Shown here: positions 1 through 57,878 of the stretch, one piece after another
How the letters are laid out: each line of letters starts with the position of its first letter
Position numbering within the stretch: the stretch's first letter is position 1
From: a virus
Lineage: Duplodnaviria; Caudoviricetes
Strand: one strand, 5' to 3'
Length of the DNA: 57,878 nucleotides
Virus record (IMG/VR): IMGVR_UViG_3300033149_000867
Location: 1 to 57,878 of that record
Program-made: the position numbers and the translations under genes
Notes under the pieces: generated by a model
The model's input: only the letters and a program-made list of their open reading frames with translations
The model's database searches: none
What the model was told of the DNA's origin: nothing

Positions 1-41
1 TTGTCTGGTAATTATATTTTTGTAATTCAGACCAATACTTT
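1..41. repeat. 41-bp direct terminal repeat (left copy); circular or terminally redundant genome
   Basis: 1-41 equals 57838-57878 except G at 8 vs T at 57845; the polB reading frame continues across the join. Confidence 0.95.
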
Positions 42-3000
42 CGATTATTGTTTCGAACTTTTCGTCAATTGTTTTTTCAATCATTGTGTCCCAATCAATT
101 TCAAACCCATGTGGCAACTCATAGACATCATGATTTATACAAATTGCCCTATAAGGTCTCTTCAAATAAATTAGCAAAGGTTTTTCACAGCTCAAATCAA
201 ATTCAATACCAAGATGTTTTTTTGCCACCTTCACACCTTCCGTCCATACATTTCGATAACTGTCCGATAGAATTGCACGTGGTATCCCAATTTTTGGCAA
301 TGGTTGTTTCTTTATATTTTCTCTCACATCTCTTATAAATGTTGGCAAGGAATTGATTGACCCAGTAAGTATTTCAACAAACAATTTTTGCAACATCTCT
401 CTTGTGTATTCAGAGGCATCACTCCTCTTTGCCTCAAAACCCTTAACATATATTGAACCATCTTCCAATATCCCAGCATATCTCTTTTTGGCTGGTGTTC
501 CATCCTTTTTCCTCTTAAATAATATTGAAATAAACATTTTTTCAAATTTCACTTGTGGTGCAAAACCAAGTTTTTCTTTCAATTTTTTATTAATCAATCG
601 TTCCAATTTACGACATTCATCATAATTTTTCACACCTTTGACAAAAATACTATCTGTATTATGAACCAATATTCCGTTTGCGAAAAATCTGTGTGTTTCA
701 TCAACCTCAATATCATATACATAGTCGTTATATTCAATTTCCTCTATTTTCGTTGGTCTTATAATTATGTAGTCGTAGTCATAGAAATTACTTATTCTTT
801 TACCTTTAAGATGTCCAATCAATTTTTCATTTTGTCTCTTTTGAATGAACCCAATATTTTTCGCAAATTTCATTGTTTCCCTTACGGTGAGTTGATATGA
901 GTATGTTCCAGAGAATTTGCCATTAAACGAATTTTCAGTTGTTTCTTTCCAATAATTTGATGAAATACCAACAAAAGAGAGTAATTTGTGTGTTTTAATT
1001 ATGATGTCCTCATTTATGGATGTCAAACGTATCATCGGTCTATTTTTGTTTATGAGAACCGTTCCATCAGCACTAAACAAACCACGTAAGAATGATTTAA
1101 TGTTTTCTTCCGTTTCATATAACATGAAATCTGGGAATTTCTTTTTGAAATTTTCCATTACATCTTCTAACAAAATATCAACTAATTTACCACCCCAAAT
1201 CCTTATATCGCCATTTCTTGACTTCGATATATAATAACCAGTTATCCAATTACCACTTTTCAATTTTTCCAATAATTTGATGATTTCATCAACATCTTTC
1301 CCAGCACTTATATTGTAATGATATGGTCTCCCTCTCTGTCTTCTTTTTTCAGACCATGAATAAGAGCCATCACCAATAAATAGTCCCAAAAACTCATAAA
1401 CTTCCTTTGGATAATTTCTGCTGATAATTTTGTCTCTTGGTATTTTCTTCATATAAATCAAACTCTTTATTTTCTTTCCCAATTCAGTTGGTTTCACCTC
1501 AACCAATCTTTCATTATCTTTTAAATTTGGTGCAACACTCTTATTCAAATAACCAATTAAACTGTGGTCTTCCGTAATGTCAATATGCCTAACATTGCTT
1601 ATATGAACCCTATACATCTTTTTACCCTTTGGCTTATGTCTCATTATATATTTGATTTCTTTAAATGTTGAATTTCCATTTTTGTCAATCGTCAAAACAT
1701 CCAACCCACTAATTCTACAATACTGTTTTTCATCAATCGCATAATCAACTTTCTTAAACAAATCTTCAATATTCATTTCATAAATTTCCTTTGTCTTTCT
1801 ATTTTTCACAATTATTTTAGTTCCCTTTGCGACACTATCACCATAAACAACTTTGTAATTGGGATTTTCTTCTTCGACTATTTCTTTCATTGTGTTGATA
1901 ATCGACCTACCATATTCTGTTATTTTGGATGCAATGTCTTTTTTATACAATTTGAATTTTCTTGAACCAACGACACCATAAAACGAATTTGTCAAATATT
2001 TTATGACATTTCGTTTTAATTCATCTGTTTGTTTTGCTCTTTCATTTATCAATTTCTTTATTTCACGGAGAAAGACGCCCTCACGGTCAAGAGAGATGTT
2101 GTAGCCAACGATTATTGATGGATACATTGACTTTGCGTCGAATACTGCGACATTGTTGTGGATGCCAATTTCTGGCTCAAAGACAAATGCACCACGATAC
2201 CCCTTATCACTCACATGCTCGGCTTTGACCCGTCTTGGCATTGGTTTAATTCCACCGTATCTCAAAATATTTTCGACTACAACCGAAAAATAAACCACTT
2301 CCGTAATCTTTACACCACTTTTCAATCTCAAATACTCAAAGAAGTCAAACAAATCAAATTTTTCATCAATTAATTTCAGAGCTATTACATCATTCTTACA
2401 ATATTCAAAAAGTGTTTTGTAATTTTTTTGTTCCACCAATTCACCTATGAAAGCACCATAATCTTCATATTCAAAACCGACTACCGACTTTGCAACATAT
2501 TTTAATGAATAACTTGACAATTCGCCTCTACTCTCATACAATTTTCTGAACAATTCCATCATATCTGGTTTTTCGACACCATCAAGGAACTCATTACTTC
2601 CTCTAAATCTCGAAATTGTATTTTGGATTTGTTTGTAAATGCCAAGTTTTTTGGAACGATTTTCAAGATATGGAATATCGAACTTATTTGAATTCCAACC
2701 CGTAATGTAATCAAAAGTATTTGATACATATTTGCAAAAACTCAAAATCATTTCCTCTTCTGTTCTGAAACTCTTTATTTTCACTTTTTCGTCTTCCAAT
2801 TCGTCAAATTTGCCATGCAATGTCGTGAATATGATTATATTGTTGGTATAGTTATCGAGGATTTGTATTGTTATTATTGGGTTATTTGGGCGAGTAGCCG
2901 TTGGCAAACCCTCTGACAAAATTTCAATGTCGAAATATCCTATTCTTGGTTTATATGTTTCATCATATTCGTTAATTGGTTTTAAATCGCCATCATCTTT

Positions 3001-3327
3001 ATTATATTCAAACCAATACTTTATCTTCTTATCATATAGAAATCGTCTATCAAATGGTATATCACTATCAAATGTCATTTTGTATTTTTCTCTTTGTTCG
3101 GAAACTTCACCAGTTGTCTCAACAACAACCTTTGATATTTTATCGCCAAAACAACTCAAATATTCGCCATTCTCCTCATCTAAATAATAAAAATAGGGCT
3201 TGAAGCCCTTAATTATAAATATTTTTCCTTCATTTGTCTCGTGATTTCTTGCAAATATTTCAATTTTGTTTCCATCCAAACTCCTTGTGTCAATAACACA
3301 GTATAAATTATTCAGATTGACTGTCAT
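1..3327 (-). CDS. polB: Family B DNA polymerase with intein; continues across the join to TGA at 57814-57816 (about 1116 aa precursor, about 723 aa mature)
   Basis: Manual translation (absent from ORF track): start MTVNLNNLY after GGTGA SD; ExoI YFDIE, ExoII TGWNSNKFDIPY, ExoIII YCKND, motif A FDAKSMYPSII, motif B KYLTNSFYG, motif C YGD|intein|TDS, KKRY; C-terminal PIP box QKTLGDF. Confidence 0.96.
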   Translation of the reverse strand, partial: MTVNLNNLYCVIDTRSLDGNKIEIFARNHETNEGKIFIIKGFKPYFYYLDEENGEYLSCFGDKISKVVVETTGEVSEQREKYKMTFDSDIPFDRRFLYDKKIKYWFEYNKDDGDLKPINEYDETYKPRIGYFDIEILSEGLPTATRPNNPIITIQILDNYTNNIIIFTTLHGKFDELEDEKVKIKSFRTEEEMILSFCKYVSNTFDYITGWNSNKFDIPYLENRSKKLGIYKQIQNTISRFRGSNEFLDGVEKPDMMELFRKLYESRGELSSYSLKYVAKSVVGFEYEDYGAFIGELVEQKNYKTLFEYCKNDVIALKLIDEKFDLFDFFEYLRLKSGVKITEVVYFSVVVENILRYGGIKPMPRRVKAEHVSDKGYRGAFVFEPEIGIHNNVAVFDAKSMYPSIIVGYNISLDREGVFLREIKKLINERAKQTDELKRNVIKYLTNSFYGVVGSRKFKLYKKDIASKITEYGRSIINTMKEIVEEENPNYKVVYGDSVAKGTKIIVKNRKTKEIYEMNIEDLFKKVDYAIDEKQYCRISGLDVLTIDKNGNSTFKEIKYIMRHKPKGKKMYRVHISNVRHIDITEDHSLIGYLNKSVAPNLKDNERLVEVKPTELGKKIKSLIYMKKIPRDKIISRNYPKEVYEFLGLFIGDGSYSWSEKRRQRGRPYHYNISAGKDVDEIIKLLEKLKSGNWITGYYISKSRNGDIRIWGGKLVDILLEDVMENFKKKFPDFMLYETEENIKSFLRGLFSADGTVLINKNRPMIRLTSINEDIIIKTHKLLSFVGISSNYWKETTENSFNGKFSGTYSYQLTVRETMKFAKNIGFIQKRQNEKLIGHLKGKRISNFYDYDYIIIRPTKIEEIEYNDYVYDIEVDETHRFFANGILVHNTDSIFVKGVKNYDECRKLERLINKKLKEKLGFAPQVKFEKMFISILFKRKKDGTPAKKRYAGILEDGSIYVKGFEAKRSDASEYTREMLQKLFVEILTGSINSLPTFIRDVRENIKKQPLPKIGIPRAILSDSYRNVWTEGVKVAKKHLGIEFDLSCEKPLLIYLKRPYRAICINHDVYELPHGFEIDWDTMIEKTIDEKFETIIESIGLNYKNIITRQ
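658..1836 (-). mobile_element. Pol-c-site intein (393 aa) with LAGLIDADG homing endonuclease
   Basis: Inserted in YGD/TDS; begins SVAKGTKIIV, block B DITEDHSLI, LAGLIDADG motifs FLGLFIGDGS and FLRGLFSADG, ends YDIEVDETHRFFANGILVHN followed by Thr. Confidence 0.95.
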
Positions 3328-3640
3328 CCTTGTCATCACCGCCAACATCAATCAGTTCCTTTATCTTACAATAGCCAACACATTCACCATCATATTCCTG
3401 GAAAATCACCCTGAACCCATCGCCCAAAATGACTTCATCCTCTCTGACAATTTCGTTTCCATCGCCACAACGAACTACTGCCCTATCATCGTATATGTAA
3501 ATCCTCGAATTATTCACCCTGCCAAATTGCTCACTCATCTCCTTTGCAACTTCGACAAATTCACTCTTATTCGTTATCTTTGCCTTCTTTCTCCTTCCCA
3601 TAATTATTTCACCTCCTTTGTATTTATTGTGTATCACCAA
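3308..3640 (-). CDS. Hypothetical protein, paralog of 6197..6571
   Basis: Shares DR.V.RCG.GN and YDGEC..(Y/F)CK with 6197..6571; true start probably the internal Met after GGAGGTGA. Confidence 0.75.
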   Translation of the reverse strand: MVIHNKYKGGEIIMGRRKKAKITNKSEFVEVAKEMSEQFGRVNNSRIYIYDDRAVVRCGDGNEIVREDEVILGDGFRVIFQEYDGECVGYCKIKELIDVGGDDKDDSQSE

Positions 3641-4214
3641 TTAATTTAATATGTTTCATCATTTCCAAACAAATTCGTAAAACATCATCATTTCTTGGAT
3701 AATACCTCGTATTTGATATATGTCTCTTTATATTATTTAAATAACCTATACTTTCTTCATCATATAAAATAAATTTATTAATAATATTCATTATTCTATA
3801 TAAGTTGATGAAAAATTCTTCGATTATGTCGAAAAATATATTGACAATTTTTTGATGAAATTCGTCTTGTGTCTTCACGTCATTACAATAGTCTTCCCAA
3901 TAAAAATCTTTTGTGATTATAATTTTACTATCATCACCTAACAAATTATATCTTTTAATTTCAAATGACAAATATACGCTGTGTCCATATTCAAAATCTT
4001 TGGAAGAGAGTGGTGGTTGATTGTATGATATGCCCAATAGAAATGGAACGGGGTTGTCCAACCACACATCATCCGTTATTTTGCCCACCAATTCACCATG
4101 AATGTCTGTTCTTATGTCGTTATTTATGTAGTCAAATGAAGAATAATTTTTAATAATTCCATAGACCATGTGTTTCAGATTGTCCAAAGTCATTTTCTCA
4201 TACAACTTTACCAC
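3624..4214 (-). CDS. Hypothetical protein
   Basis: 196-aa ORF, SD GAGGTG, overlaps neighbours in operon fashion. Confidence 0.75.
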   Translation of the reverse strand: MVKLYEKMTLDNLKHMVYGIIKNYSSFDYINNDIRTDIHGELVGKITDDVWLDNPVPFLLGISYNQPPLSSKDFEYGHSVYLSFEIKRYNLLGDDSKIIITKDFYWEDYCNDVKTQDEFHQKIVNIFFDIIEEFFINLYRIMNIINKFILYDEESIGYLNNIKRHISNTRYYPRNDDVLRICLEMMKHIKLIGDTQ

Positions 4215-4588
4215 CTCTCTGTATAAACTCTTTTTATTATTGGAACAAAATTCTTTTCATTCATGTAATCTAAAATTTTACAATATTTTGGGCAATCGAC
4301 ATCGACATCATGGAAAGCAGTCATACTAATCTTCCAACCATCTACCGCCCAAACGTAATCCCAAACTTCAATAAATCCTCTTGTAAATTTATTTGTTGTT
4401 CTACACCATACACAAATTCTTTTTTCATCATCATGAACTTTAAACCCACTTTGTTTGTAATTTTTGTAAAAAATACTATTTTTATTCATTTCTTTCACTT
4501 TCTTATAATTTTTAATTTTAAGTCTGTATAAAAACAATATGATATCTTCAATTACATCGCTCTTATTCACGCTCATTGCACCTCTCAC
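4208..4588 (-). CDS. Hypothetical protein
   Basis: ORF track; coupled to neighbours. Confidence 0.7.
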   Translation of the reverse strand: MRGAMSVNKSDVIEDIILFLYRLKIKNYKKVKEMNKNSIFYKNYKQSGFKVHDDEKRICVWCRTTNKFTRGFIEVWDYVWAVDGWKISMTAFHDVDVDCPKYCKILDYMNEKNFVPIIKRVYTERW

Positions 4589-4826
4589 AAATTTCGATAT
4601 TTTTCAACTCCCTCGCAAAATGATAGAAAACCAATAGACAACCACATTTCATCTTTATTATTGTTTTTGTCATCCCAACATTTTTACTTTCAATTTTGTC
4701 ATCTGGTATATAAATACAAAATTCAACATCTGCTTTATCTGAAAATGGAACGACAATTGTCCCTTCATTTGCCCTAATTGTTTTTGCCAACCTATCATTA
4801 TAACCCAAGACCGTATATTCAACCAT
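4563..4826 (-). CDS. Hypothetical protein, possible Zn-binding (CGC...CERC)
   Basis: ORF track; SD GGTGA. Confidence 0.7.
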   Translation of the reverse strand: MVEYTVLGYNDRLAKTIRANEGTIVVPFSDKADVEFCIYIPDDKIESKNVGMTKTIIKMKCGCLLVFYHFARELKNIEICERCNERE

Positions 4827-5075
4827 TCACCTGACACCTCCATCATATTCCTTTGCATCATCATCTATTGTTTTAATTTCAATATTTTCGATGTTATATT
4901 TTTCTGTTAATTTCTTCAAAAACATAATTATTTCATTACCCCTCAATGTAGTTGTTTCATAAATTACATCTTGCGTAATATTGTCTGTGAAAATACATCT
5001 TTTCTTGACATTATCAAATAACACATTTATAATATTAGAATTTTCACCACCCTTCACGTTAATTACACACCACAT
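4827..5075 (-). CDS. Hypothetical protein
   Basis: ORF track; SD GGAGG. Confidence 0.7.
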   Translation of the reverse strand: MWCVINVKGGENSNIINVLFDNVKKRCIFTDNITQDVIYETTTLRGNEIIMFLKKLTEKYNIENIEIKTIDDDAKEYDGGVR

Positions 5076-5077
5076 AA

Positions 5078-5368
5078 TTACCCCTCCAATTCATCAATTT
5101 CAAATTCCAAATCACCAATTTTTTCTTTTAAGTCATCAATATCGCTTTCCAACAACTCGATTTCTTCCTTAATTTCAATAATACTCTTACTCATACCCTC
5201 AATTTCACGATAAAGCATTATAATCAAATCACCAATCAAATTAAATAAATTTTTCAATAACGCCCTGTCGTAATCTGACCACTCAAAATTACCTCTCCAT
5301 CTCCTTTCGAAACTTTCCCTGTATTCGTCGAATTTTCTCATCAATTCGTGTATTGGAGGTTCATTCAT
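5078..5368 (-). CDS. Coiled-coil protein
   Basis: Heptad-rich acidic C-terminus IEELESDIDDLKEKIGDLE-like; SD GAGGTGA. Confidence 0.75.
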   Translation of the reverse strand: MNEPPIHELMRKFDEYRESFERRWRGNFEWSDYDRALLKNLFNLIGDLIIMLYREIEGMSKSIIEIKEEIELLESDIDDLKEKIGDLEFEIDELEG

Positions 5369-5379
5369 TATTTATCACC

Positions 5380-5817
5380 TCACTTCAAAATACAATAAGT
5401 TTGTTCCACATATTCTTGAATTTTCATCTTTAAATCCATAATATCTTTTTCCCAATCTTCGGGCATTGGTAATTGCAAATTGTATTTTACACCAACACCC
5501 CCAAATACCAATGAAAAATCAACCCTTATATACTCACTAAATCGACCATCCATAAATTTCTTCGTTATCTTCAATTCATACTGATATATTGGTTCTGTTA
5601 ATACCACATCACTTATTGGTGATGCTCTACCAACCAATACTCCATACATTTTAATTTCATAATTCGACCTAAATGTTTTGTGTTCTTCATAATAATCAGA
5701 AAACTATTTCCACCAAAGGACAATTTCATCCATTAATTCACCAATTGTCTTATTTGTCCTTGCAAAATACAACATTTTTTCGTCATCTTTCAACCTACTG
5801 ATAACTTCTTCGCTCAT
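5380..5817 (-). CDS. Hypothetical protein with in-frame TAG at 5704-5706 (extends ORF 5380..5649)
   Basis: GGAGGTG SD then ATG at 5817; MSEEVISRL...LWWK*FSDYYEEH...MYGVLV is one frame. Confidence 0.7.
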
Positions 5818-5831
5818 CACACAACACCTCC

Positions 5832-6200
5832 TTAAACTCTTTCTATTGGCATAATTGGTAGTAATTCATCAAGTCTCTATTTCGTCCCCTCCAATAATCT
5901 TATAACACCATCATGTATTAGCAAATCATTTGTGTTTGAATAATAATACATCATAAATATTATTCTGTCCAAAATTAACCCAATCAAACTCAAAACATAT
6001 AAGTCATCATCTGACATTTTTTCAGACCAATATTTGCTCATCTACTTATTTCTAAATGTATATGAAATACGTTTCAATCTGACCACATCATTCATAATAT
6101 CTTCTTCATCAAGAAGTTTTGACAATTTACCCTCATTAACGTCTTTTTTAGACAAAATTTTTTCGAGTTTGTTAAGTAAATCTCTTATATTATTACTCAC
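5832..6200 (-). CDS. Hypothetical protein with two in-frame TAGs (6042-6044, 5877-5879)
   Basis: GGAGGTG SD, GTG start in a GTGA overlap with the upstream stop, ends TAA directly before the next SD; fills an otherwise empty gap. Confidence 0.7.
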
Positions 6201-6571
6201 CCACGACACCTCCTTTCATTTTCTCTTCCATTATCGATTACCTCCTCAACAAACTTACAAAATTCGAAACACTCTCCATCATATTTGTGAATTTCAAAAT
6301 CAATTTTAACTTCATCATCTTCATCGTAATTAACATCGTCAATTATTACTTTTTCGAATTTCTTTTCCCACAACAATTTGTTTCCTTCACCACATCTAAT
6401 GACAAGTCTATCTGGGTAAAAACGAACATAAGAATGAATTGGAAATTTATCTGTTTTAATCTTTGGGTAAATTTTTGAAATTAACATGTCCATTGCCTTA
6501 ATTAACAACTCCGATAATTTTTTACTCATCTTTATCACCAGAAGATTTCTCATAAAATTCTGAAATGACAT
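6197..6571 (-). CDS. Hypothetical protein, paralog of 3308..3640
   Basis: DRLVIRCGEGN and YDGECFEFCK; true start probably MSKKLSE. Confidence 0.75.
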   Translation of the reverse strand: MSFQNFMRNLLVIKMSKKLSELLIKAMDMLISKIYPKIKTDKFPIHSYVRFYPDRLVIRCGEGNKLLWEKKFEKVIIDDVNYDEDDEVKIDFEIHKYDGECFEFCKFVEEVIDNGRENERRCRG

Positions 6572-6746
6572 TTTCTGTCATAGCAATTAATTTTTCAATC
6601 TTGTTCTTTTCATTGAAATCCAACGAATTATCCTTAATCAAATGTTTGTATTTTATGTAATCTTTCAAAATCTCAATTCTTTCTTCCAATCGTTCAATTA
6701 ATTTCATATCAATTGCCATTTCAAACGACATACCAATACTACTCAT
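6522..6746 (-). CDS. Hypothetical protein
   Basis: ATGA overlap with the upstream ATPase gene. Confidence 0.7.
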   Translation of the reverse strand: MSSIGMSFEMAIDMKLIERLEERIEILKDYIKYKHLIKDNSLDFNEKNKIEKLIAMTENVISEFYEKSSGDKDE

Positions 6747-7543
6747 TTCTTCTTTGCACCACCTTCAAATTTTTCTTTCAATTTCTTAAATACATCGTTG
6801 AATGACCCATTGACAATTTCAAATTGCAAATCACCTATATAACGACATTTTTCAAGTCTTACCAATCTCTTTGTTCTATCGACCTTTTCAGCCCTCAATA
6901 CGACATCCACCCAATGCTCTGTGTCCTTTTGCCATCTACCAGTATAAATTCCGAGAGGCTCACCACTTGGACTGTATTTCTCTTGAACTCTTGCCGTCAA
7001 AACCAAATTCCAATCTGTTGATAATATTCTGTATAAATCTTTGAAATATCGACGATTTGCCTTGCCCCATTCTGTTCTCATTATTTGCCCAGACTTCGTA
7101 AATCTTTCAGCACCAATTTCTTCCAACCAAATACCAAGCCATGACCAAACATCCGTAATACTGTCAATCACAATTGTCCCTTTCTTTCCAGTCTCATTTG
7201 TATATTCAATTGCTCTACCAACTATTTCTCTCGTTGCTTCTTCAATTAATTCAACTGACTTAATAAAATCAATTTCATTTTCATGTAAAACTCTGACATC
7301 ACAAATGTAAATTTCTTTATCTTTGAATTTATATGCAACCTTATTTGCATTTCCTTCGGTATCAATCAAATAAATTGGTTCTGGGGCTGTCAAGGAGAAA
7401 TGTGTTTTCCCCGTGTCTGACAGCCCAAAAATACCAACTGACAATGTCTCAAATTTAAATTCTTTTGGTGATTTAAATTCAACTTTAATATTTGATGAAT
7501 TTTCTTTGTCAATTTTTTCACCCTTAAATTTTTTCCAAGTCAT
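6743..7543 (-). CDS. RecA-fold P-loop ATPase (AAA_24/Sak4-like recombination protein)
   Basis: Walker A GLSDTGKT, IDTEG, Walker B IVIDSIT, LVLTAR, KCR; next to an OB-fold SSB. Confidence 0.75.
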   Translation of the reverse strand: MTWKKFKGEKIDKENSSNIKVEFKSPKEFKFETLSVGIFGLSDTGKTHFSLTAPEPIYLIDTEGNANKVAYKFKDKEIYICDVRVLHENEIDFIKSVELIEEATREIVGRAIEYTNETGKKGTIVIDSITDVWSWLGIWLEEIGAERFTKSGQIMRTEWGKANRRYFKDLYRILSTDWNLVLTARVQEKYSPSGEPLGIYTGRWQKDTEHWVDVVLRAEKVDRTKRLVRLEKCRYIGDLQFEIVNGSFNDVFKKLKEKFEGGAKKK

Positions 7544-8808
7544 TCAATATTCACCTCAATAACATCTTTATCGTTGTAAATTTCACTATACATATCACCA
7601 ATTTCTTCAACAATTATGTTCCAAGCCGTTATCGAATATGCAATGTTGCCCTCTTCATCTTCTCTCTTATTAATACGACCAATTACCCAAACCTTATCAC
7701 CACCAGCCAAATCCTCTGGTTCATTGCTAAATACATCTATGTAATTCATTCCACTATCATCTTCATCTTCATCAACATCAAAATCAAACAATCTCAAATA
7801 CGTTCCACCATATTGGGTGTCTCTCACCATTCCAACATAACCTCTCGTAATTATCCAACTACCAAATTTGCTACCTTCACCCTCGAAATATTTGTCCATA
7901 AATTCTTTGTCATTCAACTCCTTAATTGTCAAAAATCTATCTCCAACCCATGTATAATGTTCATTCTCACCATATTTGTCCATTATATAATTCAACAGTT
8001 GATTAATACGTCTTGCAATCTCTACATCTTCAAGCAACTCAATTGGTTCAATCTGACTTACATAATACACATTATCTCCATAACGCCTTCCTCTTATTTC
8101 ACAGTAATAATTTGGCAAAACGTCAAACTTACCTCTTATTTCATATAAATCAACAACCCCACCTTCCATTTCCACCAAATACACACCAATTCTCTGTATT
8201 CTTGGTAAAATTGGTTTCAAATAAAATGGGTTCTTTCGTCCATTCGCAAATTCTTCTCTGTTGTTAATTGGCAAAATATATGAAATTAGATTGCCGTTGT
8301 CATCATATTTCTTATCAAGAATGTAATGTTCTGGGACATTGTTGTCAATTACAAATTGTTCATCAAATTCACCAACATAATCTTCCGCAATAGCCCTCTC
8401 TTTGTCTTCATTGTAAATTGTCTTAATGTATGTGAGAATACCCATGTTCAAATCGTATTCTCTTGATGTCGCCAAAAGGACACCACTAATGTTAGAAGAA
8501 CCCCTCACCTGTCTTCCAACCGTTCTCCTTTTCAGCAATATCATGTTTATTATACTCATAAACCTCTTGTAAATTTCGTCATAATACTGTTCAATTAACT
8601 TATTATAATCATCTTCACTTTCAGCCAACGTATTTATTCCAATTGTCTCTTCTATCTTGTCCAATGTCTCAATTGTAAATTTGTTTGCTTTTTCATCGTC
8701 AAATCCAAGAAGCTCCTTTGTCTTCTTTTCCAATACCTTCATCAAATTCTTTTTTGTCTTCTTACTCTTACTCTTCACCAAACTCAACACCTCCCAGATA
8801 ATTTCCAT
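7540..8808 (-). CDS. Probable OB-fold single-stranded DNA-binding (RPA-like) protein
   Basis: C-terminal OB-like pattern IITRGYV...YLRLFD...IDVF...GDKVWVIGRI...ITAWNI, acidic tail; adjacent to recombinase-like ATPase. Confidence 0.55.
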   Translation of the reverse strand: MEIIWEVLSLVKSKSKKTKKNLMKVLEKKTKELLGFDDEKANKFTIETLDKIEETIGINTLAESEDDYNKLIEQYYDEIYKRFMSIINMILLKRRTVGRQVRGSSNISGVLLATSREYDLNMGILTYIKTIYNEDKERAIAEDYVGEFDEQFVIDNNVPEHYILDKKYDDNGNLISYILPINNREEFANGRKNPFYLKPILPRIQRIGVYLVEMEGGVVDLYEIRGKFDVLPNYYCEIRGRRYGDNVYYVSQIEPIELLEDVEIARRINQLLNYIMDKYGENEHYTWVGDRFLTIKELNDKEFMDKYFEGEGSKFGSWIITRGYVGMVRDTQYGGTYLRLFDFDVDEDEDDSGMNYIDVFSNEPEDLAGGDKVWVIGRINKREDEEGNIAYSITAWNIIVEEIGDMYSEIYNDKDVIEVNIE

Positions 8809-9160
8809 ACTTCTTATTCAAAATTGACAACACAGCATTTTTATCATAATTCAATTTGATGTCATCACGAGCAAATTCACTCATACCATATTTCACCAAA
8901 TACACACATTTGTTTTTCATGAAAATTTCTATGTATGATGCTATTGAATTGTAAAACATCCAATTTCTAAATGCAACATAAAATTTCTTCATTGTCTCAA
9001 ATCTGTCGCCAAATATCACTCTCATTTTGTCCTCTGGTATTTTTAAAATCGAAATATCATCATTTTTTGCAAAATCATAGATAATTTGTGCAAATTTATA
9101 ACATGCCTTTTCTTTAAATATATCCCTTACGTCGAGTGTTTTCAACTTTGACACCTCCAT
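8768..9160 (-). CDS. Hypothetical protein, first gene after a TATA promoter at about 9180-9195
   Basis: ORF track; AAAAGTATATATA upstream on the minus strand. Confidence 0.7.
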   Translation of the reverse strand: MEVSKLKTLDVRDIFKEKACYKFAQIIYDFAKNDDISILKIPEDKMRVIFGDRFETMKKFYVAFRNWMFYNSIASYIEIFMKNKCVYLVKYGMSEFARDDIKLNYDKNAVLSILNKKYGNYLGGVEFGEE

Positions 9161-9245
9161 ATAACCATTCGTTCTAACAGTATATATACTTTTTGAAAAT
9201 CAATATGCGTCAATATATAAAAATAATAAAATAAATTAAAATAAA

Positions 9246-11138
9246 TCAACACTTTGAGAAACCACATGTGCAGGTGAGACAGCCCTCTGAATGGGTCAAT
9301 GGTTTGTGGCAATGGGGACATAGTTCGCCGTTGTCGATTGTGCCATCCTCGTTGTTGTGGTTGTTTATCTCGTTGATGTATGTTAGGGCTTTTGCGATGC
9401 CATCTGGTATCGAATGGACATATTTGAATGTTGGGTCAAATTGTGTCTCTGCCTTGATGCCTTCGAGTTGCTCACAAACCTCTTCTATTGGTATCCCCTT
9501 CCTCAATGCAAGTGAAATTAATCGCCCAACCGCCTCTGTGAATGCACTAATGACCGTCCCACTCTTGCTAATCTCAATAAACACTTCAAATGGGTTCTTC
9601 ATTGTCTTATCTGAATAATTACAAATCACATACATATTTCCATAATAAGTTCTGACTTTCGCTGTCTTTCCATATCTCAAAACATTATCTTTATTATTAA
9701 TATTATTAACAACAATTGCTTCTTCTTTACGACTGCCTTGTCTATAAATAGTCAAACCTTTACATTTCAACGAATAAGCCATTTCATACGCCGAAATGAC
9801 GTCATCAACAGTTGCTTCATTTGTCATATTAATTGTTTTTGAAACACCAGCATCCACATATTTTTGCCAATGTGCTTGATGTAAAATGTGCCATTCCCAT
9901 GAAATTTCAGTTGCTAATTTATCGCCTTCAATTACTTTATATTTAATGTCGCCTCTTGGACTTTTAATTATATATTCGTTGGCAAATTTTGGTTCAATTG
10001 ATGGTGTTGTCCCACACAAAACACTAATTGTTCCTGTCGGTGCAATACTCATCAAACATACATTTTTACGACCAAGCCACTCTCTAATTTGTTCATTACC
10101 ACCTTCTAATTCTTCACTCATTTTAGTCAAAGTATAATACATTTCAAATCCAATTTCGTCAATTAATTTCAATGCATCTTCACTTTCATAAGGAATTCCG
10201 AGCCTAATTAAAAGCTCATGCCATCCCATCACTCCAACCCCAATCTTTCTATTTCTCATTACTTTTTTACGAATTTCATCAAGTGGATAACTACATAAGT
10301 CAATTGCTCTATCTAACATAACACCACATAATTGTGTGTAATAACGAAGTTTATCAAAATCAACATCATTTTTACTTTCATCATATAATTTAGCAAGATT
10401 TACGGATGCTAATGCACAACATTCGTATCCTTCAAGTGGTTGTTCGCCACATGGATTTGTCGCTATTATTTCACTACCAAAGTCTTTTAATGGATTTCCA
10501 TTTTGAATATGGTCTCCAAAAAGTAAAGATGGCTCACCATTTTTCCACGAATTCTGTGCAACTTTTTCAACAACATCTTTATTCCAACTTTTTAATCTAA
10601 CCGACAAATTCATATTTTTGAGAACACCCTCTTCATTCTTCGCAGTAATAAATTCGTCTAAATCCGCATGGTCTTCGTCTAAAATTGACATGAAAGCTGA
10701 ACGTCTTTGACCACCTTGAACAACTACATCGCCCATCGTATCAAACAACCTCATAAATGAAACTGAACCAGTCGAATATCCACCTTTTGAAATTGGAGAA
10801 CCTCGTGGTCTTAATGGACTGAAATTAATTCCAACACCACCACTCAAACTAAATATTTTTGCACTCGAATATAATGTGTGGAAGATACTGTCAAGACTGT
10901 CTTCAATTGGCAATACATAACAAGCAAATAATTGTGGATGTTTTGTCCCTGAATTTCTCAACATTGGGTAATTTGGCATTATGTAATGTTCGCTCATTGC
11001 TCTGAATAATTGATTTTCCAAATTTTCGTCATTCTGTGCAATATATCTGGCAGTTCGCCTATACACATCAATTGGCTCTTTATCAAGCCCCTCAACCATC
11101 AACCTTGTTCTCAAAATATATTGCTCAACTTCATTCAT
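9246..11138 (-). CDS. nrdJ: Class II (adenosylcobalamin-dependent) ribonucleotide reductase with C-terminal TSCPD/Zn-ribbon domain
   Basis: QLFACYV, GGVGINFS.LRP, QGGQRRSA, active site TNPCGEQ, SIAPTGTIS, VSKTIN, C-terminal CPHC...EGCLTCTCGFSKC; start moved to ATG 11138 (SD GGAGGT). Confidence 0.93.
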   Translation of the reverse strand: MNEVEQYILRTRLMVEGLDKEPIDVYRRTARYIAQNDENLENQLFRAMSEHYIMPNYPMLRNSGTKHPQLFACYVLPIEDSLDSIFHTLYSSAKIFSLSGGVGINFSPLRPRGSPISKGGYSTGSVSFMRLFDTMGDVVVQGGQRRSAFMSILDEDHADLDEFITAKNEEGVLKNMNLSVRLKSWNKDVVEKVAQNSWKNGEPSLLFGDHIQNGNPLKDFGSEIIATNPCGEQPLEGYECCALASVNLAKLYDESKNDVDFDKLRYYTQLCGVMLDRAIDLCSYPLDEIRKKVMRNRKIGVGVMGWHELLIRLGIPYESEDALKLIDEIGFEMYYTLTKMSEELEGGNEQIREWLGRKNVCLMSIAPTGTISVLCGTTPSIEPKFANEYIIKSPRGDIKYKVIEGDKLATEISWEWHILHQAHWQKYVDAGVSKTINMTNEATVDDVISAYEMAYSLKCKGLTIYRQGSRKEEAIVVNNINNKDNVLRYGKTAKVRTYYGNMYVICNYSDKTMKNPFEVFIEISKSGTVISAFTEAVGRLISLALRKGIPIEEVCEQLEGIKAETQFDPTFKYVHSIPDGIAKALTYINEINNHNNEDGTIDNGELCPHCHKPLTHSEGCLTCTCGFSKC

Positions 11139-11281
11139 TTTATTACAACCTCCAAAACACATGTTGTTATTAAAGATAATATGAATGTAAATGGTTTATA
11201 TATTAATAATATAATTAAACATATTATAGTAGTTATTATTAGTAAATATTTAATAAATAATTTATTCAACTTTATATTCAT
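11135..11281 (-). CDS. Small hydrophobic membrane protein (48 aa)
   Basis: Manual: MNIKLNKLFIKYLLIITTIICLIILLIYKPF...; GGAGG SD, ATGA overlap with nrdJ. Confidence 0.5.
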   Translation of the reverse strand: MNIKLNKLFIKYLLIITTIICLIILLIYKPFTFILSLITTCVLEVVIK

Positions 11282-11379
11282 TCCTCCTTGTTATTATTCA
11301 ATCTCTTTTGCCATTTTCTTAATCTCTGTAATTTTTCTCTTAACACCTTATTCATTCCAACTTCCTCTTCCAAACTTAT

Positions 11380-12180
11380 TCACCTCCTTAACCTTTTACT
11401 ATATTTAGTTAATATAATTTCTTCCAATTCATCACAAGAATATCTTGGCGTAAATTTCCAATACTTGTAGTTATATTTATAATGTAAATCATGTTCAATT
11501 TGTTTAATTATTTTCCAAAATTTTGGTCTTTCTTCGATTATGAAACGATGACCATCCATTTTCTTCAATGGACAAATCCAACATGAAATTCTGTTTGTTT
11601 GCTCGTAAAGACCACCCCAATCAAAACCATATTTTTCCATACAATAATTCAGACAATCCTCTTCATTCATGTTATATTTTTCTATTAATGGTGCTCTATA
11701 TATAATTTCATTTTCTTTGTTTTTTCGACAAAAGTATTTTGTTCTCTTAATTTCATCAAGACTATAACCAATATAAATAAAAAATTTTGAATAACCTTTT
11801 TCTTTTCGTAATTTGGAATAAAATTGTTCAAATGGTGTAATTTTCAAATAATTTGAACACCATCTGTATTTGTAAGTTGGAAAACCATGAGGGCATCCAG
11901 CATATTTACCACATTTGTGTTTGTATTCCGTCATATAGTATATGAAATCTCCGTTTTTGTCATATATTCGTATAATTTCCAAATCATATTTGTCAATTAA
12001 TATGTCATCAACGTGTTTTATGTGTTGGTGCATTTCTGGGTATTCAACACCAGTATCAGCAAATACAATATATAAGTTGTTTTTGTTGATTTTATATTTG
12101 TCATCTTCTAACATTTTGAATAACATTGCTGTGCTATCTTTTCCACCACTAAACGAAATGACATGACAATTCTTACTCAT
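11380..12180 (-). CDS. PAPS-reductase-family PP-loop protein (DndC-like), possibly DNA modification
   Basis: SFSGGKDS PP-loop, FADTG.EYP, RWCS..LKI.P, GYSLDE..R, RISCWICP. Confidence 0.85.
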   Translation of the reverse strand: MSKNCHVISFSGGKDSTAMLFKMLEDDKYKINKNNLYIVFADTGVEYPEMHQHIKHVDDILIDKYDLEIIRIYDKNGDFIYYMTEYKHKCGKYAGCPHGFPTYKYRWCSNYLKITPFEQFYSKLRKEKGYSKFFIYIGYSLDEIKRTKYFCRKNKENEIIYRAPLIEKYNMNEEDCLNYCMEKYGFDWGGLYEQTNRISCWICPLKKMDGHRFIIEERPKFWKIIKQIEHDLHYKYNYKYWKFTPRYSCDELEEIILTKYSKRLRR

Positions 12181-12183
12181 AAT

Positions 12184-12813
12184 TTATCCTCTCATTAACC
12201 TTAACTTATAAATCCTTTCAGCCAATACAACATCTTTTTGATAAATATGACAACATGTTGTAAAATCTATTATTTTTGAAATTTCGAATTCTGGAATTTT
12301 GTGTCTTACAAAATGATAAAGACCGATGATATTGGGTTGCCATGCATTCACCAAATCACGACTTCTCCAAACCAATGCCAAAGTATTTGAATTGGGTAAA
12401 ATTTGAATGAATTGCAAACAAGGAATTCCACCATCACCATTTTCAATTGCATTGTCATCAACCAAATAATTCCATGTATTTAAAATCATTCGCCTTGAAT
12501 ACCCACCTTCTTTCAAATACAAATTCCTCACATTTTCAACATTTCTATTTAGTCTTTCACCATAAGTATAATCGAAACCATATTTATTTTCGCCCTTAAT
12601 TATTTGTGTAATATAATCGTCAATTGACTTGAATTGTGTTAAATAATGTGTTTCTTTATTTTCAATTTGTTTAATCGCCTTTCCTTCCAATACGACATAT
12701 AAAGTTGAATATTTATAGGAATTGTCATTGGCGAATTCACCAAATTTGTAAATATCGGCTATTGCCTTTTCATATGCTTCGTGAAAGTCATCTGACAGTA
12801 TTGTCATCAACAC
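12184..12813 (-). CDS. thyA: Archaeal-type thymidylate synthase or dUMP-modifying homolog
   Basis: YTYGERL, SRR, catalytic PCLQ, RSRD, AWQPN, HIY; start moved to GTG/TTG at 12813/12810 after GGAGATGA. Confidence 0.8.
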   Translation of the reverse strand: MLMTILSDDFHEAYEKAIADIYKFGEFANDNSYKYSTLYVVLEGKAIKQIENKETHYLTQFKSIDDYITQIIKGENKYGFDYTYGERLNRNVENVRNLYLKEGGYSRRMILNTWNYLVDDNAIENGDGGIPCLQFIQILPNSNTLALVWRSRDLVNAWQPNIIGLYHFVRHKIPEFEISKIIDFTTCCHIYQKDVVLAERIYKLRLMRG

Positions 12814-12844
12814 CTTATCATCTCCTTTGAGTAAGTAATGGAGG

Positions 12845-12952
12845 GGGTGTGATGCCAAAAAATTGAGAGTTGTTAAAGCCTTCAACACCTGCACAAATTA
12901 AATCTAATATCGTCAAATAATATGTTAGCCGAGAGGGTTTGACACCACACCC
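12845..12952 (-). ncRNA. Putative structured RNA (5' leader of thyA or small RNA)
   Basis: GGGUGUGGUGUCAAA pairs with UUUGGCAUCACACCC (15 bp, 2 G-U on the minus strand), enclosing two further hairpins; just downstream of a promoter motif. Confidence 0.5.
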
Positions 12953-13000
12953 AACAGTAATTAAGCCCCTTAATTATATAAGATTTTTGGTTGATAATTT

Positions 13001-13115
13001 TCGATATGCGTTGATGAAACATAGCAATTTTTTGAGCATAGAGCATAGGTTAAAATCTCACGAATATAAAACCATTCATCTCAATACAACCTACCCTTAA
13101 ATCGCAAAAATCATG
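13001..13115. repeat. Degenerate ~115-bp intergenic element, copy 1 (copy 2 at 50751-50865)
   Basis: Blocks TATGCGT, CATAGAG, AGGTTA, CGAAT, AACC, AAATCGCAAAAAT at matching spacing. Confidence 0.65.
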
Positions 13116-13163
13116 CATTTATGAGGAAATTTGTGAAAGGTTTGAACCCATTTTCTGCCCTAA

Positions 13164-13514
13164 TTATACTGACCTTCCATCCCATCTCACTTCATTATAT
13201 TTTTCTTCCCATTCTTTGTTATCATTATTTACGGCAATGCACCACAATAAAATTCCTCTTAAAATCCATAGCATCTTTTCACAATAATCTAAATATTCAC
13301 CCAACCTTATTCGTATGTCCAAATAACTTTCAACATAACCCCACACTTCACTTATTTCACCCTTAAATTCATCATCATTTCTTATTTTGTCGTCAATATA
13401 TTTGTATAGCTTTATGCATTGTTCAAAATTATTACGAAGACCCTCATAAATTTCAATGGTTTGATTAAACAATTCCGTTAAAACCTCTTCACCCGATGTC
13501 ATATTCAAAAACAC
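13164..13514 (-). CDS. Hypothetical helical protein
   Basis: ORF track; SD AAGGAGGTG; preceded by two TATAATTAGG(G)C motifs. Confidence 0.7.
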   Translation of the reverse strand: MFLNMTSGEEVLTELFNQTIEIYEGLRNNFEQCIKLYKYIDDKIRNDDEFKGEISEVWGYVESYLDIRIRLGEYLDYCEKMLWILRGILLWCIAVNNDNKEWEEKYNEVRWDGRSV

Positions 13515-13533
13515 CTCCTTTGATTAGATTTTT

Positions 13534-13581
13534 GCCTAATTATATAATACTTTCCTTTCATATCTTGACGCCCTAATTATA
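13534..13581 (-). promoter_or_regulatory. Two copies of the viral promoter motif TATAATTAGGGC(G)
   Basis: 13534-13544 (one G fewer) and 13569-13581; motif recurs at 13157, 20982, 21023, 23423, 26252, 26298. Confidence 0.65.
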
Positions 13582-13709
13582 CTATCTTATTCTTATCTTA
13601 TCTACCCCAAATTTCAACCATAAAATTGACTAAAAGTTTAGTTAAAGTTTAAGAAAAAGTTTAACAAAAGTCTATAAGTTTATTCAAAAAAGAAGAAGAA
13701 AAAGGTGAA

Positions 13710-13892
13710 TTAAAATTTAACACCACAAATTTCTTCAAATCTCTTTGCAAATCTCTTTCTAAATTTTTCATATTTTGGTCGAATTCCATCATAAAAATTA
13801 CCATCACCAATTTCACAAATAATATTGTGTATTTCGTCCAATAATTTGTAATTTCTTTTGTAAAAGTTTTTATGTTCTAAAAACATTGTCAA
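13710..13892 (-). CDS. Small hypothetical protein, or -1 frame C-terminal extension of the E2-like gene
   Basis: Frame is open up to 13946; TTG start at 13892. Confidence 0.5.
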   Translation of the reverse strand: MTMFLEHKNFYKRNYKLLDEIHNIICEIGDGNFYDGIRPKYEKFRKRFAKRFEEICGVKF

Positions 13893-13927
13893 ATCATAAG
13901 TTCCATCTGTGTTTTCATAAATCCTCT

Positions 13928-14773
13928 CTAAAATGCCATTTTTAAATCACTAATAAACATCCAAAATTGATAGTCAATTTCATTAACAGATTTTCGAATT
14001 TCTACTTCAATTTCATTATCATCATCATAATTTTTAGTATAAATGCAATCACCCGAAAGCAACTTTGTTATAATGTAATCATAATTGAAAAATATAAAGA
14101 GCCTCTTTGCATCAGTAAAACCATCATACAAATTTGCATATTTCAATATTTCATGTATGCCATTTATCAATTCATTTGAATTTTTATAAACTCTGTTTTT
14201 TCCAAGACAAACCATATTGAAAATTAATGGTCTCCCATGTGAAAGTATATGATAATCATATATTTTATATTTTGGATAATAATACATATTTGCCTCAATA
14301 TTTGGATGAATTGAATATGAACAATATAATTCATCAAATTCATTTGGGATAAAAAACAAATCTCTGTAAAAACCGTATGTTTTATTTTTCTTCATTTCAA
14401 TCATTAATTCTGGTGATAAAAGTGTGAATTCTGGTCTATAAACATTTACATCCAAAACAATTGGCAAATAAATGGTATTTTCACTTGTAATTCCACATCT
14501 ACAAAAATAATTATATGGTCGGCTATTATTTATCATTACACCATCATATCTCAATAAATTCAAAGTGAAATTGTTGTTGCCAAGTGTGTTGAAAACATCA
14601 ATTTCATTAGAAAAAAATAATGACGATGAATAATCAATATTGTTATTGTTGTTATTGTTATTGTCATCACCAGCGTCATATACTCTATATACATATTTAT
14701 CTACCAATTCACGATAAATTCTTGTCATAATGTAGTTTTTATCTTGTGAATTTCTCATCAATTTACCATTCAA
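13928..14773 (-). CDS. Prokaryotic E2-like (ubiquitin-conjugating fold) protein
   Basis: HPNI ... VCLG ... ILKYANL pattern; operonic with JAB and ThiF/E1; TTG start at 14773 after GGAGGTGG; ends at a TAG that may be read through to 13889. Confidence 0.6.
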   Translation of the reverse strand: MNGKLMRNSQDKNYIMTRIYRELVDKYVYRVYDAGDDNNNNNNNNIDYSSSLFFSNEIDVFNTLGNNNFTLNLLRYDGVMINNSRPYNYFCRCGITSENTIYLPIVLDVNVYRPEFTLLSPELMIEMKKNKTYGFYRDLFFIPNEFDELYCSYSIHPNIEANMYYYPKYKIYDYHILSHGRPLIFNMVCLGKNRVYKNSNELINGIHEILKYANLYDGFTDAKRLFIFFNYDYIITKLLSGDCIYTKNYDDDNEIEVEIRKSVNEIDYQFWMFISDLKMAF

Positions 14774-15498
14774 AATACCACCTCCCATCTTTCCCAAAAT
14801 TCCTTAACATTTCCTTTCTTATTTTTGTCAAATTTACCCAAATATTGTCTGTAAGTCTCTTTCTCAATTTTTTCTTCAACGATTTTCTCATCAACCAAAT
14901 TCAATTTCATTGGTATTACTTTTATTTTGGGCTCAATCAACATGTAATTGTCTGATAGATTGTTATTTACAATTCCTTCTTCATCAAGAATTTCATCCAA
15001 GAAATCATTTAAACATTCACCATTTTCTCTTTCAAAACCCAATTTCAATGGTATTAATAGTGTTGCCATAACAAATTTATTATCTGTGTATAAAATTGAA
15101 CACATAAAGTTTTTATTAATGAATTCATAATCAGTTCTCGAAAATTCATTAAATCCATGTGGATGTTTATGAATAACGGTATTATAACCTTCTGTAATAT
15201 ATTCGGTCGTTTCGCTATTATCATATCGAATGGTTGATGAAGAAACTTTTTGTTTTGGAATTACATAATCATTGACATCTACAATGAAATTACCATCCTC
15301 ATTGTATTTTCCTTTTAACAAAATTGAAAATTCAAAATCTTCACCGACAATCGATGAAATTTCCTCCATAACATATCTAATTTTTCCACCAATTACGACC
15401 GTTGGTTCTATTATATTGTAAATATTGTTAATTAAATCATGACCCTAAAATTTCAAACTATTGTTATTCTTATTTTTACTCTTCTTCTTCTTCGTCAT
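14770..15498 (-). CDS. JAB/MPN+ metallo-isopeptidase with in-frame TAG at codon 18 (15445-15447)
   Basis: EFSILLKG...YVIPKQKVS...VIHKHP....FSRTD (E, HxH, S..D JAB motif); GGAGGT SD 8 nt before ATG 15498. Confidence 0.8.
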
Positions 15499-16837
15499 TT
15501 TCTAAAACCTCCTTGTTTAGATTGTAAATCCAAGAACCACATATTTTCTCAAATATTGTTGAAATATTGAAATTCACAACAAATTTTGGTAGAATTTCAT
15601 ATACATAAGAAAATCTAATAGTATCATCGATTTTATCAGCCATTGTGTTATAAAACACATCATCAATAATTGTTCTTATGAATGTGTAATCTAAAATCAC
15701 CAAATATGTTATTAAAAGAGCTGAAAACATTGCACCAAAAATCGATGAACCCTGTGTATAACCACGAATAACCCCATCATCAACCGTCATCATTGTATAA
15801 TCTTCAAAACCTCTTTGAATTGTTATGTTATGCCCATCATATCTCACCCTATAATATACGACATTGTATTCCTTAAATTTCTCTTTAAAATACTTCATTT
15901 CTTCATTGTTATTAGTAATTTCGTTGCTATCTCTACAATCAATCATAATCAACGGAGAACCCTTTGATTTGTAAAATTTATCACAAAGTAAATTATGTGC
16001 CGTTTCTTCAAATGTTCTGAAATTAAAACTAACTGCCAATTTTTTCAAATTTATATCTGGTCTAATAAGTTCAATTTTTCTTGAAATTGCAACAACCTTA
16101 CAATCATTTACATCATTCAAATCATAAATTGTTCTACCAACATTTGATATTTCAACATTATCACCATCAACCAAATACAAATTATTTGCACCAATTGATG
16201 CCAAAATGTATGAAACCCATGAACCAATCCCCCCACAACCAATAACCATAAAGCTCTCTGGAACTCTCATCTCAATTTCCTCATAATTTTCTTTTCTCAA
16301 CATTTTTTCAACCACATCAATGAACTTATCATAGTCATAACCAGCCGATATTGAACGTGCAATGCCGTCCAAACCCAATTCTGAAATATCTACATATTCT
16401 TCATTTTCCTCATAATTTCTATTGTCTGGTGTAATTGTATTTAGAATTTCATCCAAATCGCTTTCATTATCATCATTTACATTTCTCTCATTTCTATTTT
16501 TAAATATACCATCCATCAAAAACCCAATATATTCAACCTTAATACCTTTCATTCTATTTTTGTAAATTTGTTTGTAAAAATCCATCAAATATTCAACACC
16601 AGCTTCATTATAACTGTTAATTTCAACTTCAAGAACATCATCCAACGAATATGGGTATTTATTAACCGTGAGATATTCAACCTCACCATTACTCTTAATA
16701 ACCTTAACATAAGCATTATTCAATCCAATTCTTTTAGCAATTTTCTTCACATCTTCATGTTCAATTTTCTTCTTTTCTTCAAAATATCTTGCAATAAGTG
16801 AATAAGACTTTTTACCAACCTTTACTTCCAACCCCAC
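15476..16837 (-). CDS. Ubiquitin-like domain fused to a ThiF/E1-family adenylyltransferase
   Basis: GCGGIGSW, LVDGDNVEISNVGR, KV.A, IDCRD; the first ~80 aa have a beta-grasp-like pattern ending YNEAG. Confidence 0.8.
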   Translation of the reverse strand: MGLEVKVGKKSYSLIARYFEEKKKIEHEDVKKIAKRIGLNNAYVKVIKSNGEVEYLTVNKYPYSLDDVLEVEINSYNEAGVEYLMDFYKQIYKNRMKGIKVEYIGFLMDGIFKNRNERNVNDDNESDLDEILNTITPDNRNYEENEEYVDISELGLDGIARSISAGYDYDKFIDVVEKMLRKENYEEIEMRVPESFMVIGCGGIGSWVSYILASIGANNLYLVDGDNVEISNVGRTIYDLNDVNDCKVVAISRKIELIRPDINLKKLAVSFNFRTFEETAHNLLCDKFYKSKGSPLIMIDCRDSNEITNNNEEMKYFKEKFKEYNVVYYRVRYDGHNITIQRGFEDYTMMTVDDGVIRGYTQGSSIFGAMFSALLITYLVILDYTFIRTIIDDVFYNTMADKIDDTIRFSYVYEILPKFVVNFNISTIFEKICGSWIYNLNKEVLENDEEEEE

Positions 16838-16857
16838 TTTTAACCCTCCTTTTTTAT

Positions 16858-18102
16858 TTATTCAAAAATAGACAATTTCAAATCAATGTATTTTGCAAAA
16901 TCGAAATATAAATCTAAATCAAAATGCTCAACACCAACGTTATCATTGAACTTAAACAAATTTTCAACATTAAAATCTTTTTTCAATTTACTGTAAAATT
17001 CAAGATTTAATATTTCATTTGGGTCATTGTTATATGTCTTTAAAAATTTGTCAATTGCCTCACAATCATTTCTCACATCTTCATTCATATTTTCGCCACC
17101 AAACATAAAGTTATAATAGAAACCTTCATTTGACATTTCGTAATCAAAATAATTGAAATTCTTTACTATTCCCCATCCATCAATAATTTCGAGCCCATTC
17201 TCATAAATTTCAATAGAAACCCTCGCACCATTTGGAACACAATCTCTCTCACAATATCTTTTGATAAATTTGTTAATTTTCTTTGCCAAATTCTTATGTT
17301 TAAACAATTCATACAATCTCAATGTCGTGTATTGTGCCAAATAACCGTTGAATAAACCACGCTTCCCATCTATTATGTAATCCGTATAATTCATAATCTT
17401 TGGGCATAAAATATATTTGAAATATCCGTTTTCTTTATCTAATGTCGAAAAAACATCAAAAGAAAATATATTGTCAGATACCATTCTTTTTAAATGAGTT
17501 TCATTCAATTTGTAAGTTTCCCAAATACCAATCGGTGAAATACCAAAAACACCACCCGTAATTTTTCTCATTATTTCTTCTTTAAAGAAGAATTTATCAA
17601 ATTCACCATTTTTAATTTTTCTTTTGACATCACTTGTAAATAAACTATCGATATATGAATTAATAACATTTTCACCGCTTTCAGTTTCATGTTGCATCAA
17701 TGTTCTTGAATATTTAAACCCACCAATAGTCCCAACAAACATCCCAACAAATGCCCTATTATAATTGTTATCATCTCTAAAACCAATTATTGGGTTGAAA
17801 ACCCTATACAATTTTTGAACCGAATAACCACCATCAATCTCATTTATCAATATATGTTGTTCCTCTATTTTATCTGGAATTGTAAATGTATCTTTATATT
17901 TCATTTCTTTGTTATAATCTGAAATTTTCTTCTCTAACAAATTAAACAATTTATAATATACATAATTGGTTGTAAAACCTCTATATTTTGAACATTCGAC
18001 AAAATATGGTGCATATATCATTTTCAAATTCTTTTTAATTTCCTCCTCAATCAGATAATCAATTTTTTGTTCTATACTTTTAAATTTCATATTTATCACC
18101 AC
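16858..18102 (-). CDS. Hypothetical 414-aa protein directly upstream of the Ubl operon
   Basis: Long ORF; no motif recognised. Confidence 0.8.
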   Translation of the reverse strand: MVINMKFKSIEQKIDYLIEEEIKKNLKMIYAPYFVECSKYRGFTTNYVYYKLFNLLEKKISDYNKEMKYKDTFTIPDKIEEQHILINEIDGGYSVQKLYRVFNPIIGFRDDNNYNRAFVGMFVGTIGGFKYSRTLMQHETESGENVINSYIDSLFTSDVKRKIKNGEFDKFFFKEEIMRKITGGVFGISPIGIWETYKLNETHLKRMVSDNIFSFDVFSTLDKENGYFKYILCPKIMNYTDYIIDGKRGLFNGYLAQYTTLRLYELFKHKNLAKKINKFIKRYCERDCVPNGARVSIEIYENGLEIIDGWGIVKNFNYFDYEMSNEGFYYNFMFGGENMNEDVRNDCEAIDKFLKTYNNDPNEILNLEFYSKLKKDFNVENLFKFNDNVGVEHFDLDLYFDFAKYIDLKLSIFE

Positions 18103-18568
18103 CCTTAATAATCACACAACCATTTTCTTTAATTTCCTTTCCAATTTCGTTATTGTGTTCTATTCTGTAAAATTCTGGTCTCTTTTTCTTCATAATTTCA
18201 TTGACTTCATCTTCATTCATTTTTGTTTTGTTAATGAAAAGCTCAAACCCGACAACAGGGAACTTAATCATCCTATTCAATCTGAAATTTAATGCAAGAC
18301 CAAATTTACAATCATAATCTTGTATTCTATAAATTATCGTTGCACCACATTCTGGACAAATACCAATTGAATTTCCAACATCAATACTTCTTTTCAAAAT
18401 GTGCAATTTACTCAAAATAACTTTATTATCATAACAAAATGGACAAACTCCATATTTCATAGGTTCAACAAATATTTCATCTGGTTCATTTTCCCAAATA
18501 ATAATTTGATTTTCTTCACTCAAAATATTGAAATGGTCAAGAACCTTATAAAATTCACTAAATTTCAT
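18080..18568 (-). CDS. Zn-ribbon-containing protein
   Basis: CPFC...CPECG; ATGA overlap, SD GGAGG. Confidence 0.75.
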   Translation of the reverse strand: MKFSEFYKVLDHFNILSEENQIIIWENEPDEIFVEPMKYGVCPFCYDNKVILSKLHILKRSIDVGNSIGICPECGATIIYRIQDYDCKFGLALNFRLNRMIKFPVVGFELFINKTKMNEDEVNEIMKKKRPEFYRIEHNNEIGKEIKENGCVIIKGGDKYEI

Positions 18569-19014
18569 ACTAAAACCTCCTTATCATCATAAACCAAATT
18601 CACATAACCTTCATGAATAAAAACAGATATTTTAAGAGTTTTATTTCCAACCTCAATTTCCTTTGTGTTTCTCTTTCCACATGTTGTTATCAATCTCACA
18701 CCCAATTTGTTTTTAATCACATAGAAAACAAGAGAGCCAATAATTCTTGGTTCTCCCATAATACAAATCACATCATTCTCATCAATTTTATATTTCTTGA
18801 AAATTCTATCCCAATATTCATACGGGCTAATTATATCATTTTCATATATCACACCCTTAACATTGAGAATTGGATGTCTAATTTTCACAATATCGTTAAT
18901 CTTTCCTCTAATCTCTTCCAATTGTTCTTGATTAATTTCATGATTGCTAATCCAAAACAATCTATTAAATTTAGAATTTTCATCAAAAACTTTCCAAACT
19001 TCCTTTTTACTCAC
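18565..19014 (-). CDS. Csx20-like CARF-fold protein, candidate ring nuclease (anti type III CRISPR)
   Basis: SNHEINQEQ, ICIMGEP, TTCGKRNTKE, KISVFIHEGY resemble the Csx20 pattern as I recall it; GTG start 19014 after GGAGGTGG. Confidence 0.6.
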   Translation of the reverse strand: MSKKEVWKVFDENSKFNRLFWISNHEINQEQLEEIRGKINDIVKIRHPILNVKGVIYENDIISPYEYWDRIFKKYKIDENDVICIMGEPRIIGSLVFYVIKNKLGVRLITTCGKRNTKEIEVGNKTLKISVFIHEGYVNLVYDDKEVLV

Positions 19015-19048
19015 TTTCCCACCTCCTTTTTCCAAAGAAAAATCAAAT

Positions 19049-19732
19049 TCAAATAAACATGTAATTGTCATCGTCAAATTTACTGTTGTTATTTGTTTTA
19101 CCAATCCCATAAATATCATTCAAAGAAATTGCATTGTCCAACATATCATTCAAAATGAAATGAAGAAGACAAGTCATTGAATAAATTGCGACAATTCCAT
19201 GTTTATATTCAGTCTCATCTTTTGTAATTCTCTTTAAAAACCTATGAATTTTGTCCCTTACAATCGTGAAACATTTCAAATTTTCTTTATATTCGCTATC
19301 GTTAATCGTTATAACCAAATTTGAAACAAATCCAACAACAGCCTCAAATATATCTTCATTTACCAATGTTTCTGATGAATAATTTGTGTAAAATAGTTTG
19401 CCATGCATCATGTCATTTTTACATTTATAAATGCCCAACATTGAAATATCGCCAACCACATTAAAAGCACTTGTAATTCTCTTTAATCCAGCTTGTAATA
19501 TTATCATCGTTATTAGAAATCTAAATTTAAATTCGTTTTCATCCGTAATATTTTCGTCAAAAACATAAAGGGCAAAATCAGATGCAATTCCGTTATATGT
19601 TTTATATGAATTTCCAATTTTCATAACATCGTCCAAAACCCTTCTAATCGTTTCTTTATCAATTTCAACATATCGTTTTTTAATTGTTTCATAAATCAAA
19701 TCAATTGTCTGTTCTCTTTCATTCGTATTCAT
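19049..19732 (-). CDS. Hypothetical helical protein
   Basis: 227-aa ORF, ATGA overlap, SD GAGGTGA. Confidence 0.75.
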   Translation of the reverse strand: MNTNEREQTIDLIYETIKKRYVEIDKETIRRVLDDVMKIGNSYKTYNGIASDFALYVFDENITDENEFKFRFLITMIILQAGLKRITSAFNVVGDISMLGIYKCKNDMMHGKLFYTNYSSETLVNEDIFEAVVGFVSNLVITINDSEYKENLKCFTIVRDKIHRFLKRITKDETEYKHGIVAIYSMTCLLHFILNDMLDNAISLNDIYGIGKTNNNSKFDDDNYMFI

Positions 19733-19947
19733 TTACTCATCACCTCATTAACTTTTATGTTTAATTTGTATGAGTAATCCGTGATTTTTCCACCACTCAA
19801 TTCCTTAATACAATTTCTCAATTCTTTCATTTCAATTTTATCAACCTCATCAATGTGTAGAAATCTCAAAACATCTTCTTTATTTCCAATTGTAGTTTTT
19901 ACATAATGTGTTTCAATTATTTTATAGATGTAATATTTTTCACTCAT
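19729..19947 (-). CDS. Hypothetical protein
   Basis: Probable start MSEKYY within ORF 19729..20019. Confidence 0.6.
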   Translation of the reverse strand: MSEKYYIYKIIETHYVKTTIGNKEDVLRFLHIDEVDKIEMKELRNCIKELSGGKITDYSYKLNIKVNEVMSK

Positions 19948-20522
19948 AATTATCAAACCACCCTCTTTCTTCCAAAATCTCATATAATTTTTCACCATCG
20001 AATTCAAATTCTCTATCAACCCTCAATGCAATTCTCTTAATTTCATTTACCAACAGAGAATAATGGTTTAATATCAATTTGAATAATGGTTCTTCAACAT
20101 ATGAAAGTATTGCCTCAATTTTTTCATCATCGATATCATATTCATTTTGTAAAATTTTTCTTACGCTCTTAATAACATAATTTTTGAAATACAAAACGTT
20201 ATCGATAAACTCCTTTTTTTCACTCATTTTCATTGCCCTCCTCATTTTCTTTTTTATACATATTAATTGTTGTTTTCTTAACCGCATTTTTCAGTAAATT
20301 GTAATAGTAAAACAATATAGAAAGGATTTCTTCATCAAGGGTTTCGATAATTACATCAACAAATTCTTCATCAATTTCCTCATTTTCTTTCATTAATTCA
20401 TTTTTCGCTTCATCAAAGATATAATTTTTAATTGATAAAATATGATTAACTACCTCTTCCTTTATTTTTGTTTTCACCACAAAAACACCTCCTTTTTTAT
20501 CTTTCATCCGTCCAATTTCCAT
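19940..20522 (-). CDS. Two tandem paralogous small helical proteins (19940..20287 and 20220..20522)
   Basis: Shared K.E......L..KNY...ID.E....I.....E......Y.LL pattern. Confidence 0.65.
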
Positions 20523-20940
20523 AAAATTTACATTTATTGCTTTCCAATATCACTCGTAATGCACATTCGTTGTTTTCAAAATAATCGACACTCTTAATAT
20601 TTCTGTAAAAATACCAATCAACCTCACCATACTCTTCAATTTCTTTTATTTCCTTTTCACTCAAATCATCATATTCACCATATTCATAAAAACTATACAA
20701 AGTATATAACCAACAATTTCCGTTTTTTGAAATATCAATTTGTCTTTTCAAATCAACACACATAAAACAGTCAAATTCCCAATCATAAAAAATATATTCA
20801 AAAACCTTTCTTTGTGGAATTTCTCTGACAAATAACGGCATATCACAAATATATAATTTGTCTTTATGTCTAAATTCTATGACATCATTCAGCCCATATC
20901 TATAATAATCAATAACTTCTAACTCTTTCAAAAACGACAT
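20497..20940 (-). CDS. Hypothetical protein, paralog of 22681..23154
   Basis: Y.C.MPL, YDW, LKR.IDISK, EYGE.D.L shared. Confidence 0.8.
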   Translation of the reverse strand: MSFLKELEVIDYYRYGLNDVIEFRHKDKLYICDMPLFVREIPQRKVFEYIFYDWEFDCFMCVDLKRQIDISKNGNCWLYTLYSFYEYGEYDDLSEKEIKEIEEYGEVDWYFYRNIKSVDYFENNECALRVILESNKCKFYGNWTDER

Positions 20941-20981
20941 TTTAAACCCCTCCTTTCTTTTTCTTTTTTTTCGATAAAATT

Positions 20982-21034
20982 CGCCCTAATTATAAATATA
21001 TTCTATTCCACTTAATTAATTTGCCCTAATTATA
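20982..21034 (-). promoter_or_regulatory. Two copies of the TATAATTAGGGC(G) promoter motif
   Basis: 20982-20994 and 21023-21034, upstream of the 20940 start. Confidence 0.7.
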
Positions 21035-21046
21035 TAGAATTTAAAT

Positions 21047-21803
21047 TTAATTATCTGAATTTCCATTCTCATCCACCTTATAAATTTTACTTTCAATTGT
21101 TATCCTATTAATCTTATATTTATTATACAAATAATATATTGTTTTACCAAGTTCCGTCATAATCTTTCTCAAATGTTCTTGTTCAACCTCAAAAATTTCA
21201 TCATCATCATCGTCATCAGATAAAAATCCAATTGTAATATTTGGAAAGAATAAATCGAAATCTCTAATTCTTCCATTTTCATTTTCATAAATTGCATTAC
21301 AATGAATTCTTATCTTCATATTTTAACCTCCTCTAATCTCTTTTTGTAATATTTAATATCATCCTTAATATGCTCATACAATTTCGCATTATCTCTTTTA
21401 ACTTCATTTTCAAATTCAATAATTGCATTTAGAACTTTATCCTTAATTTCTGGATTATACATATCACAACCAATAAAACTTCCAATTCTAACACCATAAA
21501 CCGTAAATTCCTTTCTTTTATAATCGTTAATAACTTTGAACAAAAGAACTTTTCTTGCATCTAATCCATCATTATATAGAGGTTCAATTTTAATTAAAAG
21601 TCTGTATCTATTTTCTATCATAAATTATCACCACCTTTTATTAGTTCCAACATTAATTTCAATATATCACAAATTTCACTCAAATACACATATAAATCTG
21701 TGCTATCAATTGGATAGAGATGTTCAGCACCATAAAACAATTCATCTTCTAAATTTTTTAAACTTCTTTCAATTTCAATTATTGTTGAGTGATTTTCTTT
21801 CAC
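21047..21803 (-). CDS. Three small coupled hypothetical genes (21047..21319, 21316..21621, 21618..21803)
   Basis: ATGA overlaps and GGAGG/GGTGA SDs. Confidence 0.65.
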
Positions 21804-22220
21804 TTATAACCCCTCCCAAAAGAAATCCTTTTCCCAACCTTTTTCTTCATCATATACATTAATCAATCCAGCATGAATTCCTTTTGTGATTTCAACATTA
21901 TTTACTGCAATTATTAATTCACATTCACCATATCCGTCCATTCCTATCTTAAAAATCCCTTCAATATACAAATTAATTAGAGAAGAAATTGAATATTTGC
22001 CCATAAAATAAGTTCTATATAAATAGAATTCATCTAAATAATCCTAACTAACATAATTTATCTTTTCTCCATCTTCATCCTCTTCATATTCAATCCACTC
22101 ATATTCTTTTGACATATTGACATCATATATTAATTTAAATCTATCAATCATTTTATCCATCTTTTCTCTTAAAATATCACGAATATCATCAATATGGCAA
22201 TATTTTACATTGCCTCCCAT
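21804..22220 (-). CDS. Hypothetical protein with in-frame TAG at 22044-22046; paralog of 22205..22579
   Basis: ORFs 22044..22235 and 21804..22004 are the same frame, separated by one TAG and 13 sense codons; the intact neighbour aligns to both halves. Confidence 0.8.
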
Positions 22221-22579
22221 ACAAATTCCTCCCAACCATTTACATTATCATACCAATTCATTAGACAATAATCTTCATTAATACTATCACCATCTATTGT
22301 AATAACCAACCAACAATCACCATTACCATTTAAACGAATTGAAAACCAACCACCAACCCCAATATTCAAAACATCTGATTTAATCAACCCATCAACCTCA
22401 TATTCAACCTCATAATAACTTTCTGAAACATCACCATCATCATAGTAAAAATCTTCACATGTGGTTGTCCAACATTTCACATTAAATTTCTTTTCAAATT
22501 CTTTAATCATCTTTTCCATCATAATTTCCAATTTCTCATAAACTTCTTCTTTACTTAACTTATCAAACCTTTTAAACAT
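22205..22579 (-). CDS. Hypothetical protein (uninterrupted paralog of 21804..22220)
   Basis: M.KMI..F, F.I...G.G.C.L.I, N.YD...GWE..F.WE. Confidence 0.8.
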   Translation of the reverse strand: MFKRFDKLSKEEVYEKLEIMMEKMIKEFEKKFNVKCWTTTCEDFYYDDGDVSESYYEVEYEVDGLIKSDVLNIGVGGWFSIRLNGNGDCWLVITIDGDSINEDYCLMNWYDNVNGWEEFVWEAM

Positions 22580-22688
22580 TTATTTTACCTCCTTTTCTTT
22601 TTTTTTCAAAAAAATCACTTAATTTCTTTTGAATGTATTTTTTATTTCTTTCATCATCCGTAAGTTCAACAAAATAAATATCAACCAT
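22572..22688 (-). CDS. 38-aa PIP-box micropeptide
   Basis: MVDIYFVELTDDERNKKYIQKKLSDFF...; GAGGAG SD; paralog at 25548..25661. Confidence 0.65.
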   Translation of the reverse strand: MVDIYFVELTDDERNKKYIQKKLSDFFEKKRKGGKINV

Positions 22689-23154
22689 ACAACTCCTCAT
22701 ATTTCTCTCCATATTCCTCTTCAAATTTCTTACAATCTTCACTATCAAATAAAATTCCAAGTGCTTCATTATAATCAACATCGACATCAAAATCGACAAT
22801 CAATTCATAAAATTCAAAATCAACAACATATTTATCAATCATAATATCCGTCGTATAATCATCAAGCTCATCAATCTCACCATATTCTCTCATCGCATAA
22901 ATCGTATCAATCCAACTATACTTGAATTTTGAAATGTCAATTTTTCTTTTTAATTCGACAAAAATAAATTTATCTTCAATCCAATCATACATCAAATAGC
23001 TATATGTTTTCTTAATTCCTCGAATATCATACGAATTTTCGCCCAAATACAATGGCATTTCACAAACATAAACTTCACCACCATATCTGAACCAAATTTC
23101 ATCATAAATACTATTTCCATATGAACCATATTCCAAAACAACATTTTCAACCAT
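22681..23154 (-). CDS. Hypothetical protein, paralog of 20497..20940
   Basis: Shared motifs, see 20497..20940. Confidence 0.8.
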   Translation of the reverse strand: MVENVVLEYGSYGNSIYDEIWFRYGGEVYVCEMPLYLGENSYDIRGIKKTYSYLMYDWIEDKFIFVELKRKIDISKFKYSWIDTIYAMREYGEIDELDDYTTDIMIDKYVVDFEFYELIVDFDVDVDYNEALGILFDSEDCKKFEEEYGEKYEELYG

Positions 23155-23388
23155 TTAATTCTCCTCCATTTTCTCTTTCAAATATTCCTCCACATTTTTC
23201 TTATCAATCTTCACTTCAACAACGTTATTAATATTCTTGAATAAAACAGTTAATTGAAAAATAGAATAAAGTATTATTAGAATACCAACAAAAATAAATG
23301 GATGGTTCAAAACCAACCAAATCGATATTCCAAATGTAATAATTAGAAAAATAGAAGTATTTAACTTAACTTTTTTCACTTCATCCAT
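23155..23388 (-). CDS. Small two-TM membrane protein
   Basis: Two hydrophobic segments; GGAGG SD; promoter motif at 23423-23435. Confidence 0.75.
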   Translation of the reverse strand: MDEVKKVKLNTSIFLIITFGISIWLVLNHPFIFVGILIILYSIFQLTVLFKNINNVVEVKIDKKNVEEYLKEKMEEN

Positions 23389-23470
23389 CTTTTTTCCTCC
23401 TTTCTTTTTAACTTAAAAAATCCGCCCTAATTATATAGATACTATATACTACAAAATATATTATCTAATA

Positions 23471-24148
23471 TTATCCATGAACATAAATTTCTTTTAAATC
23501 AATTCTATGATATTTTAAAATATCCATCAATTCAGCATAAATATTTCTTATATTACTCCAATATAAAACATCATTAATTCTATCATTTATATCTTTAATA
23601 ACTTTATCCACATCATCAACGAAATAAACCTCATCATAATTTATCCTATTTTCATCCATAATTGCTTGGCATCTCATACTAAATTCCAATAAACAATCTG
23701 AATATCTATCTGCAATTTGATAATCTTCAAATACTTCATCAAATCTCATAAAATTAGGAACACATACATAATGAATATGATTATTGCTAAATCTCTGAAT
23801 ATAAATCATATCATATTTCGAATACAAATATTTTACATCAAATTTTATCAAATCCTCATAAGTCATCAAATATTCAATTTCACGGATAACCTCATCATCG
23901 GTTAATCTATCATAATATGTTTTATCACAACACACATAATTTTCCTTAAATATTGGAACACCACATTTATCACAAATTTTATATATTGAATTTTCTGGTT
24001 TATCATTCCCAAATCTCATATAAAATTCCTCTTCATTTATTCTAATAAACTCAACATATTTTTCATCATAACTTTCAAAATAAACTCTCAAAAATTCGAA
24101 TTTACCAATATTTTCTTTTATATAATCTAAATCAAATTCCATAGTCAT
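23471..24148 (-). CDS. Hypothetical protein with small Zn-binding motif (CDKCG...CCD)
   Basis: 225-aa ORF. Confidence 0.75.
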   Translation of the reverse strand: MTMEFDLDYIKENIGKFEFLRVYFESYDEKYVEFIRINEEEFYMRFGNDKPENSIYKICDKCGVPIFKENYVCCDKTYYDRLTDDEVIREIEYLMTYEDLIKFDVKYLYSKYDMIYIQRFSNNHIHYVCVPNFMRFDEVFEDYQIADRYSDCLLEFSMRCQAIMDENRINYDEVYFVDDVDKVIKDINDRINDVLYWSNIRNIYAELMDILKYHRIDLKEIYVHG

Positions 24149-24266
24149 CTTATCATCATCTCCTGTATTTTTCTTTTAATATTTTCAATTGGTGTAATAG
24201 TATCATTATTTTTATCCACAACATAATAACCAATTCTCTTAATTTTCCTTTTCTTATTGTTCTTCA

Positions 24267-25526
24267 TCAATCTATCACCTCATTTATTATATCGTTAATC
24301 TTTCTTTTCTTAATTACCATATCAAAATACAAATCCCTCATTTTATTTGACAATTCACGAATAATTTCATCAATTTTCTCATTAATTTCTTCATTATCAT
24401 AATTTTCCTTTTGGAATGCAAAGACAATATTTGAAATTTCATCCAAAACTTCAATCATATCTGCAATTCTATATGGAATATATTTTCTCAATTCTTTGTT
24501 AAATGTTGGTTCATTATATATTGTCTGTATTTCCTCACTTAATTTTGAACTTTCATTAACCATAATATTAAATTTAATTGTTTTTGAAATATGATTAATC
24601 ATTTTTATCACCATCCTTTATCAATGCATCCAATGTTTTATGATAATAATCTGTTCCAATATCCAAAACAATATTGTAAGCGTCTATTGAAATATCTCTC
24701 AAAATATCTGCAAATTTCATTTCAATCTCTTTTCTAATCTTTTCATCATCTATTTCATCCAATTCATCAATCATGTATGAAATTAGATTATCAATCACAT
24801 TAATCAGAAGTGTAATTTCCGTTGTAATTCTATAAAATGTTCTATACAAATCTGAATAATCATTTACCAATTCATCTATTTTAATGTGCCTTGTATTTCT
24901 CACATATTTAGAAATTCTTTCCAAAATTAATTTTTCAATAATTCCATAATTGTAATAATGTTCATCTTCACACTCATAATCCATGTAATCTCTAATATCA
25001 AATTTAGCTTTAATTTTCTTCTTATTCATTGTTAATCACCTCTTCACATCTTACTACAAAATCATGATGAGCATTAACCAAATCTGCTGTCAAACCCAAA
25101 TATATTGTTCCAATTTCTCTAAATTTTTCTTCAAACTCATAATAATCTTCAATTTCTTTGAGTTTATTAATTGCTTTATACATATATTCATTAATTGCAC
25201 TATTAATATCGTTAATTGTATCTATAACCAATTCAACCACAATATCATTGATAAATTCATCTACAATTTTTTTCTTTCTAATTTCTTCACTCATTCTCAT
25301 CATCCTCCTCATCTTTTCCATGAATATCCCAACATACTGGACAACCATATTTACCATATGAATTATTATATTTACAATATTGGCATTGTCTTGGAATTTC
25401 TCTCCCATCTTTGTAAAATCCACCAAAATTCTCAAAATATTCACAATCAAAATCTTCATCATATCCATCACATCTTGGACAAATATTTGAATTATTAATT
25501 TGATTTAGAGAAACAACACAACTCAC
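24267..25526 (-). CDS. Cluster of small helical or Cys-rich hypothetical genes (24267..24614, 24595..25029, 25022..~25294, 25287..25526)
   Basis: Coupled ORFs with SDs; 25287..25526 has CPRC, C, CQYC, CPVC. Confidence 0.6.
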
Positions 25527-25547
25527 TTTCTCACCTCTTAACTTTTA

Positions 25548-25661
25548 TTAAAAATCAAACCAATCATACAAATCAAATTGAATAAAATCCGTAATTTTCT
25601 TTTGAATATATTGTTTCTCATTATCACAATTTTCAACCTCAACAAAATACACATCAATCAT
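25548..25661 (-). CDS. 37-aa PIP-box-like micropeptide
   Basis: Manual: MIDVYFVEVENCDNEKQYIQKKITDFIQFDLYDWFDF; paralog of 22572..22688. Confidence 0.6.
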   Translation of the reverse strand: MIDVYFVEVENCDNEKQYIQKKITDFIQFDLYDWFDF

Positions 25662-25944
25662 CTTTATCATCTCCGTTCCCATTTTTCACAATTATATCTT
25701 TGAAATTATATGGCAAATTAATCTTATTTTCATTTTCATCTTCATCACCCAAAATAACACTATAAATTTCATCAAAAAATTCTTCCTTAATTTCGAATAA
25801 TTCCTCAAATGTTATGTTATCATAAATTTCTTGCTCTCTCAATTTATTTTCAAATGTTTCAAATAACCAATTAACCGCATCCTCAAATGTGTTAAAAATA
25901 TTTTGAATTCTGAATTTTTCAAGGTTAGTCATTTTATTTCTCAC
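25654..25944 (-). CDS. Hypothetical acidic protein
   Basis: ORF track; SD GAGGTGA. Confidence 0.7.
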   Translation of the reverse strand: MRNKMTNLEKFRIQNIFNTFEDAVNWLFETFENKLREQEIYDNITFEELFEIKEEFFDEIYSVILGDEDENENKINLPYNFKDIIVKNGNGDDKDD

Positions 25945-26213
25945 TTTCTCACCTCACTTTCAAAAAATTCAATATTAATCATCACCCAAATGTTATTATT
26001 TAATGAATTCCACACTTCAATTTCAAATCTAAATTTAGAATTTTCACCAAATAGCTAAATCCCATCCACAGTATGTTTATAATTTACAAATTTCATATTA
26101 TCTTTCAAATTTACATTAATTTCACTTTCAACAAATTTATTAATTTTTTCAAACCATTTATCATAATTTTCATCAAATTTACCTAAATTTATTAATTTTG
26201 AAAAGGAAGACAT
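25941..26213 (-). CDS. Hypothetical protein with in-frame TAG at 26055-26057
   Basis: GGAGGTGG SD, MSSFSK...TVDGI*LFGENSK...EVRK; final TGA forms a GTGA overlap with the next start. Confidence 0.7.
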
Positions 26214-26251
26214 TTATTTCAACCACCTCCAAAAAAAGTTTTTTAGAAAAT

Positions 26252-26325
26252 CGCCCTAATTATATTATAATCCATCCCATCATCTAATCAAAATTTCCGC
26301 CCTAATTATAATGTAATCCATCCCC
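26252..26325 (-). promoter_or_regulatory. Tandem ~28-bp units, each containing the TATAATTAGGGCG motif
   Basis: CGCCCTAATTATA-tta/atg-TAATCCATCCC at 26252 and 26298. Confidence 0.7.
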
Positions 26326-26620
26326 CAATCTATTTTCTAATATTCTCATTTCATCATATTATAAATGCCAGGCATTATCATATTCTAAATCAATTTTATT
26401 TTAATTGTAATTTTAATATATTTATTATTGAATAATCAAAAAATTTTATTATTTAATGTTAAAAATAATAGAGATATAATTAAATTATAAATGAAATAAG
26501 AAAAATAAAATTAAGTTATAGAAATAGTTAAAGTTAGATCTGATTTTAACCTTTTTTAGAAATAAGTTAAAAAAAGTTTATTAAATAGCTAAAAAAATAA
26601 TAATAGAAAATAAAATTAAT

Positions 26621-27010
26621 TTAAGCTTTATTTCTCTTTATTTCAAATGTCTTTCTATTAATCTTATTAATTTCGTATTGTGAATTATGCTTAATCGAAT
26701 AATAAACCAAATCTCTAACTATTTTCTTTGAATTCTTTAAATTATCTCTATCAATCTTAATATTAAGCTTAATATCAGAGTTTAGAAGGAAATTAAAAAC
26801 AATATCAACCAAATCAGATAATCTAATTGTGTTTATGTTGTGTTTCTCTTTAATAAAGTTAAATACCTTATCAATTATGAAGTTAATAGTATTAATATCA
26901 TCATCATTAAAGTTAACATTAATTTTCCTTTCGAATTTTTGATTAATAGCATTAATTAACAAATCATCATAATCAGAAAAATTTATTTGTGTTTCTTTAC
27001 TTTCAACCAT
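26621..27010 (-). CDS. Hypothetical protein, possible winged-helix DNA-binding protein
   Basis: ORF track; helix pattern ending in a beta-hairpin-like YEINKINRKTFEIKR. Confidence 0.6.
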   Translation of the reverse strand: MVESKETQINFSDYDDLLINAINQKFERKINVNFNDDDINTINFIIDKVFNFIKEKHNINTIRLSDLVDIVFNFLLNSDIKLNIKIDRDNLKNSKKIVRDLVYYSIKHNSQYEINKINRKTFEIKRNKA

Positions 27011-27120
27011 CTTTTAACACCCCTTAACCTTTTAAACTAAAATCCTAAACTAATATCAAAAAAATAAGCTTAAAATGGTTTTGAAATGTAAATAAAATAA
27101 AAAATAGAAATAAAATTAAT

Positions 27121-27471
27121 TTACTCTTTAAATTCACAAATCACATTCACCAATACATAATTTTTGTGTGTATAAGTTATTTTACACACATAAGGTTTAT
27201 TCAAAACTACATTTTTCATACTTATACAGTAATTAGGTTGTCTTTTAGCTATCAATACAACCTTATTATTCATTTTACTGATCTTTCTATCGTATAATCC
27301 CTCTGTAAATTTCAAAACTACATATTTCGATTGTGCATCATAAGGTTTTTGTTCATTCTTAATACACTCTATTATCTTATTTCTAATGTCCGTAATTCTC
27401 TTAATGTTCTCATCTACAACAATCCCATTAGGCATTTTAGTCTTTTCAACCATAAAATCACCACACACCAA
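27121..27471 (-). CDS. Hypothetical protein, possible TRAM-like beta-barrel C-terminus
   Basis: KVVLI...KPYVCKI...YVLV; own TATA promoter at 27484-27493. Confidence 0.55.
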   Translation of the reverse strand: MVCGDFMVEKTKMPNGIVVDENIKRITDIRNKIIECIKNEQKPYDAQSKYVVLKFTEGLYDRKISKMNNKVVLIAKRQPNYCISMKNVVLNKPYVCKITYTHKNYVLVNVICEFKE

Positions 27472-27803
27472 TAGGTATTATGAGTTTATAAACCTTTTGT
27501 AGAAAAGTTTATATATGATAACACCATTTTACACTTTTTTCATACTTTTTATTAAATTCCTGGGATTTTGTAATACTCCGTGTTATTTTTTCAACATACC
27601 GCACCCAAAAAGTGTTAAGTTTTGTTATTATAAATGTGAATTGATAAAAAGGTTAAAAATTCCTTGCAGTTTTTGATCCAGTTTTGATATGTTTAAAAAT
27701 AAGATCCAGTTTTTAACCATTCATTCTCATATTTTATATGAATATGTTTAAAAATAAATGTGTGTATTGTTGTATTGTTTAGAATAGTTAGGATAAAAAA
27801 AAA

Positions 27804-28025
27804 TTAAAGTGTTGTTAAGTGTGTTTCGAGTTTTCGAATAAAGCTTTCAAGAAATTTCCTCTGTTCTCTTGGTTTAACCAAGCTCAAAAGATATGCTAAA
27901 TAGAGTTCTAAACGTTCGTTTTCACTCATGTGCATCAATTCGTTTCTTGAAAACACCACACTTAACTCACTCTTAAAACTCATTCTTATGTTCTCTATTG
28001 CTTCACTCTTTTGCATCTGGATCAC
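27804..28025 (-). CDS. Small hypothetical protein
   Basis: AAAAAGTTTATAAAC BRE/TATA about 25 nt upstream. Confidence 0.6.
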   Translation of the reverse strand: MIQMQKSEAIENIRMSFKSELSVVFSRNELMHMSENERLELYLAYLLSLVKPREQRKFLESFIRKLETHLTTL

Positions 28026-29287
28026 CGTACATAACTATGAAACTATGAGTTTATAAACTTTTTTATATTTCCTCTTTATTTTATAAACTCACAAATAAAA
28101 ACGAATTAAGCTTATTTTTGTAAATAAGTTTATAAACTATTAGAAAACACAAAATATATATAGTAATAATACCTAACCATACAAACGAATAAAATAATAT
28201 TATTATTTCATATAATATATAATAATAGTAAATATACATAATATAAATAAAACATATTTGAACTTTTTTTAACGAATTCGTAAAGATTTATACCTTTTTT
28301 TGTAAATATAAAATAAACATAATGAGTGTCTCACGAATAGGGTTTAATTTAACGGTTTTTCGGGATATCGAAGCGGTTTTTCGGGTTATTGTGTGGTTGA
28401 ATGGGATTATCGTGCTTTATTCGTTATTTTATGTGTTATTTAAACGAATTTCGTAAAAAGAAAACGAATTTAAGCTTATTTTCGTATTTCGAACCCTTAA
28501 ATGTTTATTCCAAATAATGTATGAATGGTTTATAAACTTTTCGAACCCATTGATTTTTAAACAAAGTAAAACACTTTTGATTAACTGAATGTCCATATTT
28601 GTGCATCATTGTGAAAACGAATAATTGAGTTTTATTTTAAAAAATAAGGTTAATTTAGTCTTATTTTTTGAATTAAAAACAGAGAAGAGTATTAGATTTA
28701 AAATCGATAGGCGTCAAAGGTGTATATATTTTTCGACTAAAAGTTTAGATACTTTTTTATAAACTAAATTATAACACCGTATAATTTTATTCGAACACAT
28801 ATTATTTAATATTGGAAAATATAAAAAAGGGGGAATTTAATTGTTTTGTTTGACTTTTGGTTAGAAGTAAAACATATTTGTTTGACTTTTAAGTGCCGTT
28901 TATCGTTTTTACAAAATCGATATGCGTAGGCGTTATTTGTCGAATTGACAACACATTTCTCAACATTTTTATAAGATGTTTTTATATATACATTATTATG
29001 AAAATGTGAAGTTATTCCAAATAGTTTGAATTCATTAAATTTAAGTTAAGTAAAATAAAGTTGTTTTATAATATTAGAAATTCATAATTTCATTAAAATA
29101 CGAATTTGTTAATTTGTTATATTATGATATTCGAAAATTATAATATTAGAAAGTCGTCATTTTTTCAAAACCAACCCCCTATACAATGAATTTAAAATTT
29201 GTAAAAATCCAAGTTTATAAACAAATTTAAAATTTTAAACAAAACAAATAAATACATTTAAATAATAGAAGGCGAAATTTACTAAAT
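28026..29287. other. AT-rich divergent control region, candidate replication origin or packaging region
   Basis: Longest non-coding stretch; six AACGAAT repeats, repeated GTTTATAAAC palindromes, CGGTTTTTCGGG twice. Confidence 0.5.
29251..29264 (+). promoter_or_regulatory. Late promoter motif (A)ACATTTAAATA
   Basis: Same motif at 32849-32862 and 43403-43416; about 24 nt before the small terminase ATG. Confidence 0.6.
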
Positions 29288-29830
29288 ATGGGTGTAAATA
29301 TGAAAAACGACGGTTGTCCAATTTGTAATGCCGAAAATTGTGTGGAAATTACGAAGGGGTTGTTATTGGGCAAATTGACGTTGAAAGGGGTCGCAAATCA
29401 TTTTAATATGTCAATTCAACAGGTTTGGGAGCACATTACCCAGCATGAAATCAAAGTGGGCGACAAAAAGTCAAACAAACTTGATTTAACGGAGCAACTT
29501 GAAATGATTTCACGGACGTTAATTGACGATTATTTGTTGAAAATTACGGTGGGCGACTATGGTTCAACCCGTGAAATTAAAGAAATTGTGAGTGAAATTC
29601 GGCAAATTTGCAAAACAATTGACGACATTAAAAATAAAGTGGCGACACAATCACAGTCTTCGACAAATATAAATGTTATGATTAATAATTTGCAACAGCA
29701 ATACCAAAGTCAAATAGATGGGCTGATTGAGTTGATAATGGGCGACGAGTTGTGTGATAAATGTAGGGAAAAAATAATGAAGGTTATGAAACTTGATGAG
29801 GGTGAAGTAATTTATGGATGGAGAAAGTAA
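29288..29830 (+). CDS. Probable terminase small subunit
   Basis: CPIC Zn motif, HTH-like LKGVANHFNMSIQQVWEH, coiled coil; overlaps the large terminase gene. Confidence 0.65.
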   Translation: MGVNMKNDGCPICNAENCVEITKGLLLGKLTLKGVANHFNMSIQQVWEHITQHEIKVGDKKSNKLDLTEQLEMISRTLIDDYLLKITVGDYGSTREIKEIVSEIRQICKTIDDIKNKVATQSQSSTNINVMINNLQQQYQSQIDGLIELIMGDELCDKCREKIMKVMKLDEGEVIYGWRK

Positions 29831-31298
29831 AACAAATGTGTTTGACCAAAATATTTTGTCGCCATTCAAAAAATTATATTTGGCGAATTTGATGAAAACA
29901 CAGCCGTCAAAGGTAATTGAAGATGTATTTGGTTTTGAGATGTTCCCAGCCCAAAGGGAAATTTTTGACAAATTTTATTTGAATAAATATCGAAGGTTGT
30001 TTTTGGTTGCTGGGATGCGAAGTGGCAAATCCGTGTTGGCGTCAATGATGGCAATTTACGAATTTTTGTTGTTGTTATTGTTGCCAAATCCACAAGAATA
30101 TTATGGGTTCATAGAAAACGACCCAATTTTCATTAGCGTGGTCGCAACATCGGAAGAACAGGCAAATGACACAATATTTAACCGTGTGAAAACAACCATT
30201 GAAAATAACAAGGATTTCTTTTCGACTTACGACATCAAAATCAAAGACCTCTCAATTTATTGTAGGGACAAAAATATAACGATGAAAACTTTGAGTTCGT
30301 GGTCTTCAACGGCGGTTGGTCGTTCAAACAAAGCTGTTATTTTTGACGAATTGTCGAATTTTGAGGAAACGGCTGGGAAGAGAGGTGCAGAGGAAATTTA
30401 TACGAGGTTGTCAAAATCAACGGATACTTTTAAAGATGATGGTCATATAATTGCGATTTCATCACCAAAACGACCAAATGACATTTTAATGAAGTTGTAT
30501 AGGATGGGTCTTGACGACCCAAAGACGTTATCAATATTGAAGCCGACATGGGAAATGAACCCAAATTATACAAAGGAATATTTGATGAACGAACATAAAT
30601 TTAATATGACGGCATTTTACAGAGATTATGCGTGTAATCCAGCGTTGTCTTCAATTAAGTTGTTTGATGAAATCATACCTTTGAATAAAAATTTACCAAA
30701 CATTTTGTTAAATCCAGATAAAGTCAGCGACAAAATAAAAGCAGAGCCACATGTATTGGCGATTGACCCAGCAGTTAAGTCGGATGGGTTCGGTGTCGCA
30801 GTTGGTTATTTTGACGAAGGTTTGAGAAAAATAGTTGTTGATGGTGCGACAACGATTAAGAAAGATATCGATGGTGAAAGATTAAGGGCGAATGATGTAA
30901 AACGTTTTATTTCACAAATAAGTAAAACAATTTCGATTGACACATTCATTTACGACACTTGGATGTTCATTGATTTGATAGATTGGGCGGAAGATGAAGG
31001 ATTTATTGTTGAAAAGCACATTGTTAATAGACAGGATTACGAATTATTAAAGGAATTGATGTTGAGTGGAAATGCCATTGTTGTTTATGACGAAACACTT
31101 GAATATGAACTTGAAAATCTTGAAATCGTAAATGAAAAGAAGATTGACCACCCAAAGGGTGGTTCAAAAGACGTTTCAGATGCAGTCGCCAATTGTGTGA
31201 GATATGTTGCGGAAAATTCTTCACAATTTATAAATACTATTAATTCAGAAAATGAAAAGGATGAAAAAATACCAAAAGTGGGGGTTGTAATGATATGA
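29814..31298 (+). CDS. terL: Terminase large subunit
   Basis: Walker A GMRSGKS, Walker B VIFDE, coupling motif ISSP, nuclease AIDPA and IDHPKGGSKDVSDA. Confidence 0.93.
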   Translation: MDGESKTNVFDQNILSPFKKLYLANLMKTQPSKVIEDVFGFEMFPAQREIFDKFYLNKYRRLFLVAGMRSGKSVLASMMAIYEFLLLLLLPNPQEYYGFIENDPIFISVVATSEEQANDTIFNRVKTTIENNKDFFSTYDIKIKDLSIYCRDKNITMKTLSSWSSTAVGRSNKAVIFDELSNFEETAGKRGAEEIYTRLSKSTDTFKDDGHIIAISSPKRPNDILMKLYRMGLDDPKTLSILKPTWEMNPNYTKEYLMNEHKFNMTAFYRDYACNPALSSIKLFDEIIPLNKNLPNILLNPDKVSDKIKAEPHVLAIDPAVKSDGFGVAVGYFDEGLRKIVVDGATTIKKDIDGERLRANDVKRFISQISKTISIDTFIYDTWMFIDLIDWAEDEGFIVEKHIVNRQDYELLKELMLSGNAIVVYDETLEYELENLEIVNEKKIDHPKGGSKDVSDAVANCVRYVAENSSQFINTINSENEKDEKIPKVGVVMI

Positions 31299-32710
31299 TT
31301 GGTGAGTTGAAGTCAAAGTTAATTGATTTGAGTTCGAGTATAAGAACAAAATTTTCGTTATTTAGAGGTAGTGGCGTCTATACATATAGTGGTCGTCGGA
31401 TAATTTCAAATATGGTGAGAAATATTTTGAATGAGGCAAATTTCGACAACATGAATAGGAATGACATTTACGAAAACATTTATATGACAGAGCCGTCGGT
31501 TGGAGGGGCGATTGACCGTTTCTCATCGTTGTGTGCAATGGCATATCAGGGTCTTTACATTCGTGTGGGCGAAGAACTCGATAGTGATGAAAGGCGACTT
31601 CTTGAAATTGCAAATGAAGTGGAAAGAAAATTGGACGTAAGAAAGAAAATTGAGGCATGGGCTGAACTTCTCTTAATTCATGGAAATGTTTTCATTGACA
31701 AAGAAACATTATTCGTCTATCCAAATAGATATGTTTCGATAATTGACGAAAATGACGGTTATTCGACTGCAATTATTAATCCAAAATATTTCGTGTTTAA
31801 TGAAGACCAACAGAACGAACTTCAAAAGATTGTAAAACCTTATGAGGACATTTACCACATTAAATACAAAGATACGAAAGTATTTGTTTATGACCACAAA
31901 AATAGATTGACTTATGGGATTTATTCAATTTCGCCACTTGACCGTTTGATTTACACTATTCAATGGAAGCGACAGATAATGGCGTGTGATATGCAAGTTA
32001 GATGGCGTTCAATACCAAGAGAGCATCACATCATCAATTCGAAGGCGTTTTCATTACAAAATTATACTGGGACGAGGGCGGAACGAATTACAAAGGCGAA
32101 AAATGACCTTGAAAACGAATTGACGAATTATGCGACCAAAATAAAGACACAAGAGCCAGATGAAGGTTATATAACGACTGATACGGTTGAAATTCGGCAA
32201 ATAGAACCACGCTTTAATTATACAATGCCAAATGATTTGATTGACCAACTCACAGAAAATGTTTGGGTTGCGTTAAATACGCCCGAAAGTATTGTTAGTG
32301 GCTCTGCAAGGGGTTCATATGCGAGTGAATTGATAATAAGTGGTTATGTTGCGTCGAAAGTTATTCGTCTAACTGAAATTATTTGTGATGTATTGCTTGA
32401 CATAATTAGAAACAAAGTTAAAGAAATTGATGATGGTTTGCCTGTTGATAAATTGAAGATAAAGGTTGCACTTGACTTGGAGGCATCGAGGCTTGAAAGG
32501 TTCAGACAGGCAAGTGTGATGGCACAAATGGGAATATTCACAGCAGACGAAATCAGAATGTTTCTTGGGTTCGAACCAAAGGGCGATTTATCAGTCGTCA
32601 ATGTTCAAGGGCGAGAGACCATCAACGACCAAGCACGATATTTGAGACAAGGGCAAACCGAACCCACCACACCGCACAGCGACGAAAAACAAAGGAGGGA
32701 ACATGGATGA
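31295..32710 (+). CDS. Portal protein
   Basis: Follows terL; ELLLIHGNVF, IYHIK, YGIYSISPL, GIFTADEIRMFLGF. Confidence 0.85.
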   Translation: MIGELKSKLIDLSSSIRTKFSLFRGSGVYTYSGRRIISNMVRNILNEANFDNMNRNDIYENIYMTEPSVGGAIDRFSSLCAMAYQGLYIRVGEELDSDERRLLEIANEVERKLDVRKKIEAWAELLLIHGNVFIDKETLFVYPNRYVSIIDENDGYSTAIINPKYFVFNEDQQNELQKIVKPYEDIYHIKYKDTKVFVYDHKNRLTYGIYSISPLDRLIYTIQWKRQIMACDMQVRWRSIPREHHIINSKAFSLQNYTGTRAERITKAKNDLENELTNYATKIKTQEPDEGYITTDTVEIRQIEPRFNYTMPNDLIDQLTENVWVALNTPESIVSGSARGSYASELIISGYVASKVIRLTEIICDVLLDIIRNKVKEIDDGLPVDKLKIKVALDLEASRLERFRQASVMAQMGIFTADEIRMFLGFEPKGDLSVVNVQGRETINDQARYLRQGQTEPTTPHSDEKQRREHG

Positions 32711-32966
32711 GGATTATAGTCCCCAATTCCTGACCTCTCTCACATTTTTTATTTTTATAAAGATGACAATTCGACAAATTATCTACCATACTATTTCCTC
32801 GAATACAAAGGAAGTAATGACACAATATTCTAATTTAATAATTTTATCAAAACATTTAAATACTATTACTTTTTAAATAAGTGATTGGACATTAGTATGA
32901 ATATTAGTGTAAAATTCGTATATAATTTGGTGGGTATTGGTAAATTATTAATATCAAAACCAGCTG

Positions 32967-34673
32967 GTGAAAATTATTATGCCGTATAATTCAATTGATG
33001 AATTGCCAGAAAATGTGAGGAATACATTAGATGAACATTTGCAAAAAATTTGGATGAATATTTTTAACTACATTTACAATAAAAGTGGAGACGAAGAAAA
33101 AGCCTTCAAATATGCGTGGGGTGTTGTGAATAAAATTCGTAATAAAAAAGGTGGTGATGCTAATATGAGTGATGAAGGAAAGAAAGAAATGGGTGCTGTT
33201 TCTGTTCATCATATTTTGAAAATTGATGAGAGGGCATGGGACAAAAATGTTGCTATTCGTGAGTTGAGAAAGTGGGCTTCAAAAGATGGAAGTGGTGAGA
33301 AAGATACAATTGATTGGAAGAAATACAGGATGGGTTTTGCGTGGTATGACGAGAGCGACCCTGAAAATTTCACATCTTATAAATTACCACACCACAGAGT
33401 AATAAATGGACGCCTCGTTGTTTCAAGACGTGGTGTGATTTCTGCTATGCAAACTATATTTGGGGCAAGGGGTGGTGTTGATATTCCAAAAGAAGATTTG
33501 AAAAAAGTTTATTCACATTTGAAAGCTCATTATGAAGATATTGGTCTTGAACCACCTGAATTTACACGCAATTTCTCGATTGGTGAGTTATCTTGGAATA
33601 CTGTTGGCGACGCAATTGAAGTCGAAGGTGTGATTTTCCATGCTGGAACTCATACTGCAAATGATGGTTCAACTTACAATTTTAGCGAAAATGTCGTTAA
33701 GACTATGTATGAGGAACTTATCAAAAATGAACCAAAGACGACAAAAATAACATTTGAGCATGGTGGTGAAGTTATTGGTTTTGCAACTGCGTTTTCTTTA
33801 AATGACAAAAATGAATTGATGTTTAAAGGCTATATATTTGACACAAATGCAATTGACCTAATTAAAAGTGGTGTTTATAAAGATGTAAGTGCCGAATTGT
33901 TGATAACATATGATGAAGATGGTAATGTGAATGGTGCAGTCCTTGAAGACATCGCACTTTGTAGAAATGGTGCTGTTGAAGGTGCATCGTTAATTGCTGT
34001 TAGAAATGTTGCAATGTCCAATGGAAATGAAGATGAAGTTGAAACAATTGAGAGATTTTTGAGGACAAAAGGTCTAAATGACGATGATATTGAGAAAATA
34101 TTTGATTTAATTGCGAAACTTTTAAATAGTTTTAGTGAGCCAAATGATGACGATATTGTTGTTCGTGAAGACGAACCATTTACAAATGAATACGGAGGTG
34201 TTGATGTAAGTATGAGTAAAGAAGAAAATAAGGCAGAAGTTAAGAATGAAGATATTAAGAATGAGGTTGAACAACCGAAGATTGAGGAGAAGAAAGAAAT
34301 TCAAGAACAAAATACAAATGTAGGTGGTAATGAAGTGAATATTGAAGAGAATTATGTGCCAAAAGATGAATATATTAAGATTAAGGAACAACTTGACGCA
34401 GTTTATTCAAAGATGATTGAAGATAAGGTTTCAGAACTTAAAAATTATGGCATCAATGAGCCAGAAAAATTGATTGAAGATATTAATGACTATGAACAGA
34501 AATTGAAGATTTTGTCAAAGGTTGGCGAAAGTGTCAAAATTGCAAGTATTAAAGAAGGTTCTGTTTCAATTGGTGTTCCTGCTAATACGAATAGTGAGGA
34601 TAAAATTAAAATTGCACGTGAAATGGGTATCCCAGAGGATTATATAAAGAAATATCTGATGGGAGGTAAATAA
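32967..34673 (+). CDS. ChaB-like domain + prohead maturation protease + scaffold fusion
   Basis: MPYNSIDELPENVR...KYAWGVV (ChaB-like), YKLPHH domain, FEH...VSAEL...IAL protease pattern, acidic coiled C-terminus. Confidence 0.75.
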   Translation: MKIIMPYNSIDELPENVRNTLDEHLQKIWMNIFNYIYNKSGDEEKAFKYAWGVVNKIRNKKGGDANMSDEGKKEMGAVSVHHILKIDERAWDKNVAIRELRKWASKDGSGEKDTIDWKKYRMGFAWYDESDPENFTSYKLPHHRVINGRLVVSRRGVISAMQTIFGARGGVDIPKEDLKKVYSHLKAHYEDIGLEPPEFTRNFSIGELSWNTVGDAIEVEGVIFHAGTHTANDGSTYNFSENVVKTMYEELIKNEPKTTKITFEHGGEVIGFATAFSLNDKNELMFKGYIFDTNAIDLIKSGVYKDVSAELLITYDEDGNVNGAVLEDIALCRNGAVEGASLIAVRNVAMSNGNEDEVETIERFLRTKGLNDDDIEKIFDLIAKLLNSFSEPNDDDIVVREDEPFTNEYGGVDVSMSKEENKAEVKNEDIKNEVEQPKIEEKKEIQEQNTNVGGNEVNIEENYVPKDEYIKIKEQLDAVYSKMIEDKVSELKNYGINEPEKLIEDINDYEQKLKILSKVGESVKIASIKEGSVSIGVPANTNSEDKIKIAREMGIPEDYIKKYLMGGK

Positions 34674-34687
34674 GGAGGTGATGTAAT

Positions 34688-35107
34688 ATGGGAAGTTTGG
34701 TAAATGATGGATTGGTGCAAACCTTCATTACGGAGGATGCACTTGATAGTGCTGGGTATGTATTGACGTTTGGTGCAACGGCTGGTAAGGTAAAGAAATG
34801 TGATGAAGATGACGTTGTAGTTGGGTTTGCTTTTACTTCGACGAAAGACCCAATAAGCGGAACTGCTACGGCAAATGTGCCTGTTGGTGTCATTATGAAG
34901 AGGAGTGGTATTGTTGTAAATCTGTTGCTTGAAGACGACAATCAAGCAATTAGTTATGGCGACCCTCTCTGTCCAACATCTGACGCTAACGAGAAGGGCA
35001 AAGTTGATTTGAAGGACGGAGCTAATGAAACAGGAACTCTCGTTGCTTACGCATTGGAGAGTAAGAATGCAGATAGTGGAGGAACAATTAAGGCATTAAT
35101 AGTGTGA
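34688..35107 (+). CDS. Capsid decoration/cement protein
   Basis: Gly/Ala-rich beta protein between scaffold and major capsid genes; VVVGFA, VAYALE. Confidence 0.65.
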   Translation: MGSLVNDGLVQTFITEDALDSAGYVLTFGATAGKVKKCDEDDVVVGFAFTSTKDPISGTATANVPVGVIMKRSGIVVNLLLEDDNQAISYGDPLCPTSDANEKGKVDLKDGANETGTLVAYALESKNADSGGTIKALIV

Positions 35108-35118
35108 GGTGATGAAAA

Positions 35119-35979
35119 ATGGCATATACGACTTCGGATATTGATATAATTAAGGCGGAAGTATTGAGAGATGTGGTTTATAAGAGGGCAGAGGAACTCC
35201 TTGTTGGTAAGAATGCAATTCCAGTCAGAGGAATTAGAAGTCTCGACATAAAGTTGAGTGTTCCAACTGCTACTTACCTCGAACCAGACAAAGTTGCAGA
35301 GGGTTCTCTTGCTGATGTCAAGGAACTCACATGGATGGACATAACTGGGTCATTGGAGAAATATCAGGGTGTTGTAAGAATTACTGACGAAAGTATAATT
35401 AGACAGCTTGATGATGTGCAGATGCAAAAGTCTGTTGATGCTGTTGCAAGAGGACTTGCCATTAAGAAAGATGAAGAGATATTCAACGCAATTACTTCAT
35501 CTGCTGGTCAGCTTGTAAATGCAACCGCAACTTGGGACGATGCAAATGCTGACCCAGTTGGCGACATTGCATCAGCACTCGAAAAGATACTCGAAAACAC
35601 AGTATTGACCACAGAGGACTTTAACAACATTGGTCTATTTGTCCCAGTTGGTGGCTATGCAAACCTGACAAGACTTGCTGAAATCAATAACATAACCCAG
35701 AGTTATGTTGATTATATACGCAATGCATTTGGAATAAAGATTTATCCAACAAGACAGCTATCAACTGACGCATACATGGTCGTCAATAGCGATGAAACTG
35801 GTGTCCATTACCAGTATGAGGGCAACTCACAGCAGTTGCCAACTGTCGAAATGGTCAGAGAGGAAGGTGTTGGTTGGAAATACCTAATTACCCAGTTCTT
35901 CAAGACTATAATAATACCAGACACAAGTGGCGGTAGCACCACATCCATGATTTGTAAGATAGCTGGAGTGATGGCATAA
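35119..35979 (+). CDS. Major capsid protein (HK97-like)
   Basis: Position; VAEG, KYQGVVRITDE, LAIKKDEEIF, WDDANADPVGDI; followed by an oligo-T terminator. Confidence 0.85.
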   Translation: MAYTTSDIDIIKAEVLRDVVYKRAEELLVGKNAIPVRGIRSLDIKLSVPTATYLEPDKVAEGSLADVKELTWMDITGSLEKYQGVVRITDESIIRQLDDVQMQKSVDAVARGLAIKKDEEIFNAITSSAGQLVNATATWDDANADPVGDIASALEKILENTVLTTEDFNNIGLFVPVGGYANLTRLAEINNITQSYVDYIRNAFGIKIYPTRQLSTDAYMVVNSDETGVHYQYEGNSQQLPTVEMVREEGVGWKYLITQFFKTIIIPDTSGGSTTSMICKIAGVMA

Positions 35980-35994
35980 TCCCCATCCTTCGGC

Positions 35995-36016
35995 ACTCTC
36001 TTTTTATTTTTTTATT
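35995..36016 (+). terminator. Archaeal oligo-T terminator after the major capsid gene
   Basis: CTCTCTTTTTATTTTTTTAT. Confidence 0.5.
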
Positions 36017-36089
36017 TAATTAGTTGATAATATCATAAAATTCTAATATAACAGAACAACAGTTAATTTTATATTATATGAAAAAATAA

Positions 36090-36515
36090 GTGTTTATTAT
36101 GGCAATAATACCGTCGGATTATGTAGATGAAGTAAGACTTGAATTGACCGATATTGATAGTGATTATTTGGGCGACGAAGTCATTTTACACCATTTGAAT
36201 AAATCTTGGGAATACATCAATCAATTGGCGGACGTCTCTAATTATAGTGATGATGTTTTGAAATATGCGTTGATTTCACTTGCTTCTTATTCGACTTATC
36301 TTGCTTGGACGACTACCGCAGAAAGGATGTTTGACAATGCACCAAATATGGTAAATCAAACAAAATTGGAAGCTTTGAAGAAAGAGGCTTTAAAGTGGTT
36401 GAAATTGATTAGTGATTATCCATTGACAGAGGATTTGTTAGTTGATGATGTCGAAGATTACATTATATTTAACGTTGGATTAACTTATTCGGTGGTGGAT
36501 GAGGACTATGTTTAA
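36090..36515 (+). CDS. Head-tail adaptor protein
   Basis: Position; VDEVRLELTD...LGDEVI helical pattern. Confidence 0.6.
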   Translation: MFIMAIIPSDYVDEVRLELTDIDSDYLGDEVILHHLNKSWEYINQLADVSNYSDDVLKYALISLASYSTYLAWTTTAERMFDNAPNMVNQTKLEALKKEALKWLKLISDYPLTEDLLVDDVEDYIIFNVGLTYSVVDEDYV

Positions 36516-37038
36516 TTTGAAGAAAATCACATTGAAAATTTCAAAAGAACTTGCACACAAAAAGAAAGTCGGTGAGGCAATCTTAACACATCAAAAAATC
36601 AGACGTGCATCTGACGAAGTCGTTGAATTATGGAAAAAAATGATACCACAACATTTCGATAGGAGGGAAGTTATTTATGGTCATTCAAATACTGGGGCTT
36701 TGGCGAATTCACTCAAATTTACAACGAGGCGAAAAGGTGATGAAATAATTATGGACTTTTTCAGCGATGTTAAGTCGCATAGGGGAGACAAAAAACCAAG
36801 AAATTATTTGACAATATTGATAACGAATAATTTAACACCAAGTATAGGTGCTTATAATGTTAAGTTAGACAAAAGAATGAAATACGGTATTTGGAGGGGC
36901 ATTCCTTCATCATATTGGGAAAACTTCTCAAATAATTATGCTAATGCTTTATCGACTTTATTTGAAAAGAAAATGAGGTTGGTTGTTGATATTGCCGATT
37001 TAGAAATTACAAAGGTCAGCGGATATGTGGAGGTGTGA
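36499..37038 (+). CDS. Neck/tail completion protein
   Basis: Basic protein with TGALANS motif, between adaptor and terminator. Confidence 0.5.
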   Translation: MRTMFNLKKITLKISKELAHKKKVGEAILTHQKIRRASDEVVELWKKMIPQHFDRREVIYGHSNTGALANSLKFTTRRKGDEIIMDFFSDVKSHRGDKKPRNYLTILITNNLTPSIGAYNVKLDKRMKYGIWRGIPSSYWENFSNNYANALSTLFEKKMRLVVDIADLEITKVSGYVEV

Positions 37039-37041
37039 AAT

Positions 37042-37428
37042 ATGGTTGAATTTGAGAGGTTTGTTTCGGACTTGGAAGAAATTTTGGAAGAAGGTGGTTA
37101 TACAGTTTATACAGAGCCGTCTGACAAATTACCAAAACCATATGAAACAATATATCTCATTCTTGACGAAATACAAATAAATTTAATTTCAATAAAAAGT
37201 TATGAGTTGCTCGTTAATGTCTCACTCATATTTGGTTCATCACCAGATACTGAAACTACTAAACAAATAGATAGAATAATTTATGAAATTAAAAAAATTA
37301 TAAATTTAATAGAAAGCGATGATGTCATGAGTAATAAATTAAAATTTGTTGATTGTTCGATAGATTTAAATGGAATAACTTATATAGTGAGAATTAATTA
37401 TATGTTTAGAGATATAATGGAGGTGTAA
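37042..37428 (+). CDS. Tail terminator-like protein
   Basis: Acidic alpha/beta protein directly before the tail tube gene. Confidence 0.55.
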   Translation: MVEFERFVSDLEEILEEGGYTVYTEPSDKLPKPYETIYLILDEIQINLISIKSYELLVNVSLIFGSSPDTETTKQIDRIIYEIKKIINLIESDDVMSNKLKFVDCSIDLNGITYIVRINYMFRDIMEV

Positions 37429-37434
37429 AAAGAT

Positions 37435-38385
37435 ATGACATTGTTAAGAGGATTTGGTTGGGGCATTGAAGGTTCGTTTGGAGGAGGAGCTACGTCGATA
37501 CGTGGCTACAAATTGACGAGTGTTAGCGTGAATAAAGAAGATGGAACTATTGTTGAAGAGACGATTGACGACCTTTTGGCAAATGTGTATTTTGGCAGAA
37601 CGAGGATAACTGGAAGTTTCGAGGGTTCATTCAGATATAATAGCGTTGTTGAGCCATTCTATGCATTGTTTGGTAAGATAACAACTTCGGGAACGGAAGC
37701 ACCATATACGCATACTTTCGATGAATTCGACACGCCAAAGTCGATGGAATTCCATTTGATAGAAAGTTCGACAAACATGTGGGAAGTCGAAGGGGTTATA
37801 CCAACTTCTATTGAAATTAATTGCGAAGCACGTGAAATAATTAAAATTTCTGGTGAATATGTTGCAAAGGAAATTGTCTATACAACCCCAGCGGTTGAGC
37901 CAACATATACGGATGACACACCACTCGTATTCTATAATGCCAAAATTTACAAAGATGCTGGTGCAACGGATGAAATTACAGATGTAAGTTCATTGACACT
38001 TTCAATTGAAAGAAGTATTGACGATGACTATTATGTTCTTGGAAACGCACATTTATACGGAATTAAAGAGGATGGTGGAGCTAACATTTCGGGAACTATA
38101 CGACTTACAGAAAACAACCTTGAAGAATTGAGATTGGCTCTGTTTGGCAATAGGACTGGTGCTGATACAATGAATACGAATTTGCCAACGACTTATCTTG
38201 TCGGTGAAGCAAAGAGTGGCGATTACGGATTTAAATTCTCAATACCAATAGTCGTCTATCAAACTGGTGGCGTTGAATTGAGTGGTAGAGATGCAGTCGA
38301 ACGTGAAATTTCATTCAGAGTGGCAAAGAACACAGCTTCAACACCATTCACAATGGAGATATACAATGAGGTGGCTTCATACTGA
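37435..38385 (+). CDS. Major tail tube protein (siphovirus type)
   Basis: GWGIEGSFG, ITGSFEG, PYTHTF, SSLTLSIE, ISGTI; no sheath gene seen. Confidence 0.8.
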   Translation: MTLLRGFGWGIEGSFGGGATSIRGYKLTSVSVNKEDGTIVEETIDDLLANVYFGRTRITGSFEGSFRYNSVVEPFYALFGKITTSGTEAPYTHTFDEFDTPKSMEFHLIESSTNMWEVEGVIPTSIEINCEAREIIKISGEYVAKEIVYTTPAVEPTYTDDTPLVFYNAKIYKDAGATDEITDVSSLTLSIERSIDDDYYVLGNAHLYGIKEDGGANISGTIRLTENNLEELRLALFGNRTGADTMNTNLPTTYLVGEAKSGDYGFKFSIPIVVYQTGGVELSGRDAVEREISFRVAKNTASTPFTMEIYNEVASY

Positions 38386-38402
38386 TGGGGGTGATTAATT
38401 AA

Positions 38403-38840
38403 ATGGCGTCAATTTATCCATTCATAAAAAAGTTGGCAACAACTCAAATACCAGTTGATATACAGTCTTTGTTGAAAGATATAAATACGACAACTCTCAT
38501 TGATGTCGCTTCGATAGACGCTGGTGGTAGTGCCGTAAGTTCATCAATTGACGTAAGTGGATACAGAAAGGCGACTTTGACTGTTAAAATTACATATGGT
38601 GATACTGCGACTGATGGCATAACCGTCAATTTATATACGTCGCCAGATGGAACAAATTTTGACACCGTCGCTTACTTTACATTTGACCCGAATTTCTCTG
38701 CTGGTGCAACTGTTCAGCAAACAAAGTTGGTTGATGGTCTGTTGGCAAAATACATAAAGGTCGAAGTTGTTAATAAAGACGGTGCAAATGGGCAAGGAAG
38801 TTGTAATGTCAAAATAAATTTGCCAACAGGTTTTGAGTAA
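38403..38840 (+). CDS. Small beta-sandwich virion protein
   Basis: SSSIDVSGY, YTSPDGTNF, KYIKVEV jelly-roll-like pattern. Confidence 0.55.
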   Translation: MASIYPFIKKLATTQIPVDIQSLLKDINTTTLIDVASIDAGGSAVSSSIDVSGYRKATLTVKITYGDTATDGITVNLYTSPDGTNFDTVAYFTFDPNFSAGATVQQTKLVDGLLAKYIKVEVVNKDGANGQGSCNVKINLPTGFE

Positions 38841-38851
38841 GGAGGTAATTT

Positions 38852-39517
38852 ATGACGTGGAATAAAGTCCCACTACCAGACAAATGCGTTGAACTTATTG
38901 GAGGCTATATAAACACAAATCAAGACGTAAATTTCACATCGGATGAATTCACAATAATGGTAAGGTGTGCGTTTGAAGACCCATTCCACAACAACTTCCA
39001 AAACATTATTTATAAATCAGACAACGCATGGAAACTCTCTTATGTTTATGGCAGACCATACGCATTGATGAAAAATAGTGATGGGCAAACATTCGCAAAT
39101 TATTTGACAACTGAAATAAATTTCCAAACGGAAGACACGGGCGACATCGGAAAATGGCATTGGTTCTCCGTTGTTTATGATGGCGAGTGCATGACTGGTT
39201 ATTATAATAACGAAGTTATGAATGTGGTGATAACAGCAAGTGGGACACCAGCTTTAATTTCTAACAATGTTTTGGTTGGGAAATACGGCACGACTGATTA
39301 TGTCTTTATTGGCAAAGTTTCAGATGTCTTCATTGTTGATAGGGCAATTAGTGTGAGTGAATTAAATAAAATTATTTATTATGAGACAGAACCTTATGAT
39401 ACGTTAATTTCACTTAAAAACGAAGATATTACAGCTGATGGTTGGAGAGATGCCACATTTGTTGGTAATGCTATACCAAAACAAAGAAATAGTAGTGGCA
39501 TCTATGTTGAATTATAA
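38852..39517 (+). CDS. LamG/concanavalin-like virion protein
   Basis: FTIMVR, WHWFSVVYDG, F.GKVSDVFIVDRA. Confidence 0.7.
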   Translation: MTWNKVPLPDKCVELIGGYINTNQDVNFTSDEFTIMVRCAFEDPFHNNFQNIIYKSDNAWKLSYVYGRPYALMKNSDGQTFANYLTTEINFQTEDTGDIGKWHWFSVVYDGECMTGYYNNEVMNVVITASGTPALISNNVLVGKYGTTDYVFIGKVSDVFIVDRAISVSELNKIIYYETEPYDTLISLKNEDITADGWRDATFVGNAIPKQRNSSGIYVEL

Positions 39518-39529
39518 GGGTGATTAAAG

Positions 39530-41470
39530 TTGCCATCAATTTTATTCGTAAATACACGGGACGGAACAATAACACAAGACGAATTAAATGGAATATTAAC
39601 GAAGTTAAGTAGTGTTAAGAAGTTTGATGATTTGTTAATTGCGACACACATTCCAATTATACAGTATTCTGGACATTCTGATATGTTTATTGAAAATTAT
39701 GAACAACTTGCTTATGCTGTTAGTGAATATAATGTCGTTGGTTTTATTTCGGCTCATGACCACAATGTCGTTGGGTTGATTGAAGGTGATGAAATACCAC
39801 AATTGGGTTCTGATTGCGTGTTGCGTTTAGATTTTGATGAAGGTAGCGGAAATACAGTTTATGATAAATCTCCTTATAGAAATAATGGAACTATTTACGG
39901 TGCGTCTTGGGTTGATGGTAAGTATGGGAAGGCGTTGAGCTTTGACGGTGAGGATGATTATGTGGAAGTGCCCAATTCGGAGAGTTTGGATATTACTGAT
40001 GCGATTACGGTTGAGGTGTGGGTGAAACCAACAGTTGAACCAAGAGATTATAATATGATGTTTATCCAAAAAGGAGACGATACGAGTAATGATAGAACAT
40101 TCTATATTTACAACAGAGGTGTAAGCGATGAGTTGCACTTTGGTGGATATGATTCTTTAGGGAATCTTCATCTCGTGAGATTTAGTATGCCTTCAGATTA
40201 CAAAAATGGAGTATGGAGTTATTTAGTTCTTGTAAAGGATAGTAATGGACTTCGGGCATATTATAATGGGATGTTAAAAGGTTTTGATGATACATTTACA
40301 GAAAATATGAGAAGTAATACAGACCCAGTTATGATTGGAGTGGCGGGTACTTTACTTTACTTCAACGGCATCATCGACGAAGTCCGCATCTACAACCGAG
40401 CTTTAAGTGAAGAAGAAATTAAGGCACACTTTATCAGAGGAGCAATTCCACGATTTTCTGGGACAATACCACAATATTCATCACTTCATGGTAGTTATGA
40501 GGCGGAGGACTATGTTGGTTCTGGTGGAACTGTTGTCAATGATAGCGATGCCTCTGGTGGCAAAGCCGTAAGCCACGATGGGTCATCAAGCCCCACACAA
40601 ATGGTCTATTTCACCCTCTCAAACCTCACATCTCAACATTATTATGTTATAAGATTTAGAGGTAAAAGTGCAAGTAATGTTTCAAATTCTATGAAGTTAA
40701 AAATAAACGACACAACCGATAATATATTAATTAAAGATTTAATGTATATTTCAACTTCGCCATCTTATCAATGGTCATTTTATTATCCATTCGTTATACA
40801 AGACGGCTCACACACATATTCATTTGAAATAACGGCTGAAAATATTGGTGATGACATTACAAGATACGTCGATGTGATTGAAATTTACGATTGTGGGGAC
40901 ACACTATTCAGAGAATTCGAAGCAGAGGATTATGTGAGTGGCGATGGGTCGGTTGTGTCAGATAGTGATGCATCATGTGGTGAAGCCGTTGCACATACAT
41001 CCACCTCAAATGCCGAAATGATGGCTTTCACAACCAATGAATTTAAAGCTGGTAAATATTTGATGACTTGGAGGGCACGTTCTCCTTCGGGTGCATTAAC
41101 AGAAAGTATTGGTTTATGTGTATATGATATGACAACGAGTAGTTATGTAATGAACTACGTATATAGAGACACAGACACATCATATAAATGGGTTCAACCA
41201 GTTGAATTTACAATCCCAAATGACACACATACATATTTGATAAAAGCAATTGTCAATAATTTAGATGGTAATGAAAAAAGATTGGATGTAATTAGAATTT
41301 ACTCATTAGACACGGGTCGTCCAGTCAAACAAATTTATACAAGAAGAGCCGATGGTAGTTGGGGCGTTGATAGTGGTCATTCAAAACTAATATTAAATAA
41401 TGATGGGTCATTTACATTTTATACACAAAAATTCGAGGGAGGGTTGTTAAGAGATAAAGTTGAAATATGA
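39530..41470 (+). CDS. Adhesin-like tail protein: C-terminal half of a metallophosphoesterase + LamG + two CBM-like repeats
   Basis: IATHIP and FISAHDH; LamG DFDEGSG...FNGIIDEVRIYNRAL; repeats YEAEDYV...DSDAS. Confidence 0.75.
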   Translation: MPSILFVNTRDGTITQDELNGILTKLSSVKKFDDLLIATHIPIIQYSGHSDMFIENYEQLAYAVSEYNVVGFISAHDHNVVGLIEGDEIPQLGSDCVLRLDFDEGSGNTVYDKSPYRNNGTIYGASWVDGKYGKALSFDGEDDYVEVPNSESLDITDAITVEVWVKPTVEPRDYNMMFIQKGDDTSNDRTFYIYNRGVSDELHFGGYDSLGNLHLVRFSMPSDYKNGVWSYLVLVKDSNGLRAYYNGMLKGFDDTFTENMRSNTDPVMIGVAGTLLYFNGIIDEVRIYNRALSEEEIKAHFIRGAIPRFSGTIPQYSSLHGSYEAEDYVGSGGTVVNDSDASGGKAVSHDGSSSPTQMVYFTLSNLTSQHYYVIRFRGKSASNVSNSMKLKINDTTDNILIKDLMYISTSPSYQWSFYYPFVIQDGSHTYSFEITAENIGDDITRYVDVIEIYDCGDTLFREFEAEDYVSGDGSVVSDSDASCGEAVAHTSTSNAEMMAFTTNEFKAGKYLMTWRARSPSGALTESIGLCVYDMTTSSYVMNYVYRDTDTSYKWVQPVEFTIPNDTHTYLIKAIVNNLDGNEKRLDVIRIYSLDTGRPVKQIYTRRADGSWGVDSGHSKLILNNDGSFTFYTQKFEGGLLRDKVEI

Positions 41471-41513
41471 GTATGAATAAATTTAAATAATTAAAAATAA
41501 TAAGAATTGAGAG

Positions 41514-43391
41514 GTGATGTTGATGGCAAAACTTTCAAAAAATAGGTTTTATGTTGGTGATGGTGGATTTAATTTAACGGCGAATATTGGTGTTAATTTG
41601 TCAAATTATGGTGATGACCTTGATGCAAAATTTGTAATAAAAAGTAGATATGGTGGCGGACTAATTCAATATAGTTGTAGCAATTGTTCAATAACGGATT
41701 ATAATAATGGCGTCATTACAATAACTTTGCCTTCATTATTTTTTGCGACATCTGGGCATTTTGATGGCTTCATCATAATTTACGATAGTAGTGGCGAACA
41801 ACTTACAACAATTGAACTTGGCGATATTTACGTTGGCGAAAAAATAACTGGGGTTTCGAATTTCGACGATGAAACTGTTTATCACCCATCTGTGGCAAAT
41901 GTCGTAATTCAAAAAGTTGATAATCTTGTTTTAGCGAAGAAATATGATGAGACGACAAATACATGGACTTTGGTTGATAGTGGTGTTGCTGGGCAAGATG
42001 ACAACGACGTCTTTGATTATGTTTTTGACAATTACAATGGTTTGATTTTCATAAAAGGTGGCACATATACGGAGCTTTCTGGTTTGACACCTCAATCAAA
42101 TTCGATAATAGTGGGCGAAGGTGTTGATAAGACAATTCTTGATTTCGCCGATGAAAGCGACTTTTTATTGTATAATCCAGATATAACATTCCGTGATTTT
42201 ACAATTGAAGGGCGATTTTTCATAAATAACAGTAGAATGAAATTTTATAATATCAAAAATACTTGCGATGAAACGAGATTGGGTGCATTTACAATTTGGA
42301 CAACCAATGACAACATAATTGAAGATATAGTTTTCATGAATTGTTATGCACACGAATGTGGCACGTTTGGATTTTATAATACTGGTGATGGTGATGTCAG
42401 AGAAATACGAAATGTGAGGTATATAGATTGCCATGCATATAAGTGTGGTTATTCAACTCGTTTTTCAGATTGGATTGTTGGGTTTGATGTCGCTGAATAT
42501 CTTACTGCGATTGAAGATTGTGTTTTGATTGGTTGTAGTGCGAATTATTCGTGGGAAAGTGGATTTCATTTAGAAGATGCACCAAATAAAACAAATGTAA
42601 TGTTTTTAGGTTGTATTTCTGAATATAATGGTCAAAAACCAAGTGCAAATTACGGTGCTGGTTTCTTGGTTTCAAGTGGTGTTTCATTATATAATTGTCA
42701 AACAAAAGGAAATGCAGTTGCTGGTATCAGATTTAACAACAATAAAGAGAGTTGCCCACTAATTATAAGCGATTGTAAGGACGAAGGAAGTTATATATCA
42801 TTACATGGTTGGGGCAACCCATCATCTGGTGAAGTTTTCATAAAGAATTTCACATCTGTAAGTTCGACTTATTTGGCAGTTGAACTTCTTTCGACAAACA
42901 ATATATTTGTTGATGGTCTCAATATAATTGACCCAGCTGGTGATGGTGATATTTGCACGTTGTTTGGCAACGCAACATATCCAATTGACAATTGTAGAGT
43001 AAGAGGATTAAATGCAATCGGCGGACAAAGTCCAAAGGTAATTTATACGGCTTCGTCAAATAATTTGTATTTCGAAGGTTATATTAACACTTCACAAACA
43101 TATCCATTTTATAACGATGGAAGCACAAATGTAGAAGTTGAATTAAGTGGTTCTTATATTTCCAAAAACAACGGCGTTTTGACGACAGATGGTGATGGTG
43201 TCAAAGAACAATTTGAAATAACACATGGACTGTCATCAACCCCATCGATAATAAATGTTTGGAAAGAAATTGACAATTTACCAGACATAGATTATATAAC
43301 TGCCGATGCAACTAAAATTTACGTCAATTTTGTTTCAGCACCAGCGAATGGAAGTGATAATGTTAAATTGGGTTGGTATGCTCATATATGA
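41514..43391 (+). CDS. Tail spike/fibre with right-handed beta-helix (pectin-lyase-like) domain
   Basis: IFIKGGTY, IVGEG.DKTIL, repeated Cys/Asn ladder, C-terminal ITHGL..TP. Confidence 0.75.
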   Translation: MMLMAKLSKNRFYVGDGGFNLTANIGVNLSNYGDDLDAKFVIKSRYGGGLIQYSCSNCSITDYNNGVITITLPSLFFATSGHFDGFIIIYDSSGEQLTTIELGDIYVGEKITGVSNFDDETVYHPSVANVVIQKVDNLVLAKKYDETTNTWTLVDSGVAGQDDNDVFDYVFDNYNGLIFIKGGTYTELSGLTPQSNSIIVGEGVDKTILDFADESDFLLYNPDITFRDFTIEGRFFINNSRMKFYNIKNTCDETRLGAFTIWTTNDNIIEDIVFMNCYAHECGTFGFYNTGDGDVREIRNVRYIDCHAYKCGYSTRFSDWIVGFDVAEYLTAIEDCVLIGCSANYSWESGFHLEDAPNKTNVMFLGCISEYNGQKPSANYGAGFLVSSGVSLYNCQTKGNAVAGIRFNNNKESCPLIISDCKDEGSYISLHGWGNPSSGEVFIKNFTSVSSTYLAVELLSTNNIFVDGLNIIDPAGDGDICTLFGNATYPIDNCRVRGLNAIGGQSPKVIYTASSNNLYFEGYINTSQTYPFYNDGSTNVEVELSGSYISKNNGVLTTDGDGVKEQFEITHGLSSTPSIINVWKEIDNLPDIDYITADATKIYVNFVSAPANGSDNVKLGWYAHI

Positions 43392-43475
43392 TTTATTTAT
43401 TCAAAACATTTAAATAAGTTAAATTTTTTAATAATTAATTAGCTACACACCTCGATGTGTCTCTTGGAGGCATAA

Positions 43476-43853
43476 ATGAGAGGCTGTGATTATAATTTGT
43501 CGGAGGTTTGTGCGATGGAAGGAGATATGGTTGAAATAAAGTTGGACGAAAATAGAATTGTTAAGATTAAGTTGCCAAAGGGTCAAATTGGTATAAAACA
43601 TGCGATTTTGTCTGCAAAATTATCTTCATTGCTTGTTGATATTGGGGATGTTGGTGAAGAAATTGTTATACCACCAGAAATATTTGATAAAATTGAGCCG
43701 ATTTTAGATAGATGGGTTGAAGAGGTTTTACCAAATATTTTAGTCGATTGTAAAATTGACGACCTCTATGGTGAAGACATCCTAAATATATTTACGGAAC
43801 TCGTTAGGATATCGGGTGAGAGACAGCAATACTTTCAAACATCTCGTGGATGA
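43476..43853 (+). CDS. Tail assembly chaperone (gpG-like); true start probably MVEIKL
   Basis: Position before tape measure; overlaps next ORF in the +1 frame. Confidence 0.6.
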   Translation: MRGCDYNLSEVCAMEGDMVEIKLDENRIVKIKLPKGQIGIKHAILSAKLSSLLVDIGDVGEEIVIPPEIFDKIEPILDRWVEEVLPNILVDCKIDDLYGEDILNIFTELVRISGERQQYFQTSRG

Positions 43854-44049
43854 ATTTGAGGAATTATCTATGATGGTTGCATATGTTAGTAAGGAATGTG
43901 GAATTAGACCATCAGAAATAGTTGAATTTGACGAAGATACATATTGGTTTGATAAATTATTTTATGATTTCAACATAATGTTAAAATATGAAGAAAGAAT
44001 TAATAAGGAGATTGATAAGAAATGCCACTCAATAAACAAGCGATATTAA
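43816..44049 (+). CDS. Tail assembly chaperone C-terminal part (gpT-like)
   Basis: G.RPSE...F.FD pattern typical of these chaperones; directly precedes the tape measure gene. Confidence 0.6.
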   Translation: MRDSNTFKHLVDEFEELSMMVAYVSKECGIRPSEIVEFDEDTYWFDKLFYDFNIMLKYEERINKEIDKKCHSINKRY

Positions 44050-45872
44050 GGTTGAAATTTGTATTAGAAAATTTGAAGAGCCTTGATGCCATTAAGGGCA
44101 AATTAGCGGAGGTGAAAACCTCTGCCATTTCAACTTCATCTGGTTTTGAAAAATTGCGTGGTGTTGGTAGAGGTGTTGCGGAAAGTTTTGGTTTTATAAC
44201 GCCCGAAATTATTGCTGTTAATCAACGTTATGCAATGCAAATTGAAGAAATTAAAAGTCGCCATGCCAAATTAAGGGAAAGTGCAGTTGAACTTTCACAT
44301 AAATATGCGTTGTTAAAAAGAACAATTAGAGAAGAACAAAAACAACTTTCTGCTTACCCAGATATTGTATCAGATATTGAAATGCATAAAAGACAACTAT
44401 ATAGTGTAAGAACAGAATTGGCAAAAATAACACCGCAATATAAAACATATACTCATTTGGTCAAAAATACAACGGAAATTGAAAAGAGAGCGACACAAGA
44501 GAAGCGAAGGCAAGTTTTCACAACGAGATATTGGGGGTCTGTGTTCGAAAATTGGCTTGGGAAAATACATGGGCGACAAGAGGAACTGTCTAAAATTGAA
44601 GATAGGAGAGAGAGGCAAACAAGAGCCTTGACATATGCTTCCATGAGGCTCGGTAAGGCACAACAGTTCCTCGTTTCGGCACAGATGTCCTTGCTTGGCG
44701 TGTTCTTCTCACTATTCTCTGCTTTCTTCTTCTTACGAACTGGTTTTACTTCGTTAATTTCGCCAATTACTGATTTAGATACGGCTATTAATTCACTTGT
44801 TCTTGGATTTATATTTGGCGATGAAAATACAAAGAAATTGGCATCTTCAATACTTGGTCTTGGTAAAGACACAGATGATACGGAAAAGAAAACAAATAAA
44901 TTAATCGACGCATGGAAAACGTGGCAAAGTATAACGGCAACAGCAAAAGTCGTCTCACTCTCTATTGCAGTTGGAATTTTGGGCGATGAAGAAGTTAAAC
45001 AAAAATTAGGTGAAATAAAAACCAAATTGATTGAAATTGCTGGTGATGAAGAAACACGCAATGCTGTTAAAAATCTATTTTTGACAATGCTTAATATGTT
45101 GCAAGAATTGTTGAAAAATTTGCCAAGTATAATAAATTGGTTTAATTCGATGCTCGGAATTTTGCAACCAATTTTGGGAACTGTTGTCAAATTATCAATA
45201 TTTGCCATGATATTTATGATACCACTTGCCATAATTGGGATGTTAGTAAATCAAATTATAATTTTGATAGGTGTTCTTGGTAAATTACTATTGTGGCTAA
45301 CTGGTGCTGATAACAGATTAGTCAAATTTTTGGCAAAGACAAAGGAAACTGGTCTTTTAACTATTGCAATGAATAAACTCAAAGAAGCAATTAAAGGGGT
45401 AGGTTTAGCATCAAAGTTGTTTAGTCCATACACCCTCATATTGACGGGTCTAATTATATTATTTGCAATTCTATACAAAAAGAGCGACAAATTCAGAGAG
45501 GTCATTCAAAAAATAGTTAATAAATTCAAGGAATTTGGCAAAACTATTAAAGAACACTTACCATTCCTTAATTTACTTGGTTCAATCTTTGGTGTCGCTG
45601 GTGGTGTTTTCAAGGGCATAATTGGTAAAGGTGTTGGTGAGGCATTCATAGGTGGTAATATTGGCGAAGCGATTGACAAAAAGTTGCAAAATGAAATTGG
45701 TAAGAGAACAATAACAGAAATTGGTGGTGGTGGAAATGTTAATCAACAGTCTTCACAAATTATCAACGAAACAATAATAATGCATAATGACATAGATAAT
45801 ATTCATGATATTGATGAATTAACAAATACATTAACAAAATCTGTTAGATATAGGAGTAGTGATGCCGTATGA
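44022..45872 (+). CDS. Tape measure protein
   Basis: Long helical protein with hydrophobic segments and LYKKSDKFRE motif. Confidence 0.85.
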   Translation: MPLNKQAILRLKFVLENLKSLDAIKGKLAEVKTSAISTSSGFEKLRGVGRGVAESFGFITPEIIAVNQRYAMQIEEIKSRHAKLRESAVELSHKYALLKRTIREEQKQLSAYPDIVSDIEMHKRQLYSVRTELAKITPQYKTYTHLVKNTTEIEKRATQEKRRQVFTTRYWGSVFENWLGKIHGRQEELSKIEDRRERQTRALTYASMRLGKAQQFLVSAQMSLLGVFFSLFSAFFFLRTGFTSLISPITDLDTAINSLVLGFIFGDENTKKLASSILGLGKDTDDTEKKTNKLIDAWKTWQSITATAKVVSLSIAVGILGDEEVKQKLGEIKTKLIEIAGDEETRNAVKNLFLTMLNMLQELLKNLPSIINWFNSMLGILQPILGTVVKLSIFAMIFMIPLAIIGMLVNQIIILIGVLGKLLLWLTGADNRLVKFLAKTKETGLLTIAMNKLKEAIKGVGLASKLFSPYTLILTGLIILFAILYKKSDKFREVIQKIVNKFKEFGKTIKEHLPFLNLLGSIFGVAGGVFKGIIGKGVGEAFIGGNIGEAIDKKLQNEIGKRTITEIGGGGNVNQQSSQIINETIIMHNDIDNIHDIDELTNTLTKSVRYRSSDAV

Positions 45873-46252
45873 CGACAACTTTCTATAAATATGATGATGA
45901 AACTGTATATGTTGAAGTGAAATTGAAGAGGGCGAGAATAACGAGGCAGTTCGCCGTCTCGAATTTCCCACGTTTTAATTTGCCACCACTCTCATATCCA
46001 AGAGGTATGGAACGTGAATATTATGATTTGTCATTTTCAATCACAAATATTGATGATTTAAATAAAATTTATGAAATTTTCAAATACGGCACAAATATGG
46101 TTTATTTGTCAAGCGACGACGATATAATACCAGAACAAACAAAACAACCATTTGTTATTGAACGATTTTATGTTGAACAACGTGGTGGGCAATACAATAT
46201 TTGGGAAGTTTCAACGACAATTTTGAGAGCTTGGGAGGTGGTTGAAGAATAA
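45869..46252 (+). CDS. Distal tail (Dit)-like protein
   Basis: Position after tape measure, beta-rich. Confidence 0.55.
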   Translation: MTTTFYKYDDETVYVEVKLKRARITRQFAVSNFPRFNLPPLSYPRGMEREYYDLSFSITNIDDLNKIYEIFKYGTNMVYLSSDDDIIPEQTKQPFVIERFYVEQRGGQYNIWEVSTTILRAWEVVEE

Positions 46253-49200
46253 TGACGTTGCGTTATCATATTCTTGATGGCGACACTTACAAATATCTTG
46301 GCGAAGCTCTCAACTTCAAATATAGCAGAGGACTTGGCAAACTTGAACTTTGCACTTTCACAACATATAAAATACCAGAGTTGAAAGTTGGCAATGACGT
46401 CAATATTGTGATTTCAGACGACAAATACAATTGGTATGAATTGATGAGTGGATATATTCAAAAAATAACCGAAAAAGATGATTTGTATAGTGTTGAAGTT
46501 GTTGCCAAAACAATAGATTTAAAAAATGAAATGTTTAGACAGTCGCAATACATACTTTTGGACTTTGAAGATTATACAGAAGGCGAAACGCCTGATAAGA
46601 CTGATGGTAATTGGGATTTAAGTTCAACAACATTATCAGATGCAATTGATGTAAGAATTAAATCAAATTTATCGTTTAGTGATGTTGGCAAAAATACGCT
46701 GTTATTCAAAGATTTAGACACAAACGATAATTATTATGTTGAATATTCACATGGTGTTGAAGAGGTTTTGAAAGGGGTAATTTCGTTTGGTGTCTATATC
46801 GCACAGCTACATGAAATTTCAACTGATGTTGCAGTCCATTATTTTTCAGTTGATTTTGGGTCATCTGGGACTGGTCTCACATTTTCGTTTAGGAAAAACG
46901 CAACTACTTATGATGTTGAAATGAAAATAGAAAGTGGGGCGACATCATCTGGTTGGATAACTATTTACGATATGTCATCAACTGGGTATTCTATTGGTAA
47001 ATTTTTCAATATAACAGCATATTTCGATTATAATAACGATAGTTTGGCAGTTTATGTTAATGGCGAAAAAATATATGAAAATTCATCATTTTCATTTGAT
47101 GTTGGTGGGTCTTCAAAACTGATATTTGGTTCTGCAACATCTTATATTAGTGTATTCCTCTATGATAATATTGTTGTATATGATTTAACGGAACATATTT
47201 CAAACCCGTCCTCTAATTATATAAGGACAAAACCACTATTCAATCAAGAGACCGCAGACCGTCTTCTTTACTATCTTGGTTATGATGGGTGGTCATATTA
47301 TGGAAATGAAGATTTGTTTGACGATTATGCAATTAATATTTCGACAACTAACAATTCGAAATATTTTATGACTTCAAAAATTTTGAGAGGTTGCGTTGGT
47401 ATAAAACATTACAAATATGATAGTTTTAACAAAATTTTATATGTTGGCAAAGCCCAAGATGACACAACATTAAAATTACAATTGAAATTCAACGAAGGCG
47501 ATGGAACAACGGCATATGACGGCTCTAATTATAATAACGATGGAACGATAAATGGTGCAAAATGGGTCGAAGGTAAATATGGTTGGGCATTGGAATTCGA
47601 CGGAACTAATGATTATGTTGTTGTTTCAGATGATAGTAGTCTTGATATTACGGACGCTCTTACGATTTCGGCTTGGTTAAGACCAACTGACATAACAACA
47701 AATGCAACTTACACTATTTTGAGAAAAGACGAAAGTTATCGCATTTCTTTCCAAAATAACGGACAAACTCTTTCATTTGGTTTGTGGGATAGTGGTGGAA
47801 CTTTAAACGAACTTGATGTTTCTATTGACAGCGAAGAAATTGTCGATGGTAGATGGCATTTAGTGGTTGCGACTTACGACGGTTCATTTATGAAGTTATA
47901 TTTAGATGGCAAATTAATTGGATATAAAGAAGATATTTTTTCGATACAATCAACTGCAAACGACTTGTATATCGGTAGTAATGGTGGGTCATCCGAATTT
48001 TACAAAGGTTATATGGACGAAATACGAATTTACGCAAAGACATTTGACGAAGATATGGTCAGCGACTTGTATAAATTTGGTGAATACTATTTGACTGTCG
48101 ATTATGATGAAGACTATTGTAAAATTGGCGAAACAAATGGTTTGATGACTGTAAATGAAAAAAGAAAGGTTTTGAGTAGTGATGAACAATATAACAAAAT
48201 CACAATAACTGGTTATAATAAATCGAGGTTGCCAATATCGGCAAGTGCTGGTGAGGGCAAACCCGAAAAAACATTTTATTATGAGGAAATAGCAACAAAG
48301 AGTGAATTAGAGAAGTTGGCTGATGAAGTCCTCAATTACTACAAGAAACAAAGTGGTTATGAGGTTGAGGGAACATTTTACTGCTATGACCACACAAAAA
48401 GACCAAAGAAACTGCTACTCGAAACTACATCAAACATCGAACTCATCCAAAGCACTTACCCCATCACACTCCACACCAAGTTAATCCCCCTTGCCCAACC
48501 ATGTTCTCTCTTTACTGTGTATAATTCATATAATTTATCAATAGAAAATAACAAAATCGTATTCAGATATTACGACGGCTCAAATGTAAATGTCGTCCAA
48601 TCCGATGACATATCTTCATTAATAAATAAAAACGAACCAATTTCAATAACTTTGATGATTAGTGAAAATAAAGAAATTTCAGTTTATGTTGATAAAGTCG
48701 AAGTTATTAACTTTACGGCATCAACTATGCAAAAGATAACGAACTCTGATATATATTATGGATATATGTTGTTCCCAACAGTTGGGTCAATAGCAACCCA
48801 TCAATTTTTATATGAACTTTACATTTCAACTGACGTAAATAAAGATTTGTTGCCAAGAATATTTGATGGCGACTATCCAATGAGAAATGCGGTTGTTTTA
48901 CTAACTCCATATACAGTTGATAAAACAGATGAAATTTGGTATAATGCACTTTATCAGCGACCATATGTGTTTGGTTTGGTTGCCGATTTGCATATTGGTC
49001 AAAGTAATGGATATTATGATTACAATAAAAAATTGTCAAGAAAAATGTTGCTTGGCAAAACCGACTACAATATTTATTTAGGCGACTTATTTGAAGATAC
49101 AACTGACGATAGAAATGACTTCATAAATACATTCAAAAATTTGGAGGCAAAAGAACAGATATTTGTTTGGGGCAACCACGATTATGGCGATGGCACTAAT

Positions 49201-50700
49201 TATACAACTCACAAAACAAAACTTGAAAATAATGGCTTCAACGCAACACAACCTTATCTTTTACAGTTCAATGATAACAGATGGTTTGACTTGACAAATG
49301 TCTATGAAATTGTTGATTATGACACGGAAAATTACATTGGCGTTGAATTTGATGGTTCTGAACGTTATGACTTTACAAACAACGAAACATATTATACATT
49401 TACAAACAAATTAACAATTGAGACAACCGTTGTTCCAGATGATATTACAAATATAACTGGTATTGTCCAAAAAGTTTTGAATTTTGGATTGGACTTTAAA
49501 GACGGCGTTTTGAGATTTAGCATTTATGACCAATCATCAAATTCACATGTGTTAGAAAGCGATGAAAATGTTTTTGAAGTTGGTAAAAAATACGACATAA
49601 AATGCATTTATGAAGACCAAAAATTAAAGATGTATATAAATGGTTCGTTGCACAAAGAAATGGATTTACCAAACGACATTTATATACCAGACAATACAGA
49701 GACAATATATGTTGGGTCTGCTGGTTCATCTGGAAGTGCGTATTTCAAAGGCAAAATCTACAAACTCATAGTCAAAAACAAAAATGACGAAATTGTCTTA
49801 AATCTTGATAAAAATTCGGCGTCTAATTATAATTGGTATGATATTTCGCCGATAAGAAACCATCCGACCAAAAACGGCTCACCGTCCATCTCACAATACA
49901 ACAAAGCCTATTTGATAAATGGAACATCCGATTACATTCAAATTGAAGACCCACAAAATTACGAAAATGACTTCACAATTGAATTGATGTTTAAGTTGCA
50001 CAGTATTACTGGTTCTGATGTGATTGCGTGGTGTTCTGCGTCTGATTACACAAATAAAAGGTGGTATTTGGCAACACGTTTGAATAGATTAGCATTTTAC
50101 ATTTATGAAGATGATGCAACAGCTCATATGATAGTTGGCAACCAAACACTTGAAACTGACAAAATTTACAAAGTTCATCTTGTTAGAAAAGGAACAAAAG
50201 CTTATATTTACATAAATGGCGAACTTGACAACGAAATTGATTTGTATAATTTGTTTTCACTAAACAGCTCATCCACCTCTTACATTTATATTGGTAGTGA
50301 AATTGGCGTCGCACCAGCCGACATGACATTCTATTCACTTAAAATTTTCCCATATGGATTTACTGAAAACCAAGTAAGATATTCGCAATTTGCTTCGCTA
50401 TTGAACCCAGTTGTTGATTTGAGTGAATATGATGTGCATGACAACTACATGATAGATAATGCAAAACAGGTGAAGATTTCAAATATAACGGGTGGTGTTC
50501 AAGTCGTCGATGGCGACAACATCAAAATTGATGGCATCAACACAGTTAGAGAGGCAACCCATGTAAGATTTAACAAACAAATCTATCCAATTGACAAAAT
50601 TGAATATGAAAGTAATAAGAATTCGATAAAATATTGGTTTGACACAAAGAAAGTTGAAATAGGCGAAATCTTCCTATCGATGTTAAAAGAAATAGAGTGA
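46252..50700 (+). CDS. Tail tip/hub protein with about five inserted LamG-like domains and the N-terminal half of a metallophosphoesterase
   Basis: Hub segments (MSGYIQKI, YNKITITG...LEKLADEVL) interleaved with LamG repeats; ADLH, LGDLFE, WGNHD at about 48961-49285. Confidence 0.8.
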   Translation: MTLRYHILDGDTYKYLGEALNFKYSRGLGKLELCTFTTYKIPELKVGNDVNIVISDDKYNWYELMSGYIQKITEKDDLYSVEVVAKTIDLKNEMFRQSQYILLDFEDYTEGETPDKTDGNWDLSSTTLSDAIDVRIKSNLSFSDVGKNTLLFKDLDTNDNYYVEYSHGVEEVLKGVISFGVYIAQLHEISTDVAVHYFSVDFGSSGTGLTFSFRKNATTYDVEMKIESGATSSGWITIYDMSSTGYSIGKFFNITAYFDYNNDSLAVYVNGEKIYENSSFSFDVGGSSKLIFGSATSYISVFLYDNIVVYDLTEHISNPSSNYIRTKPLFNQETADRLLYYLGYDGWSYYGNEDLFDDYAINISTTNNSKYFMTSKILRGCVGIKHYKYDSFNKILYVGKAQDDTTLKLQLKFNEGDGTTAYDGSNYNNDGTINGAKWVEGKYGWALEFDGTNDYVVVSDDSSLDITDALTISAWLRPTDITTNATYTILRKDESYRISFQNNGQTLSFGLWDSGGTLNELDVSIDSEEIVDGRWHLVVATYDGSFMKLYLDGKLIGYKEDIFSIQSTANDLYIGSNGGSSEFYKGYMDEIRIYAKTFDEDMVSDLYKFGEYYLTVDYDEDYCKIGETNGLMTVNEKRKVLSSDEQYNKITITGYNKSRLPISASAGEGKPEKTFYYEEIATKSELEKLADEVLNYYKKQSGYEVEGTFYCYDHTKRPKKLLLETTSNIELIQSTYPITLHTKLIPLAQPCSLFTVYNSYNLSIENNKIVFRYYDGSNVNVVQSDDISSLINKNEPISITLMISENKEISVYVDKVEVINFTASTMQKITNSDIYYGYMLFPTVGSIATHQFLYELYISTDVNKDLLPRIFDGDYPMRNAVVLLTPYTVDKTDEIWYNALYQRPYVFGLVADLHIGQSNGYYDYNKKLSRKMLLGKTDYNIYLGDLFEDTTDDRNDFINTFKNLEAKEQIFVWGNHDYGDGTNYTTHKTKLENNGFNATQPYLLQFNDNRWFDLTNVYEIVDYDTENYIGVEFDGSERYDFTNNETYYTFTNKLTIETTVVPDDITNITGIVQKVLNFGLDFKDGVLRFSIYDQSSNSHVLESDENVFEVGKKYDIKCIYEDQKLKMYINGSLHKEMDLPNDIYIPDNTETIYVGSAGSSGSAYFKGKIYKLIVKNKNDEIVLNLDKNSASNYNWYDISPIRNHPTKNGSPSISQYNKAYLINGTSDYIQIEDPQNYENDFTIELMFKLHSITGSDVIAWCSASDYTNKRWYLATRLNRLAFYIYEDDATAHMIVGNQTLETDKIYKVHLVRKGTKAYIYINGELDNEIDLYNLFSLNSSSTSYIYIGSEIGVAPADMTFYSLKIFPYGFTENQVRYSQFASLLNPVVDLSEYDVHDNYMIDNAKQVKISNITGGVQVVDGDNIKIDGINTVREATHVRFNKQIYPIDKIEYESNKNSIKYWFDTKKVEIGEIFLSMLKEIE

Positions 50701-50750
50701 ATTTGCTTCTTCTTTTTAATTTAATTTATATATTTAGTCGAATTTAGAAA

Positions 50751-50865
50751 ACGTTATGCGTCATTGGAAAATATATGAAATTTCGCCATAGAGGGCAGGT
50801 TAGAAAATTTCGAATGGTTTTATACTTACCACCTATCTAACCCCCTCTCAAATCGCAAAAATTTG
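50751..50865. repeat. Degenerate ~115-bp intergenic element, copy 2
   Basis: Matches 13001-13115; stem AGAGGG-ca-GGTTAGA / TCTAACC-CCCTCT. Confidence 0.65.
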
Positions 50866-50883
50866 CTATTTCTGGGCAAATTC

Positions 50884-51486
50884 TCAAATGAGTTTAGACC
50901 AAATTTTCAACTTTTCAATCTCCAAACATAAGTTTAAACTAATTTCGTATGGTATCAAACTACGGAGAGCCTTCCTCATTGGTGATGGTGGCAGTTTCCA
51001 TTTACCATAACATTTTTTATTATCGCATTTAAATTTTGGAAAATTGCCCCACAAATAACGACTTCCACATTTCTGCCTGTATTCACCAAAAACTGGATTG
51101 AGATATTTAACAGCACCACGAACATTTTCAACAACCCATATATGTGGTTCAAGCATATCTATGGCATCTTTTGTAGCATAAACAAGTTCCATTGCCCCAT
51201 CAATATCAACTTCATCTTTACCATACCAGGGCATACTGTCCTTGCTGAATTCATCACATGGTGGAGATGCAAGAATGACATCAAAATGTGTTTTCTTTAA
51301 TGGTAATTTTCTAACATCTGCTTGAATTGTTGGTTTAAACATTCTATCAATATCAATTGTTATAACTTCATGTCCTCTCTCAACAAATGCTTTACTAAAA
51401 CCACCCAAGCCAGAAAATAAATCAAGAACTTTCAATGTTGTATTTACTCCGTGATTTGCTGTCATATCTTTACACCCCATCAACAC
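50884..51486 (-). CDS. Short DNA (cytosine-5) methyltransferase
   Basis: LDLFSGLGG (motif I), ASPPC (IV), VENV (VI). Confidence 0.85.
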   Translation of the reverse strand: MLMGCKDMTANHGVNTTLKVLDLFSGLGGFSKAFVERGHEVITIDIDRMFKPTIQADVRKLPLKKTHFDVILASPPCDEFSKDSMPWYGKDEVDIDGAMELVYATKDAIDMLEPHIWVVENVRGAVKYLNPVFGEYRQKCGSRYLWGNFPKFKCDNKKCYGKWKLPPSPMRKALRSLIPYEISLNLCLEIEKLKIWSKLI

Positions 51487-51558
51487 TACATTTTACAAAT
51501 ATATAAATTGTTTGAACACCAAAAACTTTATAATATATTCAAATGTAAAAGTCATAAT

Positions 51559-52005
51559 ATGAGATTGATTGGATATATGTTAAGGAAAGTGTTTAACGCA
51601 TTCAAAGTAAGGAAATACTATGTAATCAAACCAGAAAGTCTCAATACAAAGAAATTTTTTATTCACATAAGAAAAAGATATCTTGATGTCAAATACAGAA
51701 CCTGTGATTACAAAGAATTTGAGTTTTTTGTAAAAGTGGTCAGACCAATTTTCAAAGATTTAATAAAATACAAAAGAGATTATTTCGATTGCGACGACTT
51801 TGCACAGATGTTTTGTTCATTGACAAAGTTGTTTTTGAAAATAAATGCGATTGGAATTGCAGAGGGCTACCACAACAGAGAAAGACATAGATGGAACATT
51901 TTTATTGACAAAGACTACAACATTTACTTCGTTGAACCACAAACGTGTAAAATTATGAAGATAGATGAGGCGACTAATTACTTATGTGATTACGTAGAAT
52001 TATGA
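51559..52005 (+). CDS. Papain/transglutaminase-like cysteine peptidase (agglutinin-C/MOA-like), putative lysis enzyme
   Basis: FDCDDFA, HRWNIF, VEPQ (Cys-His-Glu triad); start inferred from TATA at about 51525. Confidence 0.65.
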   Translation: MRLIGYMLRKVFNAFKVRKYYVIKPESLNTKKFFIHIRKRYLDVKYRTCDYKEFEFFVKVVRPIFKDLIKYKRDYFDCDDFAQMFCSLTKLFLKINAIGIAEGYHNRERHRWNIFIDKDYNIYFVEPQTCKIMKIDEATNYLCDYVEL

Positions 52006-52040
52006 AAAAAACTTTTATATTATGTGTGCAAATAAATTGA

Positions 52041-52226
52041 TTGGTGATTTGTATGGTCGATGAAAACCCACTTTGGTTGCCAAAAGGAAGTGTTCGTAGC
52101 ATAATAGCATTGTCGTTGGTATTTACGACTTGTTATCTTGTGGTTTTCGTTGGTGATATACCAGAGGCTTTACTCGGTCTCGTTGGTGCTGTAATTGGTT
52201 TTTATTTCAAGGTGAGAGAGGGGTGA
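52041..52226 (+). CDS. Small two-TM holin-like protein
   Basis: PLWLPKGSVRSIIAL...VIGFYF. Confidence 0.65.
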   Translation: MVICMVDENPLWLPKGSVRSIIALSLVFTTCYLVVFVGDIPEALLGLVGAVIGFYFKVREG

Positions 52227-52229
52227 TGT

Positions 52230-52499
52230 GTGTTGTTAGAAAGTATTGAAAAAAGAGTTGAAGAACTTGAAGAAAAATATGAAGAAATAACAAATCGGAT
52301 TTTTGGTTTTGAAAAACAAATTTTAAGTCAGTTTGGTTCATTGTCTGCAAAAATTGACGTCCTTTCGGAAAAAGTTGAACAAATAAATAAAACACAAGAA
52401 AATTCACTTAATAGAACTTGGGCAATCGTAATGACAATTCTCACAGCAATGTTGTCCTTTTCATTTGGAGTAATAATAAGTTTCTTTTTTGTAAAATAA
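52230..52499 (+). CDS. Coiled-coil protein with C-terminal TM (holin/XhlA-like)
   Basis: Heptads followed by a hydrophobic tail. Confidence 0.65.
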   Translation: MLLESIEKRVEELEEKYEEITNRIFGFEKQILSQFGSLSAKIDVLSEKVEQINKTQENSLNRTWAIVMTILTAMLSFSFGVIISFFFVK

Positions 52500-52680
52500 A
52501 ATTAAAAATTATTTTTTGGAATGTGAGTGTGAAAGAAGACACATTAACTCACTTTCAATACTATCTCTCATATAACCCCATGAAATTTTCCCTTCTTTCC
52601 AAAATTCAATTAACATTGTAATTCTACCAAGAAAATAAGATATTCGTTGTTGTTCTTCACCTTCCAAATAAATCACCACC

Positions 52681-53115
52681 TCAACTTGAACTTGTCGAAT
52701 TTGAAGTAATAGATGTTTCAATATATGGTGCAATCATGAACATTCCTTCGACCCCATCTATCTCAATTCCATATATGTCGTTTGTATAATATTTCAATAG
52801 AAGTTTCACATCTTTATTTTCATAATCTATGTCAAGTATTTCCAAAATTCTGATAATATCGTTGTAATTTAACAACCTTTTTGTTGTGTTTTTTGCAATT
52901 GCGATGAATTCACCAATGAACTCCTTTGGCAACACCATATAACATTCGAATACAATACCCAATGTATATAGGTTGTCATCTCTATCAAAGTCTTCTCTTG
53001 TTGTATAGAAAATTGTTCTTCTAACACCATTGCCAATGCAATTTTCCAACATACCATTTAATTTGACCCAACCATTGTCAAATAACTTTTGTTCAACTTC
53101 TTCTTTCTTCATCAT
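52681..53115 (-). CDS. Hypothetical protein, C-terminus weakly sliding-clamp-like
   Basis: Ends GMFMIAPYIE; SD GAGGTGG. Confidence 0.6.
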   Translation of the reverse strand: MMKKEEVEQKLFDNGWVKLNGMLENCIGNGVRRTIFYTTREDFDRDDNLYTLGIVFECYMVLPKEFIGEFIAIAKNTTKRLLNYNDIIRILEILDIDYENKDVKLLLKYYTNDIYGIEIDGVEGMFMIAPYIETSITSNSTSSS

Positions 53116-53384
53116 AAATTACCACCTCTTTTTCTGAAAACCATATCATCTGGAAGTTTTGCAATGCATTGAAATATCTAAATTTTTTCATCTTCATTGG
53201 CATATTTATACATCCGTAGCAAATACATCAAATTAGAGATATGTTTCCCAACATAATTTAACAATTTACTATCACGAATTTCTAATTTTTCTTCGATAAA
53301 GGCGTCATTTGACATCAATATCAAAGAACATTCTGAAATTGCATTTAAAATATCATCAATACTGTATTTATTCACTTTCACCAT
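53112..53384 (-). CDS. Hypothetical protein with in-frame TAG at 53178-53180
   Basis: Read-through adds IFQCIAKLPDDMVFRKRGGNL and ends in an ATGA overlap with the 53115 start. Confidence 0.7.
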
Positions 53385-53560
53385 GAATTCTCACCTTCTT
53401 TTTTAAAAATTGAAAAAACTCTACCACATTTTCGACAACGGAATTGATATTCAATTTCATCATCCATCAAATCTCTTGGATAAATATTCAGCACCTCAAC
53501 ATAATTATCACCACACCTCACACACCTCACTTTACGAGTTATCATTGCCATTTTCATCAC
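53378..53560 (-). CDS. Zn-ribbon protein
   Basis: CVRCG...YQFRCRKCG. Confidence 0.7.
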   Translation of the reverse strand: MMKMAMITRKVRCVRCGDNYVEVLNIYPRDLMDDEIEYQFRCRKCGRVFSIFKKEGENSW

Positions 53561-53741
53561 ACACCTCCTTCTCTAACGAAACGTTGCAATCAAAAAACAA
53601 TATTGTCAATTTAACAGTATGGTTTTCAAATCTTAAACTCTGTCCATCAAATTTGATAACCACCCACTCTTCGTTGTTCAAAATTTCATTGACTTCCTCA
53701 CTAATAATGTTGTCAATAATAATTTTACCCACACAAATCAC
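53532..53741 (-). CDS. Small hypothetical protein
   Basis: ORF track, operonic. Confidence 0.55.
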   Translation of the reverse strand: MICVGKIIIDNIISEEVNEILNNEEWVVIKFDGQSLRFENHTVKLTILFFDCNVSLEKEVCDENGNDNS

Positions 53742-53750
53742 CCATCTCTA

Positions 53751-54266
53751 TTATTCACCAATAAGGTTTTTAATCTTTTCTATGTGGCTACGTAAGTCGA
53801 ATTCATCGCCCAATAACATTTTCAATTCCTTTATTTCTTTGTGAGCCATTTTTTCAATATCATCAATGTTATAATTACACAATATTATTTTTTCATTAAG
53901 TTTCCTATATAACACGGACACAACACTTATCTTTGCAATTTCAAGTTCATTCTCAATCATCATTTCCTTATCTTTCTTTAACCTATACAATTCATGTGTG
54001 AGCATTTGAAATTCATCTATCATATTTTCAATTCGTCTATAAATATCTCTTTCATTTGCATAGAGAACAAGGTATTTTGCTTGTAAATATTGTAAATCGT
54101 CCAAAGTTGCCTCATTTGTAAGTATATCTCTCAACAATTCATTGACAGTCTTCTTTTCAGTTGTCATTCTCAAAACCAATTTTTCGTAAATATCTTTTGG
54201 CAAATCTATTGTAATTCGTTTTGTCTGATAATTTCGGTTTCGTTTTGTGTCTTTCACAAATGCCAT
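53751..54266 (-). CDS. Ribbon-helix-helix DNA-binding protein with coiled coil
   Basis: KRITIDLPKDIYEKL...TVNELLRDIL. Confidence 0.7.
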   Translation of the reverse strand: MAFVKDTKRNRNYQTKRITIDLPKDIYEKLVLRMTTEKKTVNELLRDILTNEATLDDLQYLQAKYLVLYANERDIYRRIENMIDEFQMLTHELYRLKKDKEMMIENELEIAKISVVSVLYRKLNEKIILCNYNIDDIEKMAHKEIKELKMLLGDEFDLRSHIEKIKNLIGE

Positions 54267-55397
54267 TTACTCAATCCACCCCGTCAAAACTATTTTTCCT
54301 TCACGCATCACTATCATTGAATTTTCTTTCATCTCTCTCAATATACTCATTGTTTTCTTGTAATCCCACCCAACCATCACACAATCTTTAATTAAATCGG
54401 ACAATTTCATCATATTGTTATTTTCTTTCAACATCTTCACTATAATTCTGTGTTCCGAACCCAATACTATTTGACGTCTCCAAACAAATGATTTGTCCAA
54501 AATTCTCTTTAATTCTTTTTCTTCATCAATACTTATCACGATATTTCGCCCAAAGTCTGTTGTTGCCAATGTGTAGCCAAGTGCCAATCTGTCAAATAAC
54601 AAAACTTCATAAGGATATGTGTTTTTCTTTTTGTAATATTCAATCATGCTTTCGTCAAATTCAATGGATTGTATTGTTTTTAATCTTTGTCTAAATTTGA
54701 TTATTTCTTTTTGTATTTTGTCCATTTCTTTACCATTTGACTTAACATTTTTTGTTCTATAAATATGGTCAATTAATTCGTCAGCATCTTTCTTTGAAGG
54801 ATAAAATGCCATAAAGAGAAATCTACGACCAAGACCAGATGATATATCAAAACGTGATGGTTGAATTGCTCCCCAAATTGTGCAGTATGTTGTATAACTA
54901 ATCTTACCATTTGCAAGTGCTTTATTCACACGACCACTATCCAAAATTGAGAGTAATTGAGTGTCAAGACCATTGCTATTCGCACTTCCAATATGTGTTG
55001 TTATTGCTGTGAATTCATCTATTCCAATAATACCAGTTGCAAATTCTTCTACAATTCCTTTTGACCTTTCCCTCAAACCAACGACATTAGTGTAAGTTCC
55101 GACCAATCCTGCCTCCGTAATTTTTTGAACAAATACTTTATTAACTGGTAAAATTGGGTTGTCATTTCCTATGAATTGTTCAATGAAAAATGTCTTCATA
55201 AATCCAGCTGGTGCAACAAAAATCAAATGTAATCTTGAATTTGGTAATCTACCACCTTCATAATAAATTTTGTTTTCTTGATTTACAAGGTTGAATTCGT
55301 GCATTGCAAATGAACTGACGAAATATGGTGAATAAATTTTGTATTTATAGACACCTCTTCGTTCCAACTCGTCATTTATCGCTTCAAGCAACACCAT
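54267..55397 (-). CDS. Minimal MCM-like AAA+ helicase
   Basis: Walker A APAGFMKT, ITEAGLVG, Walker B GIIGIDEF, arginine finger LGRRF, wHTH-like tail; no N-terminal OB/Zn domain. Confidence 0.75.
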   Translation of the reverse strand: MVLLEAINDELERRGVYKYKIYSPYFVSSFAMHEFNLVNQENKIYYEGGRLPNSRLHLIFVAPAGFMKTFFIEQFIGNDNPILPVNKVFVQKITEAGLVGTYTNVVGLRERSKGIVEEFATGIIGIDEFTAITTHIGSANSNGLDTQLLSILDSGRVNKALANGKISYTTYCTIWGAIQPSRFDISSGLGRRFLFMAFYPSKKDADELIDHIYRTKNVKSNGKEMDKIQKEIIKFRQRLKTIQSIEFDESMIEYYKKKNTYPYEVLLFDRLALGYTLATTDFGRNIVISIDEEKELKRILDKSFVWRRQIVLGSEHRIIVKMLKENNNMMKLSDLIKDCVMVGWDYKKTMSILREMKENSMIVMREGKIVLTGWIE

Positions 55398-55406
55398 TTT
55401 TCATAT

Positions 55407-56057
55407 TCACCTCCTTATTTTTTGTTTTCTCGTCTTAATTATATTCTTCGCAGTTGTCTTACCAATTCCTTTAATTTTCATCAATTCACTTTCACTCATA
55501 GTCATTACATCTTCATAAGTGTATTTGCCCAAATCAACTGTCTGTGGTATATCTAATAGTTTCTTAAACAATAAATCTTTTCTCACAAATTTTCTTGATT
55601 TAGTTAAACCAACTTTACCTTCATCTGCCTTTTCCATCACTCTCAACATTGTATAGATGGCGTCATTCAAACTTTCAAACCACATTACAGCGACTTCTTC
55701 TCTGACAAATAAAGATGCAATATAACCATAAATTTGTTTTAATGGGACATTTAGATATTCATTTGGATGACCATTGATTAAAAGAACACAAAATTTATTT
55801 GTTTCCAACATTCTTGCAATTTGACTGTCCAATCTGTGTTTTTTAGTAATTGAAGAAGCCAAATCCATAAATGATTTCCTTTCGACAATACAACATTCAC
55901 TTTCGTAATCACCACATTCGAGTTTCTTCACCACGACATTATCAAATATTTTTTGGTCTAATGCCACCTTTTCAACAAACATCTTAATGAATTTGTCTTC
56001 TCTACTATCAATATATAATGTCTTACGTTTCTCATTCACCATTGACATCACCATCAC
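55407..56057 (-). CDS. ERCC4/XPF-family nuclease with helix-hairpin-helix
   Basis: IDSRE, GDY, VERKS..DL..S, IKGIGKTTA. Confidence 0.88.
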   Translation of the reverse strand: MMVMSMVNEKRKTLYIDSREDKFIKMFVEKVALDQKIFDNVVVKKLECGDYESECCIVERKSFMDLASSITKKHRLDSQIARMLETNKFCVLLINGHPNEYLNVPLKQIYGYIASLFVREEVAVMWFESLNDAIYTMLRVMEKADEGKVGLTKSRKFVRKDLLFKKLLDIPQTVDLGKYTYEDVMTMSESELMKIKGIGKTTAKNIIKTRKQKIRR

Positions 56058-56568
56058 ATTTTAATTCAACAAACATCAGTCTTTCTGGTAATAATTTCCA
56101 GCAAAACCATGATGAATTAAACCACACCCTGCCATCATCGTAGTTAATTCTCCTATCAAAAACTAAAACTTCAATCCCATATTTTCTAAATAATTTACCC
56201 CGCTCTACACCTTCTAATGTTGTAATGGGTAATAAAAGTGCAAACGGCTTCCCAAGTTCATAACATTTTTTCAAAAATTCTGTTTTTAATGAGTATGGTG
56301 GATTTGTAATTATAACATCAAAATCAAAATCAGGAATATCGGTAAGAAAATCAAAATTTCTTTTAACACTTGTTGAAATTACTTTATGACCTCTTTCTCT
56401 AAATAATTTTGTTATATTACTCTCACAATCATCTGTGCATTCCCATATCACATAATTTTTTGGTATAAATTTCATTAATGGTTTCACAGCATATTTTGGT
56501 GTATAATAATCGTCGTTTTTGTCCCTTTTCACATATTCAATCATTGCCTTTTTTACCAAACAAATCAC
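56032..56568 (-). CDS. Probable DNA N6-adenine (amino) methyltransferase
   Basis: DDYYTP, IWE, IITNPPYS, FALLLP. Confidence 0.75.
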   Translation of the reverse strand: MICLVKKAMIEYVKRDKNDDYYTPKYAVKPLMKFIPKNYVIWECTDDCESNITKLFRERGHKVISTSVKRNFDFLTDIPDFDFDVIITNPPYSLKTEFLKKCYELGKPFALLLPITTLEGVERGKLFRKYGIEVLVFDRRINYDDGRVWFNSSWFCWKLLPERLMFVELKCDGDVNGE

Positions 56569-56785
56569 CTCTATTCACTCTTTCCAACCAAATCAACGTA
56601 TAGACAACCAAATCACGTGCATTGTCAATTTTATCTTCTAATTTAACACATCTTGCAACTCTATGAGCCTTCATTACAATTTGATGTTCAATTGTTTCCA
56701 AAGGAACTTCATAAACTGGTTCAACCAAATACTTTTTACCTCTACTATTTTTCAAATTTAACAAATCGTTAATTATATCTTCCAT
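56537..56785 (-). CDS. DUF1599/MazG-like nucleotide-modification-associated protein
   Basis: RGKKY...KAHRV...DNARDLVVY all-alpha pattern. Confidence 0.5.
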   Translation of the reverse strand: MEDIINDLLNLKNSRGKKYLVEPVYEVPLETIEHQIVMKAHRVARCVKLEDKIDNARDLVVYTLIWLERVNRGDLFGKKGND

Positions 56786-56849
56786 TTACCAAACACCTCC
56801 CAATAGGATACCAACCCATAATGAGAGAGCAAATGCCCACCAATACACT

Positions 56850-57035
56850 TTACCTTTCTCGTTCATATTTAAGTTCCTCCTCCATGTGCCTTTTTCCTTT
56901 TGGGCATCTCTTTCCATATGGGTTATAATTGCACCCAATCTTTTGTGCATCAAATCCACAAATTCTGCATTGTGGTGGTATAATTTCTAAAATACGTAAT
57001 AATTCAATGTAGCTATCAACATATTCTTTAATCGA
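56850..57035 (-). CDS. Small Cys-rich protein
   Basis: CRICG...C...CP; start inferred within ORF 56850..57116. Confidence 0.5.
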   Translation of the reverse strand, partial: SIKEYVDSYIELLRILEIIPPQCRICGFDAQKIGCNYNPYGKRCPKGKRHMEEELKYERER

Positions 57036-57810
57036 CAACTTCAACCACCTCTTCATAATCACACAATTGACAATAAGGATATTTGGCATCTGTGCAATCT
57101 TTCTCAAATTTACCACTCCTTATTGATTTTTCCATTGAGCAAAGAACTTTGTAAAGTGATGAAATATTACGATTTGTTATTTCGACAATTTCAACCTTCT
57201 TTTTTCTTGGATTAATCAATACGCAATATTCAACGGATGAATTTTCATAGGTCAATTCCCACAAACATTTATAAAATGCAAATTCTGTTTTATTTATTTT
57301 TTTATGTCCTGTTTTATACTCAATAATTGCATAAGTGTTTTCGTTAATTTCATCAACCCTATCTATTGTTCCTTCCATTCCATAACCTTCATTTATTATG
57401 TGTAATTCCCTTGCTATTGGTCGAAATCTCTCCAACATATTATTCGCAGAAAGAAACTCATATCTTTGCCTTTCCATGTCCAAAAACCACAATAACATGT
57501 CTCTTTCTCTTTCATTCAAACTTTCATCATTGTCATAAATTTTAATCCAATCATCTGGTTTAAACCCCTCACAAATATCAAAAAATTTATCTGCATATTC
57601 ATGGAACTTTTTTCCTTCATTTATTTTTAACAAATTTACTTGGAAATTTTCGTCTTCTTCTACACAATCAATAAATACTTTTTTGAAATATGTTGGACAA
57701 AATCTATAACCTTCAACCATAGATTTACGAATGCGAGTGCCACCAAGCAACTCACAAATTTCCTTACATTTTTTACCAACTTCTTCTATGCTCACTACCA
57801 TTGAAATCAC
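57028..57810 (-). CDS. Cas4-like PD-(D/E)xK exonuclease
   Basis: FCP, G..FH, E, GTIDRVD, IIEYKTG, C-terminal Cys cluster. Confidence 0.8.
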   Translation of the reverse strand: MISMVVSIEEVGKKCKEICELLGGTRIRKSMVEGYRFCPTYFKKVFIDCVEEDENFQVNLLKINEGKKFHEYADKFFDICEGFKPDDWIKIYDNDESLNERERDMLLWFLDMERQRYEFLSANNMLERFRPIARELHIINEGYGMEGTIDRVDEINENTYAIIEYKTGHKKINKTEFAFYKCLWELTYENSSVEYCVLINPRKKKVEIVEITNRNISSLYKVLCSMEKSIRSGKFEKDCTDAKYPYCQLCDYEEVVEVVD

Positions 57811-57813
57811 CTC

Positions 57814-57878
57814 TCACACAAAATCACCAAGTGTTTTTTGTCTGTTAATTATATTTTTGTAATTCAGACCAATACTTT
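57814..57878 (-). CDS. polB: C-terminal end of polB including the PIP box
   Basis: ESIGLNYKNIINRQKTLGDFV then TGA. Confidence 0.9.
   Translation of the reverse strand, partial: SIGLNYKNIINRQKTLGDFV
57838..57878. repeat. 41-bp direct terminal repeat (right copy)
   Basis: Matches 1-41 with one mismatch. Confidence 0.95.

Follow-up and report, generated by a model that had tools for sequence, protein, structure and literature searches.

TAG is very probably a sense codon throughout this virus, with TAA and TGA as the sole terminators and eight TAG codons, one of them doubtful, translated within seven early or accessory genes. That TAG does not terminate and is translated inside genes had been proposed in a first-pass annotation of the sequence, and stop counts, coding scores, the homologues and fold of a JAMM protein, a paralogous gene and the pattern of Shine-Dalgarno (SD) sequences all agreed with this idea. 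The window, that is the whole stretch of 57,878 nucleotides that was analysed, has a GC content of 31% and is a linear contig estimated to be about 67% complete, so that roughly one third of the genome is absent.

Stop codon usage and the gene set

A mechanical gene call with the standard code gave 92 ORFs, ending in TAA (51), TGA (35) or TAG (6), and all six of the TAG-ended ORFs belonged to the cases listed in the first-pass annotation. When TAG was read as sense, as that annotation had suggested should be done, curation gave 84 genes with 18,211 codons and coding density rose by 0.86% of the window. One gene runs off the window, leaving 83 terminal stops, of which 43 were TAA, 40 TGA and none TAG; across the 18,211 codons the in-frame stops were eight TAGs, in seven genes (Table 1), with no TAA and no TGA. 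The earlier statement that no gene ends in TAG therefore stood, although its count of about 70 genes did not, and each of the eight positions that it listed reads CTA on the plus strand, which is TAG on the coding (minus) strand. From TerL-related viral loci of at least 8 kb TAG would be expected to make up 18.8% of stops, and in the 18 such loci with a GC content below 0.37 its share was 13.0%; given a share of 13–19% in related loci, the probability of finding no TAG among 83 stops is about 1e-5 or less.

Table 1. Positions of the TAG-bearing genes and of other features discussed in the text.
Feature	Position	Strand	Details
ORFan gene, 146 codons	5380..5820	-	TAG 5704–5706; start GTG 5820 or ATG 5817 behind AAGGAGGT
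ORFan gene, 125 codons	5832..6209	-	TAGs 6042–6044 and 5877–5879; TAA end directly before SD of next gene
Gene, 302 codons	13889..14797	-	TAG 13928–13930, 12 codons before TGA overlapping next start (TTGA)
JAMM/JAB (MPN) metalloprotease gene (predicted)	14770..15498	-	TAG 15445–15447, codon 18; ATG 15498 behind AAGGAGGT
ThiF/E1-like adenylyltransferase gene	15476..16837	-	Pfam ThiF 2.4e-17; NCBIfam
ORFan gene	21804..22235	-	TAG 22044–22046; likely start ATG 22220 behind GGAGG
Contiguous 124-aa paralogue, uninterrupted reference	22205..22579	-	Neighbour of 21804–22235
ORFan gene, 90 codons	25941..26213	-	TAG 26055–26057; TGA end overlaps GTG of next gene (GTGA)
Structural/packaging module	29288..50700	+	TerL, portal, protease/scaffold, capsid, tube, tape measure, fibres
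ORFan gene, 90 codons	53112..53384	-	TAG 53178–53180; TGA end overlaps ATG of next gene (ATGA)
Possible ninth TAG	56987..56989	-	In N-terminal extension (ATG 57022) of 56786–56959

Random nonsense mutations would be expected to produce TAG in about 31% of cases, TAA in 45–48% and TGA in 21–24%, so that eight TAGs in eight interruptions has a probability of 0.31^8, or about 9e-5. The claim that no gene is broken in the same way by TAA or TGA was also upheld, as the 13 of 76 TAA- or TGA-ended genes that had at least 30 open codons after the stop could all be accounted for. Ten were ordinary coupled genes with a start codon 0–2 codons past the stop, most of them with a GGAGG-type SD; the frame past the stop of 27804 ran into a T-rich spacer, and those past 7540 and 56537 were open by chance, lying over the next gene.

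All eight TAGs lay in the replication-side module (P = 0.016), and the genes that carry them, which represent 7/84 (8%) of the total, were mostly of 150 aa or less (Fisher p = 0.0075). The structural block had no TAG, either in frame or as a stop. The absence of TAG from the genes for PolB, RNR and all of the virion proteins was as originally described, but the ‘MCM-like’ gene named with them could not be confirmed, the large proteins encoded at 7540–8808 and 16858–18102 having no match in Pfam, PHROG or NCBIfam.

Coding continuity across the TAG codons

Scored with a codon model, the seven post-TAG segments (140 codons) gave +0.385 per codon compared with 0.384 in real small genes, and frame 0 was the best in six of the seven, the exception being that behind TAG 13928. 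These segments outscored stop-free runs of both kinds, 82 from intergenic DNA (p = 4e-4) and 95 in the wrong frame (p = 1e-5), whereas no difference from in-frame windows was seen (p = 0.71). The frames past the TAGs remained open for 12–79 codons, against a median of 5–6 past TAA or TGA (Mann–Whitney p = 0.006), and ended as the first-pass annotation had stated, in GTGA at 25941–25944, ATGA at 53112–53115 and TTGA at 13889–13892, or, at 5832, in a TAA with the GGAGGTG of the following gene immediately behind it. An SD core of at least 4 nt was present at 55/83 genes but at none of the four downstream candidate starts, whereas the upstream starts of the TAG-bearing genes all had a core of 5–8 nt, and a restart after the TAG is thus unlikely. 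A ‘Category 4’ test, for read-through into an out-of-frame overlap of more than 60 nt, revealed no real case among the eight; its power is low, with P(0 of 8) about 0.17 against a background in which 19–24% of stops in related loci give a large out-of-frame overlap when read through. The single automatic call in this category, matched by comparing coordinates, apparently stemmed from overlap with an antisense ORF of 51 aa (25903–26058, plus strand) that was judged to be spurious.

Homology to uninterrupted proteins in the sequence flanking the TAG was found for two of the seven genes, the JAMM gene and 21804–22235, the other five being ORFans. The JAMM gene is located downstream of the ThiF/E1-like gene, whose 3′ end overlaps its start and carries its SD. 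Its product is predicted to be a JAMM/MPN metalloprotease from the E...HxHx7SxxD site and the modelled MPN fold: the translation contains the HxHx7SxxD motif (HKHPHGFNEFSRTD), residues E56, H110, H112, S120 and D123 were invariant in alignments, and a Foldseek search with the model returned Rpn11, AMSH, CSN5 and PfJAMM1 with a probability of 1.00, the Pfam Prok-JAB match on its own being weak (E 0.16). Seventeen homologues were found, and all nine of those aligned extend N-terminally beyond ATG 15369, the first ATG past the TAG. The intervening 25 codons, which contain no ATG, GTG or TTG, align with the homologues and add 9.4 bits to the score of the homologue HMM (127.9 bits starting immediately after the TAG, 118.5 bits from M44). 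In the AF2 model, strand 33–37 and helix 38–51 were assigned with a pLDDT of 84–95 and M44 lay inside the helix; a start at M44 would cost the modelled domain its first strand and half of its first helix. The SD core is 8 nt at 15498 and there is none at 15369, and the pre-TAG product by itself is a Lys-rich peptide of 17 residues. The TAG falls in a variable linker of the alignment, so no conserved column lies opposite it. One of the JAB homologues carries the name of an Ignavibacteria MAG, and the ThiF–JAB neighbourhood was also found in L002.

The second gene, 21804–22235, could be compared with its uninterrupted paralogue. Homology between the post-TAG part and the paralogue begins at the second residue past the TAG (E 5e-9; none of 2000 shuffles reached the score), and the pre-TAG part is collinear with the N-terminus of the paralogue, if weakly (110/2000 shuffles). 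The 13 codons from the TAG to the next ATG scored 0.64 per codon and the downstream ATG at 22004 has no SD; here the TAG sits in an insertion of the alignment, so that again no conserved column is found opposite it.

Because the five ORFan genes have no homologues, read-through in them rests on statistics, the logic of SD placement and one single-sequence AF2 model. This model, of the read-through product of 25941–26213, predicted one domain (pLDDT 80.3, pTM 0.68; five replicas gave 58 to 80 pLDDT) in which the TAG, codon 53, falls inside strand 51–57 and three of the five strands lie at or past it. The 37 post-TAG codons of this gene scored 0.20 per codon and the 21 of 53112–53384 scored 0.40, with frame 0 best in both, and their starts have SDs of 7 nt and 6 nt, respectively. 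For 5380–5820, for which no homologues were found, the 18 codons between the TAG and ATG 5649 scored 0.45 per codon and the 38 pre-TAG codons 0.38; the upstream start has an 8-nt SD and ATG 5649 has none. The three pieces of 5832–6209 were coding in one frame (0.39, 0.27 and 0.71 per codon), but an ATG, also lacking an SD, immediately follows TAG 6042, and read-through at this position is the least certain among the long cases. As noted at the outset, TAG 13928 is ambiguous between sense and stop: no family match was obtained for its gene, and the post-TAG codons scored 0.03 per codon, frame +2 being higher. The candidate ninth TAG, at 56987, has short flanks and an SD at neither start, and the scores do not discriminate.

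Decoding of TAG and the putative host

No tRNA was detected in the 57.9-kb window by ARAGORN, and Rfam gave no match at the gathering score or at E <= 1, so the earlier observation that the virus has no suppressor tRNA holds for the window of a contig that is about 67% complete. Pyl-related machinery was not seen in the window either, and the large proteins without a family match have no NCBIfam match. The designation of the virus as archaeal was supported in part: the best matches are archaeal in type, but all of these markers score below curated cut-offs and relatives exist in MAGs labelled as bacterial. The ThyA-like protein matched best to TIGR03283 thy_syn_methano (5.8e-21; 74.9 bits against a cut-off of 174.55), and the ERCC4+HhH nuclease to Hef and archaeal Xpf, again below cut-offs, with Aeropyrum XPF as the top PDB match. 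PolB matched the NCBIfam type-B polymerase models PRK05761 and PRK05762, which we take to be archaeal-type. These similarities suggest that the host is probably an archaeon. A TerL relative with 40% identity comes from a MAG that carries the label of a PVC-group bacterium, where it lies on a contig of 6 kb. The closest TerL relatives (49–53% identity, 48–52% GC) use TAG stops freely, and their TerL and portal genes themselves end in TAG; the use of TAG as sense is thus not common to the known kin of the virus. A Thermoplasmata MAG has a distant TerL match (29%) and no PylS over the cut-off, and 401 genomes sampled from its class gave no TerL relative besides this match and yielded neither ThyA-like matches nor spacer-like DNA matches.

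If TAG is sense, amber codons must be decoded in the cell that the virus infects, and they may be read there as pyrrolysine. The further proposal of the first-pass annotation, that the amber codons may serve as a host-state-dependent switch, is speculative. We favour decoding that is native to the host, because the window has no tRNA and the TAGs are sparse and lie at tolerant sites, in small, replication-side genes. The host would already decode UAG, the best candidate being a methanogen that reads every UAG as pyrrolysine; a virus in such a cell would lose its TAG stops because TAG would not terminate there, and occasional TAG mutations might then be tolerated in fast-evolving, dispensable genes. 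This mechanism as a whole, in which the host is a methanogenic archaeon with constitutive tRNA(Pyl)/PylRS and UAG means pyrrolysine (‘Genetic Code 34’), could well be correct but is put forward tentatively.

The main rival, which we think less likely, is a code-15-like recoding by the virus itself. An amber suppressor tRNA that inserts Gln or some other standard amino acid, and whose gene lies in the third of the genome that is missing or on an element resident in the same cell, would act in a bacterial or archaeal host with the standard code. A tRNA could indeed sit in the absent third of this linear contig, and the low GC content and zero TAG stops would fit the route described by Borges et al. 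(bioRxiv 10.1101/2021.08.26.457843), along which low-GC phages lose TAG or TGA stops, then gain suppressor tRNAs and then acquire in-frame stops. Reading of TAG as Gln in crAss-like phages has, moreover, been validated by metaproteomics, as reported in PMC9523058. In the accounts given by Borges et al., the code 15 phages (crAss-like, Lak, Garnet and related clades) share with the present virus a low GC content and a TAG that is gone as a stop and present in frame. However, they have suppressor tRNAs, standard-code hosts, 26–71% of genes recoded, a large gain in coding density and in-frame stops concentrated in late, structural and lysis genes, the early genes being standard. Here no tRNA or tRNA-like match was found in 57.9 kb, 8% of genes are affected, the gain in density is slight, and all eight TAGs are replication-side, with no late gene and nothing in the 21-kb structural block among them.

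It is improbable that TAG is an ordinary stop, with no read-through, behind short genuine genes that happen to be followed by an open frame or another gene, together with accessory genes recently inactivated by amber mutations. Six TAG stops in 92 ORFs are not odd in themselves at 31% GC, no homologue at all was found for five of the seven genes, TAGs 5877 and 13928 are followed by short extensions of 14 and 12 codons, respectively, TAG–ATG at 6042 could be a stop–restart, and the category test is weak given its background of large overlaps. Against this, coding-like sequence in the same frame lies behind every TAG-ended ORF, the open frames exceed those past TAA and TGA, the JAMM domain would be left without strand 1 and with half of helix 1 missing, the downstream restarts have no SD, and nonsense decay would yield TAA most often, some TGA and also frameshifts rather than TAG in every case.

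Viruses are known to make use of leaky termination. A programme of partial read-through in a host with the standard code, with UAG mostly terminating and near-cognate tRNAs giving a minority of long isoforms for control of dosage or timing, might be tolerable in genes that are all small and accessory, but it is also improbable, since for at least two of the genes the short product would serve no purpose (the JAMM peptide and a 25941–26213 fragment without three of its five strands), the bases after the TAGs (T, A, A, A, G, G, C, A) reveal no common context and the absence of any TAG-ended gene would be left unexplained.

Comparison with Pyl-decoding genomes and recoded viruses

Host-native amber decoding has a cellular counterpart in the Genetic Code 34 archaea, described in a preprint as reading all TAG codons as pyrrolysine (Kivenson et al., bioRxiv 10.1101/2024.09.30.615893). 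As in these archaea, TAG terminates no gene here, a few internal TAGs occur in otherwise ordinary genes, and read-through gives no large out-of-frame overlap. The ‘Group C’ members described there have sparse TAGs at tolerant sites, with TAG-bearing genes typically at or below 5% and at 13% in one genome, and the share in the virus (7/84) is similarly small. The present case differs from them as described in being a virus rather than a cell, in that its window contains neither pyl genes nor a tRNA, in that just one or two genes pass the ‘Category 1’ homology test, and in that pyrrolysine is putative. The words ‘virus’ and ‘viral’ are absent from the main text of that preprint. In the cellular genome of ‘Ca. 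Methanomethylophilus alvus’, TAG stops are given as 1.6% and in-frame TAGs in non-methyltransferase genes are interpreted as mutations that constitutive suppression allows the cell to tolerate (Borrel et al. 2014, PMC4153887). The virus resembles it in the great rarity of TAG stops and the scatter of in-frame TAGs, but that genome, by the same account, has pylTSBCD, and no link between this organism and the virus was found.

Among viruses, smacoviruses assigned to Methanomassiliicoccales are reported to end 4.25% of 188 coding sequences in amber (Diez-Villasenor and Rodriguez-Valera 2019, PMC6336856). Viral stop usage there mirrors that of a Pyl-decoding host, which for the present virus is a putative link; the smacoviruses are 2.5-kb ssDNA viruses with depletion of TAG stops, the available text of that study reporting no in-frame TAG, whereas here a tailed dsDNA virus of at least 58 kb has TAG inside its genes. 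Viral stop-codon recoding has so far been known from bacteriophages, in which it is driven by tRNAs and the recoded stops are dense and cluster in late genes. If the virus follows the amber decoding of its host, the matching of codes between viruses and hosts would come to include the Pyl code of archaea. The virus might even, though we are somewhat more doubtful of this than of the mechanism, be the first found with pyrrolysine in its proteins, a tailed archaeal virus using the ‘Code 34’ of a methylotrophic methanogen host, purged of TAG stops and with TAG drifting into accessory genes.

A survey from 2026 that covered 3708 genomes of archaeal viruses (PMC13465236) is described as finding none with a non-standard code, on the criterion of a gain in coding density of more than 5–10%; with its gain of 0.86% the present virus would fail that criterion. 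If the reading is correct, zero TAG stops combined with sparse in-frame TAG would be a simple signature for predicting hosts and assigning viruses to Pyl-decoding ones, one that screens based on coding density miss, and the virus would show that sparse recoding is invisible to current screens. Under table 11, seven genes of the record are mis-annotated, being split or truncated, and one of these is the JAMM partner of the viral E1-like enzyme.

Stop codon usage and the in-frame TAG codons

A mechanical call with the standard code gave 92 ORFs, ending in TAA (51), TGA (35) or TAG (6). When TAG was treated as a sense codon, the curated set comprised 84 genes with 83 terminal stops, and these were all TAA (43) or TGA (40), with no TAG; within the 18,211 codons of the set, eight TAGs stand in frame, distributed over seven genes, whereas TAA and TGA never do. 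The first-pass annotation had listed eight TAG positions, and all eight are indeed TAG on the coding strand. It had also stated that no gene is broken in the same way by TAA or TGA, and this held: 13 of the 76 genes ending in TAA or TGA have at least 30 open codons beyond the stop, and all 13 are explained otherwise. In 10 of them a start codon, mostly preceded by a Shine-Dalgarno (SD) sequence of the GGAGG type, lies 0-2 codons past the stop, and these are therefore coupled neighbours; one of the other three enters a T-rich spacer and two are chance open frames overlying the next gene. The TAG cases differ, as none has an SD ahead of the TAG that could serve a restart, and the next in-frame start lies 8-25 codons away, the exception being the TAG-ATG at 6042, which is without an SD.

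TAG accounts for 18.8% of stops in related viral loci (85 loci of at least 8 kb) and for 13.0% in the 18 loci with a GC below 0.37; at these shares the probability of finding no TAG among 83 stops is about 1e-5 or less. In the closest TerL relatives (49-53% identity, 48-52% GC), including the IMG/VR and JGI contigs L003, L004 and L093 (49-50% identity), the TerL and portal genes end in TAG, and the orthologues in the window end in TGA. As the closest TerL relatives themselves stop these genes with TAG, the recoding trait is specific to the lineage of the window. All eight TAGs fall in the replication-side module (P = 0.016) and six of them in genes of at most 150 aa (Fisher p = 0.0075), while the 21-kb virion block contains none, as had been noted at first sight.

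Coding character of the sequence beyond the TAGs

A codon model trained on 20 long minus-strand genes gave a score of +0.385 per codon for the seven stretches, 140 codons in all, that run from a TAG to whichever start or stop comes next; 20 small genes outside the training set scored 0.384, 13 true intergenic gaps were negative, and frame 0 was the highest in six of the seven stretches. Because the post-TAG stretches are stop-free by construction, they were compared with stop-free intergenic and wrong-frame runs, and they outscored both (82 runs, Mann-Whitney p = 4e-4, and 95 runs, p = 1e-5, respectively); compared with in-frame windows there was no difference (p = 0.71). TAG 13928, which had been called ambiguous, remained so, with a score of 0.03 per codon for the stretch that follows it. 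The extensions were found to end as originally described, coupled to the next gene by a TAA or TGA lying over or directly against its start (GTGA, ATGA, TTGA, or TAA followed by GGAGGTG). The upstream starts of the TAG genes all have SD cores of 5-8 nt, and a core of at least 4 nt was present at none of four candidate restarts, compared with 55 of 83 genes overall.

The gene for a JAMM/JAB (MPN) metalloprotease carries TAG 15445 as codon 18. It has 17 homologues, and all nine that were aligned have about 45 or more residues ahead of a conserved EFSIL strand. The first ATG, GTG or TTG past the TAG is ATG 15369, which has no SD and lies just 12 residues ahead of this strand; ATG 15498 lies 17 codons ahead of the TAG, within the end of the ThiF gene and 8 nt past AAGGAGGT. 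With an HMM built solely from the homologues, the protein scored 127.9 bits when taken from the first residue past the TAG and 118.5 bits when taken from ATG 15369. AlphaFold (19 sequences) predicted a strand at 33-37 and a helix at 38-51 with pLDDT 84-95, so that codon 44, the ATG at 15369, falls within helix 1 of the MPN fold. Foldseek on the model confirmed Rpn11, AMSH, CSN5 and PfJAMM1. A ThiF/E1-like gene directly precedes the JAMM gene, and a ThiF-JAB-ThiF pairing is also present in a 201-kb IMG/VR contig (L002, 8855-11199), which suggests a virus-borne ubiquitin-like conjugation/deconjugation module.

In the gene with TAG 22044, the part after the TAG shows homology with the neighbouring gene of 124 aa (E 5e-9; 0 of 2000 shuffles), the alignment beginning at the second residue past the TAG. 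The part before it is weakly collinear with the N-terminus of this paralogue (110 of 2000 shuffles), and an M-KMI--F motif is common to both. A single-sequence AF2 model of the read-through product of the gene with TAG 26055 (pLDDT 80.3, pTM 0.68) consists of a long strand, a helix and a meander of four strands; the TAG codon falls within strand 51-57, and of the five strands three lie at or past it. Because the five models span 58 to 80, the fold is support and not proof. Foldseek on this 90-aa model found no PDB match at E <= 0.001; the top match was AcrID1, an anti-CRISPR from the archaeal virus SIRV3 (E 7.6e-3, TM 0.44), a lead only, and AFV1 ORF99 was also among the weak matches. Pfam and PHROGs gave no significant match for the seven read-through proteins, homologue searches with the genes carrying TAGs 22044 and 5704 returned only the window's own fragment, and a category test in the style of Kivenson had low power and was non-decisive for the reading of TAG. 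The codon model, the JAMM gene, the paralogue, the fold and the gene architecture all agree, and translation of the sequence beyond the TAGs is well supported. With stop usage added, the same holds for amber recoding, the core of the original interpretation, and TAG is very probably a sense codon in this virus. The Pyl, archaeal-host and switch elements of that interpretation are more speculative.

Decoding of TAG, host clues and relatives

Native decoding by the host is our preferred, if tentative, explanation: the host would read TAG as pyrrolysine (Pyl), and the virus would carry sparse TAGs at tolerant sites and no TAG stops. Among archaea using Code 34, in which all TAG is read as Pyl, the eight methanogen genera of Group C are described as having sparse TAGs at tolerant sites and lost TAG stops (bioRxiv 10.1101/2024.09.30.615893), and the virus resembles them in its sparse TAGs and complete loss of TAG stops. 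A comparable sparse-TAG pattern is reported for 'Ca. M. alvus' (Borrel 2014, PMC4153887), and smacoviruses have been linked to Methanomassiliicoccales via amber-stop depletion (PMC6336856).

Decoding by a virus-borne suppressor, the main alternative, is rated somewhat less likely. Recoded phages of standard-code hosts are reported to use suppressor tRNAs and to carry recoded stops within 26-71% of their genes, concentrated in late and lysis genes, with early genes standard (bioRxiv 10.1101/2021.08.26.457843). The virus studied here is the reverse, with TAGs in 8% of genes, on the replication side only, and none in the virion block. The earlier statement that there is no viral suppressor tRNA was borne out for the 57,878 bp of the window (linear; about 67% complete by CheckV), in which neither a tRNA nor an Rfam match was found, even at E <= 1. 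Partial read-through at the TAGs is improbable; TAG is absent from the terminal stops altogether. For single-base nonsense changes the codon usage of the window predicts TAG in 31%, TAA in 45-48% and TGA in 21-24%, so that the probability of eight TAGs in eight events is about 9e-5; frameshift-type breaks were not noticed. The window has 269 CAA and 62 CAG codons, and as CAA is commoner, a C-to-T artefact would be expected there more than at CAG. Judged from the assembled sequence and codon statistics, the TAG pattern is unlikely to reflect decay or error, and there is little chance that the TAGs are true stops or mark pseudogenes. These ratings take into account the slender evidence for an archaeal host and the absence of a third of the genome from the contig.

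Viral TAG recoding and the archaeal Pyl code are each already known separately. The new element is that the two may come together in one virus, along with a sparse, early-gene TAG pattern unlike that of recoded phages. In the literature searched, supplements aside, no report of an in-frame TAG in an archaeal virus was found, and the words 'virus' and 'viral' are absent from the main text of the Kivenson preprint (bioRxiv 10.1101/2024.09.30.615893). Of 3708 archaeal virus genomes covered by a survey in 2026, none was reported to use a non-standard code on the criterion of a coding-density gain of >5-10% (PMC13465236); the window gains 0.86% with TAG as sense, and would therefore escape this criterion.

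The virus seems to have an archaeal flavour, with marker scores that are all sub-threshold. The best match of its ThyA-like protein is TIGR03283, the methanogen-type thymidylate synthase (74.9 bits, cut-off 174.55), compared with only 26 bits for the generic Pfam ThyA; of 14 control genomes, 2 had a TIGR03283 match over the cut-off, and the protein may hint at the host or may be an enzyme that modifies nucleotides. For the ERCC4+HhH nuclease the best matches are Hef and archaeal Xpf, and in the PDB Aeropyrum XPF. One TerL relative (40% identical) belongs to a MAG that carries the label PVC-group bacterium; another (28-29%) belongs to a Thermoplasmata MAG, which has no PylS over the cut-off. 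Against 401 genomes of the class of the latter, TerL matched only that MAG's own, the ThyA-like protein had no match, and a 20-kb portion of the window's DNA matched only weakly, at RNR-like and AT-rich sequence, with nothing resembling a spacer. Single-protein scans of IMG/VR with the 7540-8808 product, TerL and RNR found nothing. An alignment search with JAB gave one locus, in the 201-kb contig; that with TerL gave 80 IMG/VR, 80 metagenome and 2 genome loci, the best of which reach 50-53% identity at most and have only the structural module in common with the window. Against 50,697 GenBank phage records, MCP and portal had no match by tblastn and TerL reached about 24% at best. Close relatives showing the residue opposite TAG were not found in these IMG/VR, metagenome, genome and GenBank phage searches. 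Distant TerL relatives (L069-L075) were suspected of TAG recoding from a rise in coding density with TAG as sense, and were dropped when their TerL genes proved intact.

Genome content and minor observations

Features of the window, with coordinates and strand
Feature	Coordinates	Strand	Remarks
Minus-strand gene block	1 to ~28.6 kb	-	type-B DNA polymerase with LAGLIDADG intein, AAA_24 ATPase, class II RNR; PAPS-reductase-like, ThyA-like, ThiF/E1-like, JAMM protease; many small ORFans
Virion genes	29.3-50.7 kb	+	TerL, portal, protease/scaffold with ChaB domain, HK97-type capsid; tail tube, tape measure, lectin-rich fibres
Methylases, ERCC4+HhH nuclease, PD-(D/E)XK nuclease	from 50.9 kb	mostly -	
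TAG gene	5380-5820	-	TAG 5704
TAG gene	5832-6209	-	TAGs 5877, 6042
TAG gene, 302 aa	13889-14797	-	TAG 13928
TAG gene, JAMM	14770-15498	-	TAG 15445
TAG gene	21804-22235	-	TAG 22044
TAG gene	25941-26213	-	TAG 26055
TAG gene	53112-53384	-	TAG 53178
ThiF/E1-like plus JAMM	14770-16837	-	
Type-B DNA polymerase	1-3351	-	
ThyA-like protein	12184-12894	-	
646-aa protein	39530-41470	+	
1482-aa tail/fibre protein	46252-50700	+	
Paralogue pair	22681-23154 / 20497-20940	-	36% over 137 aa
Paralogue pair	20220-20522 / 19940-20287	-	
Paralogue pair	6197-6571 / 3308-3640	-	
Paralogue pair	21804-22235 / 22205-22579	-	
Gaps holding motif WTATAATTAGGGCG	13515-13709, 20941-21046, 23389-23470, 26214-26620	-	
Candidate small gene	11278-11377	-	
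Csx20-like, weak	18565-19119	-	

The window has a GC of 31% and strongly purine-loaded coding strands. Its DNA polymerase gene is truncated by the window start, so that the C-terminus is missing, and the intein, with its LAGLIDADG homing endonuclease, occupies residues ~507-899. The 1482-aa tail/fibre protein combines at least three ConA-like lectin domains (Laminin_G_3) with a calcineurin-like phosphoesterase domain; a lectin domain recurs, at 37% identity, in the 646-aa protein. Local paralogue pairs occur among the small early genes within 19940-23154 and 3308-6571, and a relaxed BLAST inside the window found none beyond them. About seven copies of a conserved, promoter-like motif, WTATAATTAGGGCG, stand in intergenic gaps before minus-strand gene clusters, 40-50 nt ahead of start codons; TTAGGGC has seven copies in gaps compared with eight on the entire strand, and the motif could represent a TATA box of archaeal type or a bacterial -10 element. 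In the 217-nt 'gap' ahead of the RNR gene, the PAPS-reductase-like gene ends in TGA, and immediately past this come a strong SD (AAGGAGG), a TTG and an open frame of 31-33 codons, a candidate small gene so far unannotated. The weak match of the 18565-19119 product to CRISPR-associated Csx20 in NCBIfam (E 6.3e-5, 23 bits) did not reach the cut-off of 70. The 302-aa protein contains a run of eight asparagines (DDNNNNNNNNID, at 14600-14680), and such runs are typical of AT-rich mesophile genomes.

What the first reader, a model, noticed from the sequence alone, without database searches (positions are those of the whole stretch)
13710..16837. Virus-encoded ubiquitin-like conjugation operon: Ubl-E1 fusion, JAB peptidase, E2-like
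Seen: three coupled genes, a ThiF/E1 enzyme (GCGGIG, D.D.VE.SN..R), a JAB metalloprotease (E...HKH...S..D) and an E2-like protein (HPNI, about 29-aa insert, VCLG). The first 80 codons of the E1 gene (16598-16837) look like a beta-grasp Ubl ending NEAG, followed by an acidic linker. Knowledge: E1+E2+JAB+Ubl operons form prokaryotic ubiquitination-like pathways, including antiviral Bil and CBASS Cap2/Cap3. Inference: JAB cuts after the Gly to free the Ubl from its own E1, which adenylates it for E2-mediated transfer to host or viral targets (counter-defence or host takeover). I see no canonical catalytic Cys after the adenylation core of the E1, so transfer may go directly from Ubl-adenylate to the E2 Cys.
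Basis: partly seen in the sequence, partly recalled or inferred. Interest (0 to 1): 0.87.

Follow-up and report, generated by a model that had tools for sequence, protein, structure and literature searches.

The report
Viral ubiquitin-like tagging operon, tag fused to E1
A tailed virus carries its own small protein-tagging kit (activating enzyme, trimming protease and probable carrier enzyme), and here the tag itself appears to be fused to the front of the activating enzyme, a layout I did not find in 23 related gene clusters.

Summary
Two of the three genes are solidly identified. The 453-aa protein has a ThiF/E1 adenylation core (Pfam 2.4e-17). The 199-aa protein is a JAB/JAMM peptidase, with an exact E...HxHx7SxxD motif and a family HMM hit of 3e-7. 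Both are homologous to E1 and JAB genes that sit side by side in 22 other viral contigs and one metagenome contig. In those contigs they travel with a small Ubl ending in xAG and an E2-like protein carrying H(P/C)N...C(L/I)G. A profile of those E2-like proteins hits solved UBC E2 enzymes (4e-4), and the Ubl profile hits ubiquitin-fold proteins.

The two headline claims have only weak direct support. Residues 29-80 of the E1 align to the relatives' Ubl and end on the same Gly (P 0.003-0.01; 0 of 150 shuffles reach the score). The 289-aa protein aligns to the E2 family only around its Cys (P 0.02-0.04). AlphaFold gave no usable model for either part.

The E1 has no crossover-loop Cys but has a conserved Tyr, as in published Bub systems, where a JAB peptidase also frees a fused Ubl. 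Cleavage, conjugation, targets and host remain inferred. Earlier notes of this scan report virus-borne Ubl cassettes on other DNA. The Ubl-E1 fusion is the new variant.

The parts
16598..16837 (-). Residues 1-80 of the E1 ORF: candidate beta-grasp ubiquitin-like domain ending NEAG (G80).
   Evidence: hhalign to the relatives' Ubl profiles covers residues 29-80 (P 0.0028, 0 of 150 shuffles) and 28-82 (P 0.01), with the final AG in register. Relatives' Ubls end in xAG plus 0-58 extra residues. No Pfam hit. AF2 pLDDT 31-59.
16304..16597 (-). Residues 81-178: linker or insert between the Ubl-like domain and the E1 core, acidic in its second half. Absent from all aligned relatives.
   Evidence: Alignments A1 and A2: P0002 starts near residue 136, and the other E1s start about 15-20 residues before GCGGIG. 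AF2 predicts low-confidence helices, pLDDT 35-49.
15476..16303 (-). Residues 179-453: ThiF/E1 adenylation core. Holds GCGGIG 200-205, D224, D226, N232, R235, K247 and D303, has no crossover Cys, and has conserved Y333 and Y360.
   Evidence: Pfam ThiF 2.4e-17. PDB sequence hits MccB, PaaA, TcdA, UBA5, ThiF, MoeB and Cap2. AF2 core pLDDT 70-95. Foldseek hits PaaA, MccB, Cap2, UBA5 and ThiF. Invariant columns. Tyr conservation.
16844..16849 (-). GGAGGG Shine-Dalgarno sequence 6 nt upstream of the GTG start of the Ubl-E1 ORF.
   Evidence: Upstream sequence printed.
14770..15369 (-). JAB/JAMM metallopeptidase, 199 aa. Catalytic domain in about residues 1-110 (E13, H67, H69, S77, D80), followed by an acidic or helical C-terminal half.
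   Evidence: Motif. Relatives' JAB HMM 3e-7. phmmer to L013 JAB 1.2e-16. Alignment. Pfam Prok-JAB only 0.05-0.13. PADLOC JAB 0.007.
13928..14797 (-). 289-aa probable E2-like (UBC-type) protein. HPN at 164-166, an insert of about 29 aa, then candidate catalytic C197 in VCLG.
   Evidence: Motif and position next to E1 and JAB. Alignment A3 places H164, C197, G199 and R202 in invariant columns. hhalign to the E2-like family P 0.018-0.044 at the Cys motif. The family profile hits UBC E2 structures at 4.1e-4. No direct database hit: it matches only itself among 1.84 billion representatives. AF2 pLDDT 34.5.
16858..18102 (-). 414-aa gene of unknown function ending 20 bp upstream of the Ubl-E1 start. 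Possibly co-transcribed. Membership in the system is unknown.
   Evidence: ORF list. No Pfam, PADLOC, PHROG or NCBIfam hit. No match to the N-terminal halves of the relatives' E2-like proteins.

Best explanation
This is a virus-encoded ubiquitin-like (Ubl) conjugation cassette. It belongs to a loose family of Ubl-E2-E1-JAB gene clusters found in diverse tailed-virus contigs.

In this virus the tag is not a separate gene. An 80-residue beta-grasp-type domain ending in Asn-Glu-Ala-Gly is fused, through a spacer of about 100 residues, to the N-terminus of the ThiF-type E1.

Proposed mechanism (all inferred):
1. The JAB metallopeptidase cuts after G80. This is the same job it must do in relatives whose Ubl carries 1 to 58 extra residues after the Gly.
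2. The E1 core adenylates the freed C-terminal Gly.
3. The E1 has no crossover-loop cysteine, so the acyl group goes to the E2 cysteine (C197) either directly or via the conserved crossover tyrosine (Y360), as shown for Bub E1s.
4. The E2-like protein transfers the tag to lysines of host or viral proteins. JAB may also reverse the tagging.

Shown here: the identities of the E1 and JAB, their homology and synteny with viral cassettes, and the UBC and ubiquitin-fold affinities of the relatives' E2-like and Ubl families.

Not shown: the folds of the window's own Ubl and E2 parts, cleavage, conjugation, targets and biological role.
For: E1:
- Pfam ThiF 2.4e-17.
- All adenylation residues are invariant in a 10-sequence alignment.
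- The AF2 core is confident.

JAB:
- Exact JAMM motif.
- Family HMM 3e-7 among 540 window ORFs.
- 1.2e-16 to the JAB next to the E1 in L013.

Synteny:
- The window E1 hits an E1 in 11 of 11 loci L002-L012 and in 18 of 18 loci L013-L030. These represent 22 distinct viral contigs plus 1 metagenome contig.
- In L013-L030 a JAB lies beside the E1 in 17 of 18 loci. The Ubl HMM hits 9 of 18 and the E2-core HMM hits 7 of 18.

Identity of the relatives' parts:
- L009 Ubl matches Pfam ThiS at 2.9e-6, above the cut-off. L008 JAB matches Prok-JAB at 7.6e-7. L005 E2-like matches UQ_con at 0.0038.
- The profile of 13 E2-like cores against PDB gives only UBC E2 enzymes in the 60 rows shown of 81 matches, best 4.1e-4.
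- The profile of 9 Ubls against PDB gives two redesigned ubiquitins (0.0043, 0.013) and SUMO (0.13) as the top three of 9.

Window Ubl:
- hhalign P 0.0028 for residues 29-80 up to the terminal AG, with 0 of 150 shuffles reaching the score.
- hhalign P 0.01 from the tool.
- Of the 13 relatives' Ubls, 11 have a Gly at this position (9 as AG, 1 as VG, 1 as KG); the other two end in AS or AA. Seven carry extra residues after that position, including DQAG|VDTWF... in L030, compared with NEAG|VEYL... here.
- The strong Shine-Dalgarno sequence before the GTG start means the domain is translated with the E1.

Window E2:
- The H[PC]N...C[LI]G pattern is found only in E1-adjacent genes, 5 of 198 ORFs.
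- C197 is in register with the family Cys. Shuffles reached the real score in 2 of 100, 1 of 100 and 1 of 100 runs.

Precedent (PMC11601596, Results parts 1-2 read): in type I Bub a JAB domain cuts a Ubl-E2 fusion immediately after a conserved Gly. The Bub E1 lacks a crossover Cys and needs an invariant crossover Tyr.

Here Y360 is conserved in 8 of 10 E1s. The other two (L007, L010) carry a Cys a few residues downstream, as does L004 beside its Tyr.
Against: Window Ubl:
- No Pfam, NCBIfam, PDB or Atlas hit for residues 1-135.
- HMMER with the relatives' Ubl HMMs is not significant (E 7.2; about 67).
- The AF2 N-terminus has pLDDT 31-59, and the first 22 residues are modelled as coil and helix rather than a beta hairpin.
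- Pfam gives a weak Homeodomain-like match to residues 16-46 (0.0028).

Window E2:
- No hit in any library.
- It matches only itself among 1.84 billion representatives.
- The relatives' E2 HMMs give E 0.26 at best, and the real sequence did not beat 2000 shuffles.
- The closest relatives' E2-like proteins (L013, L002) show no similarity.
- The HPN-to-Cys spacing is 30 residues against about 7-8 in relatives.
- AF2 pLDDT is 34.5.

Other points:
- None of the 23 relatives examined has a Ubl-E1 fusion, so the fusion has no comparative support.
- The E1 core's best solved matches are MccB and PaaA, which are peptide-modifying enzymes rather than protein-tag E1s.
Confidence: 0.58

Rival explanations
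1. The N-terminal domain is a permanent, uncleaved accessory domain of the E1, either a regulatory Ubl-like module or an HTH/RRE-type substrate clamp. The real substrate is something else: a host Ubl, another viral protein's C-terminus as in CBASS Cap2, or a small peptide as for MccB and PaaA. JAB would then process or deconjugate that other substrate.
For: - Iyer et al. 2006 (PMC1779556, passages seen) describe ThiF proteins with an N-terminal Ub-like domain that co-occur with standalone ThiS. This implies a role other than being the substrate.
- MccB and PaaA, the best sequence and structure matches of the core, carry N-terminal peptide-binding domains (recalled, not tested).
- There is a weak Homeodomain-like Pfam match at residues 16-46.
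- AF2 models helices at 10-21 and 27-36, at low confidence.
- One relative, L022, is an MccB-like E1 with a 120-aa N-terminal extension beside a transporter-like gene and has no JAB.
Against: - The end of the domain (NEAG) aligns with the terminal AG of the relatives' standalone Ubls.
- No other Ubl-sized gene ending in Gly lies near the operon.
- The closest E1 and JAB relatives (L013, L002) sit in cassettes with a tag-like protein and an HPN...C protein.
- A JAB lies beside the E1 in 17 of 18 loci.
Confidence: 0.2
2. The system is a sulfur-carrier pathway rather than a protein-tagging one. A ThiS/MoaD-like domain is adenylated and thiocarboxylated by the E1 and trimmed by JAB, as in the CysO/Mec+ type neighbourhoods. 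It would serve sulfur chemistry linked to the nearby PAPS-reductase-like gene, and the 289-aa protein would be unrelated.
For: [quoted passage not shown]
- A PAPS-reductase-family gene lies at 11380-12180.
- An E1 without a catalytic Cys is typical of ThiF/MoeB-like chemistry.
- NCBIfam's best, sub-threshold names are ThiF and MoeB.
Against: - The PAPS-reductase gene is about 1.7 kb and several genes downstream.
- I saw no rhodanese, cysteine desulfurase or ThiG/MoaE partner among the Pfam scans of window ORFs of 70 aa or more.
- Relatives carry an E2-like protein whose family profile matches UBC enzymes.
- All NCBIfam ThiF and MoeB scores are far below their cut-offs.
Confidence: 0.07
3. Only the E1 and JAB are functional parts. 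The 289-aa ORF is an unrelated fast-evolving virus gene whose HPN...VCLG is a coincidence. Tagging, if any, proceeds without an E2, as in archaeal SAMP/UbaA systems.
For: - No database or HMM support for the 289-aa protein.
- The 30-residue HPN-to-Cys spacing is non-canonical.
- AF2 failed on it.
Against: - The motif is specific to E1-adjacent genes, 5 of 198 ORFs.
- C197 is in register with the family Cys, with shuffles rarely reaching the score.
- The gene overlaps the JAB gene by 19-28 bp.
- An E2-like gene is part of the cassette in relatives.
Confidence: 0.12

Closest known systems
Type I Bub operons (BubAB Ubl-E2 fusion, BubCD JAB-E1 fusion, BubE; Ye et al. 2024 preprint, PMC11601596; abstract and Results parts 1-2 read)
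   Same: The tag is made as a fusion to a pathway enzyme and must be released after a conserved Gly by the operon's own JAB peptidase. The E1 is a single ThiF-like adenylation domain without a crossover-loop Cys and with a conserved crossover Tyr (Y360 here).
   Different: Here the tag is fused to the E1, not the E2, and JAB is a separate protein. The E2 candidate keeps a Cys (C197) with HPN rather than the Bub Ser/His. No DUF6527/BubE was seen in the Pfam scans. The system is encoded by a virus. There is no sequence-level membership.
Virus-borne Ubl-E2-E1-JAB cassettes found here in IMG/VR contigs (loci L003-L030, metagenome locus L002). Similar cassettes are reported in earlier notes of this scan (e1-5885973, e1-5680167, e1-867508).
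   Same: The E1 and JAB are homologous (down to 4.9e-17 and 1.2e-16 with L013). The parts list is the same, the tag has a terminal xAG, and the E2-like protein has the H(P/C)N...C(L/I)G signature.
   Different: Relatives encode the Ubl as a separate gene in the order Ubl-E2-E1-JAB or Ubl-E2-JAB-E1. Here the order is (Ubl-E1)-JAB-E2. The E2 is shorter (289 aa against 257-584 aa) and has a 29-aa insert before the Cys. The terminases are only remotely related.
Bil systems (BilA Ubl, BilB E2, BilC JAB, BilD E1), as summarised in PMC11601596
   Same: Four functions: Ubl, E2, JAB and E1. The E2 is thought to pick targets without an E3.
   Different: [quoted passage not shown] The window E1 has one adenylation domain and no such Cys. 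Bil is a bacterial anti-phage defence, whereas this cassette is on a virus.
CBASS type II Cap2/Cap3
   Same: ThiF-type E1 core plus a JAB partner. PADLOC E1-E2 (Cap2) models hit the core at 4e-13, and Cap2 structures are among the Foldseek hits.
   Different: The matches cover only about 80-120 residues of 550-700-position models. There is no E2-E1 fusion, and no CD-NTase was seen in the Pfam scans. Cap2 tags a CD-NTase, not a Ubl.
ThiF proteins with an N-terminal Ub-like domain (Campylobacter jejuni type; Iyer, Burroughs and Aravind 2006, PMC1779556, passages seen)
   Same: A Ub-like domain fused to the N-terminus of the adenylating Rossmann domain.
   Different: Those occur in thiamine operons with a standalone ThiS and without JAB or E2. 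Their fused domain is thought not to be the substrate.
Nidhogg viruses of Helarchaeota (Rambo et al. preprint, 10.1101/2021.07.29.454249, passages seen)
   Same: A virus of prokaryotes that encodes ThiF/E1-like proteins, proposed to act on ubiquitin-like tagging.
   Different: The passages I saw report only E1-like genes, proposed to hijack host E2 and Ubl. They describe no virus-encoded Ubl, JAB or E2 cassette.

Membership tests
ThiF/E1 adenylating superfamily (PF00899) | Rossmann nucleotide loop GxGxxG and a profile score above the Pfam cut-off | tested here: met
   GCGGIG at 200-205. ThiF 63.3 bits against a 28.1 cut-off.
ThiF/E1 adenylating superfamily (PF00899) | ATP/Mg-binding Asp, Asn, Arg and Lys residues and the DxxD Asp after strand 4 | tested here: met
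   D224, D226, N232, K247 and D303 are invariant in 10 of 10 aligned E1s. R235 is present.
Canonical Ubl-activating E1 (thioester-forming) | Catalytic Cys in or inserted into the crossover loop | tested here: not met
   No Cys between 302 and 432. Seven of 10 aligned E1s also lack it. Y360 is conserved in 8 of 10.
JAB/JAMM metallopeptidase | E ... HxH x7 S xx D zinc and catalytic motif | tested here: met
   E13, H67, H69, S77 and D80.
JAB/JAMM metallopeptidase | Profile score above the Pfam Prok-JAB cut-off | tested here: not met
   12.6-13.9 bits against a cut-off of 25. Membership rests on the motif and on homology to relatives (3e-7; 1.2e-16), one of which passes Prok-JAB (L008, 29.4 bits).
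UBC/E2 fold | HPN-type motif followed by the catalytic Cys | tested here: inconclusive
   HPN at 164-166 and C197 are present, but 30 residues apart rather than about 8. C197 aligns with the family Cys at P 0.018-0.044.
UBC/E2 fold | Profile match to UQ_con or prokaryotic E2 families | tested here: not met
   No hit at E up to 10. No PDB E2 hit by phmmer. At family level only, the profile of 13 relatives hits UBE2C at 4.1e-4.
UBC/E2 fold | The UBC alpha/beta fold itself | tested here: inconclusive
   AF2 mean pLDDT 34.5. The ESM Atlas model has pLDDT 0.28.
Beta-grasp Ubl (ThiS/MoaD/ubiquitin-like) | C-terminal Gly at the end of the last strand, exposed for adenylation | tested here: inconclusive
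   G80 aligns with the terminal Gly of the relatives' Ubls. Here it is internal and needs cleavage, which was not tested.
Beta-grasp Ubl (ThiS/MoaD/ubiquitin-like) | Profile match or beta-grasp fold | tested here: inconclusive
   No Pfam ThiS or ubiquitin hit. hhalign to relatives P 0.0028 and 0.01. AF2 pLDDT 31-59, with strands at 43-48, 53-57 and 68-74 and a helix at 27-36.
Bub type I | Ubl-E2 fusion, JAB-E1 fusion, E2 catalytic Ser, DUF6527 protease | tested here: not met
   The architecture differs. The E2 candidate has Cys. No DUF6527 in the Pfam scans.
CBASS Cap2/Cap3 | E2-E1 fusion next to a CD-NTase | tested here: not met
   PADLOC hits cover the ThiF core only. There is no fusion and no CD-NTase family in the Pfam scans.
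PRTRC cassette | TIGR03736 PRTRC ThiF protein above the cut-off | tested here: not met
   14.6 bits against a 144.75 cut-off.

The most novel reading that the evidence does not exclude
The virus makes its ubiquitin-like tag as a self-contained Ubl-E1 pro-protein. Its own JAB peptidase matures this pro-protein. The Cys-less E1 then passes the tag through a tyrosine oxyester (Y360, Bub-like) to a cysteine E2, which would be a hybrid oxyester-to-thioester relay not described so far. The virus uses it to tag host or viral proteins during infection.
Probability: 0.25. Interest if true: 0.8.

Novelty: new variant of a known kind. Interest (0 to 1): 0.6.

Why it matters
Prokaryotic ubiquitin-like conjugation is currently studied mainly as host anti-phage defence (CBASS type II, Bil, Bub). 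A complete kit on a virus suggests that viruses of prokaryotes also tag proteins for their own ends, as eukaryotic viruses do.

This operon is compact: three genes, with the tag apparently built into the E1. That makes it a convenient system for three questions. Can a JAB peptidase release a tag from its own activating enzyme? How does a Cys-less E1 hand the tag to a Cys-bearing E2? What does a virus tag?

The related loci gathered here (L002-L030) also define an E2-like family that no library names. It links to UBC enzymes only at profile level.

Tried and rejected
Database searches on the window proteins:
- E1: one non-self hit among 5.8 billion proteins, P0002, which lacks residues 1-135.
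- JAB: none.
- Residues 1-135 of the E1: none.
- E2 candidate: itself only among 1.84 billion representatives.

Searches that found nothing:
- The search for related loci with the single proteins and with alignment A1 in viral contigs.
- RNR in genome contigs.
- The long motif pattern in viral and genome collections.
- ESM Atlas for the E2 candidate and for residues 1-84 of the E1.
- Our-findings look-ups by place and by sequence.

Structure and complex predictions:
- The AF2 model of the E2 candidate was unusable (pLDDT 34.5), so no fold search was run on it.
- The AF2 N-terminus of the E1 was too uncertain for a fold comparison.
- Complex prediction with the E1 core as two copies plus residues 1-80 scored 0.26 against a mark of 0.32. 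The verdict was no answer.

Profile tests:
- HMMER profiles of the relatives' Ubl and E2-like proteins against the window were not significant.
- Mixing Ubl rows into the E1 alignment misaligned them, so I dropped that approach.
- orf414 shows no relation to the N-terminal halves of the relatives' E2-like proteins.

Other:
- The promoter and terminator scan showed no enrichment over shuffles.
- The window has no tRNA genes.
- I considered and rejected the idea that the fusion is a frameshift or a lost-stop artefact. The junction is cleanly in frame and has no internal ribosome-binding site. A sequencing error cannot be excluded from a single contig.

Full report
**Setting.** The window is a whole IMG/VR virus record of 57,878 bp, linear, with estimated completeness 67%. 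It encodes a tailed-virus module on the plus strand: large terminase, portal, prohead protease, major capsid protein, tail tube and tape measure. A replication and nucleotide-metabolism module lies on the minus strand: class II-type ribonucleotide reductase, a PAPS-reductase-family protein, a thymidylate-synthase-like protein, a Sak4-like ATPase, an ERCC4+HhH nuclease and a PD-(D/E)XK nuclease. Most other ORFs match nothing. G+C is 23-39%. There are no tRNA genes. I could not determine the host. The ERCC4+HhH nuclease is a hint of an archaeal host from general knowledge only.

**Observation.**
- E1: 15476-16837, 453 aa. GCGGIG at 200-205, DGDNVEISNVGR at 224-235, DCRD at 300-303, NEAG at 77-80.
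- JAB: 14770-15369, 199 aa. HKHPHGFNEFSRTD at 67-80, with E13 upstream.
- E2 candidate: 13928-14797, 289 aa. HPN at 164-166 and VCLG at 196-199.
- The E1 cysteines are 201, 246, 285, 301 and 433 only, so the crossover region has none.
- The GTG start of the E1 is preceded by GGAGGG at a 6-nt spacing. The G80 junction is in frame, with no stop and no strong internal ribosome site. The 80-residue domain is therefore made as part of the E1.
- The JAMM pattern occurs twice in all six frames of the window.

**What is solid.**
- The E1 core scores 63.3 bits on Pfam ThiF against a 28.1 cut-off.
- Its adenylation residues are invariant in a 10-sequence alignment.
- The AlphaFold core (residues about 190-340) is confident. 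It resembles PaaA, MccB, Cap2, UBA5 and ThiF. The sequence search gives the same list.
- JAB is weak against public profiles: Prok-JAB 0.05-0.13 and PADLOC JAB 0.007. It nevertheless has the exact catalytic motif and is clearly homologous to JAB genes of related viruses (below).

**Relatives.** Word-index and exhaustive protein searches found almost nothing.
- E1: one non-self hit, P0002, which lacks residues 1-135.
- JAB: none.
- E2 candidate: itself only among 1.84 billion representatives.
- N-terminal 135 residues: none.

Back-translating the E1 nucleotide-loop motif and scanning the collections worked better. It gave one metagenome locus (L002) and 10 viral loci. A scan with the E1 alignment gave 18 viral loci, 6 of them on contigs already seen. 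In total that is 22 distinct viral contigs plus L002.
- The window E1 hits an E1 in 11 of 11 and in 18 of 18 of these loci.
- In the second set a JAB lies beside the E1 in 17 of 18 loci. The exception, L022, is an MccB-like E1 next to a transporter-like gene.
- The window JAB hits 8 of those 18 directly. The best is L013 at 1.2e-16, and the reciprocal L013 E1 hit is 4.9e-17.
- A JAB HMM built from relatives picks out the window JAB at 3e-7 among 540 window ORFs.

Gene maps show a recurring cassette. A small protein ending in xAG comes first, then a 257-584-aa protein with H(P/C)N...C(L/I/M)G or HxH...CWG near its C-terminus, then E1 and JAB in either order. Three of the carriers are complete 107-110-kb genomes with terminal repeats. 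Their terminases are only remotely like the window's, so the cassette is spread over diverse tailed viruses.

**What the relatives' parts are.**
- One Ubl (L009) passes Pfam ThiS at 2.9e-6. One JAB (L008) passes Prok-JAB. One E2-like protein (L005) has a sub-threshold UQ_con match at 0.0038.
- A profile of 13 E2-like C-terminal cores (A4) searched against all PDB sequences returned 81 matches. All 60 rows shown are ubiquitin-conjugating enzymes. The best is UBE2C at 4.1e-4, aligned across HPN, the catalytic Cys and the following helix.
- A profile of 9 Ubls (A5) returned 9 matches. The top three are two redesigned ubiquitins (0.0043, 0.013) and a SUMO (0.13). The rest are unrelated weak hits.
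- The family is therefore a Ubl-E2-E1-JAB system.

**The window's own Ubl.**
- No public profile sees it, and HMMER with the relatives' Ubl HMMs is not significant.
- Profile-profile comparison gives a weak but consistent signal. With a 13-sequence profile, residues 29-80 align to the last two thirds of the Ubl and end exactly on the terminal Gly. P is 0.0028, and 0 of 150 shuffles of the query reach the score. The tool's hhalign with A5 gives P 0.01 for residues 28-82.
- Of the 13 relatives' Ubls, 11 have a Gly at this position: 9 as AG, 1 as VG (L008) and 1 as KG (L004). The other two end in AS (L016) and AA (L013).
- Seven of the 13 carry residues beyond that position: 1-2 residues in four, 4 in L016, 18 in L030 (DQAG|VDTWF...) and 58 in L008. 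The window reads NEAG|VEYL.... Post-Gly extensions that must be removed are thus a trait of the family, and the window can be read as the extreme case.
- AlphaFold did not settle the fold. pLDDT is 31-59, with a helix at 27-36 and strands at 43-48, 53-57 and 68-74 that would fit the second half of a beta-grasp. Residues 1-22 are modelled as coil and helix.
- None of the 23 relatives has the fusion.

**The window's own E2.**
- It has no database hit of any kind.
- The relatives' HMMs give E 0.26 at best, and the real sequence did not exceed 2000 shuffles.
- The closest relatives' E2-like proteins (L013, L002) show no similarity.
- The AlphaFold model is useless (pLDDT 34.5).

In its favour:
- The pattern H[PC]N.{4,40}C[LI]G occurs in 5 of 198 ORFs of 100 aa or more from the window plus L002-L012. 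All five are the gene beside an E1. The pattern was written after seeing these sequences.
- MAFFT places H164, C197, G199 and R202 in invariant columns with six relatives.
- hhalign puts C197 on the family Cys at P 0.018-0.044, and shuffles reached the real score in 2 of 100, 1 of 100 and 1 of 100 runs.
- The gene overlaps the JAB gene.

I read it as a divergent member of the viral E2-like family with a 29-residue insert between HPN and the Cys, at roughly two chances in three.

**Mechanism.** The published Bub pathway (PMC11601596; abstract and Results parts 1-2 read) provides tested precedents for both unusual features. In type I Bub the Ubl is made fused to the E2, and the JAB domain cuts it immediately after a conserved Gly. 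The Bub E1 has no crossover Cys and depends on an invariant crossover Tyr. In the window's E1 subfamily the crossover segment has no Cys, but Y360 is conserved in 8 of 10 aligned E1s and Y333 in 7 of 10. The two E1s without Y360 (L007, L010) have a Cys a few residues downstream, as does L004 alongside its Tyr. Y360 lies in the low-confidence, probably mobile, segment 346-361 of the model. Unlike Bub, the E2 side keeps a Cys. I therefore propose the following sequence, all of it inferred:
1. JAB cuts after G80.
2. The E1 core adenylates G80.
3. The acyl group transfers to E2 C197, either directly or through Y360.
4. The tag is conjugated to lysines.

Targets and purpose are unknown. Host takeover, counter-defence and virion assembly are all open.

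**Rivals.**
- The N-terminal domain may be a permanent accessory module and the substrate something else. Ub-like domains fused to ThiF that are not the substrate are described by Iyer 2006, and MccB and PaaA are the best solved matches of the core.
- The system may be a sulfur-carrier pathway linked to the PAPS-reductase gene. Iyer 2006 lists such neighbourhoods.
- The 289-aa ORF may be unrelated.

I give these 0.2, 0.07 and 0.12.

**Literature.**
- Three full-text searches listed no paper describing a virus-encoded Ubl-E1 fusion with JAB and E2.
- The closest is the Nidhogg-virus preprint, which reports E1-like genes only (passages seen).
- In the Asgard-virus preprint of Medvedeva et al., the three passages matching my terms did not bear on this.
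- Earlier notes of this scan report virus- and prophage-borne Ubl-E2-JAB-E1 cassettes on other DNA, so the kind is not new to the scan. Those notes are unchecked, and I could not link them by sequence.

**Verdict.** The cassette is real, and its E1 and JAB are secure. The Ubl-E1 fusion and the E2 are probable but rest on weak alignments, motifs and context. It is a new variant of a known kind and of moderate to high interest.

Noticed in passing
window 4827-5075 (-): An 82-aa ORF ending ...EYDGGVR, that is a Gly-Gly two residues from the C-terminus. It lies 9 kb from the operon. It could be another tag-like protein or nothing at all. It has no Pfam hit.
   Followed up: partly
window 55407-56057 (-): An ERCC4 nuclease domain with a C-terminal helix-hairpin-helix (XPF/Hef-like layout). 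From general knowledge this is commoner in archaea and eukaryotes than in bacteria. It is the only hint about the host domain.
   Followed up: no
window 9246-12894 (-): A cluster of a ribonucleotide reductase with a TSCPD domain, a PAPS-reductase-family protein and a divergent thymidylate-synthase-like protein, just downstream of the operon.
   Followed up: partly
window 39530-41470, 38852-39517 and 46252-50700 (+): Three tail-region proteins carry Laminin_G_3 (concanavalin-like lectin) domains. The 1482-aa protein has three such stretches plus a calcineurin-like phosphoesterase domain.
   Followed up: no
L008:6001-6582 (+) and L030:1193-1648 (+): The Ubl genes of two related viruses continue for 58 and 18 residues past the conserved Gly. 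They must be trimmed to be activated.
   Followed up: partly
L013:1764-2363 (+) and L002:3172-3792 (-): In the two cassettes closest to the window, the tag-like protein is about 200 aa with a winged-helix-like N-terminal part. The L013 protein ends in NKAA, with no Gly. L013 comes from a 321-kb viral contig.
   Followed up: partly
L010:2521-4354 (-), same contig as L018: Two JAB paralogues in tandem next to the E1 in one viral contig.
   Followed up: no
L022:4138-5193 (+): A ThiF enzyme with a 120-aa N-terminal extension next to a multi-pass membrane protein and without a JAB. It looks like an MccB-type peptide-modifying enzyme and is not part of the Ubl cassette family.
   Followed up: no
window around 28000: GC skew changes sign where the minus-strand early and replication genes meet the plus-strand structural genes. 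G+C is also lowest here (0.23-0.27).
   Followed up: no

Follow-up and report, generated by a model that had tools for sequence, protein, structure and literature searches.

In-frame amber codons, probably translated, in the JAB peptidase gene and other non-structural genes of a tailed virus

The leftward gene for a JAB/JAMM peptidase in a circular tailed virus genome (~57.8 kb, 31% GC; the window is the whole analysed stretch of 57,878 nucleotides) appears to start upstream of an in-frame TAG, while the ORF called under code 11 starts downstream of it. The questions raised by this locus are whether the TAG is translated, whether its translation is peculiar to the peptidase and the neighbouring ubiquitin-like (Ubl) pathway, as a sequence-only reading had proposed, and what could decode it. 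The elements of the locus are listed below.

15507..15514, minus strand: Shine-Dalgarno (SD) site AAGGAGGT, found in the sequence within the 3' part of the E1 gene and separated by 8 nt from the downstream ATG 15498
14770..15498, minus strand: JAB/JAMM peptidase gene at its proposed full length of 242 codons, codon 18 an in-frame TAG, ending with TGA 14770-14772
15448..15498, minus strand: Lys-rich leader MTKKKKSKNKNNNSLKF, 17 codons, starting with ATG 15498-15496
15445..15447, minus strand: amber codon (TAG) in the JAB reading frame, read directly in the sequence
15370..15444, minus strand: GHDLINNIYNIIEPTVVIGGKIRYV, the 25 codons between the TAG and the called ATG, coding for beta-1 (strand TVVIG) and for the N-terminal half of helix alpha-1
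14770..15369, minus strand: 199-aa ORF (code 11 call) starting with ATG 15369-15367, with the catalytic Glu and the HKHPHGFNEFSRTD motif
15476..16837, minus strand: E1-like protein (453 aa) that begins with a Ubl-like segment, Pfam ThiF 2.4e-17
16598..16837, minus strand: Ubl-like segment, residues 1-80 of the E1 ORF, ending ...SYNEAG, defined by end-to-end alignment with free-standing ORFs

Start and fold of the JAB peptidase

The earlier reading had placed the start of the peptidase at ATG 15498 behind a GGAGGT. Direct inspection of the sequence confirmed this: the hexamer (15512-15507) is part of the longer site AAGGAGGT (15514-15507), and ATG 15498 lies 8 nt further on. Among background ATGs a match of 8 nt to the anti-SD is found in 0.5% (n=2,590), and ATG 15369 has no SD. 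The TAG (15447-15445) follows after 17 codons and is connected in frame, through 25 codons, with the called ATG 15369, again as had been described. The E1 ORF stops at TAA 15478-15476 and shares 23 nt with the leader of the JAB gene. This Lys-rich leader has a weak coding score (+0.11 per codon); the 25 codons after the TAG score +0.45 bits per codon in frame versus -1.46 and -1.17 in the other two frames. The SD match, this score and the alignment of homologues described below set the arrangement apart from chance. All 224 codons 3' of the TAG are intact and every catalytic residue is kept. A non-canonical start right after the TAG was considered and rejected: the segment 15444-15370 contains no in-frame ATG, GTG or TTG, and no SD.

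Homologues of the peptidase were numerous (580 at E <= 1e-3). The stretch following the TAG aligns with the conserved N-terminal block of the family, and the 25 residues preceding the called ATG were covered by the alignment in 115 of the 149 listed non-self homologues (hand count). Many homologues and related loci have a Lys/Arg-rich leader of similar length ahead of the conserved block. The N-terminus was unbroken in all ten related loci, none of which has a stop at the position of the JAB TAG. When the N-termini of homologues were examined for a start at the position equivalent to 15369, none was found among 29 aligned homologues or among the ten related loci. At the TAG itself the family alignment has a variable linker, from which the residue at this position cannot be inferred.

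Structure prediction was run with the extension included. The AlphaFold model had a pLDDT of 82.5 overall and 93-98 over residues 11-130; strand beta-1 was formed by residues 15-19 and helix alpha-1 by residues 21-33, and Met26, which corresponds to ATG 15369, was in the middle of this helix. Strand 1 and half of helix 1 are thus encoded upstream of Met-15369. The suggestion that the segment before the called ATG is the first JAB strand, and is lost with a start at 15369, agrees with both the homologue alignments and the model. These data support the conclusion that the predicted MPN fold is complete only with the 25 pre-ATG codons and that a start at 15369 would truncate it. It follows that synthesis of the full-length enzyme would need reading of the TAG.

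Foldseek returned 174 PDB matches at E <= 1e-3 with JAMM deubiquitinases on top, including 8tyx_B (E 1.3e-5) and AMSH/Sst2, proteasome or COP9 chains (4e-7 to 1e-5). BilC (8tyx) and CBASS Cap3 are JAMM/MPN+ deubiquitinases of prokaryotic Ubl systems, with eukaryotic Rpn11, AMSH and CSN5 as relatives. The JAMM/MPN+ catalytic motif consists of a Glu followed by HxH, seven residues, S, two residues and D. The virus protein has this motif in HKHPHGFNEFSRTD and the Glu of an upstream EFS, and the E, H, H, S and D columns were invariant in alignments of 30 and 116 sequences. Among sequence profiles, Pfam gave no match at E <= 0.1 for either the 199-aa or the extended form, PHROG gave none, the PADLOC JAB model matched weakly (0.0055), and the PDB profile search gave a single 19-residue motif match (E 0.9). 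The virus JAB resembles BilC (8tyx) and CBASS Cap3 in its E...HxHx7Sx2D motif, its MPN fold and its position next to an E1 gene. It differs from them in being virus-borne, in its basic leader, in belonging to a distinct family of 580 members and in having no Pfam JAB match at E <= 0.1.

The E1 protein and its Ubl-like segment

The E1-like protein was recognized by PADLOC E1-E2 models (best 4.2e-13), the closest models of the defence library being those of CBASS E1-E2. It shares 33% identity (E = 6e-10) with the E1 of one related locus, L004. An E1 adenylation domain adjoining a JAB gene is found here and, as the same pair, in loci L002 and L004. The Ubl-like segment aligned over its full length with six small ORFs located next to E1/JAB genes (in L002, L004, L006, L008, L009 and L010). 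These free-standing ORFs end in YDEAG, YYEAK or YNAAK followed by zero to two more residues. The fold model of the segment was of low confidence (pLDDT 63) and gave no Foldseek match at E <= 1e-3. A further difference from the BilC and CBASS Cap3 systems is that the Ubl ends in ...EAG or ...EAK and not in GG. Because the segment is fused to E1 and ends ...SYNEAG, a peptidase would plausibly be needed to free it. The full-length JAB with its complete MPN fold would then cut at the ...YNEAG end of the E1-fused segment, which is its presumed substrate. As a candidate for the E2-like protein with a catalytic Cys, the 414-aa neighbour was examined; it belongs to no Pfam, PHROG or PADLOC family, and BLASTP detected no similarity between it and the 366-aa protein that occupies the corresponding position in L004. 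In the L004 protein an HPN...C-like stretch was noticed by eye.

In-frame TAG codons elsewhere in the genome

About nine in-frame TAGs were counted in ~19,000 codons, all of them in leftward (minus-strand) non-structural genes. The plus-strand structural module has none in ~6,900 codons. Apart from the JAB codon, the sites are as follows.

5704..5706, minus strand: second strong TAG; ATG 5817 with the SD AAGGAGGT, 37 codons, TAG, 107 codons, TGA 5380
22044..22046, minus strand: in-frame TAG joining ORF 22220-22047 to ORF 22004-21804 through 13 open codons; ATG 22004 without SD
26055..26057, minus strand: TAG with a 37-codon read-through that overlaps the next start, 25944, by 4 nt
53178..53180, minus strand: TAG with a 21-codon read-through that overlaps the next start, 53115, by 4 nt
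13928..13930, minus strand: TAG ending the 289-aa gene just downstream of JAB; 12 further codons, 4-nt overlap with the ORF start 13892
6042..6044, minus strand: TAG directly followed by the in-frame ATG 6041, without SD; ambiguous, a fusion or two genes
5877..5879, minus strand: ambiguous; 14 open codons follow the TAG and score +0.72 per codon
56987..56989, minus strand: weak candidate; ATG 57022 without SD, 11 codons, TAG, 66 codons

In a reach test, genes with a gap of 25-399 nt after the stop were examined for whether read-through gets to the next start. It did so for four of the five TAG-ended genes and for none of the 21 genes ended by TAA or TGA, and three of the TAG cases ended in the 4-nt start/stop overlap that is usual in this genome. 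When related loci were used as a control, read-through reached the next start in 0/3 cases for TAG and in 7/46 for TAA/TGA. All eight scored post-TAG segments had coding scores above zero, six of them +0.22 bits per codon or more; the mean for stop-free off-frame windows was -0.07 (sd ~0.2), and all 16 control gaps were negative. Scores were neutral or weak at two of the nine sites, 13930, where the extension past the TAG gave +0.02, and 56989. Among the ribosome-binding signals, the leader starts 15498 and 5817 both have AAGGAGGT with an 8-nt spacer, while an SD was found at none of four ATGs following a TAG, including the first one after TAG 5704..5706 (ATG 5649), versus an SD of at least 5 nt at 41 of 53 long genes. 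Genes interrupted by TAA or TGA were not seen in the genome, and read-through of the TAG created an out-of-frame overlap longer than 60 nt at none of the nine sites.

The surroundings of the nine TAGs had no sequence context in common, and no PYLIS-like or otherwise stable fold emerged downstream of them, z < -2 being reached at a single site (1/9). The lack of both a shared context and a common fold argues against a systematic, motif-linked sequencing error. Totals of ORFs under alternative codes over the whole genome were uninformative, and an initial two-sided scan of codon scores lacked specificity. Support from homologues exists for the JAB site only: the other TAG-bearing ORFs, which were defined by crude in-house gene calling, are small, have no relatives and at E <= 0.01 match no family in Pfam or PHROG.

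Since some eight TAGs in unrelated genes behave like that of the JAB gene, decoding of TAG throughout the genome is the simplest reading, and on this evidence it is probable that TAG is translated genome-wide. It had been proposed that release of Ubl, and with it the conjugation pathway, depends on amber read-through. The first part of this proposal stands in that the full-length peptidase would need the TAG to be read; a mechanism peculiar to the JAB gene or to the Ubl pathway is not supported, nor is a JAB-specific amber switch. In the scheme that would accommodate these observations TAG serves as a rare sense codon of the virus genome and TAA and TGA terminate translation.

The decoder and the competing explanations

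No tRNA gene was found in the virus genome (ARAGORN, 0 genes; Rfam, 0 matches at E <= 1), from which it is inferred that the TAG decoder must be supplied by the host. The weak similarities available would place the virus with archaeal viruses: in the phage collection the best matches of PolB were haloarchaeal tailed viruses (8e-29, versus 5e-14 for the best phage), and the clusters returned by an Atlas look-up of the ERCC4 nuclease were mixed, viral and archaeal. No pyl gene or other TAG decoder was seen; PylS was above the cut-off in none of three MAGs with related JAB loci, which need not be hosts of the virus. A search for the terminase found it neither among 401 genomes sampled from one archaeal phylum nor among three from another phylum. 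Searches for close relatives gave none by blastn against phages, none among JGI metagenome contigs and none in IMG/VR by terminase, and a word search of 5.8 billion proteins with JAB, the 145-aa TAG gene and E1 returned only the virus itself and one E1 of 33% identity. Two sequencing runs were listed for the genome, each with a small share and neither of them RNA. A 151-nt contig of a relative about 90% alike covers 15320-15468, with 13 differences, ten of them hidden near contig ends.

The favoured explanation, held to be somewhat more likely than not, is that codon 18 of the JAB gene is translated and is one of about nine TAGs read by a host-supplied decoder, most plausibly pyrrolysyl-tRNA. 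The PylRS/tRNA-CUA pair that had been suggested for the JAB TAG fits this explanation; that the inserted residue is pyrrolysine is a more tentative proposal. The host would be an archaeon of the Genetic Code 34 type that decodes pyrrolysine and in which any TAG would be read without a special signal. In Pyl archaea, according to the portions of the reports available (bioRxiv 10.1101/2024.09.30.615893; PMC12626013; PMC4153887), TAG is read without a signal and internal TAGs accumulate, and the absence of large out-of-frame overlaps is a mark of reassignment. The virus genome resembles the Code 34 archaea, as described there, in having rare TAGs inside intact genes or giving extensions, short overlaps and fusions, with no downstream signal. 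The internal TAG with homology on both sides that characterizes such genomes is found here together with the lack of large out-of-frame overlaps; in the JAB gene the homology is strong 3' of the TAG, and 5' of it there is only the basic leader typical of the family. The difference from these archaea is that the genome is that of a virus and not of a cell, with TAGs in non-structural genes only. The pyrrolysine/Code 34 literature searched deals with cells. The word 'virus' does not occur in the main text of the Code 34 preprint (bioRxiv 10.1101/2024.09.30.615893), and for viruses with in-frame ambers in Pyl hosts the accessible literature yielded only a block-wise prediction for cold-seep viromes (10.1101/2023.03.12.532262).

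The same genome-wide pattern of in-frame TAGs would be expected if a suppressor tRNA outside the contig read TAG as glutamine or another standard amino acid, as in phage-style recoding (code 15 or similar); the tRNA could be undetected, host-borne or located on a co-infecting element. In crAss-like and Lak phages of code 15 (bioRxiv 10.1101/2021.08.26.457843; PMC9523058), as far as described in the text available, in-frame TAGs likewise split or truncate called genes, GC content is low and TAG is rare. These phages have many recoded genes and often a suppressor tRNA, as opposed to about nine TAGs and no tRNA here. The lack of a virus-encoded amber suppressor tRNA does not by itself exclude membership, since such tRNAs were detected in only 40% of TAG-recoded phages according to the same preprint (bioRxiv 10.1101/2021.08.26.457843). 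Deep-sea cold-seep viruses (bioRxiv 10.1101/2023.03.12.532262) share the sediment setting, and TAG reassignment is predicted for them mostly in replication and repair genes, which favours this alternative; the accessible part of that preprint describes block-wise Mgcod predictions with many recoding events per genome, unlike the virus studied here. Against phage-style recoding stand the circular, apparently complete genome without tRNA or tRNA-like RNA, the very low TAG density (~9 in ~19,000 codons) and the location of the codons: recoded stops of the known phages, in the sources seen, are concentrated in structural and lysis genes, and the nine TAGs found here are in the minus-strand arms, the structural module being free of them. 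We consider this alternative improbable.

A one-off nonsense mutation or consensus error, with JAB broken or expressed only weakly from ATG 15369 and the remaining TAGs coincidental in doubtful small ORFs, has a similarly low probability. The absence of a stop in all ten related loci indicates that the JAB TAG is derived, and the contig is metagenomic with no close relative for comparison, both of which are compatible with such an event. It is difficult to reconcile, however, with 224 intact post-TAG codons that retain all catalytic residues, with interruptions that are always TAG and never TAA or TGA, though TAA would be the easier mutation at 31% GC, with the outcome of the reach test (4/5 versus 0/21) or with recurrence of the SD pattern at 5817/5649. 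The TAG could also be a true stop, terminating a 17-aa leader peptide and followed by re-initiation at ATG 15369 to make a 199-aa protein that works without strand 1. The gene callers chose this ORF, and all catalytic residues lie downstream of its start. But the 25 intervening codons are conserved at the protein level and show coding bias, Met-15369 is in the middle of helix 1 in a confident model, ATG 15369 has no SD and is 75 nt from the stop, and no homologue or related locus among those compared starts there. A true stop is therefore very improbable.

Taken further, the favoured explanation would describe a tailed virus whose host, a Pyl-decoding (Code 34-like) archaeon, lives in marine or hydrothermal sediment, with pyrrolysine in early and middle proteins including the Ubl-E1 peptidase, with expression and host range tied to the Pyl supply and with structural genes kept TAG-free. 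As a whole this picture is possible but rather unlikely. Simple reassignment gives no account of ~6,900 structural codons without TAG beside about nine TAGs elsewhere. That TAG is confined to non-structural genes, the reverse of what recoded phages show, needs an explanation.

For annotation the consequence is that gene calling under code 11 deprives the peptidase of a core strand, and several further genes of this virus come out split or too short. The virus-borne Ubl-E1-JAB cassette, with Ubl fused to E1, offers a tractable system for viral ubiquitin-like conjugation. If TAG is translated, the early programme would be completed only in a TAG-decoding cell, which would limit the host range strictly and give a usable clue to the host. 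If the Pyl-host interpretation is true, profiles of in-frame TAGs may become a marker by which uncultured viruses can be linked, from sequence alone, to hosts that decode TAG.

Start region and fold of the JAB peptidase

The minus strand was re-read across the start of the JAB gene, for which the sequence-only reading had proposed a start behind a Shine-Dalgarno (SD) sequence, followed by an amber codon. Its coordinates and translation were exact:

16837-15476 (-), E1-like gene (Pfam ThiF, 2.4e-17)
15514-15507 (-), SD AAGGAGGT, within the last codons of the E1-like gene
15498 (-), upstream ATG of the JAB gene, 8 bases 3' of AAGGAGGT
ATG 15498 up to the TAG (-), JAB leader of 17 codons, MTKKKKSKNKNNNSLKF
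15478-15476 (-), TAA stop of the E1-like gene
15447-15445 (-), in-frame TAG of the JAB gene
between this TAG and ATG 15369 (-), 25 codons, GHDLINNIYNIIEPTVVIGGKIRYV
opening at ATG 15369 (-), 199-aa ORF reported by gene callers

No in-frame ATG, GTG or TTG was found between the TAG and 15369. The 199-aa ORF contains HKHPHGFNEFSRTD and an upstream Glu, which we take to be the JAMM motif.

With the 224 post-TAG residues as query, a full HMMER search returned 580 proteins at E <= 1e-3. The N-termini of homologues had been proposed as a check on the start: 115 of the 149 listed non-self matches (hand count) gave alignments beginning within the first 25 post-TAG residues, and the N-terminus was unbroken in all ten related loci fetched (seven viral and three MAG contigs). 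Two alignments, of 30 and of 116 sequences, showed no variation in the catalytic E, H, H, S and D, and in them the post-TAG stretch corresponds to an N-terminal block that is conserved (consensus WDSGL..I..P.I.IP). In many homologues this is preceded by 10-30 residues rich in Lys/Arg, a leader resembling the 17 codons before the TAG; others start at most a residue or two from the TAG position. The TAG falls in a variable linker of the family, and the alignment points to no particular residue at this position. Reads, another of the proposed checks, gave no confirmation of the TAG: the two public runs contained only relatives about 90% alike, a single contig of which crosses it.

The 116-sequence alignment also served to build an AlphaFold model (mean pLDDT 82.5; 93-98 across residues 11-130), in which strand 1 spans post-TAG residues 15-19 (TVVIG), helix 1 spans 21-33 and Met26, encoded by ATG 15369, falls in mid-helix. 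The first JAB strand thus lies upstream of ATG 15369, as had been suggested, and the stretch preceding this codon is part of the enzyme. Foldseek matched the model to JAMM deubiquitinases in the PDB (AMSH/Sst2, proteasome and COP9 chains, and the bacterial Ubl-deubiquitinase complex 8tyx). Curated JAB profiles, by contrast, failed to recognise the protein: it matched neither Pfam JAB nor any other Pfam family at E <= 0.1, and the PADLOC JAB profile gave only a weak 0.0055. These proteins form a distinct JAMM family, mostly viral and metagenomic.

The Ubl-E1-JAB operon

The E1 ORF begins with a Ubl-like segment:

16598-16837 (-), Ubl-like segment, E1 ORF residues 1-80

These residues align full-length with free-standing small ORFs adjoining the E1/JAB genes of six related loci (L002, L004, L006, L008, L009 and L010). 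The small ORFs end in YDEAG, YYEAK or YNAAK plus 0-2 residues; the segment in the window ends in SYNEAG and continues, fused, into the E1 domain. In place of a terminal Gly-Gly, the Ubl-like proteins of the cassette have Y-x-(E/A)-A-(K/G) plus 0-2 residues. Ubl release had been ascribed to the peptidase. The alignment with the small ORFs supports a peptidase that would free or trim the Ubl, whereas a fold model of the segment (pLDDT 63) did not confirm a beta-grasp.

Within the window itself no E2 was recognised. In two related loci a large protein is encoded between E1 and JAB (L004, 4867-5967 (+); L002, 3358-4869 (+)), and an HPN...C-I-G stretch in it, seen by eye, is reminiscent of E2 active sites; the 414-aa protein of the window (16858-18102) has no detectable similarity to it. 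Two genes upstream of E1, a 184-aa protein (18565-19119 (-)) matches the PADLOC Csx20 models (2.1e-7), a CRISPR-associated family and an unexpected neighbour of a viral Ubl cassette.

The genome and its in-frame TAG codons

The window is a complete record, a single contig:

1-41 and 57838-57878, terminal repeat (last 41 bases equal the first 41, one mismatch)
1-3351 (-), DNA polymerase of family B, split by an intein that has a LAGLIDADG domain (Pfam Intein_splicing 1.8e-16, LAGLIDADG_3 4e-11)
29.3-50.7 kb (+), rightward structural module including a terminase distantly like phage terminases
15447, 5706, 6044, 5879, 13930, 22046, 26057, 53180 and 56989 (-), candidate in-frame TAGs, all in the leftward arms

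The repeat indicates that the genome, of ~57.8 kb, is circular or terminally redundant; the polymerase ORF, cut off by the left end of the contig, is expected to resume at the right end. The remainder is a long leftward gene set, with ribonucleotide reductase, a thymidylate-synthase-like protein, and ERCC4-HhH and PD-(D/E)XK nucleases. The best phage-collection matches of the polymerase were haloarchaeal tailed viruses (26% identity, 8e-29; best bacteriophage 5e-14), a similarity that hints at an archaeal host. No tRNA genes (ARAGORN), no Rfam matches at E <= 1 and, in the collections searched, no close relatives were found. Adjacent thymidylate-synthase-like and PAPS-reductase-like proteins (11380-12894 (-)), together with a very weak 5-hmdU DNA kinase match in a TAG-containing ORF (25941-26213 (-), E 0.086), are a hint of base modification in the DNA. 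A C-5 cytosine methyltransferase ORF (50884-51486 (-), 200 aa) covers only positions 1-116 of the 324 in the Pfam model and may be split or truncated.

Crude gene calling, restricted to the expected strand and to a minimum length of 50 aa, gave 83 ORFs ending in TAA (42), TGA (35) or TAG (6). The nine candidates emerged when the genome was re-read with TAG open; support for the eight other than that of JAB is statistical and rests on our own gene calls. When stops followed by a 25-399 nt gap were read through, the next gene's start was reached from 4/5 TAGs vs 0/21 TAA/TGA stops; the ten related loci gave 0/3 and 7/46. Read-through at 13930, 26057 and 53180 ends in a 4-nt start/stop overlap, the commonest single junction distance tallied in the genome, and at 22046 it joins the following ORF in the same frame. 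Coding scores in the upstream frame exceeded zero in all eight post-TAG segments (+0.22 to +0.72 bits per codon in six) and were negative in 16/16 control gaps after TAA/TGA; stop-free off-frame windows averaged -0.07 (sd ~0.2), only 1-3% reaching +0.4. The gene starting at 5817 has exactly the layout of the JAB gene: AAGGAGGT, 8 nt, ATG, 37 codons and TAG, then 18 codons without a start and an ATG without an SD. The nine sites share no common sequence context. An unusually stable downstream fold was found at one, where the 110 nt from TAG 13930 (13821-13930 (-)) were stabler than 200/200 shuffles (z = -2.66).

Decoding of TAG

A phage-style suppressor is a possible reader of these codons, and in one study a suppressor was detectable in only 40% of TAG-recoded phages (bioRxiv 10.1101/2021.08.26.457843). 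The pattern described there for recoded phages is, however, the reverse of that seen here, where the structural genes hold no in-frame TAG in ~6,900 codons. Random decay should have produced mostly TAA at 31% GC, and no TAA/TGA interruptions of the same kind appeared in the genome; a single error would not recur nine times. Re-initiation at the ATG after the TAG leaves the conserved, coding-biased sequence between the two unexplained. All four ATGs that follow a TAG (15369, 5649, 6041 and 22004) lacked an SD; matches of at least 5 nt were present at 41/53 long genes vs 7.4% of background ATGs. Since decay, error and re-initiation each fit poorly, translation of TAG throughout the genome is the economical explanation.

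If TAG is translated, the decoder would have to be supplied by the host cell, because the virus has no tRNA. To our knowledge, the pyrrolysine system is the only cellular TAG decoder among prokaryotes. With no pyl gene seen and a phage-style suppressor possible, we regard pyrrolysine as a tentative candidate, its chances somewhat short of even.

According to the literature, pyrrolysine-decoding archaea read TAG without a required signal, ambiguously or completely ('Genetic Code 34'), internal TAGs build up in their ordinary genes, and reassignment is marked by read-through that creates no large out-of-frame overlaps (bioRxiv 10.1101/2024.09.30.615893; PMC12626013; PMC4153887). As far as described there, the nine viral sites match the TAG categories of these archaea, and none produces a large out-of-frame overlap. 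As for the TAG-free structural genes, our guess is that a codon read with low efficiency might be selected against where expression is high.
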